Assembly (NCBI GenBank): GCA_963819655.1
Contig: CAWFXA010000002.1
Location: 1,728,137-1,792,136, forward strand
Source of the DNA: an uncultured Chloroflexia bacterium
GTDB lineage: Bacteria > Chloroflexota > Limnocylindria > Limnocylindrales > CSP1-4
Length of the DNA stretch: 64,000 nt
Direction of reading: 5' to 3'
This document shows, piece after piece, positions 1 to 64,000 of this stretch. The translations under genes and the position numbers were made by a program. The notes below the pieces were generated by a model that was not told where the DNA came from, made no database searches, and worked only from the letters and a program-made list of their open reading frames with translations. How positions within the stretch are numbered: position 1 is the stretch's first letter; the number at the start of each line of letters is the position of its first letter.

Positions 1-161
1 AGATCGAGGACGACCAGGTCGGGTCGATCGCGGCGCGCAGTTTCGAGTGCCGCAGGCCCATCCCGCGCGACCACGACCGAAAAGCCGGCGTGCTCGAGAT
101 AGTCGCGTGCCAGTTCGACGATCCGTGGCTCGTCATCGACAACGAGGATGGTGCGGTTCAT
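1..161 (-). CDS. Response regulator, receiver domain (partial, runs off window)
   Basis: Manual translation MNRTILVVDDEPRIVELARDYLEHAGFSVVVARDGPAALETARRDRPDLVVLDL is a classic REC N-terminus. Confidence 0.9.
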   Translation of the reverse strand, partial: MNRTILVVDDEPRIVELARDYLEHAGFSVVVARDGPAALETARRDRPDLVVLD

Positions 162-237
162 GTCGCGCTGCATCGTACCGACATGGATGCGCCCTCCCGG
201 AGGGACCGGGAGGGCGCGGTGTCTGTCGATCGCCGGC

Positions 238-750
238 TCAGGCCGACGGGTCCTTCGGCGTGCCCGACCCGCCTGAGGTTCCCGATCCGCCGGGAGCTCC
301 CGAGCCGCCTGCGGCTCCCGACTCCTCGTGCGCCTGGCGATGCCAGTCGTCGAAGGTCTCCTGGTACCGACTGCGGTGGTCGCGGTGGTCACCCCAGTTG
401 CCCGGGCCTCCCGGTCCGCCGGGTCCGCCCCAGCGCCTGCCGCCCCACCCGGGACCGCGCCAGAACGCCGCCCGCAGCAGGCCGATGATGAGGAAGATGA
501 ACAGCAGGGTGCCCAGGAACCCGAAGATCGAGAACCCGTTGCCCCAGCCCGGCCCGTGGCCGTATCCGTAGCCGTAGCCGTACGGATAGGCGCCGTGGGC
601 GACCGGCGTGACGACCACGCCTTCAGGCGCGTTCGCCGCGGCCGTGGTGATCGCGGTTGCCAGCCCCGCCTGGTAAGCGGCCTGCGCGATGAACCCACCG
701 CCGACGACGATCGCCGCGACGATGAGCAGTCCGATGAACAAGTTACGCAT
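238..750 (-). CDS. Gly-rich membrane protein with two hydrophobic segments
   Basis: ORF 238..936; likely start MRNLFIGLLIV at 750; YGYG/GPG-rich. Confidence 0.7.
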   Translation of the reverse strand: MRNLFIGLLIVAAIVVGGGFIAQAAYQAGLATAITTAAANAPEGVVVTPVAHGAYPYGYGYGYGHGPGWGNGFSIFGFLGTLLFIFLIIGLLRAAFWRGPGWGGRRWGGPGGPGGPGNWGDHRDHRSRYQETFDDWHRQAHEESGAAGGSGAPGGSGTSGGSGTPKDPSA

Positions 751-851
751 GGTTGCGCGTGCTCCTTGATGCCTTGATGCCTTGACGGCCGCCACGTCGG
801 CGACCTGATGCATCTGATGCTCGCGCTCGAATATGGAGTGGCGATGGAGCG

Positions 852-913
852 CTGATGCACACTTCGGGTCAGCGGGGCGACCATTGGTTGCTGATGCGCA
901 TTGCCCGCATAAG
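852..913 (+). repeat. ~62-bp palindromic intergenic element, copy 1
   Basis: CTGATGCA at 852, then CTGATGCGCATTGCCCGCATAAG at 891. Confidence 0.75.
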
Positions 914-975
914 CAGGCGGTCGGCGCGGTCATCACCGCGTCTCGCGAGGCCTGTGGCCGCCGGTACCACCGTGC

Positions 976-1036
976 GTGATGCGGCCCATGCGCATCAGTA
1001 CGGGCGGTCGACTCCGCCGGCGTGGATATGCATCAC
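976..1036 (-). repeat. ~62-bp palindromic intergenic element, copy 2 (inverted relative to copy 1)
   Basis: Minus strand reads GTGATGCA...CTGATGCGCATGGGCCGCATCAC. Confidence 0.8.
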
Positions 1037-1075
1037 AGGTGCCGGACCGCGACACCGGGCGACTACCATCACGGC

Positions 1076-1708
1076 GTGCGGACGAGGTCCTGGTTCCTGG
1101 CGGCAACCGGCGCGATCGCCATCGCGCTCGCGGGGTGTGGAGGGGGTGCGGCGAGCACGGCCGCGCCGTCGAACGTCGCGCCGTCGAATGCGGCGCCAGC
1201 CAGCCCGTCGCAATCTGCCGAGGCGAGCCCGTCCGCCGCCGCGGCGATCGTGGGGGAGTGGGTCGGGATCCATGACTGCGCGCGCATCGTGACGATCCTC
1301 GCCGACGCCGGCCTCGACGAATTCCTTGCCGACGCGGTATACGGCAACGGGCTGATCCCGGGCGTCGATCCGGGCACGGCAACTCTCAAGGACCCGAGCA
1401 AACCGTGTGACGGGGCGGTCGAGCGCCAGCATTCACACTTCTTCACCGCAGACGGCGAGTTCGGGTCCCGGGACTTCGACGGCAACCGGGTCGACGATGG
1501 GACATACACGCTCGAGGGCATCGACGGCATCGTCATCAACGGCAAGCGCTTCACGTACGAGATCCAGGGTGACGAGCTCACGCTCGAGCCGGAGCCTGTC
1601 GATATCTCAACGTGCACGACGAAGGAGTGCCGTTTCGAGGCGACCTGGGTGTTGATGGTCGCGATGCCCGGCACGACCTGGACGCGGGGCGAGATCACGC
1701 CCTCGTGA
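1076..1708 (+). CDS. Putative lipoprotein
   Basis: Signal peptide with LAGC lipobox followed by Ser/Pro/Ala linker. Confidence 0.75.
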   Translation: MRTRSWFLAATGAIAIALAGCGGGAASTAAPSNVAPSNAAPASPSQSAEASPSAAAAIVGEWVGIHDCARIVTILADAGLDEFLADAVYGNGLIPGVDPGTATLKDPSKPCDGAVERQHSHFFTADGEFGSRDFDGNRVDDGTYTLEGIDGIVINGKRFTYEIQGDELTLEPEPVDISTCTTKECRFEATWVLMVAMPGTTWTRGEITPS

Positions 1709-3214
1709 CGCACGCGCCTCGGTCACTCGTCGCGGCGATCGACCAGGGCACGACCAGCAGTCGATGCATCCTGTTCGGCCATGACGGGCGGCCGGTCGCC
1801 AGCCACCAGCTCGAGCACCAGCAGATCACGCCGCGGCCCGGCTGGGTCGAGCATGACCCTGACGAGATCATGGAGCGGGTTCGAACATGCGTCCGGGTCG
1901 CGCTCCGGGATGCCGGCACGGATGTCACGGCACTCGCCGCGGTCGGCATCAGCAATCAGCGGGAGACCACCGTCGTGTGGGATCGCCGGACGGGCCGACC
2001 GGTTCATCCCGCGATCGTCTGGCAGGACACGCGAACGTCGGACGCGGTCGTGCGGCTGGCCGCGGAGGGCGGCATGGATCGCTTCCGGGCAAAGACCGGC
2101 TTGCCGATATCGACCTATTCGAGCGCGCTGAAGTTGCGCTGGATCCTCGATCACATCGAAGGGGATCCGGATGAGCTCGCGTTCGGGACGATCGATTCGT
2201 GGGTTCTGTGGCAGTTGACGGGTGGCGTCGACCGTGGGGTCCACGCGACCGATGTCACCAACGCGAGCCGGACGATGCTGATGGACCTCGAGACACTCGA
2301 TTGGGACGCATCGATCCTGGATGAGCTGGGCATCCCGCGGTCGATGCTGCCCGAGATCCGCGGCTCGTCCGAGGTCTATGGCGACGGGTGTCGGTGACCT
2401 CGACGGCGTGCCGATCTCAGGGATCCTCGGCGACCAGCATGCTGCGCTGTTCGGGCAGACCTGTTTCGAGGCCGGTCAGGCGAAATGCACGTACGGCACG
2501 GGCGCGTTCATGCTGATGCACACGGGGACGACGCCGGTGCATAGCACGCACGGGCTGATCACCACGGTCGCTGCGCGGCTCGGCGGTCCAGGCACGCCGG
2601 CGACCTACGCGCTCGAGGGCTCGGTCGCGGTCGCGGGCTCGCTCGTCCAGTGGCTGCGCGACGATCTCGCGATCATCGAATCGGCCGATGAGGTCGAGGC
2701 GCTCGCCCGTTCCGTGCCGGATTCCGGTGATGTCGTGTTCGTGCCGGCGTTCTCCGGGCTGTTCGCGCCGCACTGGCGGCCCGACGCCCGGGGCGTGATC
2801 GCCGGTCTGACCCGTTTCTCGACGAAGGCGCACGTGGCGCGGGCCGCGCTCGAGGCCACGGCCTACCAGGTGGCCGATCTCGGGGCTGCGATGGCGGCGG
2901 ATCTCGGGGCGCCACTCCCCGGGGAGCTGCGAGTCGACGGTGGGATGACGCGGAACGAGCTACTGATGCAGATCCAGGCGGACATCCTGGGGAGTGTCGT
3001 GGTCGCGCCGGCGATCACCGAGATCAGTGCCCTGGGCGCGGCGTATGCCGCAGGACTCGCAGTCGGGTTCTGGCGGGACCTCGACGAATTGCGGTCGATG
3101 GATTCTGCGCCGCGTCGATGGGAACCTCGGATGTCCGAGCGTGACCGCGCCGCCGGTCTGGCTCGCTGGCACAAGGGCGTCGAACGCTCGCTGGGGTGGG
3201 TCGAGCCGGCCTAG
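1705..3214 (+). CDS. glpK: Glycerol kinase (frameshift near 2390, probably sequencing error)
   Basis: [56 protein letters not shown] motifs across two frames. Confidence 0.95.
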
Positions 3215-3584
3215 GGTCGAACCGGGTCGAACCGGGTAGGTCGGGCGTTCGTGCACGGTTGTTATGCCGATGTGATGTTGCTGATACCCCGCCACGCATC
3301 ACCGGAGGGAACGACCGGCATCCTCCGCCGCCTACATTGGTGGCCGGTCGAACCGCACATCACAAAGCGCGCCAGCGGGCGCCACGTGGGCCTGGGGGGC
3401 CCGCGGAGGAACGACGGGGCGAGTGAGCCGACCGTCGAGCACGGGGGACGCCCGCAGGCGCGCTTCTACATGTCCGGCCCAGGTGGTGGGCCAGCTGGGG
3501 CGAGCGGACCCCCTGATATGCGAACGCAAGGCCATCGGGACTAGGGTGGTCGGGCCCGGACGTTCAGCCGTACGAGGTCCCGTC

Positions 3585-4520
3585 ATGACATCGACCACTC
3601 GCCGTCTCGCCGTGCTCACCGTTCTCGTCCTGGGGCTGTCGGTGGCACTGGCACCAGCGGTGGCGGCCCACGACGATGGGCCTTCGAACCTGCCGGCCCG
3701 CATCGATCTGCCGCCGGGCTTCCAGCCCGAGGGGATCGAATCCTTCGGTCCGTTCCTGTTCGCCGGTTCGCTCACGGACGGCGCGATCTGGCGGGGGAGT
3801 GCCGTCACCGGGGAGGGGCAGATCCTCGTTCCGGGCCAGGCCGGTCGCGTCGCAACGGGCCTCCACATCGACAAATGGAATCGCCTGTGGGTCGCCGGCG
3901 GTCCGACCGGCACGATCCGCGTCTACAGCATCCTCGACGGGAGGCCGCTCCAGACGTACACCTTCACCGGCACGGGCTTCATCAACGATCTCGACATCAC
4001 GCGCAACGCGGTGTACGCGACAGACTCCATGAACGCCCAGCTGGCCGTCGTGCCGTTGGGCCGGCGCGGTCGGTTGCCTGATCCGTCGGCTGTGCGGCTG
4101 ATGCCACTCACGGGCGACTTCGCACTCCAGCCCGGGTTCAACGCGAACGGCATCGCCGCCCGCGGCAGCTGGCTGATCATGGTCCAGTCGAACACGGGCT
4201 TCTTGTTCCGGGTGCACCCGCGGACCGGCGCGACGCGCAAGATCGACACCGGTGGCTACCTCGTCACCAACGGCGACGGGCTGGAGCTCCGTGGCCGGAC
4301 GCTGTACGTCGTGCGGAACCAGAACAACCTGGTAGCCGTGCTGCGGCTGAACGAGAGTTTGCGCAAGGCTCGATTGCGGGGGGAGATCGCGGCGCCGATG
4401 GGAGCTTTGTCCGTGCCGACGACCGCGACCACCACGCTCGGGGCGCTGTGGGTCGTGAATGCCCGGTTCGGCATCCCGACGACCGAGTATTGGATCACGC
4501 GGTTGCCGTTGAAGCCGTAG
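3585..4520 (+). CDS. Secreted SMP-30/gluconolactonase-like beta-propeller protein
   Basis: Signal peptide; FQPEGI, FINDL, NANGI, GDGL blade motifs. Confidence 0.75.
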   Translation: MTSTTRRLAVLTVLVLGLSVALAPAVAAHDDGPSNLPARIDLPPGFQPEGIESFGPFLFAGSLTDGAIWRGSAVTGEGQILVPGQAGRVATGLHIDKWNRLWVAGGPTGTIRVYSILDGRPLQTYTFTGTGFINDLDITRNAVYATDSMNAQLAVVPLGRRGRLPDPSAVRLMPLTGDFALQPGFNANGIAARGSWLIMVQSNTGFLFRVHPRTGATRKIDTGGYLVTNGDGLELRGRTLYVVRNQNNLVAVLRLNESLRKARLRGEIAAPMGALSVPTTATTTLGALWVVNARFGIPTTEYWITRLPLKP

Positions 4521-4557
4521 GGGCGGTGCCGGCGGTGCCGGCGGTGTCGTCGCCCGG

Positions 4558-4619
4558 CTGATGCATGTTTCCGGGCGCCGGTCGGACTGTCGCCGACTGA
4601 TGCGCATGGGCCGCATCAG
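4558..4619 (+). repeat. ~62-bp palindromic intergenic element, copy 3
   Basis: CTGATGCA at 4558, CTGATGCGCATGGGCCGCATCAG at 4597. Confidence 0.85.
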
Positions 4620-4663
4620 GGGACAGCGTCGTGCTCGCGGCGAAATTCGACCCAGCTACAGGT

Positions 4664-4688
4664 CAGCCTACGCCTCGGGTGTAGGCTG
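4664..4688. promoter_or_regulatory. Inverted repeat, possible transcription-factor site
   Basis: CAGCCTAC-N9-GTAGGCTG upstream of the 4785 gene. Confidence 0.4.
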
Positions 4689-4784
4689 GCTCGAAGCATC
4701 CCGACCGCATGAAAAACTGTGTGTGGCCGCTCATACGGGCGCAGTCGCGAGGAACCGCCGGACGCGCCGGAAGGAGTCGCCGCC

Positions 4785-5435
4785 GTGGTCCCTTCGTCGT
4801 TCGTGCGCTTGGCCGGCATCGCGAGCCTGACCGCCGCCGGGCTGATGCTCGTCCACCAGGTCTCGCAACTCGTCTTCGCGCTCACCATGTCCCAATCGCA
4901 GGCGGTCGCGACGCACAGCCTCCGGAACGGGCTCGCGCTCGCCGCGATGTACGCATTGCTGATCGCCCTCACCGGGCTCTACGCGATGCAGGCGACCGTA
5001 GCCGGCAGGCTCGGCCTGATCGGATACCTCGTGGCTGCGCTCGGAACGCTGCTCGTCGCCGGTGATTGGTGGTACGAGAGCTTCGTCGTTCCCCTGATCA
5101 CGGCACAGGCGCCCGAACTGCTGAAGACGGCCATCACTGGGTCCATCCTCATCGGGGCGGTCGCCACATTCGGGTCGTTCGCCCTCGGATGGGTGCTCTT
5201 CGGGATCGCAAGCTACCGCGCAGGCGTCTTTCCACGCGGTGCCTCGATACTGATGGTGATCGGGGGGATCACGGGCATCCTGGCGCTATCCGCCCCATTC
5301 CAGATCCCGCTCGCGCTCGCCGTCGGTTGGATGGGAACGTCGCTGCTTCGGCGCGTCGTGCCGGACAGCACGCCGCTGGCCGAAATCACGGCGGCGCCGA
5401 ACATGCCGCCGCCGACTCCGGCTCCCCGACCCTGA
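4785..5435 (+). CDS. Multi-pass membrane protein of unknown function
   Basis: AAGGAG SD before GTG at 4785; about 6 hydrophobic segments. Confidence 0.75.
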   Translation: MVPSSFVRLAGIASLTAAGLMLVHQVSQLVFALTMSQSQAVATHSLRNGLALAAMYALLIALTGLYAMQATVAGRLGLIGYLVAALGTLLVAGDWWYESFVVPLITAQAPELLKTAITGSILIGAVATFGSFALGWVLFGIASYRAGVFPRGASILMVIGGITGILALSAPFQIPLALAVGWMGTSLLRRVVPDSTPLAEITAAPNMPPPTPAPRP

Positions 5436-5537
5436 TCGCCTCGGCGGCGTCGCAGCACGTCCACAGGTCAGCCTAGAGACCTTGAAGTCGCTCCAGTGTC
5501 AACGTTGTGGGTTCGTAGTCGCGCGGATGTTCTGTGT

Positions 5538-5560
5538 GTGATGCGCATGGGCCGCATCAA
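5538..5560 (+). repeat. Palindromic element core, copy 4 (supplies the EamA stop codon)
   Basis: GTGATGCGCATGGGCCGCATCAA; upstream CTGATGCA part not recognisable. Confidence 0.8.
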
Positions 5561-6477
5561 GGAGGCGAGGCGGTCGATTGCAGGTTCGATGGCCTTGCGA
5601 GACGGGCGATCCCGAGCACCGCCAGCAGCACGACACCAGCGCCGATCGATTGCAGCGTCGTGAGGCGTTCGCCAAGGACCAAGAAACTGGCGACGAGACC
5701 GAAGACGGGGATGAGGTAGAAGGAGGCGGCCGCGATCGATGCGGGCATCCGTCGCAACGCCCACAGGTACATCCAATAGGCGAGGCCGTAGTAGAGGACT
5801 CCGGAAACGGCCGCGCTCGCGAGCCCGATCGGTGATGGGCCCGCCGGCCAGACGGCGCCGCCGACTGCCCACGCGATCGCCGCGATGACCAGGGCGAACC
5901 CCAGGGCGTACGCCTGCTGGGCGGCGACGATCGAGGCAGTCTCCGTCGCTTGCACCAGCCAGCGCCGCGCTGCCGTCGTGTAGATCGCGCAGCACACGAC
6001 ACCGGCGAATGTGAGCGCGACACCGACCAGGCTCCCAGCTGAGGCGGGGTCATAGACGACGAGACCGACACCGAAGGCCGCGACGAGCGAGAAGGCGATC
6101 AACGGCAGACCAAGGCGCTCGCGCAGAAACCATCCGGCCAGGAGCAGGATCAGCAAAGGCTCGAGCGCCCAGATCAGGACGGCGAGGCTCGCGCTGATCG
6201 AGACGAGCCCGAGGAGGCCGAGCGCGTAGGACAGCCCTGGGTTGAGGATGCCGAGGCGTTCGAGCGCAGCCGGGGCGGTCGGATCGCGGAATGGCAGACG
6301 GTTCGCGACGAGCAGGACGGCTATGACAGCCAAGCTCGAAGCGAGCTGGATGGGCAGCAGGGCGAGGGGCGGGATCTCCTCGACCGCGCGCTTGCTGATG
6401 ACCGTGCCGATGCCCCATGCCGCCGAGGCGGCGATCAGCGCGAGATAGGCACGGTCCGACCGGCGTAAGACGGACAT
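5557..6477 (-). CDS. EamA/DMT family transporter
   Basis: About 10 TM segments; AWG, LEPL, FLRERL, LGERL repeats. Confidence 0.9.
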   Translation of the reverse strand: MSVLRRSDRAYLALIAASAAWGIGTVISKRAVEEIPPLALLPIQLASSLAVIAVLLVANRLPFRDPTAPAALERLGILNPGLSYALGLLGLVSISASLAVLIWALEPLLILLLAGWFLRERLGLPLIAFSLVAAFGVGLVVYDPASAGSLVGVALTFAGVVCCAIYTTAARRWLVQATETASIVAAQQAYALGFALVIAAIAWAVGGAVWPAGPSPIGLASAAVSGVLYYGLAYWMYLWALRRMPASIAAASFYLIPVFGLVASFLVLGERLTTLQSIGAGVVLLAVLGIARLARPSNLQSTASPP

Positions 6478-6707
6478 GTGAGCGCTCCGAGTGGCGGGTG
6501 ACCTGACGTTCGTGACAACGTCGGTCTCCTGCACTCGCCATCGCACGTCGCGTAGCCCGGCACGCGCCGCCGGGCTCCCGGCCGAGGGACCAGTCCCATG
6601 ACCAGAGTATGTGGCCTCCGCGAGGAAGATTGACATTTCCGGACGGCTCGGCTCACCCATACCGTGCGATCGACATCGGACGGCCGATGTCGCCACGCGG
6701 AAGTGCC

Positions 6708-7256
6708 ATGGATGCCGATCTCGTCGTTCGAGCCCAGCACGGTGACAAAGGGGCCTATGGCCTCATCGCCACCGAGATCGCTGCTCGGTTCCTGGCCGTG
6801 GCGCGCAGGATCCTGCGTGACCTCGATCTTGCCGAGGATGCGACGCAGCAGGCGCTGCTGACCGTCTGGCAAGACCTCCCGCAGCTCCGCGATCCGGCGC
6901 GCTTCGACGCCTGGTCGTACCGGCTTCTCGTGCACGCCTGTTACGCCGAGCGCCGCAAAGAACATCGCTGGGCACCAAACCTCCGACTGCTGCCAGTGGA
7001 CGAGCCGGCATCAGAGGGCGAAGTGGGCTCGGTCGTCGATCGCGACCAGCTCGAGCGGGGCTTCCGCCGCCTGTCGATCGATCATCGCGCGGTGGTGGTG
7101 CTGCACCACTACCTCGACCTGCCGCTCGACCGGGTCGCCGACATCCTCGGAATCCCCGTCGGGACGGCCCATTCCCGACTTCACCACGCGATGCGCGGGT
7201 TGCGCGCGGCACTCGATGCCGACGCACGGCCGCCAGTGCAGGAGGCTGCCCGATGA
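6708..7256 (+). CDS. ECF RNA polymerase sigma factor
   Basis: AEDATQQ, FDAWSYR; region 4 VADILGIPVGTAHSRLH. Confidence 0.95.
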   Translation: MDADLVVRAQHGDKGAYGLIATEIAARFLAVARRILRDLDLAEDATQQALLTVWQDLPQLRDPARFDAWSYRLLVHACYAERRKEHRWAPNLRLLPVDEPASEGEVGSVVDRDQLERGFRRLSIDHRAVVVLHHYLDLPLDRVADILGIPVGTAHSRLHHAMRGLRAALDADARPPVQEAAR

Positions 7257-8707
7257 GCACCGACCTCGACACCACGCGCATCGTTCGGTCGTGGCTTCGC
7301 ACGGACGAGCACGAGTCCGCGGACCGCGTCCTCGACGACGTCCTCGCCCTGCTAGATGCGACCCCGCAGCGTCAGCGTGTTCGGCCGGCGCGCAGGTTCG
7401 TCGACGAGAAAAGCCTCGCCAAGCTCGCGATGGCCGTCGCTGCCGTGCTGGTCGTGGCATTCGTCGGCACGAACCTGTTGCCGTCATTCGGATCGGTCGG
7501 GACGCTACCTTCGCCGCTCCCGACGAGCGCGACGACGAGCCCCACGCCCGACGCTTCCAGCGAGTTCGAGCCGGGCAGCCACATCCTCACCTCCCGAAAC
7601 GTGCGAATCAGTATGGCCATGCCCGCGGGCTGGTCGGGCGATGAAAGGAACATCCATCGGCTTCCCCCGGACGGCTGGCGTGGCCTACTGGGCCTGGCCG
7701 TGATACCCGATGAGGTCTGGTACGTCGTCGCCGACGTCTGCGCTGATGAGACGGATGTCGCCTTCGTCCAGGTGGGCGGCCCAACGGTCGAGGACTTGAC
7801 GACACCCCTCGTGAACCAGATCGGCGTCCTGAGATCCGGTCCCACGGACATCATGGTCGGCGGCTATCCGGCCCAGAAGTTCGTGTTGAGACTCTCCCCT
7901 GAGTGTCCGGGGGATCAGGGACATGGGATCTGGGCCAACTTCGCGCGGGCGTATGGCTTCTGGCTGAAGCCGGGAGACACAGGGACGGTCTACGTCGTCG
8001 ACGTGGATGGGAAGCCTCTGGTCATCACGAGCCAGTACGGCGCCGATGCATCGGCGGAGGACATCGCGCAGCTCGAAGCCATCACCGCCTCCATCGACCT
8101 CGAGCCCGTGTCCAACCCTTCCCAGCTCGCCGTCGGTGGCGCCTCGGGCTGGCTGCCCATCGGCGAGCACGCCGTGACGGTGGACGACGTTCCACTGACG
8201 TTTAGCGTGCCCGCGCTCGTGCCGGACCGGGGCTGGTCCGGCTATGGCAGCCTGAGCATCACCAAGGACACCGTGGGGCCACAAGGAGCCGAGGCCCTGG
8301 TCTACTGGAAAGGTTTCCCCAACGGTGTGTACCCCTATCCCTGCGCGAACCTGTCGAGCCTGCCCGTCAATGCATCGACGGCCGATCTCGCGGCCACCGT
8401 GTCGACGGCGCCCGGGACCGAGCTCGTCACTGGGCCTTCGGACGTGACCGTCGGTGGGCGTCCCGCGAAGCACCTGGTGCTCACCGTTCGCGAGGACCTG
8501 GGATGCGACCCGGGATACTTCTTCACCACGGATACCCCTACCGGAGGTCCGGGCTGGTGGACCACGGACGCGGGCGACGAGATCAAGGTCTGGATCGTCG
8601 ACGTAGACGGCAAGCGCCTCTTCATCGCCGGCGAGACCAAGCCGGAAGCCGGCTCTGAACTTGACGAGGAGATCCAGCAGATCGTCGACTCGATCCAGTT
8701 CGAGTAG
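7253..8707 (+). CDS. Putative membrane anti-sigma factor with duplicated extracytoplasmic domain
   Basis: ATGA overlap with sigma; short N-domain, TM, Ser/Pro linker, two similar domains ending ITASIDLE and IVDSIQFE. Confidence 0.8.
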   Translation: MSTDLDTTRIVRSWLRTDEHESADRVLDDVLALLDATPQRQRVRPARRFVDEKSLAKLAMAVAAVLVVAFVGTNLLPSFGSVGTLPSPLPTSATTSPTPDASSEFEPGSHILTSRNVRISMAMPAGWSGDERNIHRLPPDGWRGLLGLAVIPDEVWYVVADVCADETDVAFVQVGGPTVEDLTTPLVNQIGVLRSGPTDIMVGGYPAQKFVLRLSPECPGDQGHGIWANFARAYGFWLKPGDTGTVYVVDVDGKPLVITSQYGADASAEDIAQLEAITASIDLEPVSNPSQLAVGGASGWLPIGEHAVTVDDVPLTFSVPALVPDRGWSGYGSLSITKDTVGPQGAEALVYWKGFPNGVYPYPCANLSSLPVNASTADLAATVSTAPGTELVTGPSDVTVGGRPAKHLVLTVREDLGCDPGYFFTTDTPTGGPGWWTTDAGDEIKVWIVDVDGKRLFIAGETKPEAGSELDEEIQQIVDSIQFE

Positions 8708-8804
8708 GCCCGCAAACTTCGAAGAATGAACCCTGGGGGTCCATGCCACGCTCTTCAAAGGTGATCGGCCGAGACACGGTCGATCATCGGACGAGGAGGG
8801 TCGG

Positions 8805-9356
8805 GTGCAGCGAGCGCTCGTCGATCGAGCGAAGCAGGGCGACGGAGAAGCCTTCGACGCCCTTGCTCGCGCGGCCGGCGACCGGTGCATGGCGATCGCG
8901 GTTCGGATCCTGCGCGACGCCGACTTGGCCGAGGACGCGGTCCAGGCTGCACTGATCACGGCCTGGCGTGAGCTGCGCACCCTGCGCGATCCCGATGCGT
9001 TCGAGCCCTGGCTCCACCGGATCCTGACCCATGCCTGCTACGCCGAGGCCAGGCGTCGCCGGCGGTGGTCCGCAGCGATCCGGGTGCTGCCCGTCGAGGC
9101 ATCGTCCGGCCCCGACGTCACGCTCACCGTGCACGACCGCGACCAGCTGGAGCGCGCCTTCCGGAGGCTGACGCTCGAGCAGCGGGCCGTGCTCGTCTTC
9201 CACCACTACCTCGGGCTACCTCTGTCCGATGTGGCGGATCGACTCGATATCCCCATCGGGACCGTGAAGTCCCGCGTGCATTTCGCGACAGCGGCGCTCC
9301 GGGCGAGCCTCGAGGCCGACGATCGGACGCCATCCATCAAGGAGCGGCTGGCATGA
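8805..9356 (+). CDS. ECF RNA polymerase sigma factor (paralog)
   Basis: AEDAVQ, FEPWLHR, GTVKSRVH. Confidence 0.95.
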   Translation: MQRALVDRAKQGDGEAFDALARAAGDRCMAIAVRILRDADLAEDAVQAALITAWRELRTLRDPDAFEPWLHRILTHACYAEARRRRRWSAAIRVLPVEASSGPDVTLTVHDRDQLERAFRRLTLEQRAVLVFHHYLGLPLSDVADRLDIPIGTVKSRVHFATAALRASLEADDRTPSIKERLA

Positions 9357-10240
9357 CCGCGACGCGCGACACCGAGCACCTCATCCGCGCCTTCCTCGAC
9401 GAGGGCGTCACGGAGCTGCCCGAGCGCGTATACGACGCCGTCCGCTCCGACATCGACCGAACCCATCAGCGGGTCGTCATCGGCCCGTGGAGGACGCCCG
9501 ACATGAACACCTTCGCGAAGTTCGCGATGGCCGCCGCCGCCGTGCTGGTCGTCGCGTTCGTCGGCTATAACCTGCTGCCCAGCGACCCCGGGAGAGGGGG
9601 AACGCCCGCCGTCTCGCCGTCCGCGTCGATCACCGCGTCGCCGTCGATTACCGCGTCGCCGTTGCCCAGCCCACCGCCGAGCGACTACACATTCTTCCCG
9701 TATGGCTCGATCGAGGCCGGCAGGCACCCGATGATCCTTGCAGGCAAGTCGCTCACGGTGGACATGCCGTCTGGCTGGACCAGCCACCTCGGTTTTCGGC
9801 TCTACACCCAGTCGGCCGCGGGGGCGTTCATCTTCTGGACCCCCGCGCCGAGCAATGTCTACGCGGATCCCTGCGCGCACGAACCGTTGGACCCTCCGGC
9901 GGGTGACACCCCGGCCGAGCTCGCGGCCGCTGTCTCGTCGATCCCCGGGACCGACCTGGTCAGCGGACCATCCGACGTCACGATCGGTGGGCACCCGGCG
10001 AAGCTCGTGTCGATCAGGGTCCGCGAGGATGTCGATTGTGTGAGCGGTGAATTCCTCCTCTGGTACCCCGATGAGCCGGCCAATGGCCGATTTCCCGATG
10101 CACTTGGCGATACGATCAACGTCTGGATCATCGACGTTGATGGGGCCATCGTGTGGATCGACGGCTCGTGGTCACGCAACGCGACCCATGGGCTGCAAGC
10201 GGAAATGCGGCAGATCGTCGAATCGATCCAGTTCGAGTAG
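9353..10240 (+). CDS. Putative membrane anti-sigma factor (single extracytoplasmic domain)
   Basis: Overlaps sigma stop; TM; C-terminus QIVESIQFE similar to the 7253 protein. Confidence 0.8.
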   Translation: MTATRDTEHLIRAFLDEGVTELPERVYDAVRSDIDRTHQRVVIGPWRTPDMNTFAKFAMAAAAVLVVAFVGYNLLPSDPGRGGTPAVSPSASITASPSITASPLPSPPPSDYTFFPYGSIEAGRHPMILAGKSLTVDMPSGWTSHLGFRLYTQSAAGAFIFWTPAPSNVYADPCAHEPLDPPAGDTPAELAAAVSSIPGTDLVSGPSDVTIGGHPAKLVSIRVREDVDCVSGEFLLWYPDEPANGRFPDALGDTINVWIIDVDGAIVWIDGSWSRNATHGLQAEMRQIVESIQFE

Positions 10241-10335
10241 ATCGATCGAAGCACGCGGCGGCGGCCCGAGCGGCTGCCGTCGCTTCTGTGTGTCGTTCGC
10301 GTTGGCGGCGGCGTCCGATGCCGTCCAGGATCCGA

Positions 10336-11883
10336 CTACTGGCCGCAAGCTGTGGGCTCGTGCGGCTCGACCCGGAGTACCTGTCGGGTGACCACCGCGG
10401 ATGGTCCGCCCTGGGCGACCCGGACGGTGAGGAACGGCTCGATACGGAAGGCCGCCCGCGTCGCCGGAAGGTCGCGATCCCTGAGCCGAAGGATGAACAC
10501 GGGACGCTCGCAGACCAGCGACTCGATCCGCCGCTCGCGAGTGGCCCATCCCTCGTAGACGATGTTCGTGTCGTCGACGATAAGGACGTCAGGTCGGCGA
10601 CCAAGGACGTATCGCGCGTGCCACAGCGGCGTGGATACGTCCCATTCGGTCAGGATCACCGCGTCTGGCGGCAGCGCGTCGAGGACCGCGTCGACGAACG
10701 TCTCGGCACTTCGATCGCTGCTTCGATCCGATGCCTGCCAGTTGGTCACCGCGAGGCCGATGGTGAACACCAGAGCGATCGCGCCGACAAGCCTGCCGGG
10801 GTCGAGTCCTCGTGGCCAGGCCTGCCGCGTGGCCAGGGCACGTGCGGCCGCCTCGATGGCGACTCCCGCCCCGATCGCCAGCACGAGCCAGGGTACGAGG
10901 AGGTAGTGCTCGAGGCGCAGGTAGGTCGCCCAAAAGTAGACATGCGCCGACATGATGGCAACGCACAACAGTGCGAATGCCGGTCGCTGGCGGACGAGCA
11001 CGACCAGACCGAGGAAGCCGAGGATCGGCATGACCGGTGTTGCCCGGTCCGCGAGCACCCGCCAGAGCGCGGTCAGCGACCCCTGGAGATCGAGCAGTCC
11101 GCTCGTCGACAGGAACCCGAACTGATCGCGGAACTGGGTCCCGCCGACAAGCCATAGGACCGCGTCGAGCGTCACCGGGTGGTTGTACGAGAGTGGTGGC
11201 GACGAGGACGCGGCGAGGGGTATGTACAGGTAGGTGGCGAGACCCACGAGTCCCGCCGCGGCGGCGGCCAGCAGCATCGTTGGCCTGGCGACGATCTCAC
11301 GCCGCCCGACCCAGAGGACGAAGAACGCCAGGCACGGCGCCACGAACACCGTCAGGAGGTGATTGCCGAGGGCCAGCCCCAACAGGAGCGCGCCGATGAG
11401 GAGATCACGGAGCGATCGGCGCTCCTCCCAGAGGAGGGCGCGGTGGAGGAGCAGGGCCACGAACAGCAGGTGCAGCGGGTTGACCTCGGCAACCGTCGCT
11501 GCGGACCAGACGGTCCGGACGGCTCCCAGCGACAGCGCCGCGGCGACGGCGATGAGGGGGCGGGCGCCAAGGCGGAGGAGGATCGAGACGGTGACGGCGA
11601 GAGCGCCCGAGACGAGCACGGCCGACAGGAGATTTGCCCGGAACGCGATCGACCCGAGCGGAACCAGCTGCGCGAGCCAGGACGCGATGATGTAGGTCGG
11701 GTAGCCCGTCGGATGGGCCACGCCAAGCACGTGCGGGACCGTCTGCATCTCGCCCCAGTCGCCGAAGGCCATGCCAGGCAGCATCGTCCGCGCGTAGACG
11801 ACGAAGGCGATCACGCCAACGATCGCGGGTGGCATCCACCACGGGGCCGAAGCCACGGTGGGGCTGGTCGGTCGCCAGGCCAT
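10336..11883 (-). CDS. DUF2723-family membrane glycosyltransferase
   Basis: GDWGE, LGVAHPTGYPTY, AEV, LGNH motifs; many TMs. Confidence 0.85.
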   Translation of the reverse strand: MAWRPTSPTVASAPWWMPPAIVGVIAFVVYARTMLPGMAFGDWGEMQTVPHVLGVAHPTGYPTYIIASWLAQLVPLGSIAFRANLLSAVLVSGALAVTVSILLRLGARPLIAVAAALSLGAVRTVWSAATVAEVNPLHLLFVALLLHRALLWEERRSLRDLLIGALLLGLALGNHLLTVFVAPCLAFFVLWVGRREIVARPTMLLAAAAAGLVGLATYLYIPLAASSSPPLSYNHPVTLDAVLWLVGGTQFRDQFGFLSTSGLLDLQGSLTALWRVLADRATPVMPILGFLGLVVLVRQRPAFALLCVAIMSAHVYFWATYLRLEHYLLVPWLVLAIGAGVAIEAAARALATRQAWPRGLDPGRLVGAIALVFTIGLAVTNWQASDRSSDRSAETFVDAVLDALPPDAVILTEWDVSTPLWHARYVLGRRPDVLIVDDTNIVYEGWATRERRIESLVCERPVFILRLRDRDLPATRAAFRIEPFLTVRVAQGGPSAVVTRQVLRVEPHEPTACGQ

Positions 11884-11897
11884 GCCCGGAACTCCGC

Positions 11898-12572
11898 CTA
11901 GCGGCGGCGGTCGAGGCCGTCCAGGATCAGGTCGAGGCCGAATTCGAACTCGACGTCATCGTCGCACGCGCCGAGGACGCCGTCGTGACTCACTGACCGG
12001 GCGAGGTCGGTGATGCGCGGGAATCGGTCGGCCATCATGCCGGCGAGGATCGCGTCGTCCTGGGGGCCCGGGCCTGACGCGGCAGCGTCCTCGAAGAGGT
12101 CCTGGCTGAAGCCCAGGATGCGGCTGCCCATGACGTGGATCGCGTGGTGGGCCATCTCGATCGAGAACCCGCCAGCGTGGAGCTTCGCCAGCACCGATTC
12201 GATGTAGGCGAGCATCGTCGGACTGACATTCGTCTGGTCCTCGATGACCCGCGGCGCCCACGGATGGCGTTGCATCACCTGTCGTGCATTCATCACCTGC
12301 TGGCGGAGGGCCGTCTTCCAGGCGCCGTCCGAGGGCACAGGCACGGCCTCGATCTCAGCGAGGATCGCATCGACGAGGCCGTCGAGGACGTCCTCCTTGT
12401 TGCGGACGTGTCGATAGAGTGCCATCGCATCGACACCGAGCTCCTGACCGAGCTTGCGCATGCTGAGGGCTTCGATGCCGCCGCGGTCGGCGAGGTCGAC
12501 CGCGGCATGGAGCACGCGCTCCTTGGTCAGGGGCGCACGAGGCTCGGCTTTCGCTCCTGCCTGGCTCACCAT
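11898..12572 (-). CDS. TetR family regulator (TetR_C type)
   Basis: LSMRKLGQELGVDAMALYRHVRNKEDVL HTH; FEFGLDLILDGL C-terminus. Confidence 0.95.
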   Translation of the reverse strand: MVSQAGAKAEPRAPLTKERVLHAAVDLADRGGIEALSMRKLGQELGVDAMALYRHVRNKEDVLDGLVDAILAEIEAVPVPSDGAWKTALRQQVMNARQVMQRHPWAPRVIEDQTNVSPTMLAYIESVLAKLHAGGFSIEMAHHAIHVMGSRILGFSQDLFEDAAASGPGPQDDAILAGMMADRFPRITDLARSVSHDGVLGACDDDVEFEFGLDLILDGLDRRR

Positions 12573-12605
12573 CTCGATCGATCCACCTCGAACTTGCCCG
12601 CGGCC

Positions 12606-12658
12606 TTGACGCGAGGTCACCGGGCCGCTATGTTTACGCCGTAGTCTACACCGTAGAC
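12606..12658 (+). promoter_or_regulatory. Sigma70 promoter with TetR operator palindromes
   Basis: TTGACG-N17-TATGTT; GTCTAC-ACC-GTAGAC at 12644-12658 plus adjacent TTTACGCCGTAG. Confidence 0.7.
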
Positions 12659-12685
12659 ACGACCCACAGGTCCTGGAGGTTCCCG

Positions 12686-13351
12686 ATGACACAGCAACAG
12701 GCGATCGACACGCCCCGCATGCCACCCCGCTGGGTGATCAAGACCATCTGGAGCCTGCATCGCGCAGCCTACTCGGTCACCGGTGGGAGGTTCGGTCTGC
12801 GGACCCCGTCCGCCGAGCGGTGGGGGATGCTTCGACTGACGACCGTCGGGCGGCGCACCGGCCAGCGACGCGTCGCCATCCTCGGCTACCTGGAGGACGG
12901 CGACAACCTCATCACGCCGGCCATGAACGGTTGGGCCGACCCCGAGCCCGCCTGGTGGCTCAACCTGCAGGCGAACCCGGCCGCGACGGTCGAACTGCCC
13001 GGTGGGCGGCGAGAGGTCACGGCGCGTATCGCCACGGCCGATGAGCGTCCGCGCCTCTGGTCGATGCTCAAAGGGCTCGGCTCGGCGGCCTACACCGATG
13101 CCAGCGCCGCTCTCCGGTCGCGCGAGACCGCGATCGTCATGCTCGAGCCGCGCACTAACCGAGGCAACGCGACCGCGGCGCCTCGCCGCCGGCAACCGCA
13201 TCCCTGCTTGCATTATACCTGCATTAGCAGCATAATGCTGCCATGCCGTCCATCACTGTTCGCAACGTCCCTGCTGATGTGCGCGACGAGCTGGCCGCCC
13301 GGGCCGCTCGCGCGGGTCGATCGCTACAGGAGCATCTGCGCACCGAACTGA
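12686..13351 (+). CDS. Deazaflavin (F420)-dependent nitroreductase (DDN) family protein; true end probably near 13160
   Basis: LTTVGRRTG, PAWWLNLQANP, IVMLEPR; the extension overlaps the TA promoter and looks spurious. Confidence 0.85.
   Translation: MTQQQAIDTPRMPPRWVIKTIWSLHRAAYSVTGGRFGLRTPSAERWGMLRLTTVGRRTGQRRVAILGYLEDGDNLITPAMNGWADPEPAWWLNLQANPAATVELPGGRREVTARIATADERPRLWSMLKGLGSAAYTDASAALRSRETAIVMLEPRTNRGNATAAPRRRQPHPCLHYTCISSIMLPCRPSLFATSLLMCATSWPPGPLARVDRYRSICAPN
13208..13238 (+). promoter_or_regulatory. Promoter/operator of TA operon (probably leaderless transcript)
   Basis: TTGCAT-N17-CATAAT ending 6 nt before ATG; palindrome GCATTA-GCAGCA-TAATGC. Confidence 0.7.
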
Positions 13352-13476
13352 TCGAGCTGGCGCGCAAGCCCTCCGTCGAGGACGTCATCTGGCGCGCTCG
13401 CTCGCGAACGCGCATCACGTCCTCGAACCTGACGGCGGCCCGGATCCTCGATCACCGGGATGCCGACCGCAGGTGA
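13243..13476 (+). CDS. FitA-like ribbon-helix-helix antitoxin
   Basis: MPSITVRNVP...RAARAGRSLQEHL; overlaps the PIN gene. Confidence 0.9.
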   Translation: MPSITVRNVPADVRDELAARAARAGRSLQEHLRTELIELARKPSVEDVIWRARSRTRITSSNLTAARILDHRDADRR

Positions 13477-13871
13477 CCCTGGTGGTCGATGCCAGTGCTG
13501 TCGTGGCCGCGCTGGTGGACGGTGGTCCAGTTGGAGAATGGGCCGGAGCGGAGCTAGCAAGAGGGGGCCTCGCTGCCCCGCACCTGATGCCTGTCGAGGT
13601 GGCGAATATCCTGCGGCGCGCCGCTCTCGCCGGAGAGCTCACAGCCGATATTGCTTCCCAGGCTCACGATGATCTGGTACTGCTTCGGGTGGATCTCTTC
13701 CCGTATGAGCCACATGCGCGGCGTGTCTGGCAGCTCCGGGACAACCTGACCGCTTACGACGCGTGGTACGTGGCCGTGGCGGAGGATCTGGGCGCGCCGC
13801 TCGTGACGCTCGATGGGCGCATCGCTCGCGCACCAGGACCGCGATGCGACGTGCGGTTGCCGCCAGGATGA
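13473..13871 (+). CDS. vapC: VapC-family PIN-domain toxin
   Basis: VVDASAV, EVAN, YDAWYVAVAE, LVTLD motifs. Confidence 0.92.
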   Translation: MTLVVDASAVVAALVDGGPVGEWAGAELARGGLAAPHLMPVEVANILRRAALAGELTADIASQAHDDLVLLRVDLFPYEPHARRVWQLRDNLTAYDAWYVAVAEDLGAPLVTLDGRIARAPGPRCDVRLPPG

Positions 13872-13881
13872 TGACCAAGCC

Positions 13882-13943
13882 CTGATGCACAGATCTTGGC
13901 GTCGGGCGAGGGTTGGTCGACCGATGCGCATGGGCCGCATGAT
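13882..13943 (+). repeat. ~62-bp palindromic intergenic element, copy 5
   Basis: CTGATGCA at 13882, CCGATGCGCATGGGCCGCATGAT at 13921. Confidence 0.85.
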
Positions 13944-13967
13944 GGGTGCCACGGCCTGGAATCGATG

Positions 13968-13993
13968 AAGCCCGGCGGGGTCCGCCGGGCTTC
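13968..13993. terminator. Hairpin between convergent genes
   Basis: GAAGCCCGGCGG-GGT-CCGCCGGGCTTC. Confidence 0.6.
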
Positions 13994-14014
13994 GGTCGAT
14001 CGATCAGTCGAGGT

Positions 14015-14347
14015 CTAGTAGCTGCGCTGCTTCGAGAAGCAGTCGCTGCAGTAGACCGGCTTGGTGCCGTTCGGTCGGAACGGGACCTGCGCCTCGCGGC
14101 CGCAGCTCGCGCACGTCGCGCTGAACATCTCTCGAGGCGCGCGGTCGTAACCGCCGCTCGAGTACCCGCCGCCAGTGGCACCGCCCGCATCGCCGCGCGC
14201 TGCCTTGCGGCTGGCGCGACAGGACGGACAGCGACGCGGCTCGCTGAACTGTCGATCTGCGTAGAACTGCTGCTCGCTCGCGGTGAACGCGAACTCCTGC
14301 CCGCAGTCGCTACAGGTCAAGGTCTTGTCTGTGGTCGTCGAAAACAT
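14015..14347 (-). CDS. Zinc-ribbon / CxxC-x17-CxxC protein
   Basis: CSDC...EQQFY...PRRCPSC and CASC...VPFRP...VYCSDC. Confidence 0.92.
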   Translation of the reverse strand: MFSTTTDKTLTCSDCGQEFAFTASEQQFYADRQFSEPRRCPSCRASRKAARGDAGGATGGGYSSGGYDRAPREMFSATCASCGREAQVPFRPNGTKPVYCSDCFSKQRSY

Positions 14348-14650
14348 GAAAACACTCCATCTCGTGCGGCTTCAGCGAACCTGTCTCGCCGAAACCAGAG
14401 AGGAGTGGTCGTGTTGCCGCGTATCGTTGGCGCTCGAAACCGGCGCCGGTCGACAGTCTAGCAGGTTTCGTAGCCTGAGGCGAACGTGCGTTCGATAGCT
14501 GTGCGCCCGAGAGCGGGACCTTCGGCGGAGCGACCGGGTACCACTCGGGCCGAGTCGTGGCAACCCGATCGCGAGACCATCTGCTTGCTCGCCGATCGGG
14601 TCCGGGGCCGTACGCATTTGCGAGCGTACTCAGGAGGCACGCGCCCCGGC

Positions 14651-15187
14651 ATGTACCAGGAACCGCAAGCCGACGACGTCGAGGTCAAGACGGTCGGGGC
14701 TGGCAACGACGGCCTGCCCGCTGCACCTTCGGGCTGGACCGACCCGCTGACCGGAACGGATGGGCCGCGTCTATGGGATCGAGTCGTCTCGAGTGAGGTT
14801 GCTCGGGTCAGTCGCTATCACCGGCCGGCCACGGTGGTGCTCGTCGACGTCGCGGGCCTTGACGACTTCGCCCGGGCGTGGGGGACCGACGTTGCGGAAC
14901 GGCTCCTAATCCAGCTCGCGCGGACGATGTCCGTGGAAAGCCGCTCGAGCGATCACATCGCGCGGATCGATCGCACACGGTTCGCCATCCTCCTGACGGA
15001 AACCGACGAGATCGCCGCGATCAATTTCGTTGAACGTGTGCGCGCCGCGTGTGAATCCGTGCTCCGCGCGCCGGAGCTCGTGAGGATCGGCATCGGATGG
15101 GCCAGCCCCGCCGGATCGACGGACTTGCGGGCGGCCATCGACGTCGCCGAGGCTCGTGTCGCCGACGAGCTCGAGAAGCCCAGCTAA
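14651..15187 (+). CDS. Degenerate stand-alone GGDEF-domain protein
   Basis: TDPLTG start and GGDEF fold pattern, but active site reads ARIDRTRFAILL. Confidence 0.8.
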   Translation: MYQEPQADDVEVKTVGAGNDGLPAAPSGWTDPLTGTDGPRLWDRVVSSEVARVSRYHRPATVVLVDVAGLDDFARAWGTDVAERLLIQLARTMSVESRSSDHIARIDRTRFAILLTETDEIAAINFVERVRAACESVLRAPELVRIGIGWASPAGSTDLRAAIDVAEARVADELEKPS

Positions 15188-15292
15188 GGCTCGACGCTCG
15201 TCAAGCATGAGAACGGCCCAGCGGCTCGTGAGGGCTAGCGGGACCGTGTTCCCTCGGGTGAGCGAGGCTAGCCCGTGACGTGCCGGCTGACG

Positions 15293-17276
15293 TCAGCGTC
15301 GAGCCGACACCGTGGACGCCGCATTCGTGGCGAATGCGTGCAAGACAAGCTGGTGCCGTCCACCCTTCGGATCGATCGCAACGATCGGTTCGCCGGACGT
15401 CGTGACGTGGCGCCCCGTTCTGTCGGTCACCTCGAAGCGGCCCCCGCGGAGTCGGCGGACACGGATGTCCGGTTTCGGACCTCGAGCGGCAACGATCCCG
15501 GTGACCTGCCTGCTGTCCGGGTCGCGCACGAATTTGATGCCCATGCGCGACCTATGTCCGAGGTTGGCGGTGTGAACGACATCGACCAATGCGACGACGT
15601 ACCCGCGCCTTCGCTCCCGGTACAGGGCGACGAGTCGCCATCAGTACCCCGCCCACCAGCACGACGCCGAGGATGCCGAGGATCGGCTGGAGAAGAGGGT
15701 CGCACTCGACGGCCGATCCGCATGGCATGACGGCATCCGACACCGCCGATGCCTCGCTCATCCCGACGGCATTTGCGGCGTACGCGCGGCAGATGTACTG
15801 CGCGCCGTTCGTCAGGCCACCGATCCGTGCCGTCGTGTCGACCGATCCCACCTCGGCTGCCCGAGACCATGTGACGCCGCCGTCGCCTGAACATTCGTAG
15901 CGGTATGCGGACACGCCCGGCGCGGCAGCCGGGGTGACAATGATCCGCAGCGAGCGGTCCAATGCTTCGACCGATGGCTTCCCAGGCGCCGCCGGTCGTG
16001 CCATCGGCGCGACCGCAGTCGTCGCGGCGTCCACGTCGCCTCAGACGCCGAGCCCACCGCCGCGACCTCGCATTGGTACGTCAGCCCGTTCGTCAGTCCA
16101 TCGACGATGGCTCTGGTCTGGAGCGAGACGACTTCATTCGCCTCGATCCACTCCCCGGCATCGGCGCGGCAGCGGGCCCGGTAGTCGACGACCGGCGCAG
16201 ATGCGGATGTCGCTGACAGGCGGGGCCCAGCTCAAGCGATCGCGCCGTCGCGGGCCGTGAGCTGGATGCCCCGCACGGCGCCGACACTGGGGGCAGGAAC
16301 GGCGGGTAGGCGGCTCGACGGTGAAGGTGCAGGTGGCATTCTGGAGCGCCACCGCGACGGCATTGCCCGCCTCGCCGGGTGACTTGAAGACGACCTGGGG
16401 CCAGTCGAACGTACTCCCGCTGACGCACGGGGGCATGTCGCTGACGACCCGCATGCCGACGAGACCGTTCTCGAGAGCATCGCGCCTCGTCGGGTCGAGG
16501 CCCATGCCGACTGGCAACAGCGCGAACGGCGAGCGGCTACCGAAGAGCCGGTCGCGAACGACTCGTACCTGGCCGGCAGGCACGCCTCGAACGTCATGCT
16601 TGCCGTCGGTGAACAGGATCAGCGCCGGTCGGACCGCGTCCGGCGGAAGGTGCTTCGCCGCTTGGTTCATCGCCGCGACGTAGTTCGTGTCGATCCCGAT
16701 CTTCCGGGTGAGCGCGGGATCGAGCCCTTTCCGGTACGCCCGCGCGACCGATCTCAAACAGCCGGCGAACTGGGCGACGGCCGGCGAGCTGCCGAGGAGC
16801 TTCACATCGGCGCAACTGGGGTAGTCGGCGGCCTTCGCGGCGAACTGGACGATCGACACGGTGGTGTCGCCGGCGATGAGGTCAGACGACGTTTCTTCGA
16901 CCCGATCCGCGATTCGCTCGAGGGCGGCCCCGAAGCGGTTCCGGTCTGCCGGCTCGTCGAGGATCGAGGCCGAGAAATCGAGGACGAGGACGACATCGGA
17001 CGGATCCGGCGCCGGCAGTGCGCGGACGGTCGATATCGGGGCGCCGCCGATCAGCAGCACCGCGATGGCGGTCGTGACGACGGCTCGTCTCCGCCGGTCG
17101 AGGCGACTCAATCCTTGACCCCCCAGTGCGCTCGTGCGGGCAAGCCCCGCCGACCGCTCGTCGTTGGAGCGAAGCCCCAGTGTCCTGTCCTTCGGGGTGT
17201 CGCTGAGGCTTCGCGGTATCGACGATGCATCGCGCGCCCGGTCCCAGCAATACCCGAACGAAAGTACTGGGTGCAT
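15293..17276 (-). CDS. Surface protein with VWA and fibronectin type III domains and a TM segment (several frameshifts; start uncertain)
   Basis: VLVLDFSASI MIDAS, LILFTDG, LSWAPP, GLTNGAQYICRAYAANAVG across ORFs 16134..17276, 15552..16034, 15293..15589. Confidence 0.75.
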
Positions 17277-17369
17277 CTGTGCACCGAGTCGACCGACTGC
17301 TGGCTACCAGCCACGTCGTACCCTGTGGTCAGTCGGGCGCGCGAGCACGGCGAACGGGGGAGCGGGCGA

Positions 17370-18323
17370 ATGCCCAAGCAGATCGTCTACGTCCACGGTG
17401 CCGGACCGCAGAAGCCGGCATCGGCTCTCAAGCACGACATCGACATGGCCCTGTTCGGCACGGACATGTCGACCACCTCGCGCATCGGGTACTACGCGAA
17501 CGTGCGCTGGCCGTCAGCCGCCGCTCCCGCCGGCCCGGCGCTCGCCGCCGCGGTGAGGGGCGCCAGTCGGGCCCGCCGCTCGAAGGCGATCAAGGCAGCG
17601 ACGGATCCCACCCTGAGCGCCAACGACGCCGCGAACGAGATCGTCAACGCCACGCTACGCGGCCCGGGCGCCGGCGCGGCAACAGCCGCCGGGGCCGGCG
17701 TATCGACCGCCGAGATCGCGCAGGCGAAGCGACTCGTCCGGCAGCTCTACCGGACCGCCGACCGCATCGCCGCGCGATCGGCTGCACCCGAACCACGACC
17801 CGGTCTCGCGCTCGGACCGACCTTCCCCGACCCGATCTTTCGGTTCCTGGTCGGCAGGTTCGCGAGCGACGTCATCGACTACCTGTACGGGCCGTTCAAG
17901 CCGCTGATGCAGGCGCCCGTGTTCGACGCCCTCAAGAAGACACCACGACCCAAGGTCGTCCTGGCCCACAGTCTCGGCACGATCATCACGTACGACGTCC
18001 TGACCGACCCGTCGATGACCGGCCTGAGCGACGTCACGCTGGTCACCATCGGCTGCCCGCTCGGCATCGGTAACGTCCAAAACCGGCTGCGCAACGGCGC
18101 CGGCCGACCGAACCCCATCCCCAACGGGATCACGGCGTGGTCCAACTTCGCCGACCGCTTCGACCCGGTCGCTATCGACCAGACGATGCGTGACGAGTTC
18201 GAGCCGCCCAAGAACCTGCCAAGGGATGAGCAGGTCAACAACCCGGCCTCTGACAACCACGAGTTGTTTGGCTACCTGTCCGTCCTGCTGGTCCGCGACA
18301 CCATCGTGGCCGCCGCGCGGTAG
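17370..18323 (+). CDS. Alpha/beta-hydrolase (lipase/esterase-like), no signal peptide
   Basis: VYVHG oxyanion motif, AHSLG nucleophile elbow, TIGCPLG, FDPVA, late His. Confidence 0.85.
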   Translation: MPKQIVYVHGAGPQKPASALKHDIDMALFGTDMSTTSRIGYYANVRWPSAAAPAGPALAAAVRGASRARRSKAIKAATDPTLSANDAANEIVNATLRGPGAGAATAAGAGVSTAEIAQAKRLVRQLYRTADRIAARSAAPEPRPGLALGPTFPDPIFRFLVGRFASDVIDYLYGPFKPLMQAPVFDALKKTPRPKVVLAHSLGTIITYDVLTDPSMTGLSDVTLVTIGCPLGIGNVQNRLRNGAGRPNPIPNGITAWSNFADRFDPVAIDQTMRDEFEPPKNLPRDEQVNNPASDNHELFGYLSVLLVRDTIVAAAR

Positions 18324-18383
18324 AGCACCGATGGAACTCGGCGCCAAGTTCGTTCCGGCCGGGCAGGACGGGAAGTACGGGAG

Positions 18384-19646
18384 GTGTTCCTCATGTCGCG
18401 CGTGATCAGCCAGGATCTGGAAGCGACGGGCGTCGCGCAGGTCATCGTCGTCCTCAAGGCGCCACCGGCAGGCGCCGCCGCGGGCGCAGGTGCGGCGGCA
18501 CGACCGCGGCCTCAGCTGGAGACGCCGTTCAATCTCCAGCGTCACTTTCGGACCTCGGAATTGAGCCAGGACTCTGCGCTTGCTGCATCGACTCTCACGG
18601 CAGCGAACGCCGCCGCGCCGGCGGTTCGCTACTACCCCAACCTTGGCGTCGCTCTTGGAACGGTCGACCGCGCTGGGCTTGCCGCGTTGCGGTCGAGCCC
18701 GGCGGTCGCTTCCGTGCAAGGGGCCCCGAAGTTCAGCCTCATCGCCCCTGAGCGGGTGCAGGACACGAAGCTGACCGTGCAGGAAACGTGGGGCCTCCGA
18801 ACGCTCAAGGCTCCGCAACTCTGGGCGAAAGGTCTGACCGGCCAGGGCATCCTCGTCGGCCACCTCGACACCGGCGTCGACGCCAACCACCCGGCCCTCA
18901 AGGGCGCGGTCGGGGCGTTCGCAGAGTTCGACCCACTGGGCTTCGAGGTGAGTCCGACGCCCGCGGCCCATGACAGCGGCGATCATGGCACTCACACAGC
19001 GGCAACGATCGCCGGTCGACCCGTGCGGGGTCGGCATGTCGGGATGGCCCCGGACGCAACACTGGCATCCGCGCTCGTCATCGAGGGCGGGAACGCGGTG
19101 GCCCGAGTCCTTGGTGGGATGGACTGGGCTGTCGGCCAGAGGGTCAGGATCCTGAGCATGTCCCTCGGATTCCGAGGCTGGTGGCAGGACTTCATCCCGA
19201 TCACCCGGATCCTTCGTCGGCGACAGATCCTCCCCGTCTTCGCTGTCGGTAACGAAGGGCCAGGCACGAGCCGCTCGCCGGGCAACTACTACCAGGCCCT
19301 ATCGGTGGGGGCGATGGACAGGCATGACACCGTCGCTGACTTCTCGTCGAGCCAGGAGTTCCAGCGAAAGCGCGACCCGATCGTCCCTGACCTCGTGGGT
19401 CCCGGGGTCGCTGTGACGTCGGCGCGACCTGGTGGCGGCTGGCAGGAGATGGACGGCACGTCGATGGCCACGCCACACATCGCCGGCCTTGCTGCGCTCC
19501 TCATGCAGGCGCGCCCGAACGCCACGATCTCCCGGGTCGAGCGAGCCATCTTCGACTCGTGCGTGCGCCCGCCGTCCATGACGCCTGATCGAGCCAATCG
19601 AGGTCTGCCGAATGGCCTCAAGGCGTTGGAGCTCCTTCTCCCGTAG
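18384..19646 (+). CDS. S8 subtilisin-like serine protease with N-terminal propeptide, no signal peptide
   Basis: LDTG, HGTH, AVGN, GTSMATPH. Confidence 0.95.
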   Translation: MFLMSRVISQDLEATGVAQVIVVLKAPPAGAAAGAGAAARPRPQLETPFNLQRHFRTSELSQDSALAASTLTAANAAAPAVRYYPNLGVALGTVDRAGLAALRSSPAVASVQGAPKFSLIAPERVQDTKLTVQETWGLRTLKAPQLWAKGLTGQGILVGHLDTGVDANHPALKGAVGAFAEFDPLGFEVSPTPAAHDSGDHGTHTAATIAGRPVRGRHVGMAPDATLASALVIEGGNAVARVLGGMDWAVGQRVRILSMSLGFRGWWQDFIPITRILRRRQILPVFAVGNEGPGTSRSPGNYYQALSVGAMDRHDTVADFSSSQEFQRKRDPIVPDLVGPGVAVTSARPGGGWQEMDGTSMATPHIAGLAALLMQARPNATISRVERAIFDSCVRPPSMTPDRANRGLPNGLKALELLLP

Positions 19647-19704
19647 GAGCGCCCGATGGCGACGGACCTTGTCGCGACGAGTCGCGGCGTAGAGTAGCCA
19701 TCGT

Positions 19705-20115
19705 ATGACCGACCGCCACGCGAAGACAAAGGTCGACCCGGAACTGACTCGCCAGCTCGACGACGTCAGCGCCGACGATGGCCCGGTACAGGCTGTGGTC
19801 TACCTCGAGTCCGCGGAGCGGATGAGCCCGGACGAGGTCTCTGCCGCGGCGCAACGCCTGATCGAGTCCGCGACCTCGAAGGCGGCCACGGCGCCCAGCC
19901 GAGTCAACGTGATGAAAAACCTTGGCATCGTGGCGGTCGAGGCCCCGGCGTCGTTCGTCCGATTCCTCATCGAGGAGCCCGGAGTGGCCTCGGCGATCGC
20001 CAACGTCCAGCCGAGCGCCGATGCGGGGCTTGAAACTCCTGGCGAGCCGTCACGGTCACCGACTGACGAGCAGACGACGTCTCGCCGCGAAGCCGACGAC
20101 AGGGCAACGAGCTAA
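19705..20115 (+). CDS. Stand-alone propeptide-like (I9-like) protein
   Basis: VQAVVYL...NLGIVAVE...EEPGVASA resembles the prodomain of the adjacent S8. Confidence 0.7.
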   Translation: MTDRHAKTKVDPELTRQLDDVSADDGPVQAVVYLESAERMSPDEVSAAAQRLIESATSKAATAPSRVNVMKNLGIVAVEAPASFVRFLIEEPGVASAIANVQPSADAGLETPGEPSRSPTDEQTTSRREADDRATS

Positions 20116-20164
20116 CCCGTCGATTCCTGACGACTTCGCCAGACCACGCTATCCTCCGGCGGCC

Positions 20165-20861
20165 GTGCGACTGCTCATCGTCGAGGACGAACTCGACCTC
20201 GCCACTGCTCTTGCCACCGGGTTGCGCCGCGAAGGCTATGCGACCGACACCGCCTCGACTGCCGCCGAGGCGCGCGAGCGCCTTCAGGACACACCGTATG
20301 ACGTCGTGTGCCTGGACCTCGGCCTGCCCGACGGAGACGGTCGCGAGGTCTGCCGCGAGATACGCGCCGGCGAGCTGGTGCTACCTGAAGCCACGCCACC
20401 GCGCGTCCTGATGCTGACCGCCCGGGACCGTCTCGACGATCGAGTGGGCGGCCTGGACGACGGTGCCGACGACTACCTGGTCAAGCCGTTCAGCTTCGTG
20501 GAGCTCGCGGCACGGGTTCGCGCCCTCGCACGCCGCCCGACGATCAACGGTGGGGCGACGATCCGGCTGGGGAGCCTCGAGCTCGACGCCGCGCGGCACG
20601 ATGCCCACCGCAACGAACAGACGTCTCGACCTGACGCCCAAGGAGTTCGCGCTCCTCCGCTACTTCATGCTGCATCCGAGCGAGGTCCTGACACCGGAGC
20701 GTCTGCTCGAGCACGTCTGGGACGATCGCGCCGACCCGTTCACGAACACGGTCCGGGTCACGATCAGCAACCTCCGCCGCAAGCTTGCCGAGGCGGGCCC
20801 CGGGCAGCCCATCGAGACGGTCGTCGGGGTGGGCTATCGCCTCGTCGAGGGCGACGGATGA
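20165..20861 (+). CDS. OmpR-family response regulator (frameshift near 20620)
   Basis: LLIVEDE, LDLGLPDGDG, GADDYLVKPF, LTPKEF, IETVVGVGYR. Confidence 0.93.
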
Positions 20862-22130
20862 GTCCGTCGCCGCGCCGACGCCTCGCCGCGTCCGTTCGGT
20901 CGGTCCGCTTCCGGCTTGCGATGCTGGTGACGACGGCCCTGATCGTGACGGCGGGCGTGCTCGTACTGGGCATGAACCTGGCCTTGGATACGGTGGTCGC
21001 GTCGAGCCCTGCGGAGCAGCCGACGACACTCGAGGAGGAGTTGCTGCGGGTCCTCGGCATGAGTCTCGCGGAGCTCGGTGGAAGCGGCGACACCGGCGCG
21101 ACCGATGCACTCCTGAACGTGGAACAGGCCGTACGAGACCAGACGCTCCAGCTGGTCAGGAACCTCTCGATCGCGGCGCTCCTCGTGCTGGTGCCGGTCG
21201 GCCTCGCGATCGGTTGGGCCGTCGCAGGCCGGGTCGTGCGGCCCGTGGGCACGATCGCCAGCGTCGCACGGGAGATCGAGGCGACCGACCTCTCGCGTCG
21301 GATCCGCCTCGACGGTCCACCCGACGAGATGCGCGATCTCGCGGACACATTCGACGCGATGCTCGACCGGCTCGATCGCGGTGTGCAGACCCAGCGCCGC
21401 TTCGTCGAGGACGCTTCGCACGAGTTGCGGAACCCACTGGCGGTCATCCGGACGACCCTCGATGTCGCGCTCTCGGAGCCGGAGGACACCGAGGGCCTGC
21501 GCCGCGCAGCCGAGGTGGCTCGTCGGACCGCCGACCGGATGTCGACCACGGTCGACGAGCTCCTGGCGTTCGGCCGGACGAGTGTCCAGACCGGAGCGAC
21601 GGGTCCCCGTCGACCTGGCCGAGGTCGTGGCCGAGGTCGCCCAGGAGTACGACGCGGTGGCCTCGACCCGTGGCGTCCGGCTGTCCCGGCTCGCCCCGTC
21701 CGGTCTGGTCGTCGACGGGGACCGGTCCGCGCTGAAGCGGGCCCAGGCGAACCTCGTCTCGAACGCGCTCCGCGTGGCTCCACCTGGCTCAGTCGTCCAC
21801 TCGCGCGCCGGACGTACCGGTGGGTGGCTGTGGTTCGGCGTCCGCGACGTCGGGCCCGGGATCGCGCCCGACGACCAGCCCCTCGTCTTCCGCCGCGCCT
21901 GGCGCGACGGCGCTCCCACGGCAGAAGGCGACGGGCAAGGCCTCGGGCTGGCCCTCGTTCGCCAGATCGCCGAGGCACATGGCGGCAAGGTCAGCGTGGC
22001 ATCGGTCCCCAAGCACGGCGCAAGCTTCGTCGTGTGGCTGCCGGACCGACGGACGAGTGCGGAGCAGGTCCCGCTGGCCGATCTCCGTGCGATGGCCGAC
22101 CCGCTGTGGACGGTGGACGCGGCCTCCTGA
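20858..22130 (+). CDS. HAMP sensor histidine kinase (frameshift near 21600)
   Basis: Two TMs, DASHELRNPL H-box, NLVSNA, DVGPGI, GLGLALV. Confidence 0.93.
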
Positions 22131-22263
22131 CCGATTCTTTAGGTCGTCCTTACACCGTCCGAACGTCCACGTTATCGCCCATTTCCTAGCCTCCGGATCA
22201 CTGGCCGGACCGGTATCGGTCCGACCGGCATGCGACCGCACGCCATCCGGAGGCCCGCTACAC

Positions 22264-23610
22264 GTGGACGATCCCTTCGCCGGCGACGAGCGTCAGCACA
22301 AGAGCTGGCGCGACCTGCCGCCGACCCCACCCCTCGTCTGGCCCACCGCAGCACCCGCATTCGCGACCGCGACCGCCGGTGCTGCGGCGTCGCCGACGCG
22401 CGCCGCTGTAGGCTCGAGGCGGCCCCGGCGCCGGCTCGTCGTCGGCACCGCCCTCCTGGTCGGGGCTATCGCCCTCGTCGGCACCGGGATGCTCGTCATC
22501 GGCGACCGACTCGGGGCGCTGCAGGCGTCGCTCGCCATGGCCGGTGGCCCGGCCGCGCCGGACAAGGTGGCCGCGGCGATCCCGCCGAGCGATGAGCCGC
22601 TCGCGGACGTGGCCGCGAGGCTCCTGCCCTCGGTCGTGCAGATCGAGGCCGGCGCCGGGGTCGGCTCCGGGTTCGTTGCGGCCGAAGGGGGACTCATCCT
22701 TACCGCATCACACGTCGTCGGGCGATCGGACACGGTCACGCTCCGGCTCCACGACGGCACCAGCGTCTCCGGCGCCGTGGTCGCGGTCGACAAGTCCATC
22801 GACACCGCCGTCATCCGGGCCGAGGAGGGCGCCGCGTCCGATCTGAAGCCTTTCGCCCTCGGCGCCCTCGCCGACGTGCAGGTGGGCGAGATGACGATCG
22901 CCGTCGGGAGCCCGTTCGGCCTGAGCCAGACCGTGACCACCGGCATCGTGAGTGCGCTCGGCCGCACGGTCCCCACCCCGATGGGCGAGCTGCACGACCT
23001 GATCCAGACGGATGCTGCGATCAACTCCGGCAACTCCGGCGGTCCGCTGGCAGACCGGGAGGGTCGTGCCATCGGCATCAACACCGCCATCGCGAGCGCT
23101 TCGGGCGGCAGCGACGGCATCGGTTTCGCCGTGCCGGTCGATCAGGCCGCCCGGATCCTGGACAAGGTCAAGGACGGCACGTGGAAGGCCGAGGACAACG
23201 ACCCCGCCGACAGCATGGACCCGCTCGGCGGGCTGTTCGACCAGTTCCTCGGCCCTGACGGGCTGGACGGCCTGCGCGACCTGTTCGGACAAGGGCCCAA
23301 CGGATCGCAGACACCGGACGGCCCTTCCGGCGGTTCGGAGATGGCCGACCGGATGCTCCAACAGTTGCTCGACACATTGCTGCGCGAGCTCGAGCGTGAG
23401 CTTGCACCAGGGACCCCGGCTCCACAGCCGGCACCGGATACCGCACCGGGTCCGGACGCGACCCCGCCGAACGGTGCGGATGACCCGGCCGCCGACGCCA
23501 TCGACCGCCTGATGCGGCAGTTCGTGGACGAGCTCAGCCGAGGGCTGAGCCCGAACGGGATGCCGGATCCATCCGCCCCCGATGGGGGCACCACCGGCCA
23601 GGGAGCATGA
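22264..23610 (+). CDS. Membrane-anchored HtrA/S1C trypsin-like protease without PDZ domain
   Basis: GSGF, LTASHVV, IQTDAAINSGNSGGPL, GINTA; start uncertain. Confidence 0.9.
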   Translation: MDDPFAGDERQHKSWRDLPPTPPLVWPTAAPAFATATAGAAASPTRAAVGSRRPRRRLVVGTALLVGAIALVGTGMLVIGDRLGALQASLAMAGGPAAPDKVAAAIPPSDEPLADVAARLLPSVVQIEAGAGVGSGFVAAEGGLILTASHVVGRSDTVTLRLHDGTSVSGAVVAVDKSIDTAVIRAEEGAASDLKPFALGALADVQVGEMTIAVGSPFGLSQTVTTGIVSALGRTVPTPMGELHDLIQTDAAINSGNSGGPLADREGRAIGINTAIASASGGSDGIGFAVPVDQAARILDKVKDGTWKAEDNDPADSMDPLGGLFDQFLGPDGLDGLRDLFGQGPNGSQTPDGPSGGSEMADRMLQQLLDTLLRELERELAPGTPAPQPAPDTAPGPDATPPNGADDPAADAIDRLMRQFVDELSRGLSPNGMPDPSAPDGGTTGQGA

Positions 23611-24722
23611 CCGTGAGCATCGACCTCGCCACCACTCGCCTCGCCCAGGTCCGTCACGAGCTGGGCCGCGTCATCGTCGGCCAGGATCGAGTCGTCGATC
23701 GGCTCCTCGTCGCCGTGTTGGCAGACGGGCACGTCCTGCTCGAGGGCGCGCCCGGCCTAGGCAAGACGCTGTTGCTGACGACCCTGGCCCGGATCCTCGG
23801 TGGCTCCTTCAATCGCATCCAGTTCACGCCGGACCTGATCCCGTCCGACATCGTCGGGACCCGGATCTTCCGGCCCTCGTCGGAGGCGTTCGACGTCGAG
23901 CCCGGGCCGATCATCGCCAACGTCGTCCTGGTCGACGAGATCAACCGCGCCCCCGCGCGCGTCCAGTCGGCGCTGCTCGAGGCGATGGCGGAACGGCAGG
24001 TCACCGTCGGCGGTCGTACTTTCGCGTTGCCGAAGCCGTTCCTGGTCGTGGCAACCCAGAACCCCGTCGAGTCGGAGGGCGTCTACCCGCTCGCCGAAGC
24101 GCAGCGCGACCGGTTCCTGATGCGGGTCCCTGTCGACTACCCGACCCCGACCGAGGAGCGGGCGATCGTCGCCCGGATGGCGGACGAGCCACCCGAGGCG
24201 GCGCGTCTGCTCGATCCGGCGGATGTCGTCGACCTTCAGCGCGCGGCGCGGCGAGTCGTGATCGACGATGCAGCGTCCGACTACGCGATCCGCCTGGTGC
24301 TCGCGACGCGCGACCCCGCGGCGCACGGGCTGCAGAAGCTGGTCGGGCTACTCGAGTACGGCGCGAGCCCGCGAGCATCGCTCGGGCTCGTCCGGAGCGC
24401 CCGCGCCATGGCGCTCCTGCGCGGGCGTATGCGTGCGGTGCCGCAGGACGTCTACGAGGTCGCGTACGACATCCTGAACGCGCGCCTCGCGCTGTCCTAC
24501 CGGGCACTGGCCGAGGGGTTCACGATCGACGACGTCCTCGTCGAGCTGCTCACGACGGTCCCAGCGCCCGGATCGACCGCGTGGCCACCGCCGGTGCCAT
24601 CGGCATCCACGATCCCGACGCGGGCCGCCGTGCCGGAAGCGGCCACCGTCGGCACGCCATGGGGCGCGCTCCTACCCGCGCCGCCGATCGTCCTGCCGGG
24701 CGACCCACCGGACGCGAGGTGA
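23607..24722 (+). CDS. moxR: MoxR-family AAA+ ATPase
   Basis: GHVLLEGAPGLGKT, RIQFTPDL, DEINRA, ATQNP, GASPR. Confidence 0.95.
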   Translation: MTVSIDLATTRLAQVRHELGRVIVGQDRVVDRLLVAVLADGHVLLEGAPGLGKTLLLTTLARILGGSFNRIQFTPDLIPSDIVGTRIFRPSSEAFDVEPGPIIANVVLVDEINRAPARVQSALLEAMAERQVTVGGRTFALPKPFLVVATQNPVESEGVYPLAEAQRDRFLMRVPVDYPTPTEERAIVARMADEPPEAARLLDPADVVDLQRAARRVVIDDAASDYAIRLVLATRDPAAHGLQKLVGLLEYGASPRASLGLVRSARAMALLRGRMRAVPQDVYEVAYDILNARLALSYRALAEGFTIDDVLVELLTTVPAPGSTAWPPPVPSASTIPTRAAVPEAATVGTPWGALLPAPPIVLPGDPPDAR

Positions 24723-25665
24723 GCTCCGCACCACGTGCCGGTCTCGACCTGCCGGCACGGCTCCGCCGCATCGAGCTCGCGGTCGGCCACAAGGTGGTCG
24801 GCCGCCGAGACGGCCGTCATGCCTCGGTCGTGCTCGGCCACGGCGTCGAGGCCGGGGAAGCGCGACCGTACGAGCCGGGCGACGACGTCCGCCGGATGGA
24901 CTGGTCGATCCTGGCCCGGACCGGCGAACCACACGTCCGGGACGCGATCCAGGAGCGCGACCTCGACGTCGCCGTCCTGGTCGACCGGTCCGGCAGCCTC
25001 GACTTCGGGACCGTCGGCTGGCGGAAGGCCGATCTGGCTGTCAACGTCGCGTACGGCTGTGTCGGGGCTCGCCGTCCACGGCGGCGACCGGATCGGGGCG
25101 GTCGTCGCGACCGCCGGCGGGCCACGCGATCGTGCCGATCCGCGGAGGTCGCCGGCATCTGACGGGCCTCGTGGGCAGCGTGGCACGGTCACCTCTCGGG
25201 GGACAGGTCGATCTCGGTCGTGCCATCGACGGTCTCCGACGCGTCATGCGACGAGGTGGACTCGCGATCGTGATCTCGGACTTCATCGCGGCCCCCGAGA
25301 CGTGGAGCGCCGGCGCTTGCCCGGCTTGGACGCCGAAGCGAGGTCATCGCCGTCGAGGTCCTCGATCCGCGCGAGCTCCGACTGCCCGACGTCGGCCTGC
25401 TCGTGATCGAGGACCCCGAGACCGGCCGCCAGCGGACGATCGACACGAGCGACGAGCGCTTCCGCGTCCGCCTCGGCGAGGACGCCGATCGTCGACGCGC
25501 CGCGAGATCGTCCGCGATCCAGGCGAGCAGGCGCCACTCACCTGCGACTTCGGACGGACCACGGAGTGGACCGGTCCGCTCGCTGCCTGTCTCGACCGAC
25601 GCCGTCGCGCCCGAGCGTTGGGTCGGCACGTGGCGTCCCATCCCACGACCGGAGCTGCACGATGA
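24719..25665 (+). CDS. DUF58 protein (several frameshifts)
   Basis: RPYEPGDDVRRMDW, VDRSGSLDFG, VISDF. Confidence 0.85.
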
Positions 25666-26627
25666 TCCCGTTCGCGCCCGATCTCACGTTCCTTGCGCCC
25701 GAGCGGTTCGCACTCCTCCTGGTGCCGCTGCTGTTCGCCGCGCTGTACCTCGTCAGGCAGCGCCGGCGCCGGGCCTACGTGGTCCGATACACCGACCTGG
25801 ACCTGATCGACGCGGTGGCCCCGAGACGCCCGGGCCTTCGGCGCCATCTCGTCGCCGCCGTCTACCTGACGGCGACGGGACTGCTGGTCATCGCGGCTGC
25901 CCGCCCCGCCCTCGCGACCGAGGTCGCGAATGAGCCGACGGTCGTGCTCGCGTTCGACACCTCGCTGTCGATGGAGGCGACCGATGTCGCCCCCAGCCGC
26001 ATCGTGGCCGCCCGAGACGCAGCCCATCGGTTCATCGAGGTCGTACCGGCCGGTGTCCGAGTAGGCTTGGTCGCGTTCGACCAGACGGCTCGGGTCATCA
26101 TCCCGCCGACGACGTCGAAGATAGTCCTCGACCGTGCGATCGACCGCCTGTCATTGGGCGAGGGAACGGCGATCGGCGAGGCGATCTACACGTCGCTTGA
26201 CCTGCTCGAGTCGGATGTGCCCGCCGATGCCGGTGAGGCCTCCTCGGGGTCGATCGTGCTGATGTCGGACGGCGAAACAACGATGGGACGACCGGAAGGG
26301 CAAGCGGCCCGTGAGGCGAAGCGGCGTGGCGTCAAGGTCAGCACCGTCGCCTTCGGCACCGACAATGGATCGGTGGTGGTTGATTTCCTGCCGGTCCCTG
26401 TCCCGGTCGATCGTCAGGCGCTGCGAGACATCGCGGAGACCACTGATGGCAAGGCATTCGAGGCCGACTCGGCCCAGGAGATCGTGTCCGTGTTCGAGGA
26501 CATCGGCGAGGGGGTCGGTACGCGGACGGAGCCGCGGGAGATCACCGACCGCCTGGCCATTGCCGCGCTCCTGGCGGCCGCCGTCGCCGCAGCCGGCTCG
26601 CTCGCCTGGTTCGCTCGCATCCCGTGA
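25662..26627 (+). CDS. BatA-like VWA membrane protein
   Basis: DTSLSM MIDAS, GTAIGEAI, MSDGE; terminal TMs. Confidence 0.92.
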   Translation: MIPFAPDLTFLAPERFALLLVPLLFAALYLVRQRRRRAYVVRYTDLDLIDAVAPRRPGLRRHLVAAVYLTATGLLVIAAARPALATEVANEPTVVLAFDTSLSMEATDVAPSRIVAARDAAHRFIEVVPAGVRVGLVAFDQTARVIIPPTTSKIVLDRAIDRLSLGEGTAIGEAIYTSLDLLESDVPADAGEASSGSIVLMSDGETTMGRPEGQAAREAKRRGVKVSTVAFGTDNGSVVVDFLPVPVPVDRQALRDIAETTDGKAFEADSAQEIVSVFEDIGEGVGTRTEPREITDRLAIAALLAAAVAAAGSLAWFARIP

Positions 26628-26698
26628 ACGCACTCCATGGCGGGCGAGCCGGAGCCTAGCAGCGGGATGTGCCTAGAGCGTCGGACGCGACGCCTTGC

Positions 26699-27304
26699 TT
26701 AGCGTTGCGGCCGACGCAGCCCGTCGATCGCCACTGCGAGCAGTCGCTCCGAGAGTCCGGATCTATCGCGCGTCAACTCGCCCGCGTGGGCGATCGCGCT
26801 CACCAGCGTCAGGATGTCGGTGAGCTCGACGTCGTCCCGGATCTCCCCCGCCTCCTGGGCGCGCTCGACGAGACGTCCGCCCGTCGTCATCACCATCGCC
26901 TTGCAGGTCGCGAACAGGTCCGAGTCCTGGCCGAGCGCGGTCGTGAGCGGGCCCATGAGGCCGCGCTTCATGGCGCCGACCGTGACATACGCCCGCAGCC
27001 ATTCGGAGAGTGCCTCGCCCGGCTCTGTATCGGAGTCGAGGAGTCGATCGCCCTCGGCACACAGGCGTTCGACCTCGCCGCGATAGACCGCCTCGAGGAG
27101 CGCGACCCGAGTGGGGAAGTGCCGGTACAACGTCCCGCTGCCGACCCCCGCGTCGCGTGCGATGTCGTCGAGGGAGGCGTCCGGGCCGTCTCGAGCGATC
27201 GCGTCGCGAGCAGCCTCGAGGAGGCGCTCGACGTTGCGCTTGGCGTCGGCGCGTTGGGCGCGAGGCGGAGTGTTCGGTTCGGTCGGCGCGTTCTGCGCGG
27301 TCAT
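26699..27304 (-). CDS. TetR family regulator
   Basis: RADAKRN, IARDAGVGSGTLYRHFPTR. Confidence 0.95.
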   Translation of the reverse strand: MTAQNAPTEPNTPPRAQRADAKRNVERLLEAARDAIARDGPDASLDDIARDAGVGSGTLYRHFPTRVALLEAVYRGEVERLCAEGDRLLDSDTEPGEALSEWLRAYVTVGAMKRGLMGPLTTALGQDSDLFATCKAMVMTTGGRLVERAQEAGEIRDDVELTDILTLVSAIAHAGELTRDRSGLSERLLAVAIDGLRRPQR

Positions 27305-27340
27305 GCGGGGATGTTGGCCTTTCGGACGTTGCAATCACGT

Positions 27341-27420
27341 AAACGGGGGAGGTCCCCACTTGTCAAACGGGGACGGTCTCCGTATAGTACACCCATTCAA
27401 ACGGAGACAGCCCCCGTTTT
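27341..27420. promoter_or_regulatory. Three TetR operator-like palindromes in a divergent promoter
   Basis: AAACGGGGGAGGTCCCCACT, AAACGGGGACGGTCTCCGTAT, AAACGGAGACAGCCCCCGTTTT. Confidence 0.75.
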
Positions 27421-27712
27421 CCCCAACCCCACCGAACGAGGAGAACGCCATGCCCCGCAAGCGAACCGGACGAACCAGCCCCGACGTCGCGCGCCGACGC
27501 ACAAACGGCGGCGTGACCTCGATCTCCGTGACGACTCGCCCTCGAAACGGGTCGCCCTCACCCTACCTGCGTGACCCGAGGTGGGCGACCGCCGTTCGGC
27601 GCCGCACGGATGTCTTCGTCGTCGACATCGCTCGACCATTTCACACGGAATCGATTTCGTCTGACGACGACGAGATGCTGCTGTCGGCGTAGAACGAGTC
27701 GCGGCGCGCGCT

Positions 27713-28494
27713 CTATTGACTGACGCCGGCCGGCAGACGGGCGCCCTCGATCATCTCGGTCGCGGCCGGCGCTAGCTCGTCGAAGACGGTTTCGTTCATC
27801 GCGTCGATGACGGCGTAGACGCCGTGCGACTCGCCGCCCCACGTCGCATCGAGCGCGACCAACCGCACATGGAACGGCCCACCCTGGCTATAGAAGCCGC
27901 CCTCCCACTGCGGGAAGCTGACCAAGCCGACGCAGGGCTGGTGCTCGGCGGGACATTCCTTGTCAACGTTGACCGCCTTCGACGACCGGCCGACGTCGAG
28001 CACAGTCGCCTCGAGACCGCCCAAGCTCCCGGTCGCCTTCTCGATCACCGTGATGTTCGGGTTGGCCTCGATCCATTCGACCAGGCTTTCGCGGTGCCAT
28101 CGAAGCCTTCGACGGGCTCGAAGGTGCCGTCGACGATCGGATATACGTCGATCCAGAAGAGGAGCGCGCGGTCATCAGTTCCCTGCGGCCGCAGGCCGAA
28201 CTCGCCCGTGCTGTCCTCGAAGCTCGTCCATCCGCCGGGCACCGTTAAGGTGAGCTGGCCGCCGAAGAAGTACTGCGTCGTGTAGTCGCCGGCCGGCAGA
28301 TCGCCGGGGCGGATCAGGTTGGGCTCGCCGCAGGCCGGCAGGCACCCGGGGATGGGGGTCATAGCGGGGGAGGTCGCCGCCGTCGGCGCGACGGACGCCG
28401 CGCCCACCGCCGACGCCGACGCGGATCCGCCGCCGGAGCCGCTGCAGGCGACCGAAAGGACACAGACCAGGGCGAGCGAAATCAGCCTACGCAT
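27713..28494 (-). CDS. Putative lipoprotein (frameshift near 28080)
   Basis: SVAC lipobox; ORFs 28045..28494 and 27713..28048 join. Confidence 0.7.
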
Positions 28495-28534
28495 GGGACG
28501 ACCTCCTCTTTCGAAACGAGCCGATGACGGTGGG

Positions 28535-29782
28535 TTAGGGGAGCCTCTGCCAGTTGCCGTTGCCGATGTTTCCGGTCGCCGGCAACCGGACGACCGGGGC
28601 GACGCCCTCGGGGTCGAGGATCACGAGCTCGGCGAACGTGCCGTCGGGGGCCTGGACGTAGCTGTACACGCGCGTGCCGTCGGGCGACCACACCGGTGGC
28701 GCGAGATCGGCATCGACGCGCATCTCGGTGAGGTTCGGGCCATCGGGATCGGCGACGACCACATAGCCGCGCGCCGACCCGCCGACGGGCGCCCGTGCCC
28801 AGGCGAGCCGTGATCCGTCCGGAGACCAGCTCGGCGAGTATTCCGCGCTCGCGTCGTGGGAGACGTTCGTGACGGTCGATCCGTCGGCGGACACGACGAA
28901 GATGTCCGACTGCTCGTCGACGCCCGCCGTCGTCGCCAGCCGCGATCCGTCGGGGGACCAGTCGGGCCAGAAGAACGTGTCGGTCAACGTCGACAGCCGT
29001 CGGGCGTCGGATCCGTCCGGCTCGACTACGTGCAACGTGAACGTGGCGGAACTCTGGAAGGCGATGAGCCCGCCGTTCGGCGCCCAGGCCGGATCGATCG
29101 CCTGGAGCGATGGATCCGTGATCTGGATCGCCCCGGACCTGCCGAGTCGGGCGACCATGATGCTGGTCCCGGCTCCGACGTCGGCCGCGAAGGCTATGCG
29201 TGTGCTGTCTGGGGACCAGGAGAGATTACTCGGCTGGTTCAGCGACTCCTCGCGTTCCTTGAGCGTGATCCCTTCCGCGAGGACCTCCCGATCCGCGCCG
29301 TCCGGATCGACAACGATGAGGCTCCACGGTCCGCTCTCGCCCGGGCGGTGCCAGAAGGCGAGGTGCAGCCCGTCCCTCGACCAGGTCGGGCTCACCGACT
29401 GCCCGCCGGCGACGAGCACATCACGCTGGGTCCCGTCGGCCAGACCCACGACGATGCCCTCCGCTGTATCGACCGCGATCAGCCCCGCGCGGGTCAGCCC
29501 GAATGGCGGCGCCGGCCGCGGGGACCCGACGATGCCGATGATCAGCGGCACGACCACGACGAGGGCCGCGAGCACCAGGACAAGCACGAGGCCGCGCGCC
29601 ACGACGCGGAGCCCGGCGGAATGCCGCCACAGCCATCGATCGGGGATCCGCCAGGCCGCCCGCCGCGGCGTCACCTCGACCTCACGCTGGACGGCCTCGA
29701 GGAGGCCCGGTGGCGCGGACGTCGACATCTCCGACTGGAGCCAGGAGGAGACCTGCCGCTCGAGGTCGTATCGGGCGGTCAT
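28535..29782 (-). CDS. Putative anti-sigma factor with TolB-like (PD40) beta-propeller
   Basis: Overlaps ECF stop; TM; repeated WSPDG. Confidence 0.85.
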   Translation of the reverse strand: MTARYDLERQVSSWLQSEMSTSAPPGLLEAVQREVEVTPRRAAWRIPDRWLWRHSAGLRVVARGLVLVLVLAALVVVVPLIIGIVGSPRPAPPFGLTRAGLIAVDTAEGIVVGLADGTQRDVLVAGGQSVSPTWSRDGLHLAFWHRPGESGPWSLIVVDPDGADREVLAEGITLKEREESLNQPSNLSWSPDSTRIAFAADVGAGTSIMVARLGRSGAIQITDPSLQAIDPAWAPNGGLIAFQSSATFTLHVVEPDGSDARRLSTLTDTFFWPDWSPDGSRLATTAGVDEQSDIFVVSADGSTVTNVSHDASAEYSPSWSPDGSRLAWARAPVGGSARGYVVVADPDGPNLTEMRVDADLAPPVWSPDGTRVYSYVQAPDGTFAELVILDPEGVAPVVRLPATGNIGNGNWQRLP

Positions 29783-30336
29783 GCGATCCGCTCCCCGTCC
29801 ATCGTGACGACCCGGGCGTCGGCGTCGAGCGCCGCCCGCATCGTCCGCAGACCGCGGTGCAGCCGCGACTTGACGGTCCCGAGCGGGAGGCCCAGGACGT
29901 CGGCGATCTCCGCCAGCGGGAATCCCTGGGCGTGGTGCAGCACGATGATCGCGCGCTCCTCCACGCCGAGATGGCGGAACCCGCGTTCGAGCTGATCGCG
30001 ATCGACGAAGCTCGGCAGCTCGTCGGCCGCGGCATGGTCGTCGAGCGGCAGCTCGCGGATCTCGACGGTCCGTCGCCGTCGATCGCGGCGCGCCTCGGTG
30101 TGGCAGGCCCGGATGAGCACCCGATGGACCCACGCGTCGAAGCGTCCCGGATCGCGCAGCGCCGACAGGTCGCGCCAGGCGGCGATGAGCGCCTCCTGCG
30201 TCGCGTCCGATGCCCGATCGGGGTCACGGAGGATGAGCATCGCGACGCCGTAGAGGCGCCCGACCGAGAGGGCGGCGAGGTCGTTGAACGCGCCTCGATC
30301 CCCGGCCATCGCCCGCTCGACGAGAACTCGGTCCAT
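29779..30336 (-). CDS. ECF RNA polymerase sigma factor (paralog)
   Basis: DATQEA, FDAWVHR, GTVKSRLH. Confidence 0.95.
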   Translation of the reverse strand: MDRVLVERAMAGDRGAFNDLAALSVGRLYGVAMLILRDPDRASDATQEALIAAWRDLSALRDPGRFDAWVHRVLIRACHTEARRDRRRRTVEIRELPLDDHAAADELPSFVDRDQLERGFRHLGVEERAIIVLHHAQGFPLAEIADVLGLPLGTVKSRLHRGLRTMRAALDADARVVTMDGERIA

Positions 30337-30445
30337 CCGACCTCCGATGCGCGGCCATCATGGCGCGCTACTGGTATCGGGGCGTCGGCCGAGCGAAAGG
30401 TTCCCGAATCACCGGCAGGGCGCCGGCCATCACGTCACGGCGACC

Positions 30446-31227
30446 TCAGCGGTTCCGCTCGGCCCGCACGAATAGGGCCGTCCCCACGGCGATGAACCCC
30501 ACGAACGACACCGCGATGACGGCTACGACCACGGGCGCCGGTGTCAGCTCGGGCGGGACGAGGCTGGGCTGGGTCGCGTAGTACACGTGCCGGACTGCCT
30601 CGACGGCCCAGCGCATCGGCGAGATGGCCGACAAGACAGCCAGGACGGGCGGCAGGTCGTGGATCGGGTTGAACACGCCGGCCAGGAAGAACTGCGGCAG
30701 CATCACGAACGGGAAGATCTGGTTGGCTGTCCGCTGACTGGTGAGGTTCGACAGCACCAGGATCCCGAACGCGCCACCGTAGACGGCCATCGCAAGGACG
30801 ATCGGCAGGATGGCCACCAGCGTCGCCGGCGAGACCGGGATCCCGAGGAGGACGGCCAAGCCGAGCACGGCGAGCGCCTGAGGCAGGGCAACGAGCGATT
30901 CGCCGAGGATCTTGCCCGACGACGATCGAGTAGCGTGAGATCGGTGAGACGAAGATCTCCTGGCTGAAGTCCTCCTCGCGGTCGGCGATGAGCGAGATGA
31001 GCGCCCATCGCGGCCGACTGCCAGACCGTCTGGGCGAGGACGCCGGTGAAGACGAACGTCATGATGTCGATCCCGCCTGGTTCGCCGAACCCCGCCTGCA
31101 GCGTCGGTCCGAGAAGGAGCACCAGCGTCAGAGGCAGGGCGAAGTCGGCCACGATCCGCAGGCGATCGCGCAGCAGCTTGACGAGGTCGCGGTGCGCGAT
31201 GGCAAGGATGGCCGAGACCTCAGCCAT
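30446..31227 (-). CDS. ABC-2 type permease (frameshifted)
   Basis: RDLVKLLRDR, PQFFLAGVFNP, ISPMRWAVEA. Confidence 0.88.
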
Positions 31228-32165
31228 CGGTGGGTCCTTCGGCGCGGGCGACGATCTCGAGGTAGGCGTCCTCGAGGCTCGGCGACTCGCGTCCGGACGA
31301 GGGTCAGCGGCGTCTCGATCGCCTTCAGCGTCGCGTGGATGCTCCGGCCGCCGAGCGGGATCGAGTACGGGCCGTCGCCGGTCGAGCGTAGCTCCAGCCG
31401 CTCGAGCTCGAGCGCGCAGATGCGCCCGGTCGTCGGCGTCGACGACCAGGGTTTCGCGTACGAGGTCGGCCTTGAGCTGGGCCGGCGTGCCCTCGTCCAC
31501 GATCCGGCCGCCGTCGATGATGCAGATCCGGTCGGCCTGCTCGGCCTCCTCGAGGTAGTGGGTCGTCAGGAAGATCGTCGTGCCGCTCTCCGCGCGGACC
31601 GTCCGGAGGTAGTCCCACAGCGTTCGGCGGCTCGGCGGATCGAGGCCGGCCGTCGGCTCGTCGAGGAACAGCACACGCGGCCGGTGCAGCAGGCTGCGGA
31701 CGATCTCGAGCTTGCGGCGCATGCCGCCCGAGAACGTCCGGATCGGCTTGAAGATTTCGCGCTCGATGCCGAGCATCGCGGCCAGCTCCCCGACCTGGTG
31801 ACGGTATGGCGCGCGGCATGAGCCGGTAGGTCGGCCGGTACGGATACAGCCCGTACAGGATCGCGTGGAGGCGGACGTTCTCCTCGGCGGTCAGGTTCAG
31901 GTCGAGGCTCGGACGCTGGAAGATGATCCCGACCCGTCGGCGGACGGCGCTGGCCTCGGTCACGATGTCGTGGCCGTCGATCGTGGCGCGACCCGCCGGT
32001 CGGCGCGAGCGTCGTGGTAAGGATCGAGATCGTCGTCGTCTTGCCGGCGCCGTTCGGCCCGAGCAGCGCGAAGAACTCGCCGGCGCGCGACTCGAAGGTG
32101 ATGCCGTCGACCGCGTTGCGGTCCGCCTTGCGGTAGCGCTTGACGAGATCGAGGACGTCGATCAT
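31220..32165 (-). CDS. DrrA-like ABC ATP-binding protein (frameshifted)
   Basis: GPNGAGKTT, FSGGMRRKL, LFLDEPTAGLD, TTHYLEEAE. Confidence 0.92.
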
Positions 32166-32299
32166 GGGGCTGAGACTACGTCGCCGACGTCGATCGGGAC
32201 GGTCGGCCGTTAGGCTCTGTGTCAGAAGTGTCCGGCGTTTGCTACCTCGCCGGTCGTACGCTGGGACGTCGGGCGCGAGTGCATGACGATCAGGGAGCC

Positions 32300-32538
32300 A
32301 TGCCCCAACAACTTGTCTATGTCCACGGTGCCGGGCCGCAGAAGCCCGCGTCGATCCTCAAGCACGATATCGACATGCGGGTCTTCGGCAAGGACATGTC
32401 GAGCGCGACGAGTTCGAGCCGCCCAAGAACATGCCCAAGGACGAACAGGTCAACAACCCGGCACCGGACAACCACGAGCTGATGGGCTACCTGTCGGTCG
32501 CGATCGTCCGCGACACGATCGTCGCAGCGGCAGAGTAG
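32300..32538 (+). pseudogene. Internally deleted paralog of the 17370 alpha/beta-hydrolase
   Basis: MPQQLVYVHGAGPQKPAS...DMS joined out of frame to DEFEPPKN...NHELMGYLSV...RDTIVAAAE*. Confidence 0.85.
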
Positions 32539-32551
32539 GGGACCACCACAC

Positions 32552-33628
32552 ATGGCCGGGCAGTTTCGACCACGAGCGGTGTTCCAGTTGCAGCGAGATC
32601 CGAAACATCCGACTGGCTCGCGATTGGGCGGCGTCAACTGCAACCCCACAGCCGGTGCCACGCTCGTCGCCTTCGTCACGTGTGGTGCCAAGCTGACGAC
32701 AGGTGCCGCCGTACGCGAGCTTACGAACGATACCGAGGGCGGGACAGTCCTAAGCACCGTAGTCGCGGCACTGCGCCGGGGTTTCGGGGTCGACATCGAC
32801 GTCGACACCGGGTCGTTCGAGCGGATCATCAAGGCCCTCGACTCACGTCGCGGCGTCACGCTCAGCGGGTCCAGCATCGCGACACGCGGGACGCGGTTCC
32901 AGGCGAGCGAGACGTTTGACGGCAACCACCAGTGGGCGCTGACGGACATCCGAACGGGGGATGGTGGGCGTCGTGAGATCCTCGTGTTCGATCCCTTGGC
33001 TGACGGCCGACGCCGTGGTATCGCCGTTTCGCCGATGTGGATTCCGGCGGGCATCGTCCGCGAGTTCGCGGGCAAGCTCGACCTGAGGTCCAAGGCAGAG
33101 AAGGCGGCGAAGCGGCCTCGCCGACTCCTCGGCGTAGGTCGGGCTACCTACGGCTTGACCGAGGTCGTCGCCTGCGCAGGAAAGGCGGTACCGGTGCCGC
33201 GCGTCCGGCTGCGGGCGGGTGCGTCCCTCGTGTATGGACAGGCCGGGCGCGACCGGGTAGTGGGCGTGGCGATCGCACGGATCCGCGAACGGCCGACGAC
33301 GACCTCGGACATCGTCGGTCGCAAGCGTGCCGGCGACACGTTCCGGGCGTTCCAGCGCATCAAGGGCCAGCGTGTCGCGGGCGCCCCGATCTGGCTCGGC
33401 GACCGCACAGGCGAGCGATGGATGCATGCGTCGCTGTTCCGTGCCCTATCCCAGGTCGCCGAACCTGGGGTCGGCCAGGTCGGGGAGGACCCCGAGGCCG
33501 TTGCTATCCCGGATGCCGCGGATGATCAGGGGACCGTCGACGAGTTGCTCGAGGGGGCCGAGGACGGCGTCGACGAGGAGGTCGTCGACGAGGTCGCGGG
33601 CGAGTCGACGGAGCCCCTGCCCGGCTAG
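32552..33628 (+). CDS. Putative C39-like papain-fold peptidase with SH3b-like domain and acidic tail
   Basis: Q...NC, GNH, VFDP order typical of C39; ARIRERPTTTSDIVG...W SH3-like pattern. Confidence 0.55.
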   Translation: MAGQFRPRAVFQLQRDPKHPTGSRLGGVNCNPTAGATLVAFVTCGAKLTTGAAVRELTNDTEGGTVLSTVVAALRRGFGVDIDVDTGSFERIIKALDSRRGVTLSGSSIATRGTRFQASETFDGNHQWALTDIRTGDGGRREILVFDPLADGRRRGIAVSPMWIPAGIVREFAGKLDLRSKAEKAAKRPRRLLGVGRATYGLTEVVACAGKAVPVPRVRLRAGASLVYGQAGRDRVVGVAIARIRERPTTTSDIVGRKRAGDTFRAFQRIKGQRVAGAPIWLGDRTGERWMHASLFRALSQVAEPGVGQVGEDPEAVAIPDAADDQGTVDELLEGAEDGVDEEVVDEVAGESTEPLPG

Positions 33629-33714
33629 GCCGGGTGAACGCCACAGGCTCCACGGTTGTCCGGCCGCGTACCATCGGTCGAGAACGGCCTCGGCTGAAAG
33701 ACGGGGGAGTTACC

Positions 33715-35502
33715 ATGGCAGACGTTCGAGGCAACCCCTGGGAGCACGATCCTGGCCCACTCTCAGGGAGCGGCTGGGCGGAGCTCTTCGCCGCTACCCC
33801 GAACTACCGCGGACTCGGTCGGGAGGTCATCGGGCGCGAAGCGTTCCGTTGGCACCATGGTCCGATGTTCTACCGCGGTCGCCTCGACGGGTCTGCCAAG
33901 GTCATGGTGGTCGGCCAGGAGGGCGCCCAGGACGAGTCGCTCGCGCACCGTTCCTTCACCGGCGGGACCGGCGCTCGCATGCAGCATCTGCTGCGGTTCC
34001 TCGGGCTCGATCGCTCGTACTTGTTCGTGAATTCGTTCGTCTATCCGATCTTCGGTCAGTACACCCTCGACCTTCGAACGCTGGCCCAGGATCCTCGATC
34101 GCCGATCGTGACCCATCGCCACCGGATCTATAACAAGGCGGTGGTCGACGGCGACGTTCGCCTCGTCATCGCGGTCGGTCGCGCGGCGAAGGAGTCCGTG
34201 GCCACGTGGATCGAGTCGCACGGAGGGACGGCCCAACCCGAGGCCCTGCATACGGCATTGCTGGGCACCCTGCCGAACCTGCTTCGAGTCGTCGGTGTCC
34301 TGCATCCGGGAAGCGTGTCGGGCTCGACCAAACCCATCAGGGATGACTTCGTGCGCGCCATCGGGCGTGTCCGCACATGGCTTCAGGCCGACCCGGGCTG
34401 GCTGCCCACCGATCCGGGCATGACGCGGAACCTCACGGCCTCATTCCCGTACTCCTCGGCCGCGATCCCGTTCCGAGACTTCCCCTTCGGGACCTGCCCG
34501 CGCCTGGGGCGGGGCGGGACCTCGAGCAACCGCAGCGACGAACAACGGGCGATCCGGTTGTTCTCGGCAGCTGGCAGATACAACGCTTCGGGCGCTCACC
34601 TGACCGATCCTTCGTCGGCTGCCGGGAACGACGAGGGGTACGACGACGACCCGGGGGACCTGCCATACGAGCCGCCGCGCGCCAAGCCGCTCGCGTTCGA
34701 CGCTGGCCCGCCGGCTGACCTGGCGCGCCTGTTGATGGGTGCTGAGCCGGGTTTCGAGTGGCCCGATTTCGCGTCGCTCGGCGTGACCGCACACCCCTCG
34801 TTCGGGGTAGGGCCGATCTATCGTGGCCGGTTTCGAAACCTGAGCCTCGTGATCCTCGCCGATCAGCGGTCAGCGGACGACACCTTCACCGGCCGAGCCC
34901 TCTCGGGCGATGCGGGCCAACGCTTCCAGGGAGTCCTACGCGCGGCCGGTCTGACCAAGCGCTACCTGGTCATCCGCACCCTGCCCATCGACACCGTGGA
35001 TCTCACCGCGGCCAAGCGCGCCGCGCTGGTCGATCACCCCAAGGTACGAACGCTGCATCGCGAACTCCTGAGCCGCGTCCGCTCCGCGAACGGCGGGGTC
35101 ACCGCGCTCCTCGCGACGGGCCCCGGCGCTCGACGGCTCGCCCCGAGTGTGGTTCCGGCCGGGATCGATGTGATCGAGCTCGCGGCGCACGGGGAGCCGG
35201 GGTTCCAGGCGTCCTGGCAGGCGGCGCTGACGCAGCTTGCCGCACGCGCGTACACCAAGGACCTTGCAAATCCCACATTCGATGCCCCGACCGGCCGCAG
35301 TCAGATCCCACGGATCGACCTGCCCTATGGCACCCCGCGATGGGTCGGGAGCTCGGGCGATCGAGGCGTGCGGCCGGTGGACACCGACATCGACAAGCCA
35401 TCGCCGGACTATCTGAAGCTGTTCCTGCCGGCATGGGTCGCGGCACTCGCGCCGGCGCCGTTGAGCCCGGCGGAGCAGACCGCGGCCGATCAGCTCAGCT
35501 GA
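33715..35502 (+). CDS. Protein with two tandem uracil-DNA-glycosylase-superfamily domains
   Basis: FYRGR...VVGQEGAQDE...FTGGTG...VN...HP, then degenerate IYRGR...LADQ...LSGDAG. Confidence 0.75.
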   Translation: MADVRGNPWEHDPGPLSGSGWAELFAATPNYRGLGREVIGREAFRWHHGPMFYRGRLDGSAKVMVVGQEGAQDESLAHRSFTGGTGARMQHLLRFLGLDRSYLFVNSFVYPIFGQYTLDLRTLAQDPRSPIVTHRHRIYNKAVVDGDVRLVIAVGRAAKESVATWIESHGGTAQPEALHTALLGTLPNLLRVVGVLHPGSVSGSTKPIRDDFVRAIGRVRTWLQADPGWLPTDPGMTRNLTASFPYSSAAIPFRDFPFGTCPRLGRGGTSSNRSDEQRAIRLFSAAGRYNASGAHLTDPSSAAGNDEGYDDDPGDLPYEPPRAKPLAFDAGPPADLARLLMGAEPGFEWPDFASLGVTAHPSFGVGPIYRGRFRNLSLVILADQRSADDTFTGRALSGDAGQRFQGVLRAAGLTKRYLVIRTLPIDTVDLTAAKRAALVDHPKVRTLHRELLSRVRSANGGVTALLATGPGARRLAPSVVPAGIDVIELAAHGEPGFQASWQAALTQLAARAYTKDLANPTFDAPTGRSQIPRIDLPYGTPRWVGSSGDRGVRPVDTDIDKPSPDYLKLFLPAWVAALAPAPLSPAEQTAADQLS

Positions 35503-35504
35503 CG

Positions 35505-38500
35505 ATGCCCGCTGCCCCGCTTCCCCGCTATGGATTGCGCGGGCGCGTGGTCACGATGAACGCCGGACGCGACGTGATCGCGGACGGCATCGTGTGGCTT
35601 GCCGACGGCTCGATCAGCGACGTGACACCGGCGAACCAGACGCCGGCCGCCCACGCTGGGTCGCCGGTCGTCGCCACGGCCGGCACGATCTACCCGGGCA
35701 TGATCGAGCTCCACAACCACCTCGCCTATAACACGCTGCCGCTGTTCAGGATCCCGCGGCTCTACACGAAGCGAGAGGAGTGGCAGGGTACCCGCGGGTA
35801 CCGGCGGTACGTCAGCGGTCCCGCGGGGGTCGTCGCGTCGGTGCCCGACCTGATCCGGGCGACGGTCCGCTACGTCGAGTGCAAGAGCCTGATCGCAGGC
35901 ACGACGACATCCCAGGGGCTGACCCTGCGCTCGACCCCGATCAAGCACCTCTACAAGGGCATCGTCCGTAATGCCGAGCAACCGGACGCGGCCGGCCTGG
36001 ACGCTGCGCGACCCAAGATCGGCGACGTGACCCCGGAGGGCCGGGAGGCGTTCCGCAAGTCGCTGGCCGGTAAGGGTGCCCGGATCGTCCATCTGGCCGA
36101 GGGGCTCTCGACCTCGAAGGCCCACGACCACTTCACCGACCTCCAGGCGCCCAACGGCACGTGGGCGATCGGGCCAAAGTTCGTAGGCATCCATTCGACG
36201 GCCCTCACCCCGCCCGACCTCGCCATCGTCGACCAGCTTGGCGGATCCATCGTCTGGTCGCCGTTCAGCAACCTCGCCCTGTATGGCGGGACGACCGACG
36301 CCAAGACCGCCATGGACCTCGGGATCAAGGTCGCCCTCGGCTCTGATTGGTCGCCGACCGCGAGCAAGAACCTGCTCCATGAGCTCAAGGTCGCGCGCAT
36401 CTGGAGTGACGACCAGCAGCTCGGCATCACCGACCGCCAGCTCATCGAGATGGTGACGGTGACGCCGGCGGAGATCCTCGGCTGGCAGAGTCGACTGGGC
36501 TCGCTCGAACCAGGCAGGCTCGCCGACGTCACTGTTGTTTCGGGCAAGACGGGTGAGCCGTATCGTCATCTGATCGACGCAACCGAGTCGGATATCCGTC
36601 TGGTCGTGATCGGTGGGATCGCCCGCTATGCGACACCTGCCTTGCTGGCGAAACTCAGCCCCGTTGACGAACACGCCGACGTCGCGGGCAAGCCACGGGC
36701 GTTCCACCTCGATCTGAACGATCCCGATCCGGTCCTCGGTCCGATCGGGCTCACCGACGCGACGGCGACCCTTGCCGATGCGCTCGCGCACATGCCGGAG
36801 CGCGCCGCCGCGATCGGCTCCGTCGAGCTCGGGATCGTGGCCGCCCAGGCCGTGGCCGGTGCGGACGCCGACGAGCGCTGGTTCCTGGAACTCGACCAGC
36901 CACCGATCGCTGGCGTCGAGGCCACGCTGTTCGACGGCCTCGCCCCGGCCTTGCTGGACGTCGTGATCGGCGCCGAGAGCTTCGCCTCGATCGCAGTTGC
37001 CCTCAAGCTCGATCCCCTCGCCACCGAAGGCGACGACGCGTTCTTCGACATGCTGGCCAACCTCGAGAACCTCCCGGCAGTCCTCCGGGACACGCTGCCG
37101 GGCCGCTATGGCGAGGTGCCGCGGGCTCCCACGGAGGGGGTCGGGCTCGAGGACGATGACCTGTCGATCGCGCCGCTCACGTTGCCGGAGTTGCTCGAGC
37201 GCGAGGGCGACCTGACACTCGCCGATCGACGACTGATCGTCCAGCAGGCGATCGTCCTGATCGATCAAGCCTACGTCCACCTGCCGATGAAACGGGCGAG
37301 GTATGCGGCAGACCCGCTGCAACGCCTCCGACTGATGGCGCACCGACTCGAAGCCCTGGCGCCCGACGAGCTGGGCCCCGAGAGCCAGTTCCATGAGGAA
37401 CTGATCACGATCTTCACGGGCCTGCGCGACCTGCACACCCACTACGTCCCACCCGAGCCCTATCGCTCGCACACGGTGTACCTGCCGTTCCTCGTCGAGG
37501 AGTGCACGCGGGCGGGCCGGCTGCAGTACCTCGTGTCCAAGGTCGCCAGGGGCTCCGATCTCGACCCCTCATTCGCTCAGGGGTCGGAGGTCACGCACTG
37601 GAACGGCACACCGATCCGACGGGCCATCGAGCGGAATGCCGAGAATCAGGGCGGCGGCAACCGGGCGGCTCGGATGGCACGCGGGCTCGACGCGCTGACG
37701 ATCCGGACACTCGGGCGCACGGCGCCACCGGACGAGGACTGGGTCGATGTGACCTACCGGACTCCAGACGGAGACGAGCGCATGGTTCGCACCCGCTGGA
37801 GCACCTACCAGCCGCTCGAGCCGTCGCCCTTCGGGGATCTTGAGCAAGCGTTCGCGAGCGCCGTCCCAGTCAGGTCGGGGAATCGCGGCCGGCTCGGCGC
37901 GCTCGGTGTCGACGACCAGACCGCGACGGTCAACCTGGTCCGGCGCGACCTCTTCGCCCGCGGGTGGCAGCAGACGCCGACCGCCGGGTCGGGCGAGTTG
38001 GTCACCGAGCTGCCCGGGATCATGCGCGCCAGGGTCCGCGAGACGAGCGCCGGGGATGTCCTGCACTTGCGGATCTTCACGTTCGTGGTCCCCGATCCCG
38101 GGACATTCGTCCAGGAATTCGTGCGCCTGGTCCAGGCCCGACCCACGGTCGGCTTGATCGTGGACGTCAGAGGCAACGGTGGGGGCGACATCCGCGCCGC
38201 GGAGCGCCTGTTGCAGGTCATGACGCCCCAGCCGATCAGGCCCGAACCGACGCAGTTCATCGTCAGCCCGTTGGTTCGTCGCCTGTGCGTGGCCAACGAT
38301 CGTGACCCGATCGACCTCACGTCCTGGGCCTCTTCTGTCTTCGAGGCCGTGGAGACCGGTGCCACGTTCTCGACCGGGTTCCCGATCACGTCGGCGGAAG
38401 ATGTCAACGACCTCGGCCAGGCCTATTACGGGCCGGTCGTCCTGATCACGGATGCCCGCTGCTATAGCGCTACGGACATCTTCGCCGCCGGTTTCCAGGA

Positions 38501-39053
38501 CCATGACATCGGGCCGATCGTCGGAGTCGCCGACCGTACCGGTGCCGGCGGTGCGAACGTGTGGACGCACCGCCTGCTTCGGGAGCTCCTACCCACTCAG
38601 GACAATCCGCTCAGGGAGCTTCCGAGGCAGGCCTCTTTCCGCGTGGCGGTACGCCGAACCACCCGTGTCGGCGCGCACTCCAGCGAGCTCCTCGAGGACC
38701 TCGGCGTCATAGCTGACAAGGTGCACGCCATCACGGACAACGATCTGCTCGAGGACAATCGTGACCTGATCGAAGCCGCCGTCGCCGAGATGCAGGGACG
38801 CGCGACGAGACGATTGCTGGCCGACGTGTCGGTGGCCGGCGACAGCGTCACCATCGACGTGGCCACGACGAGCTTGGACCGGGTCGATGCCTATCTCGAC
38901 GGTCGACCAGTCGCTTCCAAAGACGTGCAAGACGATCAATGTACCTTCGTCCTTCCCAGATCCCTGACCGGCGATCGCGGGGAGTTGCGGCTGGAAGGGT
39001 TTCAGGGCGGGACGCTCGGCGCCGCGAGGCGACTGGTCATCCCGAGCGGATGA
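35505..39053 (+). CDS. Amidohydrolase (deaminase-like) fused to S41 tail-specific-protease domain
   Basis: PGMIELHNH, VHLAEG, GIHS, ALGSDW, GSLEPGRLAD; then DLHT, DVRGNGGG, YSATDIFA, TGAGGA in one ORF. Confidence 0.88.
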   Translation: MPAAPLPRYGLRGRVVTMNAGRDVIADGIVWLADGSISDVTPANQTPAAHAGSPVVATAGTIYPGMIELHNHLAYNTLPLFRIPRLYTKREEWQGTRGYRRYVSGPAGVVASVPDLIRATVRYVECKSLIAGTTTSQGLTLRSTPIKHLYKGIVRNAEQPDAAGLDAARPKIGDVTPEGREAFRKSLAGKGARIVHLAEGLSTSKAHDHFTDLQAPNGTWAIGPKFVGIHSTALTPPDLAIVDQLGGSIVWSPFSNLALYGGTTDAKTAMDLGIKVALGSDWSPTASKNLLHELKVARIWSDDQQLGITDRQLIEMVTVTPAEILGWQSRLGSLEPGRLADVTVVSGKTGEPYRHLIDATESDIRLVVIGGIARYATPALLAKLSPVDEHADVAGKPRAFHLDLNDPDPVLGPIGLTDATATLADALAHMPERAAAIGSVELGIVAAQAVAGADADERWFLELDQPPIAGVEATLFDGLAPALLDVVIGAESFASIAVALKLDPLATEGDDAFFDMLANLENLPAVLRDTLPGRYGEVPRAPTEGVGLEDDDLSIAPLTLPELLEREGDLTLADRRLIVQQAIVLIDQAYVHLPMKRARYAADPLQRLRLMAHRLEALAPDELGPESQFHEELITIFTGLRDLHTHYVPPEPYRSHTVYLPFLVEECTRAGRLQYLVSKVARGSDLDPSFAQGSEVTHWNGTPIRRAIERNAENQGGGNRAARMARGLDALTIRTLGRTAPPDEDWVDVTYRTPDGDERMVRTRWSTYQPLEPSPFGDLEQAFASAVPVRSGNRGRLGALGVDDQTATVNLVRRDLFARGWQQTPTAGSGELVTELPGIMRARVRETSAGDVLHLRIFTFVVPDPGTFVQEFVRLVQARPTVGLIVDVRGNGGGDIRAAERLLQVMTPQPIRPEPTQFIVSPLVRRLCVANDRDPIDLTSWASSVFEAVETGATFSTGFPITSAEDVNDLGQAYYGPVVLITDARCYSATDIFAAGFQDHDIGPIVGVADRTGAGGANVWTHRLLRELLPTQDNPLRELPRQASFRVAVRRTTRVGAHSSELLEDLGVIADKVHAITDNDLLEDNRDLIEAAVAEMQGRATRRLLADVSVAGDSVTIDVATTSLDRVDAYLDGRPVASKDVQDDQCTFVLPRSLTGDRGELRLEGFQGGTLGAARRLVIPSG

Positions 39054-39088
39054 GGGCCGTCGACCACATCGCCGAGCCGGTGGGGGCG

Positions 39089-39427
39089 TCAGCCCTCGGG
39101 TTCGGCCTCCTCGTCGCCCCACGACCTACCCTCTCCGATCCGCGTCCGGCGCGATCGCTGGAATGCCGCGGACTGGCGCAGGTTCCATGCCTTTACACCC
39201 ATCCGAGCGACCTCGTCAAGACCGCCCAGGTCCTCCGGAACGGGGCCCTCGTAGACCTTTGCGATCTCGGACGTTTCGCCGGATCCGGCCGCCCCGCCTT
39301 CCGGGAACTCGACGACCAGTGCCCGATCCCCGTACGCCTGGACCGCGCGACCGCCGGCGACTTCGAGCCACGCCCGCAGGTCGTCGGGAGAAGCGGCGGG
39401 GGCCAGGACCACGAAGTACTCGACCAT
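39089..39427 (-). CDS. Stand-alone homolog of the N-terminal domain of the adjacent metalloprotease
   Basis: YGDRALVVE...GVKAWNLR...GRSW vs YGSRVLIGE...GLAAWNLR...GQRW. Confidence 0.8.
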   Translation of the reverse strand: MVEYFVVLAPAASPDDLRAWLEVAGGRAVQAYGDRALVVEFPEGGAAGSGETSEIAKVYEGPVPEDLGGLDEVARMGVKAWNLRQSAAFQRSRRTRIGEGRSWGDEEAEPEG

Positions 39428-39472
39428 CGATCACACGTTCTTCCGGACCAGGGGACGCTCGGAGGATAGAAC

Positions 39473-40918
39473 ATGGCGAAGCGTGACGAGATCGCCCGGC
39501 AGGGACTCATCATCCTCGACGCCAAAGGCGTCGCCGACAACCGCGGAACCGCGGGACGGCTCGAGGACGTCGGTGTGAGCGTCCTCCACCGCTACGGTTC
39601 GCGGGTCCTCATCGGTGAGGTTCCGCCAGCGGGTGGCCGGGGCGTGGCTGCCAAGCGAGGCGTGCGCTCGTTCCACGCGGGCGCCGTGCGTGACAAGCCG
39701 CGTGGCCTGAGCGAGGCGGAGGCCGTCGGGCTGGCGGCGTGGAATTTGCGCGTCTCGCGGCGGTACGCCACTGCCAAGGCAAAGCGGCCACTCGACGGTC
39801 AGCGCTGGGATGCCGCGGGCGTCACCCCGCTCATCCCGCCAGACGGCCCGCTCATGACCCACGTCGACGATGAGGGGCCGGCCCGCGCGTTCGGCCCGGT
39901 GGGCGAGGAAACCAGCGCCTATCTCATCGGCGCCGTCGCCGTGGGGCTCATCCTCGTGGAGGGTCCCACAGCGGACCTGCAGTTCAGCGAGGCTGAGCGC
40001 ACCAAGGTCGTCGCCGAGGTCCAGGAGGGATTGACCTGGCTCGGCAGCCAAGAAGCCAAGGCTGGTGTCTCCTTCGCCTATGACATCCGGATCGTGCGGG
40101 TGGATCGAGCCCCGAACCCGGCGCTCAGCGGCTACGAGCCGCTCGAATCGCACTGGCGCGACCCCGCCATGGCGAAGATCGGGTTCGCTCCGAACTTCGG
40201 GGGCGTCAAGGAGTACGTCAAGGCCATCCGCGCCAACCTCGCCACGAAATGGGGCTACGTCGCCTTCTTCACGAAGTACCCGGTCCAACACTTCGCCTAT
40301 GCCTCCAAGCCGCGCCTGGTCATGCACTACGACAACGACGGCTGGGGGCCCGACAACATCGACCGCGTCTTCACGCACGAGACCGGCCACATCTTCGGCT
40401 GCCCTGACGAGTACGCGGCCAGCAACTGCTCGTGCACTACGAAGGCGGGCCACCTGCGGGAGGTCAACGGCAACTGCCAGAACTGTGCGACGTCCTTCAC
40501 GCCGTGCCTCATGGCGGGTAACACCTGGGCGATGTGCGCCTTCACCCCTGTCCACCTTGGCTGGCGCGATACCGATGGTGACGGCGCGCTGGACCCGGTC
40601 GATCCGGTCGGGAACGCGAACCCCCTAATCGATCTGGGCGGGTTCTGTTCGCGGTTCCCGTTCATCTGCCGGCTGGTCGGCCTCGGCGCCACAGCCGGCG
40701 CCGAGGCGGGCGCCACGTTCGGGATGGCAGGTGCGATCGCCCGGGAGCCACGGCCCGAGTCGGTCTCGGTCGAGTTGCTCCGCCAGGTCCTGACGACGGA
40801 CGAGATGGCTCGGGTCGAGGCCGCGGTCCAGGCCGAGGAGAACCACTACCTGGAATCACTCGAGCGCAAGCTGCGGGCGGCCGCGGACCAGATCGCCAGC
40901 GAGCGGGCCCGTCGCTGA
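39473..40918 (+). CDS. Metzincin-type zinc metalloprotease, no signal peptide
   Basis: HETGHIFGCPDEY, CLM Met-turn, Cys-rich segment, DTDGDG Ca-binding motif; GGAGG SD. Confidence 0.88.
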   Translation: MAKRDEIARQGLIILDAKGVADNRGTAGRLEDVGVSVLHRYGSRVLIGEVPPAGGRGVAAKRGVRSFHAGAVRDKPRGLSEAEAVGLAAWNLRVSRRYATAKAKRPLDGQRWDAAGVTPLIPPDGPLMTHVDDEGPARAFGPVGEETSAYLIGAVAVGLILVEGPTADLQFSEAERTKVVAEVQEGLTWLGSQEAKAGVSFAYDIRIVRVDRAPNPALSGYEPLESHWRDPAMAKIGFAPNFGGVKEYVKAIRANLATKWGYVAFFTKYPVQHFAYASKPRLVMHYDNDGWGPDNIDRVFTHETGHIFGCPDEYAASNCSCTTKAGHLREVNGNCQNCATSFTPCLMAGNTWAMCAFTPVHLGWRDTDGDGALDPVDPVGNANPLIDLGGFCSRFPFICRLVGLGATAGAEAGATFGMAGAIAREPRPESVSVELLRQVLTTDEMARVEAAVQAEENHYLESLERKLRAAADQIASERARR

Positions 40919-41388
40919 TGGATGCAGCGGAGTTCGAGCGCGAGGTCCTGGCGAAGTCGGCGGGCGGCGACGGTCCGGAGCTGGCCGGACCGGTCCGTGT
41001 CATCGACTCGGTCAAGGGCGACGCTGGGAGCTCGACGTACAACGTTTCGGCGTCGTACCTGGTCCCCATCGACGACGACGATCCGGATCTGGCCGGGGTC
41101 TCCATCCAGGTCCCGGTGACGGCCGCCGTCGAGGTCGACGGCGAAGGAGCGATCGTCGGGATCGATGTTCCGGTCGACCCGGAGGCCCAGCGCGAGGCGA
41201 GGGCGTTCACCCGCAACCTGATCGCTCGTGGGGCTGTCAGCGGGTTGGCGGCAAGCGGCCCCGTACGACGCGGTCCCGGGCCAGCCACCCGCCCGACACA
41301 CGAACTGACCCTCGACGAATCCGGTCGGCGGGTGATCCGCCGGACCGGTTTCACGGCCGCGGGCGCGCCGACTGCGCCCGAAGGATGA
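40918..41388 (+). CDS. Stand-alone homolog of the C-terminal domain of the downstream M4/M36-like protease
   Basis: ARAFTRNLIARG...PTHEL...RTGF vs ARAFARSLIANG...PSHEI...RVGF. Confidence 0.8.
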   Translation: MDAAEFEREVLAKSAGGDGPELAGPVRVIDSVKGDAGSSTYNVSASYLVPIDDDDPDLAGVSIQVPVTAAVEVDGEGAIVGIDVPVDPEAQREARAFTRNLIARGAVSGLAASGPVRRGPGPATRPTHELTLDESGRRVIRRTGFTAAGAPTAPEG

Positions 41389-41411
41389 GAAGCGAGCCAA
41401 AGGAGCGTCCC

Positions 41412-42896
41412 ATGGCGACCGTCTCGTATATCCCGAACGACCCGTTGGCGAGTGGCGGACCACCCACCAGGTCGACGCGGACCAGCAACTACCCACGCGG
41501 TGACATCGCCAGGTTCGACATCCAGCCGACGGCGATCGCCGGCAAGTTCGACCCGCACACGCCGGAGTTCCAGTTCTGGCAGGCCAAGCTCGGCCTGATC
41601 GCCGGGCTGCGTGCATGGCGCCAGATCGATGGCGGCTTCCTGCGACGCTGGTTCGGCGACCAGAACCAGTTGGCGGTGCTCACGGACGCCGGCGACGACC
41701 TGAACGCGTTCTACAACCGCGACAGCCTGCAGTTCTTCTCACACACGTTCGACGGGGTGACGGTCAATTCGGCGGAGAGCGTGGACGTCGTGACCCATGA
41801 AGAGGGTCATGCCTTTCTTGACGCCATCCGGCCGGACTTCTTCGATGTCCCGTTCATCGAAGTCGGAGCGCTCCACGAGGCGTTCGGCGACTGCATGGCG
41901 ATCGTCACAGCGCTCGAGGACCGCGCGATCCGGGACGCCGTCCTTGCTTCGACCCCGAATCTCGCTGCCAACCACTTCGTGGAAAGCTTGGCCGAGGCGC
42001 TTGGCGACGCGATCGCACGGGAGTTCGGAGCGAGCAGCGTCGACGTCGGAGCGCTGCGCCATGCCCTTAACACGTTCCAGTGGTCCGACCCGACCTCACT
42101 GCCGCCGGATGCACCCGCGGACCAGCTCTCCGGCGAGGTCCATAGCTTCGCCCGGGTGTTCGTTGGCGCCTTCTACGACGTCATCCGGAACATCTACACG
42201 GCAGGCAGACGGAAGGATTCGCTAGGCCTGCGGAATGCCTCGCGGACGGCGGGCAGGTTGCTGGTGGCGGCCATCCGCATCGTGCCCGCCACGCCAAGCA
42301 CATTCAGCGGCGTCGGCCAGCGCATGCTCCAGGCCGACGTGGCAATGAACCGCGGGGCCAACACGGCCGGGATCAATGAGGCGTTCGCAGCTCACGGGAT
42401 GCCGCTGCCCGCCCCGGCCACGTCCCTGCCGGTGCCACTTCCCGGGCAGACCCGCGCCGGGGCATCCACGGAGCTGCGCCGGCGGCTCGCCGTCCCGCCC
42501 GGCACCAGGATCGAGCTCACACCCGTCGATTCCGAGCTGCATGGCGGGATCGCCCACGTCAGCGCGTACCGGCCGTTGACCCTCGACGGCGCCGGGCTTC
42601 AGGGCGTCCAGATCATGGTGCCGGGCATCGCGCGTGTCGCCACCACCCGCCGCGGCCGGTCGATCACCGGCGTCCTGGGTGAGATCACCTCGTCCGAGGG
42701 TGAGGTCGCTGGGCAGGCTCGTGCCTTCGCGCGCTCGCTCATCGCCAACGGCGACGTACGCACCGCCCCACGTGCGGCTCGCCGGCTCGCCGCAGCTCCG
42801 CAACCGCCGACCGCTCGGGTACCGCACAAGCCCAGTCACGAGATCCGTCTGGTCGGCGGCCAGCCGACGCTCGTCCGGGTCGGCTTCTCCCGCTAG
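41412..42896 (+). CDS. Thermolysin/fungalysin-like (M4/M36) metalloprotease, no signal peptide
   Basis: LNAFY, DVVTHEEGH, GALHEAFGD, GEVH; AAGGAG SD. Confidence 0.88.
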   Translation: MATVSYIPNDPLASGGPPTRSTRTSNYPRGDIARFDIQPTAIAGKFDPHTPEFQFWQAKLGLIAGLRAWRQIDGGFLRRWFGDQNQLAVLTDAGDDLNAFYNRDSLQFFSHTFDGVTVNSAESVDVVTHEEGHAFLDAIRPDFFDVPFIEVGALHEAFGDCMAIVTALEDRAIRDAVLASTPNLAANHFVESLAEALGDAIAREFGASSVDVGALRHALNTFQWSDPTSLPPDAPADQLSGEVHSFARVFVGAFYDVIRNIYTAGRRKDSLGLRNASRTAGRLLVAAIRIVPATPSTFSGVGQRMLQADVAMNRGANTAGINEAFAAHGMPLPAPATSLPVPLPGQTRAGASTELRRRLAVPPGTRIELTPVDSELHGGIAHVSAYRPLTLDGAGLQGVQIMVPGIARVATTRRGRSITGVLGEITSSEGEVAGQARAFARSLIANGDVRTAPRAARRLAAAPQPPTARVPHKPSHEIRLVGGQPTLVRVGFSR

Positions 42897-42907
42897 CGCT
42901 GAGGGCG

Positions 42908-45295
42908 TCAGCCGGCCCGGCGGTCCAGCCGGAGGCCGGGATGCCCGAAGAACTGGTAGGCCATGTAGGTCGACGACGTCGTCTCGGGGGTGTCGCGGAA
43001 CGCGGCCCGCTCTGTGCGCATGATCTCGGCAGGTGCCTCGCCACGCATCGCACGCTCGTAGAAGCGGATGGCGATGTCGCGAGCGAGTCGGTCGTCGATG
43101 GACCACAGCGGTGCGATGACCCCTGATGCGCCGGCGAACAGGAAGGCCGCGGCCAGACCGGCATGATCGCCGAGGAGCTGGCTGCCGCGGCCGACCTGGC
43201 AGGCGTTCAGGAAGACGAACGGATGGCCGCGTAGCGGGATCCCCTTGACGGCCAGGGGATCGAGGGCAGAGCCGTCGACGAGGATCAGGCCATCCCTGGC
43301 CTCCTCGGCCTCGTAGGTGCCATGTACGGCGAAGTGGATGACATCGGCGGCCGGGCGCCCCCTCAGCAGGTCGATGATGCCGCCGATCGTCGCATCCACA
43401 GGTGCCGCCCCGTAGACGCGCACGATGTCCGCTGCCTCGGCTTCCGCATCGGCCAGACGCTGCCAGCCCGGCAGCTCGTAGACGCCCGACACGGCGGCGA
43501 CGCCATGGACGGGCACGCTCATCGGCGGCGGGAGGGTCGGCCGCCGCTGGCCGAGGACCCAGCGCCCGACCGTCGCCTGGGCCGCGAGGAATGGCGGGAG
43601 GTCGGGATCGAGCGGCGGATCCACGACGGCGAGCTCCCACGGGACGTACGGCTCGGCTGAGAGGAAAAGGATGGACGGCGGGCGGTCGCCGGTCCGCGCC
43701 GCGATCCTCGACAGGGCGTCCCAGAACTCGATCGGCAGCTGCTCGGCGATGGTCAGCCCGATCCCGCGCAGTGCGACGAACTGCGTCGGGCGACCCTCCA
43801 CCTCCTGCATCTCGTCGACGATCCGCCGAAGGTCCGTCGCAGGGTCGCCGCCGATGTCGATGCGGATCGGGGCGTCCGGCATGACGATCGTCGAATCGGC
43901 GGTGAGCAGCTGGACGAGGAGGGCGCCGCTCGCCTCGGACTCCGCACGCTCGATCCGCACGGTCAGATCGGGCGCCACCTGGCCAGCCGGCAATGACAGG
44001 TCGACGCCGGGGGCGGGTGGCTGGGCCGGAGCCGACGCCAGGAGATCCGCCGAGCGGACCAGGGCGACCGAACGCACGGCCAGTCCGATCGGATTGCCGT
44101 CAATCGAGTACATGGCGCGGATCGAGGTCGCCAGGACCGGCGCATCCTGCGCATCCGGCACGAGCTGGATCGTCACATACGGATAGGGCGCCTCCGCTGT
44201 GACCTGCAGGTCGATCCGCCAGGACGCGCCGGGGTCCGCGAGCCCGAGGCCGTCGGCAACGAGTTGGATGGTCATCGTGTACGCGCCGACGCTCGATGGC
44301 GGTCGGTGGAGCGCCTCCCCGACGACGCGTGCGTCCGGGCGGTCGGCGAGCCCCACGACGAGGTCGAAGGGCTGTGCGGCGACGACGGCGTCCGGACAGG
44401 ACAGCCGGGCATAGGTCGTGCGCGGCGGGTCAGGCTCGCTCCCGACGGTCGCGCCACCGGCACCGACGGTCGCGCCACCGGCACCGACGGTCGCGCCACC
44501 GGCCCCGACGGTCGCGCCACCGGCCCCGACGGTCGCGCCACCGGCCCCAGTCGCTCCGGTCCCGGTCTCGCGGCTTGCCCCTGATCCCGCTCCCGCCCCG
44601 GATCTTGCCTGGGCGCCTCCGCTGACGACCTGGTTGAGCGCCCAACTGATCGCCCCCGGGACGACCGTCCAGATGACGACCGAAATGGGGGTTATTGCGG
44701 TCTCTCCGGCCTGTTGGGCCAACAGGAGGAGGCCGATGCCGGTCACGACGCCACCAACGACGGCGAGCACATCGTTGCGTCGCCCCGCGGTCATGAGCGC
44801 ACGCAATGCGATCAGGACGCCGATCACGATGATCCCGAGGGACACGAGTCCGGCCGGGGTATCGAGCGGCGACCGGCCGGTGACGTTGACCCAGCCGTGG
44901 ACCTGGCAGACATCGGTCGCCACCGTGACCTCGTACAGACCAGACCCGAGCCGCGCGTAGTCGGCGACGGGGATCGACCCTGACCACTGATTGGTGGGGT
45001 TCGAGGTGTCGTCGGCGATCGTCCAGGTGGCTGGCCAGACGCTGATCGCGACGGTCGCTCGCGTCACCGGGTCGCGGGACTGACCGACCACGGACGCCAC
45101 CGCATCTGCGTCGATCGGGATCGCTCGCTCCGGGCTGTCGGAATCCGCGAGGGATCGTCCATCGATCAGGACGATGCACGCGCCGATGGTCTGGGCACCC
45201 ACCGGCGCGGAGACGACCAGCACGGCGGCCACGCCGAGGAAGAGCGCGGCCGCGGCTTGCAGCCGGAAGTCGGGCCGCATCGCCCTCGGCGTCAT
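42908..45295 (-). CDS. Membrane-anchored CHAT (caspase-like) protease
   Basis: Signal peptide, extracellular domain, about 3 TMs, Gly/Ala repeat; VPWEL, IHFAVHG, FLNACQ, PLWSIDD. Confidence 0.9.
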   Translation of the reverse strand: MTPRAMRPDFRLQAAAALFLGVAAVLVVSAPVGAQTIGACIVLIDGRSLADSDSPERAIPIDADAVASVVGQSRDPVTRATVAISVWPATWTIADDTSNPTNQWSGSIPVADYARLGSGLYEVTVATDVCQVHGWVNVTGRSPLDTPAGLVSLGIIVIGVLIALRALMTAGRRNDVLAVVGGVVTGIGLLLLAQQAGETAITPISVVIWTVVPGAISWALNQVVSGGAQARSGAGAGSGASRETGTGATGAGGATVGAGGATVGAGGATVGAGGATVGAGGATVGSEPDPPRTTYARLSCPDAVVAAQPFDLVVGLADRPDARVVGEALHRPPSSVGAYTMTIQLVADGLGLADPGASWRIDLQVTAEAPYPYVTIQLVPDAQDAPVLATSIRAMYSIDGNPIGLAVRSVALVRSADLLASAPAQPPAPGVDLSLPAGQVAPDLTVRIERAESEASGALLVQLLTADSTIVMPDAPIRIDIGGDPATDLRRIVDEMQEVEGRPTQFVALRGIGLTIAEQLPIEFWDALSRIAARTGDRPPSILFLSAEPYVPWELAVVDPPLDPDLPPFLAAQATVGRWVLGQRRPTLPPPMSVPVHGVAAVSGVYELPGWQRLADAEAEAADIVRVYGAAPVDATIGGIIDLLRGRPAADVIHFAVHGTYEAEEARDGLILVDGSALDPLAVKGIPLRGHPFVFLNACQVGRGSQLLGDHAGLAAAFLFAGASGVIAPLWSIDDRLARDIAIRFYERAMRGEAPAEIMRTERAAFRDTPETTSSTYMAYQFFGHPGLRLDRRAG
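44442..44546. repeat. Intragenic tandem repeat, 5 x 21 bp (encodes AGGATVG)
   Basis: CCGACGGTCGCGCCACCGGC(A/C) at 44442, 44463, 44484, 44505, 44526. Confidence 0.95.
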
Positions 45296-47653
45296 CGCCA
45301 GCTCGGGTCGAGGCTGTCTCCCCGCAAGGACTCCGTCAGGTCTTGTTCAACGCCGCTGGCCAGGTTACGCATCAGGATGTGCCACGCGTTTCCGACGCGG
45401 CGGTAGAAGACGATCCGGTCACCTTCGGGCGAATACACGGGACCACCTTCATCGGCCGGGTCGGTGGTGATCCGGCTTGCCTTCTTGGCCCCGACGTCGA
45501 GCGACCAGATATCCCGCTTATCAGCGGACCCGATCGGATTGCGAGTAAACACGAGGTGTTCTCCATCGGGGTCCCATCTCGGGTTGCGGTCTACGGTGCC
45601 GTCGGAAGTTAGGGGCTCGGGATTGTGACCCGGTTCCCAGATGTAGATCGAGCGACCACCGTCATTGCGATCGCGGTTCGACGTCAACGCCATGCGCTTG
45701 CCGTCCGGGGACCAGGCCGGCGAGCTGTCGTCGGCGCCTGGTATACCCACGACCAATGTCGGTTGACCACCCCTAAGCGAGGAAACTCGCCAGATGTCGT
45801 TCTGCTGCTTGTCCGTCTCATCGCGGTCGCTGTTGAAGTAGATGAACTGGTTCGGTGCGAAGTCCGGCACGCGGTCGTCCGCAGGGCCGCTCGTCATCGG
45901 GGTTTGATTCCCACCATCCTTGTCCATGGTGTAGATGTCGCCGTCTCCATTCCTGAACCGCGTGAACGTGATGAGCGTCCCGTCGGGCGACCACCTCGGC
46001 CACCGGTCCGGAACGCTGTTGTCGGTGAGCGGGTGCGCCTCGAGGCTGTCCAGATCGAGGAGGTGGATCTCGGAGTCCTTGCCGCCGGGGCGGTCCGGGT
46101 CGAACTCGAACAGGATCCCCGTCCCGCCCGTCTGTGGAGCGCCGCCTCCCGACGGGGGACCGCTCGTCGGTGGGCCCTCGGTCGGCGGCGCGCCCGACAC
46201 CGGGAAGGACAGGGGTGCGGAACTGGAGCCTGGCGGGCTCGCGCTCTCGCCTCCTCCGCCTCCGAAGATGTTGACGGCCAGGAGGAGCCCAAGCAGGGCG
46301 GCTCCGCCGCCGGCCGCGAGGATAGCGATCGGCGGACGACGCGGTGGCGACCGTGGCGGCACCGGCGTGGGAGGCTCGGGTTCCGGTGGTTCAGGCCTCG
46401 AAGGCTTGAATAGCTCCTCGAGTTCATCCTGGCTTAGCTCGGAGCCTGTCTCCGCTGGCTCCGGTTCGGGTGCTTCCGGCTCGGGCGGTTCCGGCGCCGG
46501 TGGTACCAGTATCGGCGGCAGCGGGGGCGCCTCGACCACTGGGGCCGCCGCGACGTTGAATAGCACCCCATCCGGCGCCTGGAGGTACAGGACCGGCGTG
46601 CCCCATTCCAGCGTGTCCTCGAAGGCCGTTGCGAGACCCTTCCGCGCTTCGGTGAGCGCCGTGTCGACCGGGATGCCCCGTGCAACCGCGCCATAGAACG
46701 ATCGGCTCAGTTCGATCGCGGCCTCGTCGGTGATCTCGTACTGCATCGCCACGACGGCCGGAGTGCCCTTCCGGACGAGGGTGCCCGCGGTACTCGAGAA
46801 CACGTCCGTCACGTCGCTTCGACCGGTGTCGCACGCGTTGAGGACAGCGAGGCGAAGCGGTTCGTGGTCCCCCAGGATGCGTCCGAAACTTGTCGCCCGC
46901 TTGTAGTCGGCCTTGCCGTCCGGCCGGGCGAACGCGACGATGCCCTCCTTGCGGTTCTCGTCGAAACCACCGTGGCCGATGAAGTGGAGGATGTGCCAGG
47001 GCCCCTCCCACAACGCCTCCGTGAAGTCCTGCCAGGTCTGCCCTGGGACCCACGTGAGCTCGACCAGGCCTTTGTTCTTGATCGACTCCATTGCCGCGTT
47101 GAGACGGGTGCGCTCTCGCTCGACGTCCAGCCCGTCGAGGTCCGACGGACTGACCGCGACCGCAAGAATCCGAAATCGGCGGCGTCACGAGGAGCGGCGG
47201 CATGCTCGCCGGCAATGGGATGTAGCGGACCAGCGGCGAACCGGTCGAGAGCGTGACGAAATCGCCGCGAACCGGGTCGAAGAGGTACTCCCACGGGAGC
47301 GCCGCGAGTTCCGCGTCGTCGCACCGGAACTTGATGCGCATGCCGGACTGCTGGTGCTTCGCCTCCTGGCGGCTCGCCTCGTAGCGCGACAGGACCTCGC
47401 CGGAAAACAGCGCCTCCCACAGTTCCTGGCCGAACTCCTGGACGGTGCGGCTCTCCGGTGACGCGATCCGACGTCGCGTCACGCTCGAGCGGAGGAGCGC
47501 GATCTGCAGGGCCTGCAGCCGGTTGGTGAGCGTCGGCTGGTCGAAAGGGAAGCGCATCGAGGACGTCGCCTCACCAGCCGGCGACCGCACGTTGACGGTG
47601 TACGACCCCCCATCGCCGCCAGTGACGTCGATCTCGAAATCGAGGTACTGCAC
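45292..47653 (-). CDS. CHAT protease with Pro-rich linker, TM and TolB-like beta-propeller (frameshift near 47170)
   Basis: LPWEYL, LHFIGHG, VLNACD, VVAMQYEI, EWGTPVLY; WSPDG repeats. Confidence 0.9.
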
Positions 47654-47754
47654 CGGTCGCCTCTTCCCGCGCGCCCGATGTCAAGGCTACCGCGGGTCGC
47701 AAGCAAATCCGTTACAGCGGCGGTGCTATCGTGGCCATTCAGCGAGGTGGAGGC

Positions 47755-49746
47755 ATGCCTGCGGACGGATCCGGCTCCACGTCCTTCGTCGTCATCCGGA
47801 CCGATTGGTCGGTCCTGACGGCCCTCCGGGCGCTCGACGCGACCGACGCGACCCACGTGATCATCGCGCACCACGACGATCGTGGCGACGAATACCACCT
47901 GTTCGTCGCCGACGACTTCTTCGCCGAGCTCCAGAGTCACCCGACCGAGGCGAACCTCACCTCGGTGCTACCACTGGCCGAGTGGCCGCCAACGCCGACG
48001 ATCGCGCCGGGCGACGCGATCGGTGATCGGACGATGGCGGTCGTCCTCGATCGCGGCCGCCCGGTCGGTTTCATCGATCGCAACGTCCCGAGCGGGCCAG
48101 GCCCGACCGACGGGAACGTCCAACCGGGTGATGCCGGCGGCGCCGGTGCGTGGACTGGCGAGGAGGTCGTCGAGCCGGTGCGGCGCGGCGGTGGGCACAG
48201 GGCGAAGCCGCCCGCTCCTGCGGTGGTCGACGATGGAGGCCCCGGCGCTGAGGATGGCGGGGCAGAGCGATCGCTCGAGGCGGAGTTCCCCGACACGGTC
48301 GTGGTCGACACGGTGGAGTGGCTGCTTGTCTCGATCGTGAACGCCGCTCCGACGGCCACGGGTCTCGCCATCGAGGTCGCGGCGGGCGAATCGATCGACG
48401 TCCTGATCCAGCCGCGGCGCGGGTTCAGCGTGGAGGGAGATGCCCGCGGCACGCTCAAGGTGCCGGCCTCCGGCGAGAGCCTGCCGCTCCAGTTCAAGGT
48501 CAAGGCCCTCGACGAGGGAAAGGGACTGATCCGCGTCCTGGCCTTCCACCTCGGCGAGCCGCTGGGCGTCATCACCCTCGAGCCGATGGTGAAGACCGCG
48601 TCCGGGAGCCGGGTACGCGGACGGACGACCTCGGCACCTGCAGCGAGGAAGGGGCAGGCGCTGACGGCGCCGAGCCCGCAGGTCCCGGACATGTCGTTGT
48701 TCATCGAGGAGCGCGAGGCCGGCGGAGCCCTAGAGTTCATCATCCGCCTGACCGCCACGGACCCGGCACTCGACCTGAACCTCCGTCCGTTCGGGCCGTT
48801 CCGTCTCGAGGTCCAACCCGCCGAGTTCTTCGGGACATTCTTCCAAGAGATCGACGAGCTGCCCCTGGCCACGAAGGAACAGCGCGTGGTCGCCGAGCGA
48901 CGGTTGGCGGCCAAGGGTGCGTACCTGACCGAGTCCCTGATGCCCCCGGACCTGCGTGAGGCGCTATGGCTGGTTCGCGATCGGATCGCCTCCGTCATCA
49001 TCCAGTCCGAGGAGCCGTGGATCCCGTGGGAGCTCTGCCGGCTCATGGGCCGCGACGGCGACCGGGTGATCGAGGGTCCGTTCCTGTGCGAGGCCTTCGC
49101 GGTTACCCGCTGGTTGCCCGGTGAGGGGTTCAAGCGCCCCCTCCGGCTCACCAACCTGGCCCTGATCGTCCCGGCCGATTCCGGCCTGCCGCTCGCGCCC
49201 GCGGAACGCGAATTCGTCCTGTCGCTGGCCGGGGACGGTCGTGCCGTGACGGCGATCGATCCGAAGTTCGCCGAGGTACAGGACGCGTTTGCGGCCGGCG
49301 TCTACGATGGCTGGCACTTCACCGGGCACGGCGCAGCGCGCGATTCGAACCCGGATCGTTCGTCGATCATCCTGAGTGGCGAGGAGTCGTTTACGCCGGA
49401 GGACCTCAGCGGCCAAGCCGCGAACCTGGGCATCCCACATCCGCTGATCTTCATCAACGCCTGCCAGGTCGGCCGCGGCGGTATGGGCTTGACCGGCATC
49501 GGTGGCTGGGCGCGACGCTTCGTACAGACCGGGGCCGGCGCGTTCATCGGGGCGTACTGGTCGGTCTATGACGTGTCGGCCTTCGCCTTCGCTAAGGAGG
49601 TCTATACGCGGCTCCTGGACGGGATGCCGATCGGTGACGCGGTCCGCGAGGCACGCGCCAAGGTCCGTGAGGATGGTGACCCGACGTGGCTCGCCTACAC
49701 CGTGTATGCCGATCCCCTGGCCACGGTCGAGGCTCGACCGGCCTAG
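47755..49746 (+). CDS. Soluble CHAT protease with N-terminal accessory domains
   Basis: IPWEL, WHFTGHG, FINACQ, AYWSV, WLAYTVYADP. Confidence 0.92.
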   Translation: MPADGSGSTSFVVIRTDWSVLTALRALDATDATHVIIAHHDDRGDEYHLFVADDFFAELQSHPTEANLTSVLPLAEWPPTPTIAPGDAIGDRTMAVVLDRGRPVGFIDRNVPSGPGPTDGNVQPGDAGGAGAWTGEEVVEPVRRGGGHRAKPPAPAVVDDGGPGAEDGGAERSLEAEFPDTVVVDTVEWLLVSIVNAAPTATGLAIEVAAGESIDVLIQPRRGFSVEGDARGTLKVPASGESLPLQFKVKALDEGKGLIRVLAFHLGEPLGVITLEPMVKTASGSRVRGRTTSAPAARKGQALTAPSPQVPDMSLFIEEREAGGALEFIIRLTATDPALDLNLRPFGPFRLEVQPAEFFGTFFQEIDELPLATKEQRVVAERRLAAKGAYLTESLMPPDLREALWLVRDRIASVIIQSEEPWIPWELCRLMGRDGDRVIEGPFLCEAFAVTRWLPGEGFKRPLRLTNLALIVPADSGLPLAPAEREFVLSLAGDGRAVTAIDPKFAEVQDAFAAGVYDGWHFTGHGAARDSNPDRSSIILSGEESFTPEDLSGQAANLGIPHPLIFINACQVGRGGMGLTGIGGWARRFVQTGAGAFIGAYWSVYDVSAFAFAKEVYTRLLDGMPIGDAVREARAKVREDGDPTWLAYTVYADPLATVEARPA

Positions 49747-49753
49747 GTCTTGG

Positions 49754-50608
49754 CTACCGACGAGCCGCCTCCCGTCGTGACAACCCAGGTGCCCCTTCGG
49801 CCGAGGTGGCGGGCCGCCGGCGCTCCTGGAGGACGTGGAACGCGGCCATCGCGACCGTGAGGAAGATCAGCCCGCCGATGTATGAGCTGACGGTCCGCCC
49901 GGTCAGTTCTCCGTAGAAGAGGGCACACGTCGCGAGGAGGGCGACGCCGTTGACGATGAACAGCCGAGCGGCCGTGCGGATCTCGTCCCAATCGCGAGCG
50001 AAGGCCATCGTCCCGCACCAGACCGACCAGCCGAGGAACCACGCCGCGACGATGCGCGCATCCAGGGGGTTGAGCCCCCAGGCCCAACGGAGCGATGCGA
50101 ACTCGGGGTTGATCACGAGGAGCAGGCCATGCATGAGCAGCAGCCCCGTAACGAGGACGAGGAACCGCTTGAACCACAGGAGGATGGGGCCGCCGCTGAG
50201 CGGCGCCTCGGCTCGCAGGATCCCCCGCGGGATCAGGTAGATCATCACCACCGGCTCGAAGATGTAGAGGATCACCCAGATGTGGGCCGTCGGCGGGGTG
50301 AACTGTGACCAGGTGAATTCGTCGATGTGCCAGAACGTCGCGAGCAACAGTGTGCCGGTGAAGGCGAGGTTGCCCCACACGATCCAGCGGAGCCGGATCC
50401 AGTCCGCTTGGCGGGCGACGTAGAGGAAGAACAGCGTCCGGAAGATGTAGCCGGCGCCGATGAAGGCTTGGGCGTAGCGCGGCTGGACGTCCCACGCGAA
50501 GTATTCGGGCACGAACTGCGGGAATACCAGCATCCACACCGCGAACCAGGCGGCCGCGAGTGCGCCCAGAACGCCCCAGAGAACCTGTGAGCGAGGTGGC
50601 CAGTTCAT
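49754..50608 (-). CDS. Multi-pass membrane protein with internal duplication
   Basis: About 8 TMs; FAWDVQPRYAQAFIGA vs WAWGLNPLDARIVAA halves. Confidence 0.8.
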   Translation of the reverse strand: MNWPPRSQVLWGVLGALAAAWFAVWMLVFPQFVPEYFAWDVQPRYAQAFIGAGYIFRTLFFLYVARQADWIRLRWIVWGNLAFTGTLLLATFWHIDEFTWSQFTPPTAHIWVILYIFEPVVMIYLIPRGILRAEAPLSGGPILLWFKRFLVLVTGLLLMHGLLLVINPEFASLRWAWGLNPLDARIVAAWFLGWSVWCGTMAFARDWDEIRTAARLFIVNGVALLATCALFYGELTGRTVSSYIGGLIFLTVAMAAFHVLQERRRPATSAEGAPGLSRREAARR

Positions 50609-50615
50609 CGATGCT

Positions 50616-51440
50616 TCACCGCTCGACGTCGATCGTGAAGCTGGCCGTGTCGAACAGCCATTCCTTCGGGCGGCCGAACAGCCCGGCCTCGCGAACCCAG
50701 CACGTGATGCCGACCCGTAGTTGTTTCGTGCCTTTGGGCACGAGCAGTGTCTGGAGCAAGGCCTGGTGCCCGGCGATCTGCTGGTCCTGGGCGTAGAGGC
50801 TCCACTCGGCGCCGCCAAACCCGTCGCCGGGGCCGGAGATGACCTTGGGCACGGAGACGGTGAAGCTGATCGACAGCTTCGCGTTCTCATTGATGCTCGC
50901 GCCGACCTTGGCCGCGGTCAGGGTCACGCCGGGCACAGTACTGATCGCGGCCTGCAATTCCTTCGGCACCTCGAGCGATCCGTCGAGGCGGATGTCGACG
51001 CTCGCCTCGGCCCCGACTTTGGCGATGTCGAGCAGCTCGGTCGACGGTTGGACGTCAACGGTGTCGGCCTGCACGTCGAACAGCTCGACCTTGTAGCCCA
51101 TCCCCCACACCTTCGCCGGCTTGCGGCCGGGCGCCGGCTGGGCGGTCACGCCATGCGACAGCAGCACCGGGAACTTCCGCCCGAACCCGGCCACGATCGT
51201 CGGGTCGGGTGTCTTCTGGGCGAGCTTCCACAGGCGGCGCAGGTCGATCGCCCGCGGCGCCGGCATCGCCAGGCTGAACGGCGCGTTCGAGGGAAGTCCA
51301 CGCGTGGCCTCGTCACCGCCCCGCCGGACCGGACCCGCCGCCTTCACGGCGTCGGCGGCCATCTCCTGGAGAACGTCGTCCTCGACGTCCTGCGGCTTGC
51401 CTCTCGCCTCGAGGGTCTGCGATCCCGGCTCCGCCATCAT
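50616..51440 (-). CDS. Hypothetical beta-rich protein
   Basis: 274-aa ORF with GGAGG SD; alternating polar/hydrophobic strands. Confidence 0.8.
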   Translation of the reverse strand: MMAEPGSQTLEARGKPQDVEDDVLQEMAADAVKAAGPVRRGGDEATRGLPSNAPFSLAMPAPRAIDLRRLWKLAQKTPDPTIVAGFGRKFPVLLSHGVTAQPAPGRKPAKVWGMGYKVELFDVQADTVDVQPSTELLDIAKVGAEASVDIRLDGSLEVPKELQAAISTVPGVTLTAAKVGASINENAKLSISFTVSVPKVISGPGDGFGGAEWSLYAQDQQIAGHQALLQTLLVPKGTKQLRVGITCWVREAGLFGRPKEWLFDTASFTIDVER

Positions 51441-51832
51441 GTCTCCTCCCGCTCGGCGCCGCGCCGAGTGTAAGCCCGCAAGTCGAGCGTTCCCGAGCCG
51501 CTGTGTCGAGGTTATGCCCGTCTGAAATGCCCTAGACCGCGCGGCCGTAGCGTCGGCAAGCGGCCACTCGGGCGTCGTGAAGGGCTAGTCCGCGTCGCGC
51601 CTTAGCAGGCCTTCGATTATTCGAGCGCGTTCGGCAGCGGGGACGGTGAGACGTTCGCTGACGTGGGGTGCCTCGACCGACAACGCCACTTCGACCGCCC
51701 AGTCGTCTACGAGGTCTACCCGGATGGCTAGTTCGACCAGGCTGTCGGCTGCGGGTACACGCAGGCGATCCTGTACGTCGAGAGAGCGCCTGAGTTGCTG
51801 CGATAATGGGTCGGCGCTCCACAAGGGGAAGG

Positions 51833-53180
51833 ATGACCTCAGGCATCCCGCGGGCCTCGCTCGGCGAGAACGTCCGCTTCACGCTGACGTACCTCCTGCC
51901 GAGCATGCTCCGGGGGGCCCTGATCCCGCAGCCGTTCTGGACCGATGCGGGGATCCGGCTCGACAACGGGCGCGGCGTGGCGACGGTGGAGCGCCTGACC
52001 AGGCGGTACTCCGGCCGGCCGGTGATGCTTCGGGGCGTCAACGGGCAGACGCTCCTCGTCCTGGCGGCCGATGACATCCGCCGGGTCCTCGAGTCACCCG
52101 TGTCCGTCTACGGGATGAACGCCGGCGAGAAGCGGCGGCTGTTCGCCGAGTTCGCACCCGATGTGCTCAACGGCTCGCCGCCGGAGCTCGCATGCCGAGC
52201 GCCGGCCGTTTAACGAGGCGGTGCTGAACTATGGACACGAGCCCCATCGCTTCGCGGAGCGATTCCTGACGATCGTTCACGAGGAAATCGCGGCGATGCT
52301 GGCCGACGACGGCGTCCTCGATTACGAGCGGTCGCTCGCGGCCTTTCGACGGATCGCGCGGCGCTGCGCCTTCGGCGAAGCTGCCGAGGATGACACGGAG
52401 TTCAGCGACGAGCACGGCCGACTGCGAGCGGACGGCGACTGGCTGGGGCTCAAGTTCTGGAATCGACGCAGGAATGCACGACTGCGTGCATCCATGGACG
52501 CACGGATCGAGCGGTACGTAGCGGCCGCCGAGCCCGGCACGCTCGTAAGTCTCTTCGCGTCTGCGCCCAAGGAGGCGGAAACCAAGCCGAACGGCCAGGT
52601 GCCGTTCTGGCTGATGGCGCTCGACGCGGTTCGCATCGCGGTCTTCAACACGCTGGCGCTGCTCATGACCAATCCCGCCGCGCGCGAGCGCGCCCTCGCC
52701 GAGGTCCGCACGGCGGACACGGCCCACGGGCCGGGCACGGTCGCCGCCCTCGCCGAGCTTGCCTTCGTGCGCGCCTGCCTGCTCGACAGCGTTCGGCTGT
52801 GGCCCGCGGCAGCGGCGCTCGTCCGAGTCACGGCGGTCGAGACGGAGTGGTACGGCGAGACGCTGCCGATCGGCGCGAAGGTCCTCATCCCCGTCGTCGC
52901 ACACCATCGCGCGAGTCGGCTGCCGCATGCGAACCGGTTCGCACCGGACCTCTGGCTCGACGGCTCGGCGGACGCCGACTGGCAGATGAACGTGTTCTCG
53001 CGCGGCGGCGCACAGTGTGCCGGCCGGAATCTCGCCCTCCTGCTTGGCACCGCCAGTCTGGCGGAGCTGCTCCGACAGCGGGAGTTCGAGCTCCTGAGGC
53101 CGAAGCTCGCCCCGGACCGGCCGCTCCCGTACGGAATCAACCCGTTGAACGTCCGATTTGCCGTTCGCGGAACCCGTTGA
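51833..53180 (+). CDS. Atypical cytochrome P450 (frameshift near 52190)
   Basis: FSRGGAQCAG heme-Cys motif, DSVRLWP (ExxR variant), FAPDLW. Confidence 0.88.
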
Positions 53181-53328
53181 CATCGCCGGCCGTGTTGGGT
53201 TTGCCCACGGGGGCGTCGTCAGCCAGGGCGACCAGTCAGGAGGCCCGGCCTGTCAGCCCCGTCGCCGGCGGATTGCGGTCGATGTTGGCTTTCAGCAATC
53301 ATCTGGCCGCCAGACACGCAATCGTCGC

Positions 53329-53860
53329 CTAAGGGAAAGACAAGCACCAAAGACCGGGGCCTGACCAGTAGATCGCTACCCGTGGTGTGCTCCCCGTTAG
53401 CGCGGCGTATCTGGCAAGACCGTCAAGGTTCGCCTTTGGCATCTTGAAGGGACGATCGATCCCTTGGACTGGATGGTTCTTGACTTCGATCGACAGGTTC
53501 CTGCCATCCTCCAGGACGACGCGATAGTCGCCCGGTCGAACTCGGTCAGCGGGCCTCGCCCACGTCGTGCCTTGGTCCTCTTCCGTCAATAGAGCGACCG
53601 CGCCCATGCACGTACGACCTGTCCGAACATCACCTGGGTGTGCTAGCCGTAAACCCGCGCCGGATTCGCGAGCGATCTGCGGACACCTTCGCGGAAGCGG
53701 GCGATGACAGAGTCGAGGCGGGCTTCGTCTCCGAGAGCCCATGTCGCGGAGTCGTCGAGTCTCGCAAGAGATCGAGGCCGCCGAGTTCTGCAGCGTGACG
53801 AGGAAGCGCGACTAGAGGAACACGCTTTGGGGCTGCCTTCTTGGCGCGGTCGCGGCTCAC
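53329..53860 (-). pseudogene. PD-(D/E)XK nuclease-like remnant
   Basis: PGDYRVVLEDGRNLSIEVKN; frameshifted and apparently truncated. Confidence 0.5.
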
Positions 53861-54022
53861 GGGTCGAAGCGTACCGACCGGCCGGCGGCTCCGCCGGTTG
53901 TGTGCCGACGAGCCAACACTATGACCAGATCGTGTCGCCGACGTAGTCCTCAGCCAGCGTGGTCCTCGAGGGCTGCAGGCGTGAACACGCTCGGCCGGCT
54001 CGCGGGAAGCCAGTGCCTCGGT

Positions 54023-55551
54023 CTAGTCCCCAAGCGGGTTCAGCAGGTTTGCCCTTCCTCGGAAAGCGAACAGCAGGAGGTCGGTCATGGCGAAGTTCGG
54101 CTTGCTGGGGCCCAGGGTGGGTTTGAAGGCCGTGTCGCGGACGATCGAGAACTTGCTGCCCTCCATGGCGCGGTGGAACGTCTCCGCCACGATGCGCGCG
54201 CCGACGCCACCGAGTTTGCCTCCGTTGAACTCGGCCTCGCGCAGGATGTAGAACCACAGGGGTGTGTTCGTGAGCAATGCAGTTCGTTGCGCCAGGCTGA
54301 GGCCGGCAAAGGTCGCGCCGTTCGAGCCATCCCGGATCTGCGCTGTGCGTGAGCCTGGTCAGCGTCACGCCCTTGCTCCTCAGGAAGGTCAACATCTGCT
54401 GGCCGGTGGCGAGATTGACCATGTTCGCCCTGGTCAGGTTGCGGAAGGCGAGGTTCTTCCGCGGGTCCGGGTCCGGCACCCGCAACTGCCGCAGCGGGTT
54501 GACCAGCTTCGTGTCGACGCGCATCGCCCTGTTGAACTTGCCTGTCGGGACGACCAGATCGGCTCGCTCGAACTTGAACAAGCGGCGGAAATCGGCGATC
54601 CAGATGTTCGGCAGCCGCGTCCCGCCACCCAGGTCGCCGTTCAGCCCCGAGAAGTCGAACAGCTGATCAAGCGTTGCGTCGGGGAAGTTCACGTTCCAGC
54701 TGTACTCGGCCCGGATCATGCTGTGGCCTAGCCGGTAGGCCGCAACGGAGAACTCGATTGGCATCGTCGGGAGGGCCATCGGACTCGCCCCTACCTCGAA
54801 TGCCTTGCGGCCGTTGCTTGAAGACATCGTCGACCACGGCCTTCTGGCAGATCCGCGGGAGGAAGTCGTGCCGGATCACCCACTGGTAGTGCTTGGTCAC
54901 GATCTTCCGCGCCTCATTGAAGCGCTGCGCCGCTGGAACCGAGGCCGGAAGCGTGTCGACGACGCGGTTGTGGAACCTGATCATCGCCAGGTGGGTCTGA
55001 GCGACGGCCAGATTCTCGTCGTTTCGCGGGATCGGGGATGAGCGCCTCCCGCTTCTGCGCCAACGTTCCCGTTCCCTTCCGCGGCAGGTCGAATCCCTGC
55101 GAGGGCGGCCCGTCCCGGCGTTGCCCATCTTGAGGTGCAGGCCGTCGCTGTAGAACTTGGCCGAGCCCGGATCCTGCGGCCCGGCGCCGTACAGCGAGTC
55201 CAGATCGAGGCTCGGCGAGCGGTTCTGCTCAAGCTCCGCCGGGGAGATGTCGCCGCCCTCCATCAGGGCGCTCTTGTCGAAGGTGAGGTCGTGGTCGATG
55301 AACTGGCCGACATAGGTGAAGCCGGCGGGTATCGGCCCGGCCGTCAGGTTGCCGACGGTCATCGCCTCCGCGATCTTCCTGCGGTTCGTCTCACCCAGCT
55401 GCTTCCCGGCGCCCTTCGGCCCCAGGCGCGAAAAGCGAAACGGCGGTACGGTCGCGGCATCGGCCGCGATGGCGAGCGCCCTGCCGCCCAAGGCCTCCCC
55501 GAGCAACCCCTCGCCGAGCACGAAATAGCTTTCCGAACCATGACGGATCAC
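54023..55551 (-). CDS. Animal-type heme peroxidase / fatty-acid dioxygenase family (several frameshifts)
   Basis: TYVGQFIDHDLT, LDLDSLYG, PRNDEN, RFHN, AYRLGHSM, TPLWFYILREAE, LGGVGARIVAETF. Confidence 0.9.
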
Positions 55552-55620
55552 GGTGCCCCCCTTTCCCGAGGCTAGTCGCGGGGCGTATCGTTCGACGCCC
55601 TCGCGAACGAACTCAACAGC

Positions 55621-55908
55621 TCACCCACCGACGACCCACGAGGAGCGAATTGAACCATTGCAGTTGCCCCGGATCGTGTCAATCAGGGCGCAGGCTATCA
55701 ACCCATCGTCGCTCGAGCGTGCCTTGAAGCGCCGGACGCCGCGCCGCGTCCGTCCGACCTTGAGGATGAAGTTCTCGAGCTCCGTGTCAGTGAAGGGCAC
55801 CTTGAACCGCCCTTCCTCCTCGCCGCCCAGCCCGCTTGCCTCGACGCGATAGGTACGCCGCGACGGGCCGCGCTCGATCCGCAGCCGGAACTGTGCGTAG
55901 GCCGTCAT
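55621..55908 (-). pseudogene. Truncated N-terminus of another CHAT-type gene
   Basis: YAQFRLRIE...YRVEAS...GRFKVPF resembles YLDFEIDV...YTVNVRS...MRFPF of the 47653 CHAT. Confidence 0.6.
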
Positions 55909-56217
55909 CCCGCGACCTAGCGTGATGGCGCCATGGCTCACCGACCTCCAGGCGACCGGGTCCGCAGACCCTCGAGCGCAATCATAGGAGTTGGCGCAAC
56001 TCGTCCTGCGCCGGCGAGCACTAGGCGATGGTCAGGGCGGTTCGGCGGTCGACCGGGGCTTGCGGACCGACCGATGGAGTGCCCGCCAAGGTCGCCGCCT
56101 ACACGCTGTTCACCGAGCGCCCGACCGAGCGGGCCGCGCGGTCGTGCACGTCGAAGGCCGTATTCAGCTGGTGCCGAGAGGCCCGCTCGCGGACATCGAA
56201 GCTGTGGCGGCGCGGCG

Positions 56218-57385
56218 TCAGAGCGTCTCTTCCATCAGCGTGCGCACGTGGAGCAGCAGCTTCATGAGCTCTGGCGCGGCGGCGATGAGATCGAGATCGT
56301 CGGGCTGGACGTGGTCGAACAGCCGGAACTCGGTGTGGGCCGCCAGCCGCCCACTCGGCTCCAAGGCCGATGCGAGGGCCCGTGACTCGACGAACGGCAC
56401 GTGATGGTCCTCGGTCTCGTGCATCAGGTGGACGTCGGCACGGATGCCTTCGAGGTGTCGCACGGGTGAGATGGCATCCATGAAGGCGCGGGCACCGACC
56501 GGCAGCGCACCGATCGCCACCTCGGCATCCTCCAAGGTCGGGGCCGTGAGCAGGTCGTGGATGGACCGCGCCGCGTCGGTCTCGAGCGAGGCCCGCAGCG
56601 GAGCGTCGGGCGACGGCCGATCCGCAGCCAGGATCGCCGCCGCGAATGCGGCCTCGAGGCGTGGACGGTCGGGCGCATCGCCGAGCTGCTCGAGCAGGAA
56701 GCTCAAGTACACCTCGCGGACCAATGGCGTCGGCGTCCAGGGCACCGCGGCTCCGTCCGAACCTCGGTACGCGTGCGCCGAGACGGCAGCGAGGTAGGTG
56801 GAGGCATCGGCGAAGGCGCCGAAGGCGTTCACCCAGCGGACCTGTCCGGCGATCCGCGGATCGCCCGCGGCGAGGAGGGCGAGCGAGCCCCCGACGCTGA
56901 AGCCGACGATCCCGATCCTCGAGCGGTCGACCTCGGGCCGGGTCGCCAGCACCGCGAAGGCCTGCACCACACCGTCGATCTCGTCGACCTCGAGGCGCGC
57001 TTCCAGCAACGTGCGCGAATCGGGCACGAGCACCGCGACGCCCGTCCGTGCCAGGCCATCGGCGACCCGTTCGATGATCGGATGATTGCGTCCGAGGTTG
57101 TTCACCCCGAAGACGAGCAGCATGGCGCCGGCCGGGCGACTCGGCCGAGGCCCAGGACGGCAGCCACAACTCCGCGAGATCGGGATCGGCGCCTGGCTCG
57201 GCGACGCGGTAGGTGACGCTCGTTCGCTGCGGCGCCTCGGTGACCAGGTTCAGTGGCTTCGGGCCGGCGTCGAGCAGGTTCGGAAGCAGGACGGCGGTCT
57301 GGATCGCGACGCGGCTCGGCTCCCAGGCCACGGCGACGACGACCAGCACGAGCAGCACCAGGCCGATCCGTCGCAGGCGGCGCAT
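56218..57385 (-). CDS. Alpha/beta-hydrolase fold protein (frameshift near 57135)
   Basis: IGIVGFSVGG, DHHVPF; N-terminal anchor. Confidence 0.75.
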
Positions 57386-57409
57386 CGGCACATCCTAGGC
57401 GAGCGACCG

Positions 57410-58272
57410 CTATCCACCGGCCAGCCACTCGTCCAGGAACGAGGTGACCGTCTCGAGCATCTCGTCGCCGGCCAACAGCGCCGGGTCGTTGTGGTGGCCT
57501 GCGGAGAGCGGGACGTACCGTTTCGGCTCGCCCGCCGCGTCGAAGACCCGGCGGCTCAGCTCCGCCGGCACGACCTCGTCGCGCTCTGTCACCAGCACGA
57601 GCAGGGGCACGCGCACCTCGCGAAGCTGCTCGGCCAGCGGATATCGGTCGAACAGCAGAGCGTCGAATATCGGCAGGAACGGGTAGTGGTGGCGCCCCAC
57701 CTCGGCGAGCGATGACGGCGGCGACCGGAGGACGAGGGCAGCCGGCGGCCGCTCGGTCGCCAGACCGCCGGCTACGGCGGCTCCGAGCGACTCGCCGAAG
57801 TACAGCGACGCGCTCGGGGTCGACCTCCGGGCGGGCGGCAAGCGCCTCTGCCGCGGCGCGAGCATCGGCGCGGAGCCCGTCCTCGCTCGGTGTGCCTGGG
57901 TTCCGGGCATAGCCGCGGTAGTCGAAGAGCAGGACGCTGTAGCCGCGCTCGGCGAGCGCTTCGGCGAGCGGCAGCCGATGCGAGCGATCGCCGGCGTTGC
58001 CATTGCAGATTAGGACGGCCGGACCGGGCGCCGGCTCGGCGCCAGACCGTCAGCTTCACCGCTGGCCGGCAGGAACCAGCCCGACAGGCGCACGCCGTCA
58101 GCGGTGTGCAACTCCACGACCTCCGCCTCGGCAGGCAGGAGCTCCGCAGAGGGCTCGTCGATCCCGGGAAGTAGATCAGGCTCCGCTGGGCGACGTAGAC
58201 AACGGCAAGCACGACCGCCGCGAGCAGCGCCACCACCGTGATCGCGCGCATGAGCAGCTCCGGGATGGCCAT
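57410..58272 (-). CDS. Alpha/beta-hydrolase, ABHD13/Bem46-like (frameshifts)
   Basis: QRSLIYFP, GNAG, FDYRGY, FGESLG, DEVVP, GHHND. Confidence 0.88.
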
Positions 58273-58281
58273 CGTGGCTGG

Positions 58282-58818
58282 TTAGGTCGCGTCGCGCCGC
58301 ACCAGGATCCCGAGGTAGGCCTTCCACGGGCCGACCGCCGTGTCGTAGCTGCCGGCGAGGGCCGCGTAGATCTGGGCGACGTGGTCGAGGTCGTGGACGG
58401 CCCACGTCGCGAGGAGTTGGCGCATCGTGACCTCGCCGAGCTCTGGGTGGCGGCCGATGCGATCGAGGTCGTCCTCGTCGACCAGCTCGCGCAGTCGAAT
58501 GAGCTGCTCGGCGCGAAGCTGCTCGAAGCGGTCGATGAGCGCGGGCAGCGGGATGCCCTTGTCGCGCTCCTGGTGTGCGAACCGATCGAACGGTTCGAAG
58601 GGCTTCTTGGCGCCGTGCTCGAGGATCAGCTCGGCCCGTGGGATCCAGTCGTCGAGCTCGGCCGAGATCAGGTGGCCGACGACGTCGCGCGGCGTCCAGC
58701 CGCCGGGTGTGTCGGGCGTGTCGAGCCAGCTGTCGGGCAGGCCGTCGAGCAACCCGCGCACGACCCGCGGCGTGCGCTCGAGCAGCGCCCTCGTGTCGGC
58801 CAGGAAGCTGTCGGCCAT
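58282..58818 (-). CDS. DinB-family protein
   Basis: WTPRDVVGHL, HPELG, WAVHDLDH. Confidence 0.92.
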   Translation of the reverse strand: MADSFLADTRALLERTPRVVRGLLDGLPDSWLDTPDTPGGWTPRDVVGHLISAELDDWIPRAELILEHGAKKPFEPFDRFAHQERDKGIPLPALIDRFEQLRAEQLIRLRELVDEDDLDRIGRHPELGEVTMRQLLATWAVHDLDHVAQIYAALAGSYDTAVGPWKAYLGILVRRDAT

Positions 58819-58865
58819 GGCGGCATTGTCGCGCGGCCGTGCGAAGAACACTCGCCCGTCTTGGA

Positions 58866-59279
58866 CTACCCGTCCCCGGGCGGATCGTCGGTCCCGCGCG
58901 CCAGCGCCACCAAGGCGATGGCCGCGCCGACGGCGATGGGGAGCGGTATCCAGATCTCCGGAAGCGCCCAGTTGTAGGAGATGTTGGGATCGCCGAGTGC
59001 GGTTAGTCGGCCCGGCCAGTGCTGGACGATGTCGAAGCCAGCCCAGGCGAGGGCGAGGAGCGATGCGACGACCCCGAGCGTTCGCGCCCAGCGCCGCCCG
59101 GTCCACAGTCCGCGCGCGCCGACGAGGGCCAGGATGGCGATCAGCCCGTAGGGCCCGACGAGGATCAATGCCAGCGGGCCGTACGGCCCGAACATCGCCG
59201 GCAGGTTGAGCGCGAACCAGGCCAGCGCTACGATGCCGACCAAGGTGAGCGCGAGTGCCGCGCGACGCCGCATCTTCAT
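58866..59279 (-). CDS. Small membrane protein
   Basis: About 4 hydrophobic segments. Confidence 0.65.
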   Translation of the reverse strand: MKMRRRAALALTLVGIVALAWFALNLPAMFGPYGPLALILVGPYGLIAILALVGARGLWTGRRWARTLGVVASLLALAWAGFDIVQHWPGRLTALGDPNISYNWALPEIWIPLPIAVGAAIALVALARGTDDPPGDG

Positions 59280-59405
59280 GTAACCCGGCTCTCCCTCAAG
59301 CTCGGACCATTTCTGGCGGCCTTGAACGGTACACCCCGCGGTCGAGCGCGATTTCGACCCCCGCCTACTCGATTGACGGGTAGGGGCGCCCATGGGAGAC
59401 GGGGG

Positions 59406-59861
59406 CTACGCGGTCTTCGATCGAAGCTCGAAGACGGGTCGGGTAATCGCCGCGCGCTCGGGGTCGGTGCGGACCTCCGGGGCGGCCGCCGCGAAGAGGA
59501 TCCGCGCGAAGAGCCGTCCGAACCATGGCAGCCGGCGCACGTACGTCGGGAGCGTCGCGCGTAGAAGTCGGTCGCTTCGTCCGGTCGAGCTCCCGCGCGG
59601 CCACTGGCTCGGTCCGGCCGCGGACCCGGATCTCGGCCGCGCCAGCCGCGCGCAGGTTGCGGACCCACTGGACGTCGCCGTAGGCCCCGATGACCAGCGC
59701 CGGCCATCGAGCTCCACGACGGCCACCGCCGCCGAGCGCGGCAGTCCGCTCGTTCGACCGCGGACGGTCAGGAGCACGTTCGGGCCCATCGGCGTGCCGA
59801 GGCGGAGCAGCCGACGGGAGAGGGGATTCGAGGCGCGGACGAAAGCGGGAGCGGTGGTCAT
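59406..59861 (-). CDS. DDN-family deazaflavin-dependent oxidoreductase (frameshifts)
   Basis: LLTVRGRTSGLPR, PVFEL. Confidence 0.8.
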   Translation of the reverse strand: MTTAPAFVRASNPLSRRLLRLGTPMGPNVLLTVRGRTSGLPRSAAVAVVELDGRRWSSGPTATSSGSATCARLARPRSGSAAGPSQWPRGSSTGRSDRLLRATLPTYVRRLPWFGRLFARILFAAAAPEVRTDPERAAITRPVFELRSKTA

Positions 59862-59908
59862 CGGAAGGTCCTCGGTCACGTTCTGGTGGTTGCGGTCGTC
59901 ACTCGGTT

Positions 59909-59935
59909 GACGGACCCTGACTGGAGAACGTGACC
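59909..59935 (-). promoter_or_regulatory. ECF41-type promoter for the divergent oxidoreductase
   Basis: GGTCACG-N16-CGTC, close to the TGTCACA-N16-CGTC consensus. Confidence 0.7.
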
Positions 59936-59937
59936 GG

Positions 59938-60848
59938 ATGACCGACTCGGACTGGCTGGCCGCTCGATTCGAGGACCATCGCCCGCATCTGCGGTCGGTG
60001 GCGTATCGCATGCTCGGCTCGCTGTCCGAGGCCGAAGACACGGTCCAGGACGCCTGGCTTCGGGCGAGTCGAGCCGACAGTGCCGCCGTCGAGAATCTCG
60101 GCGGCTGGCTGACGACTATCGTCGCGCGGCTGAGCCTCGATCGACTGCGCGCGCGCTCCGCCCGTCGAGAGGAGCTCGTCGGTGTCCAGATCCCGGACCC
60201 GATCGTCTCGAGCATCCAGGGCGGTTCGGCGTCCGCCATGGGCGACCCCGAGCACCTGACAGTGCTGGCGGATTCGATCGGGCTCGCGATGCTCATCGTC
60301 CTCGACCGGTTCCCGCCCGCCGAGCGGCTGGCGTTCGTCCTTCACGACACGTTCGGCCTGCCGTTCGATGAGATCGCGCCGATCGTCGAGCGGACGCCGA
60401 CCGCGACCCGCCAGCTCGCGAGTCGTGCCCGTCGCCGCGTCCGGGGCGCCGGCCCGACGTCCTCGGACGTGCCGCTCGCTCGCCAGCGCGAGATCGTCGA
60501 TGCCTTCATCGCCGCCTCACAGGCGGGCGACTTCGAGGCGCTCCTGCGCATCCTCGATCCGGACGTCGTCGTTCGTGCCGACACGGCCGCGGACCGAGGC
60601 CCATTCGCGGGCGTGACCGAGGTCCGCGGAGCGCGCGCCGTCGCGGCGCAGGCGAGGCTTTCGGGCGCTTCGCGGCGGGCGCACGCCGCGCGATCGTGAA
60701 CGGTGGCGCCGGTGCCGTGGTCTATTCGGGCGGTCGGCCGTTCGGTGTCGTGGGGGTCACGATCCGCGGCGATGCCATCGTCGAGATGGACTTCATCCTG
60801 CGGCCCGAGCGGCTCCGGGCGCTGGGTCTCGGCTCCGGCGCTGAGTAA
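59938..60848 (+). CDS. ECF41-like sigma factor with SnoaL-like C-terminal extension (frameshift near 60660)
   Basis: AYRMLGSLSEAED, RQLASRARRRV, LDPDVV, RPERL. Confidence 0.9.
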
Positions 60849-60902
60849 GTCGTGGACGGCTCAGGTAGCGCCGGAACGCTGCTGCGGTGGCGAACCAGCA
60901 CG

Positions 60903-60967
60903 GTGATGCACGAATCTGGCCGTCGGGTAAAGGTCTGGTCGACCGATGCAGCCATGCGCCGCATCGG
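60903..60967 (+). repeat. ~62-bp palindromic intergenic element, copy 6
   Basis: GTGATGCA...GGTCGACCGATGCAGCCATGCGCCGCATCGG; spacer resembles copy 5. Confidence 0.75.
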
Positions 60968-61307
60968 CGGCGGGGACGGTGGTCGGCGATGCAGTCGACA
61001 TGCGTCAGCTGGTGCGCCGCCGCACCAGCTGTGACAACCGACCTGTCTCGCGGTCGTTCGATGATCGAACGCGAGTCGGAGGTCGACCGGGGCCGCCGTG
61101 ACACGGCGGGAGGGGCCTGCCGATGCTCGTCGATGATGCCCGCGACCTCGTCCTCTCGAGCTTACATGCGGTCGCGCCCTGGACGGAGGATCTCGATCCA
61201 GACGAGGATGAGCTCGGCGACGCTGCTCTGCCGAACTGCGGCGAGTGCGCGCGAGCGCGACTTCTTCGACCTCGATATCGCCGACGGCAAGCTAGACGGC
61301 GACGTCG

Positions 61308-61529
61308 ATGATTGACCTTGTTCGCTACGATGCCCAGAAGGTCAACCGCGACGGCTGCGTGGTAGGGGGATGGACGATCGGAGCGACGTCCGACGGCGAG
61401 CTGGCCATGCGTCTGGTAAGAGGCGTGTGGGGCCATCTCGTGGGCGACGCCGTCGGTGCAGCGTTGGCCGAGCCGCTCGGCATCCCGCCCGAGTTCCAAC
61501 GCAGGACCACGACGGACTGGAACAACTGA
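61308..61529 (+). pseudogene. Possible ADP-ribosylglycohydrolase N-terminal fragment
   Basis: RLVRGVWGHLVGDAVG resembles the G...GDAxG ARH motif; ORF ends immediately after. Confidence 0.4.
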
Positions 61530-62112
61530 TGCCACTCTCCGAGCGGTTCGACGGCGCCCTTGGCGACCGCCAGTCGCCTCCACGCGATCAGACCCGTAAG
61601 AGTACGGAGATCCCATACGTCAGCCACCTGATAGGGACCTGCTCGATCGCTCTCGAGTACGGCGCGACAGAAGATCAGGCGATTGCCGCCCTGCTGCACG
61701 ATGTCCTCGAGGACGTCGAGCCGATCGACCGGGCGCGCGCGGAAGTGGCCGCCTTCGGACAAGAAGTTCTGCGGATCGTCAAAGGATGCACCGACACGGA
61801 ACTGCACCCCAAGCCGCCGTGGCGCGAGCGCAAGGTTGCGTACCTTGCTCGACCTGCTGGATGAGGACGGAGCGGTGCTACTGGTCTCAGCATCCGACAA
61901 GCTCCAAAACGCGCGAGCGATCTTGCGCGACCTGCGCACGGGCGGGGAGTCGGTCTGGAGTCGGTTCAACGCCGGTCGCGAAGGGCAGCTCTGGTACTAC
62001 GCGGCGCTGGTGAAGGCGTTTCGCTTCGAACCGAAGCATGACCCCGCACTGATCGACGAACTCGACCGAACAGTGAGGGACATCGAACGCCACGCCGGAG
62101 GCGGATCGATGA
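61529..62112 (+). CDS. Stand-alone HD-domain (ppGpp-hydrolase-like) protein (frameshifts)
   Basis: QTRK...PYVSHL, ALLHDVLED, ASDKLQNAR. Confidence 0.85.
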
Positions 62113-63100
62113 TCACGACGCTCGAGCTGACTGCCGAGCAACAGCACGATCGTCGAGTGCGGGCGACAGACGGCGGCCGGGTCATCGCCGGGCCGGCGCC
62201 GGCAGGACGAGGGTCATCGTCGAGCGGGTCAGGCACCTCCTGGAGACCCGCGACGACCTCCAGCCGGAGAACCTCTGGTCCTGACCTATAACGTCAAGGC
62301 CGCGGCCGAGTTGCGCGCGCGGATCGAGGCCGCGGTCGGGATCGCTGACGCCGCCCGCATGACAGTCAGCAACTTCCACAGCTTCTGCCAAGGGATCCTG
62401 ACCGACAACGCGGGCGACGCCGGGCTGCCTGCGCGCCCCGACGTCCTCGACGGCGTCGGACCAGGTGCTGCTCCTGCGGGACCTCGTGCCAGAGCTCCGG
62501 CTGCTCTATCACGGGACCAACGACTACTGGTACGCGAACATCGTCAACTTCATCAATCGGTGCAAGGACGAGCTCGTGCGACCCTCCGATTTCGAGGCGT
62601 TCGCGATCGGCGAACGGCGGGCGTTCGAAGGCCGATACGGCGACGCCGAAGTCGCCGTAGAACGACTCGAGACCCAGGGCAATCTGACTCCGCTGCGCGC
62701 AGTCCGCGGCTCGTATGCGAGAGCAGCGTGCTGCCGAGCGTGCGGGTGACGGGTTCGACGCGGCCACTTTCGAGAAGGACGCCGAACGGGAGGCGCGGAA
62801 GACCAGTCGCCGGTGACGGGACCACCCGACCGAGGAATTTGTTCGCCAGCTGATGGCCTTCAACGCACCGACGCCCTCGCACCGCCACGTATGTCGAGGA
62901 CGCCGCTGCCCTCGAGGTCCTGCGCCTGACCGGAACTCGCCATCCTCTACCGCGCCTACGAGCTGGAGCTCGCCAACCGCGGGGCGCTCGACTACGGCGA
63001 GCAGATCGCCGGCGTGATGCAGCTGTTCAAGACCCGGCCCAACGTCTTGCCGGCGCTAGCAGCGCCAGTACATATACATCCTGGTCGACGAGTTCCAGGG
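62109..63100 (+). pseudogene. UvrD/PcrA-family helicase, heavily frameshifted, ends after Walker B
   Basis: LTAEQ, TRVIVERV, LTYNVKAAAEL, NFHSFC, LDYGEQI, YILVDEFQ. Confidence 0.75.
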
Positions 63101-63231
63101 CGCCGCCCCGGTCGGAGCGCTAGGACAACTTGAGGCGTGTGAGCGGTCCCTTCGTTTTTCCGAAACCGCCGCAGAGCGCGAACTCTGGATTTCGCCGCCC
63201 AGGCCTTCAGACGTGTGTCGTCGAATGCTCG

Positions 63232-64000
63232 ATGACTGAGCTACAGGCTAGGGAGGGCAACCCTCAAGCACGCCGAATCGCGGGACGAGGGGCACTTGGC
63301 ATTCTCCACCTCGACCCTCGGACCTCTGGCCGTCGAGCGATATGTCGCTGCCTATGGACCAGCTTGGAGCAGGAGCGCGGATTTGACTCGGCGGGCATCG
63401 GAAAATGGGACGGACCTCGCTCGGCGACCCGCGAACACTTCTGGGTCGCCTCCAGGAAGGGCCGGAGTTCGACAAGACATTCGGCCACGTTCTTCAGGTC
63501 GCGCCGAGGCACGGTCTTCGGCCTGTTCGCGAGATCAAGGACGGGCGAGAACGTCCTGTATCACCGAAGCGAGCCGTGGAGGCCGCCGACGGCTGGCGTT
63601 TAGCCGACCGAGTGTGCGGGCTGCTGAGTGTCTTTTGGTCTCCTATCTGGGCCCGCGCGGGAGAGCCTTGAAGCCCTCGCGACTGAAGCGGCCACCGTCG
63701 TGGCCGGGGATCGATCTGCGAATTCGAGGAACTCAGACGCGAGTACGTGGAGAGCGTCCTGGCGCGATCGACCCACGTGGATGCGGGTGGGATCAGTCCA
63801 CAGCTCGGCTCGCGCATCGTCCGGGTCCGCCTGAAGGACGTGTACATCGAACCGACTCTGGCCAAAACCGTCGATGCGGATAGTGAACCGCACAATTCGA
63901 AAGACCTGCGCCTTACTCGAACGGGCGATCATTTTGGGCGGACCGGGCGCCAGTAAAAGCACCCTTCTCCGGCGATCGGCAAAGGGTCCGCGATACGTGG
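63232..64000 (+). CDS. Putative HEPN-like domain plus NACHT NTPase (5' part, frameshifted, runs off window)
   Basis: RVRLKDVYIEPTL followed by RAIILGGPGASKSTLLR; upstream DPRTLL...EIKDGR/NVLYH. Confidence 0.55.

Follow-up and report, generated by a model that had tools for sequence, protein, structure and literature searches.

A CHAT and peptidase gene island in a Chloroflexota genome: candidate modules of an intracellular proteolysis guild

The genome studied here (Chloroflexota, soil or sediment origin, 3.49 Mb) carries an island of CHAT and peptidase genes within the window, that is, the whole stretch of 64,000 nt of DNA that was analysed. Three CHAT genes are adjoined by five signal-less peptidase genes, as called from Pfam matches, motifs and hydropathy. 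The close relatives are labelled Chloroflexota, Limnocylindrales or 'Chloroflexia' MAGs. The features of the locus are as follows.

17370..18323 (+), abH, a 317-aa alpha/beta-hydrolase (PGAP1/lipase-like)
18384..19646 (+), S8 subtilase without signal peptide (Peptidase_S8 E=3.1e-45; PADLOC 'subtilase' model E=5e-32)
19705..20115 (+), 136-aa protein
32300..32532 (+), remnant of a second abH
32552..33628 (+), C39-like papain-fold Cys peptidase with SH3b-like domain, 358 aa
33634..35502 (+), tandem UDG-superfamily protein, 622 aa (Pfam UDG E=4.1e-9)
35505..39053 (+), amidohydrolase-S41 fusion, 1182 aa, deaminase-type (TRZ/ATZ/guanine-deaminase-like) plus CPAF/Prc-like S41
39473..40918 (+), snapalysin-like zincin, 481 aa
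40918..41388 (+), 156-aa protein
41385..42896 (+), M4/M36-like Glu-zincin with 156-type C-terminal domain; its homologues begin at MATVSY (41412)
42908..45295 (-), CHAT1 (Pfam CHAT E=2.9e-22)
45292..47653 (-), CHAT2, read through a +1 frameshift near 47170-47174 (Pfam CHAT in 45292-47091, E=3.4e-20)
47731..49746 (+), CHAT3 (Pfam CHAT E=6.4e-19)
49754..50605 (-), multi-pass membrane protein by hydropathy, directly downstream of unk274 on the same strand after a 10-base gap
50616..51440 (-), unk274, a 274-aa CHAT-associated protein and candidate effector or substrate

These genes form modules A to F: abH, the S8 subtilase and the 136-aa protein, plus the decayed second abH (A); the C39-like peptidase with SH3b (B); the tandem UDG-like protein and the deaminase-type amidohydrolase-S41, an independently mobile two-gene cassette (C); the snapalysin-like zincin, the 156-aa protein and the M4-like zincin, which have the 156-type C-terminal domain in common (D); the CHAT2-CHAT1 operon (membrane) and the divergently transcribed soluble CHAT3 (E); and unk274 with the membrane protein (F). 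The combination had been taken not to be a named system. PADLOC recognised no defence system in the window, and its matches were CHAT and subtilase domains only. Pfam scans of the window gave no NTPase, nucleotide-signalling, cyclase, cas or other CRISPR component.

A scan of the whole genome gave three CHAT matches, every one of them inside the window. By our own arithmetic, random placement would put all three CHAT genes within 7 kb with a probability of about (7/3488)^2, and the clustering of the trio is far from random placement. The initial annotation described three CHATs with intact HG and AC motifs and a receptor topology for two of them, and both descriptions hold. Three Pfam domains were found, and the His-Gly and Ala-Cys motifs are readable in all translations (HFAVHG/NACQVG, HFIGHG/NACDTG and HFTGHG/NACQVG for CHAT1, CHAT2 and CHAT3, in this order). 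By hydropathy, CHAT1 consists of an N-terminal hydrophobic segment, a small ectodomain, TM segments at 143-196, a Gly-rich linker and a C-terminal CHAT; CHAT2 has an N-terminal CHAT, a Pro-rich linker, a TM segment and then a predicted extracytoplasmic PD40/TolB-like propeller. CHAT3 is a soluble TCAD7-DUF7363-CHAT protein (TCAD7 24.2 bits vs a cut-off of 24, DUF7363 38.7 vs 28.3, CHAT 68.9), paralogous to CHAT1 over about 400 aa (E=1e-20), with orthologues in three families of the class and in 14 of 401 class genomes. A CHAT2-like gene adjoins CHAT3 in families f3 and f4.

A truncated fourth CHAT had also been proposed. We rejected this candidate: the fragment is the N-terminus of CHAT2, in which a single additional T near 47170-47174 shifts the first 157 codons (47181-47653) out of frame. 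The extra T is missing from two same-genus genomes and from both of the short-read contigs over the site.

The non-CHAT proteases had been described as lacking an evident signal peptide, and this was borne out for the genes themselves and for their families. No N-terminal hydrophobic segment was found in the S8, the amidohydrolase-S41, both zincins or the C39-like protein of the window, and among homologues such a segment occurred in 0/120 S41, 0/120 M4-like, 0/120 abH and 1/144 C39-like proteins. The test was a crude Kyte-Doolittle hydropathy calculation, not SignalP, with CHAT1 as positive control, and localisation is given by hydropathy only. By this measure, the absence of signal peptides is a property of whole peptidase families, not of single genes. 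In general, M4, S8, S41 and snapalysin peptidases are extracellular enzymes.

The S8 module reported upstream of the island is present, with about 150 aa ahead of the catalytic domain. The 136-aa protein has no family match, is unrelated to the 156-aa domain (hhalign probability 1.7%), and adjoins an S8 homologue in G005 and G264. The start of abH follows from 195 homologues, which are about 310-320 aa long. Its Pfam match is weak (Abhydrolase_6, E=0.016), its nucleophile-elbow motif is AHSLG, and its nearest Atlas clusters are alpha/beta hydrolases. In a search of its own genome, the second abH remnant retained residues 1-37 and 272-316 alone, and at the same place in G181 an abH gene is broken by frame changes only. 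The gene occurs in 27/401 class genomes. Thirteen other genomes matched at E<=1e-40. Of the 12 contexts inspected, 11 have a same-strand peptidase gene after abH, namely a distant M4-like gene (G024, G228, G330, G077, G110, G323, G073, G379), S8 (G264), S41 (G005) or C39-like (G181). The twelfth, G325, has two zincin-cluster ORFs divergently upstream. The abH gene is the 'constant' partner of signal-less peptidases and adjoins four peptidase classes. In G235, G063 and G132, proteins of 973-994 aa have a clear C-terminal CHAT and weak, sub-cut-off N-terminal matches to a PGAP1-like alpha/beta-hydrolase, and we read them as abH-CHAT fusions.

The presence of a C39-like peptidase stands: the putative catalytic residues are conserved in a 45-member alignment (Cys30 and Asp147 near-invariant, His126 invariant), and the AF2 model (pLDDT 84) and its Foldseek neighbours agree. 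Pfam finds Peptidase_C39_2 in 3/45 members and SH3_3 in 6/45. The Foldseek neighbours are staphopain, PeiR (pseudomurein endoisopeptidase), ComA/PCAT1 C39 domains, phage endolysins and a CdiA-CT toxin. This endolysin-like layout of papain fold and SH3b, together with such neighbours, would suit an antibacterial or hydrolytic arsenal that is exported non-classically, by lysis or an unrecognised route, with the 156-type domain as a targeting tag or immunity-like partner. The C39-like domain also ends long proteins of 843-1438 aa (P0376, P0473, P0487), small genes follow the peptidases in immunity-gene fashion, and polymorphic toxin systems employ peptidase domains, according to the part of PMC3482391 used here. 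However, the three long proteins gave no Pfam match and so do not qualify as polymorphic toxins. The window yielded no recognisable secretion-system gene, the 156-type domain lacks both a hydrophobic tail and any known sorting motif, and signal peptides are missing across families by hydropathy, not gene by gene. We consider such an arsenal very improbable.

The S41 peptidase of the initial annotation is real (E=6.2e-14, 52 bits vs a cut-off of 24), but it is the C-terminal half of the 1182-aa fusion. This half matches CPAF (NCBIfam E=5.7e-13; PDB 3dja E=1.2e-5) and Prc. In G005, the amidohydrolase and S41 are separate genes, and both halves of the tandem UDG match the same single UDG-like gene. 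The first UDG domain resembles the Blr0248 UDG (PDB 5gn2, E=3e-23). The cassette travels alone across many phyla, stands without other island genes in L015-L017, and is lacking in G024, whose island is syntenic in other respects. UDG and amidohydrolase are paired with an M4-like gene instead of S41 in L155, L156, L168 and L190, and with S8 in G005. The S41 family (4217 matches) is mostly found alone in unrelated contexts.

The 'metzincin' and 'M4/M36' peptidases were only partly confirmed. The motifs support both, but the Pfam scores are under the gathering cut-offs (Reprolysin_5 19 bits vs 27; M36 20.4 vs 23.3), so the calls rest on motifs, HETGHIFGCPDEY in the snapalysin-like zincin and HExxH plus HEAFGD in the M4-like zincin; the latter are invariant in 12 of 12 aligned homologues. 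The 156-aa protein and the C-terminal domain of the M4-like zincin are homologues (BLASTP E=6e-6; hhalign probability 99.1%, E=5e-19), and every aligned M4-like homologue has this domain. In G388 the snapalysin-like zincin is fused to it (L130:14585-16510), and in L141 it comes after an S8 gene. Among metagenome contigs with at least 61% M4-like identity and enough flank, the M4-like gene adjoins CHAT1/CHAT3 in four of four (L137, L138, L139, L143), and one of the four CHAT genes of L143 has a propeller. G388 shows the same adjacency, and so does G587, from another family, in a rearranged form. CHAT1 and the M4-like gene are convergent and share no transcript. In the available flanks, no CHAT neighbour was found for M4-like genes at 53-58% identity (L140, L141, L142, L144) or for any homologue at <=46%, and a search of the CHAT3-bearing G457 and G650 (about 90% complete, fragmented) gave no M4-like match. 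The M4-like gene occurs in 6/151 family genomes and 9/401 class genomes.

Homologues of unk274 were found in 7/176 family genomes and by further searches, and a CHAT gene is nearby in 10 of the 10 genomes examined, the window's included. In G235, G063, G132, G154 (fragments) and G189 (about 0.9 kb), CHAT is the same-strand gene directly upstream of unk274, and an upstream CHAT occurs in four genera. In the window, G181, G264, G024 and G228, CHAT is convergent with unk274 across one membrane gene, and in L221 the CHAT and unk274-type genes overlap. The membrane protein has no family match in Pfam or PADLOC and stays with the island in G181 and G264. The protein unk274 has no TM segment, no PADLOC, Pfam or PDB match, and a weak Atlas lead to beta-pore-former families.

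The island was originally drawn to 55908. Its right-hand 4.5 kb does not belong to it: the P450 and haem-peroxidase fragments (51806-55941) do not adjoin the island in the relatives checked, and we rejected them as bystanders.

The distribution of the island could suggest unrelated neighbours, namely a hypervariable region that gathers independent genes (cytoplasmic turnover, a repair-type UDG, HetF-like CHATs for division or development). A minority of same-genus genomes carry it, its flanks are rearranged or absent within the genus, and many unrelated contexts contain module C or members of the broad M4-like family (33-42% identity). CHAT2 matches the model of the cell-division protein HetF (E=5.7e-15, a score far under the cut-off of that model), and the UDG domain resembles a true UDG, as described in the part of PMC5449639 used here. 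The full-island synteny comes mostly from close relatives (70-94% identity) and therefore says little about function. However, fusions join modules (abH-CHAT; zincin with 156-type domain), abH stands beside four peptidase classes, and inter-module links are kept after rearrangement in G587 and L218, as is the upstream CHAT of unk274 across genera. The gene neighbourhood is not random: in the survey of homologues, pairwise links recur elsewhere, rearranged or fused, and no fixed gene set was found. We regard unrelated neighbours as unlikely.

The genes turn up together again in relatives, as modules that can be swapped, and for this reason they resemble connected components of an intracellular proteolysis system. 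In this study, we give about an even chance to a guild of modules that is centred on CHAT proteases and serves regulated intracellular proteolysis, probably in conflict or cell death. With the same half confidence we read the locus as a genuine accessory island restricted to its lineage, whose exchangeable modules form a mosaic and belong to one functional guild. Judged by gene content, the island is not a single fixed system. We speculate that the two membrane CHATs, whose protease would face inwards and whose propeller or small domain would face outwards, may respond to an envelope cue, that CHAT activity would then act on the soluble partners CHAT3, the zincins and unk274, and that the 156-type domain may hold the zincins latent. 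The outcome would be regulated intracellular proteolysis, most likely in conflict, abortive infection or cell death and less likely in development. Such a sensor-to-effector cascade is a putative mechanism.

A stronger version, close to the one integrated multi-class zymogen cascade first proposed, would have the receptor CHATs activate S41, zincins, S8 and C39-like peptidases in series, so that a signal from the envelope reaches effectors of a lytic or enzymatic kind. The recurring associations among modules and the receptor-like topology of CHAT1 and CHAT2 are consistent with it, the 156-type domain and the residues before the S8 catalytic domain are possible pro-domains, and CHAT-driven cleavage cascades have a precedent in the part of 10.1101/2023.06.23.546230 used here. 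Its components are separable, however. Besides the cassette missing from G024, G388 is without CHAT2, the C39-like gene and the cassette in the 20 kb examined; the S8 module lies 13 kb left of the island in the window and about 6 kb right in G264, and the trypsin-MoxR-VWA block between them in the window is about 300 kb away in G024. With the mostly solitary S41 family and the P450 and peroxidase bystanders, these results argue against one integrated cascade, which we consider distinctly improbable.

The guild was compared with known systems, as far as these are described in the parts of the cited papers used here. Like chlamydial CPAF and Prc/CtpA, the S41 half appears to be a CPAF/Prc-type peptidase, but it is fused to a nucleobase-deaminase-type amidohydrolase, follows a tandem UDG-like gene and has no signal peptide. 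The C39-like protein shares the Cys-His-Asp order, papain fold and C-terminal SH3b-like domain with C39/Peptidase_C39_2, staphopain-type peptidases and CHAP+SH3b endolysins; unlike C39 peptidases, it has no ABC-transporter fusion, nearby double-glycine substrate or signal peptide, and few of its relatives reach Pfam C39_2. Type III CRISPR-linked CHATs (10.1101/2023.06.23.546230; Craspase TPR-CHAT, PMC9729208) relay a signal by cleaving proteins, including a caspase-like protease in the CHAT-to-caspase cascade (SAVED-CHAT/PCaspase). The island CHATs are of the same family but have no SAVED or TPR domain, the PADLOC SAVED_CHAT match covers the CHAT part of the model alone (positions 126-307 of 498), and the window's Pfam scans contain no cas or cyclase.

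In bacterial gasdermin operons, CHAT proteases cleave neighbouring effectors, and 43 of 50 bGSDMs adjoin proteases, 23 of these CHAT (10.1101/2021.06.07.447441). The island is similar in that a CHAT gene lies directly beside a protein of ~270 aa without TM segment, with overlapping genes in L221. Unlike these effectors, unk274 is not recognisable as a gasdermin, and the genome has no Pfam Gasdermin match.

Caspase-superfamily peptidases pair with alpha/beta-hydrolases in bacterial conflict systems (Kaur, Burroughs, Iyer, Aravind 2020, PMC7159879), including VMAP ternary systems, and 'System 4' combines EACC1 with a membrane-associated caspase with variable C-terminal domains. Unlike the VMAP systems, the island has no linked MoxR-vWA-VMAP core; the MoxR-VWA of the window belongs to the AAA_3/BatA type and, as noted above, lies far from the island in G024. 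Unlike 'System 4', the CHAT genes showed no EACC1 gene on their 5' side, and the upstream neighbour of CHAT2 is the divergent CHAT3. The partners also differ from that description, being S8, S41, zincin and C39-like peptidases and unk274. In common with these systems, the island is patchy and accessory, CHAT2 has a predicted N-terminal caspase-like domain, TM segment and variable extracytoplasmic domain as in 'System 4', a domain of CHAT3 is named 'ternary complex associated domain 7' by Pfam, and a caspase-superfamily protease goes with an alpha/beta-hydrolase, to which it is fused in other genera.

Because the G+C content of the window is 68%, genes were picked by third-position GC and named through Pfam, NCBIfam, PADLOC, PDB and Atlas searches. 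The source genome is 3.49 Mb in 3 contigs and is 91% complete, and the nearest homologues come from MAGs labelled 'Chloroflexota bacterium', 'Candidatus Limnocylindrales bacterium' and 'uncultured Chloroflexia bacterium'. The genes of the island and of its upstream module are as follows.

17370-20115: abH (317-aa alpha/beta-hydrolase), S8 subtilase and 136-aa protein
32300-32532: remnant of a decayed second abH gene, just ahead of the 358-aa gene
32552-33628, plus strand: C39-like protein, 358 aa
33634-35502, plus strand: tandem UDG-superfamily protein, 622 aa
35505-39053, plus strand: amidohydrolase-S41 fusion, 1182 aa
39473-40918, plus strand: snapalysin-like zincin, 481 aa
40918-41388, plus strand: 156-aa protein
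41385-42896, plus strand: M4/M36-like zincin (M4-like)
42908-45295, minus strand: CHAT1, convergent with the M4-like zincin
45292-47653, minus strand: CHAT2, overlapping the start of CHAT1
47731-49746, plus strand: CHAT3, divergent from CHAT2
49754-50605, minus strand: membrane protein, convergent with CHAT3
50616-51440, minus strand: unk274, a 274-aa unknown protein, convergent with CHAT3

The plus-strand genes from 32552 to 42896 are closely packed, with one 420-bp gap ahead of 39473. No tRNA gene was found in the window, no composition break was seen at the island, and nothing was found in favour of a prophage origin. Between the S8 module and the island lie an operon (21820-26627) for a membrane-anchored trypsin-like protease, a MoxR AAA_3 ATPase and a BatA-type VWA protein, and a minus-strand gene (28535-30133) for a single-TM protein with a PD40/TolB-like propeller. 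The latter is 27-36% identical to CHAT2-type propellers of relatives, and a long Arg-rich stretch that extends its ORF at the 5' end is probably untranslated. In the related genome G388, the trypsin-MoxR-VWA operon is followed by a distant M4-like zincin (L133, G388:C6, 9356-15287).

The initial annotation had reported three CHAT proteases with intact HG and AC motifs. Pfam bore out three CHAT domains, the His-Gly and Ala-Cys motifs were intact in all three, and these are the only CHAT genes of the whole genome. The truncated fourth CHAT that had been claimed does not exist; the first 157 codons of CHAT2 are out of frame with the remainder, owing to one extra T near 47170-47174. Two same-genus genomes lack this T, as do both short-read contigs that span it, and one of these contigs has only 2 further mismatches to the window in 134 letters; the frameshift is thus probably an artefact of assembly or else very recent. 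At 47664, in the 78-bp divergent promoter region between CHAT2 and CHAT3, contigs of the public runs X1 and X3 are one base shorter than the window, possibly another assembly indel. Other frame-split genes in the window encode an FGGY kinase (N and C halves, 1612-3214), a P450 (51806-53180) and an animal-haem-peroxidase-like protein (three pieces, 53919-55941), and the island copy in G181 has many frame changes, which suggests assembly indels rather than pseudogenes. The receptor topology proposed for two of the CHATs was borne out by hydropathy for CHAT1 and CHAT2. According to hydropathy and Pfam, CHAT1 begins with a hydrophobic segment and a small outside domain, after which come TM segments and, at the C-terminus, the CHAT domain. 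In CHAT2 the CHAT domain comes first; a proline-rich linker joins it to a single TM (residues 253-278 of the C-terminal ORF), beyond which lies a PD40/TolB-like propeller. CHAT3 is soluble, carries TCAD7 (at the cut-off), DUF7363 and CHAT, and is paralogous to CHAT1 across about 400 residues. Residues about 245-285 of CHAT1 (window 44430-44560) form a glycine-rich repeat of GATVGAG-type units, which sits between the TM segments and the cytoplasmic part and is the least conserved stretch in relatives.

Among the peptidase classes that had been named, S41 (Pfam, 52.4 bits against a cut-off of 24, with further matches to CPAF and Prc) and S8 (a solid Pfam match) were confirmed. The metzincin and M4/M36 assignments held for the motifs, which are present, and not for the Pfam scores, which are under the cut-offs, so that these calls rest on the motifs. 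HExxH and HEAFGD of the M4-like zincin are invariant in 12/12 aligned homologues; M36 reached only 20.4 bits against a cut-off of 23.3, and NCBIfam gave no match. The snapalysin-like zincin has the motif HETGHIFGCPD, and its M7, Reprolysin and snapalysin matches were all under the cut-offs. The C39-like assignment was supported by the triad, the family matches and an AF2 model. In this family of 229 representatives, Cys30 and Asp147 are near-invariant and His126 is invariant; Peptidase_C39_2 and SH3_3 were matched by 3/45 and 6/45 members, respectively. The Foldseek neighbours of the model (pLDDT 84) were staphopain, the pseudomurein endoisopeptidase PeiR, the C39 domains of ComA/PCAT1 and CHAP+SH3b endolysins, and a phmmer search of the PDB gave no match. 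The protein has in common with the C39 family (clan CA) the papain fold and the Cys/His/Asp triad. Unlike that family, with its association with ABC exporters and double-glycine leader substrates, it has no ABC fusion and no double-glycine substrate nearby; the sole ABC fragment (30703-31776), encoded on the opposite strand, has no relation to the operon. In the 843-1438-aa proteins P0376, P0473 and P0487, which have no Pfam domain, the C39-like domain is the extreme C-terminus, a layout that, by analogy, recalls polymorphic toxins.

The absence of an evident signal peptide from the non-CHAT proteases agreed with a simple hydropathy test, in which the S8 protein, the amidohydrolase-S41 fusion, both zincins, the C39-like protein and abH had no N-terminal hydrophobic segment and the CHAT1 N-terminus, as positive control, was clearly positive. 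The numbers of homologues with such a segment were 0/120, 0/120, 0/120 and 1/144 for S41, M4-like, abH and C39-like, respectively. We regard a non-classically exported arsenal as very unlikely. The 156-aa protein and the C-terminal domain of the M4-like zincin are homologous. Each of the 12 M4-like homologues aligned carries this 156-type domain; in G388 it forms a fusion with the snapalysin-like zincin, and in L141 it comes after an S8 gene. A PDB profile search with it found nothing. The 136-aa protein was considered as kin of the 156-type domain or of the S8 N-terminus and has no detectable relationship to either. In eleven IMG/VR contigs (L222-L232), the M4-like catalytic domain (query residues about 65-342) has relatives at 34-38%, and these lack the 156-type domain. 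For abH, phmmer against the PDB gave chance-level matches only.

A gene-neighbourhood survey, proposed as a check of the initial annotation, was run, and pairwise links between the modules recur in other genomes, including as fusions. abH was present at E<=1e-40 in 13 other genomes, and 12 contexts were examined. In 11 of the 12, it was followed by a same-strand peptidase gene, namely a distant M4-like zincin in 8, S8 in G264, S41 in G005 and C39-like in G181; in the twelfth, two zincin-cluster ORFs were divergently upstream. Ten loci with weaker abH relatives had none of these peptidase neighbours. M4-like and CHAT1 were convergent neighbours in all four metagenome contigs with at least 61% M4-like identity and enough flank, two of which carry CHAT3 too; one of the four CHAT genes in L143 includes a propeller. 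M4-like and CHAT1 are adjacent and co-oriented in G587, which belongs to another family, and in families f3 and f4 CHAT3 adjoins a CHAT2-like gene. In G235, G063 and G132, a 970-990-aa protein combines a PGAP1-like alpha/beta-hydrolase (weak matches, under the cut-off) with a clear CHAT domain, and a homologue of unk274 (50-53%) lies directly 3' of this fusion gene; in G063 the two genes overlap. Directly 3' of that pair, a papain-family C1 cysteine peptidase (E=1e-12) is encoded at 6934-8031 on the minus strand (L221, G063:C153), which adds a further peptidase class to the proposed guild. Based on these links, we consider the chances about even that the genes form a modular, CHAT-centred guild for regulated intracellular proteolysis. 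A ceramidase-like membrane protein (PF05875, E=8e-11) lies divergently upstream of M4-like at five loci (L137:2-1084, L143:8607-9428, L132, L136 and L139) of the clade in which contigs also carry CHAT1 where there is enough flank. It has no counterpart in the window; the membrane protein at 49754-50605 was compared with that of L137/L143 and is not the same.

Homologues of unk274 had a CHAT gene nearby in 10/10 genomes examined. A sample of 400 other genomes from across the phylum gave no copy of the protein, nor did G251, G061, G594, G457, G650, G388, G005 or G587, and viral contigs contained no relatives. Profiles of PADLOC, Pfam and PDB gave no match, and an AF2 model from a 2-row alignment had a pLDDT of 32. 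Atlas matches were to the leukocidin/aerolysin/ETX-MTX2 families, with scores of 0.82-0.87, below the lead level of 0.9. Gasdermins can lie beside CHAT proteases, and by this analogy unk274 is the leading candidate among the island proteins for a terminal effector role; by profile comparison, it is not a recognisable gasdermin.

The UDG-amidohydrolase-S41 cassette counts as a separate finding. Its S41 half falls in a very large and well conserved family (4217 matches among scored candidates), with about 45-50% identity over Actinomycetota, Chloroflexota, Cyanobacteria, Acidobacteriota and archaeal MAGs. At 80 loci, the homologues were mostly solitary genes of about 640 aa in genus-specific contexts. 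In about a fifth of these loci, from several phyla, a UDG-like gene was directly 5' of the amidohydrolase-S41 fusion (17 by clustering, 20 by tblastn). The amidohydrolase is of the TRZ/ATZ/guanine-deaminase type. The UDG protein reached 37 bits against 24.3 with Pfam UDG, and its domain 1 matched 5gn2 (Blr0248 UDG) at E=3e-23; the second domain is degenerate. Motif A reads GQEGA, in contrast to GQDPA/GQDPY in PMC5449639. The cassette, a tandem or single UDG-like gene followed by a deaminase-type amidohydrolase fused to a CPAF-like S41, was observed at 33634-39053 of the window and at L015-L019, L021, L022, L025, L032, L033, L035, L055, L067 and L069, in MAGs and isolates labelled as Chloroflexia, Pseudonocardiaceae, Solirubrobacterales, Acidimicrobiia, Anaerolineae, Dehalococcoidia and Bathyarchaeota. 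At L155 and L156, the UDG-like and amidohydrolase genes directly precede an M4-like zincin gene instead of S41; partial arrangements of this kind occur in L168 and L190, and in G005 the UDG-like and amidohydrolase genes adjoin the S8 and 136-aa pair. Of the 24 same-genus genomes first sampled, one had a true relative of the amidohydrolase-S41 protein, split into separate genes.

M4-like was present in 6/151 family genomes and 9/401 class genomes, abH in 27/401 and CHAT3 in 14/401 class genomes; the genomes are mostly MAGs, and a gene counted as absent is one not detected in the set searched. The full gene order occurs only in close relatives (70-94% identity), namely at L014, L020 and L023 among 80 genome loci and in G181, G228 and G264; some of these loci and genomes are probably identical records, and the relatives are not independent. 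In G024, the C39-like gene runs straight into the zincin without UDG-amidohydrolase-S41, with all other island genes kept, and G388 keeps just zincin (156 fused), M4-like, CHAT1 and CHAT3. With such partial sets, we think one integrated cascade, as the initial annotation had it, quite improbable. The flanks of the island are dispersed or absent in other genus members, the trypsin-MoxR-VWA block is about 300 kb from the island in G024, and in G264 the abH-S8-136 module lies about 6 kb past the opposite end of the island, amid further CHAT-like genes. The P450/peroxidase fragments (51.8-55.9 kb) were considered as effectors and discarded; they are not beside the island in the flanks of G181, G264, G024 and G228. 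Of the interval 32300-55908 that had been claimed as one island, the CHAT/peptidase part stands and the P450/peroxidase part does not, and we place the right border at 51440 because these fragments do not adjoin the island elsewhere and the modules are separable. Judged from gene content and order, the island is accessory and mosaic. Unrelated neighbours could produce such a mosaic; given the pairwise links that recur in other genomes, we believe this is unlikely. At the other loci, genes were called by the GC3 heuristic and clustered by single linkage.

Evidence is growing that caspase-like proteases switch immunity and cell death in bacteria, and to our knowledge few of their substrates are known. 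For the modular guild, we propose that the extracytoplasmic domains of CHAT1 and CHAT2 would detect a signal at the envelope, which would lead to caspase-like activation inside the cell, the CHAT proteases being the switch. Candidate substrates or effectors after activation would be the soluble CHAT3, unk274 and the zincins, which the 156-type domain may hold latent. The analysis shows the domain content, the lack of export signals, the hydropathy-based membrane topology and the association network with its fusions; the mechanism itself is inferred. A bolder joint reading, which we hold to be rather unlikely, is that unk274 would be a new pore-forming or lethal effector freed by CHAT cleavage, so that the CHATs would control a non-gasdermin executioner. 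The zincins, S8 and S41 would then be latent cytoplasmic 'demolition' proteases restrained by the 156-type domain, and envelope sensing would fall to membrane CHATs that carry extracytoplasmic propellers; the whole would be a receptor-triggered caspase-like cell-death pathway in Chloroflexota built from swappable abH-peptidase cassettes. Several pairings appear to be undescribed and are directly testable: a conserved 270-aa partner of a CHAT protease that is either free-standing or part of an alpha/beta-hydrolase fusion; an alpha/beta-hydrolase ahead of four classes of signal-less peptidases; a small domain common to zincins and S8 genes, fused or as a separate gene; and the widespread cassette in which UDG-like, deaminase-type amidohydrolase and S41 genes occur together. 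Should CHAT be shown to cleave unk274 or the zincins, bacterial regulated proteolysis would gain a new effector class; if not, the island would be a useful case of variable regions mimicking systems.

The initial annotation had not recognised the combination as a named system, and PADLOC found none; a limited open-access literature search found no paper on the module combinations. In bacterial gasdermin-protease systems, a caspase-like (C14/CHAT) protease lies beside the effector, and the homologues of unk274 likewise have a CHAT gene close by (10/10). In contrast to these systems, the island has no gasdermin homologue beside the protease, and Pfam Gasdermin (PF04598) had 0 matches in the genome at E<=0.1. 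The SAVED or TPR sensor domain and the linked cas genes of the type III CRISPR CHATs (SAVED-CHAT, TPR-CHAT) are absent at the island; the PADLOC SAVED_CHAT match spans the CHAT portion only, and the window ORFs scanned gave no Pfam matches to cas, SAVED or TPR. The linked core of the MoxR-vWA-VMAP ternary systems, as outlined by Kaur et al. 2020 (PMC7159879), is not at the island. The window MoxR at 23.6-26.6 kb matches AAA_3 (E=1.9e-60) better than bpMoxR (E=3.8e-16), its VWA partner is BatA-type, and the sole pointer to these systems is the TCAD7 match on CHAT3, at the cut-off; the name TCAD is not used in the main text of that paper. The same paper describes a pairing of caspase and alpha/beta-hydrolase, and a 'System 4' with a membrane-associated caspase. 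No counterpart of the 5' single-TM EACC1 gene of System 4 was seen upstream of CHAT2-CHAT1, where the neighbour is the divergent CHAT3. CHAT2 matches the order described for System 4 (N-terminal caspase-superfamily domain, TM, variable C-terminal domain), and the caspase and alpha/beta-hydrolase pairing together with System 4 is the closest description of the island.
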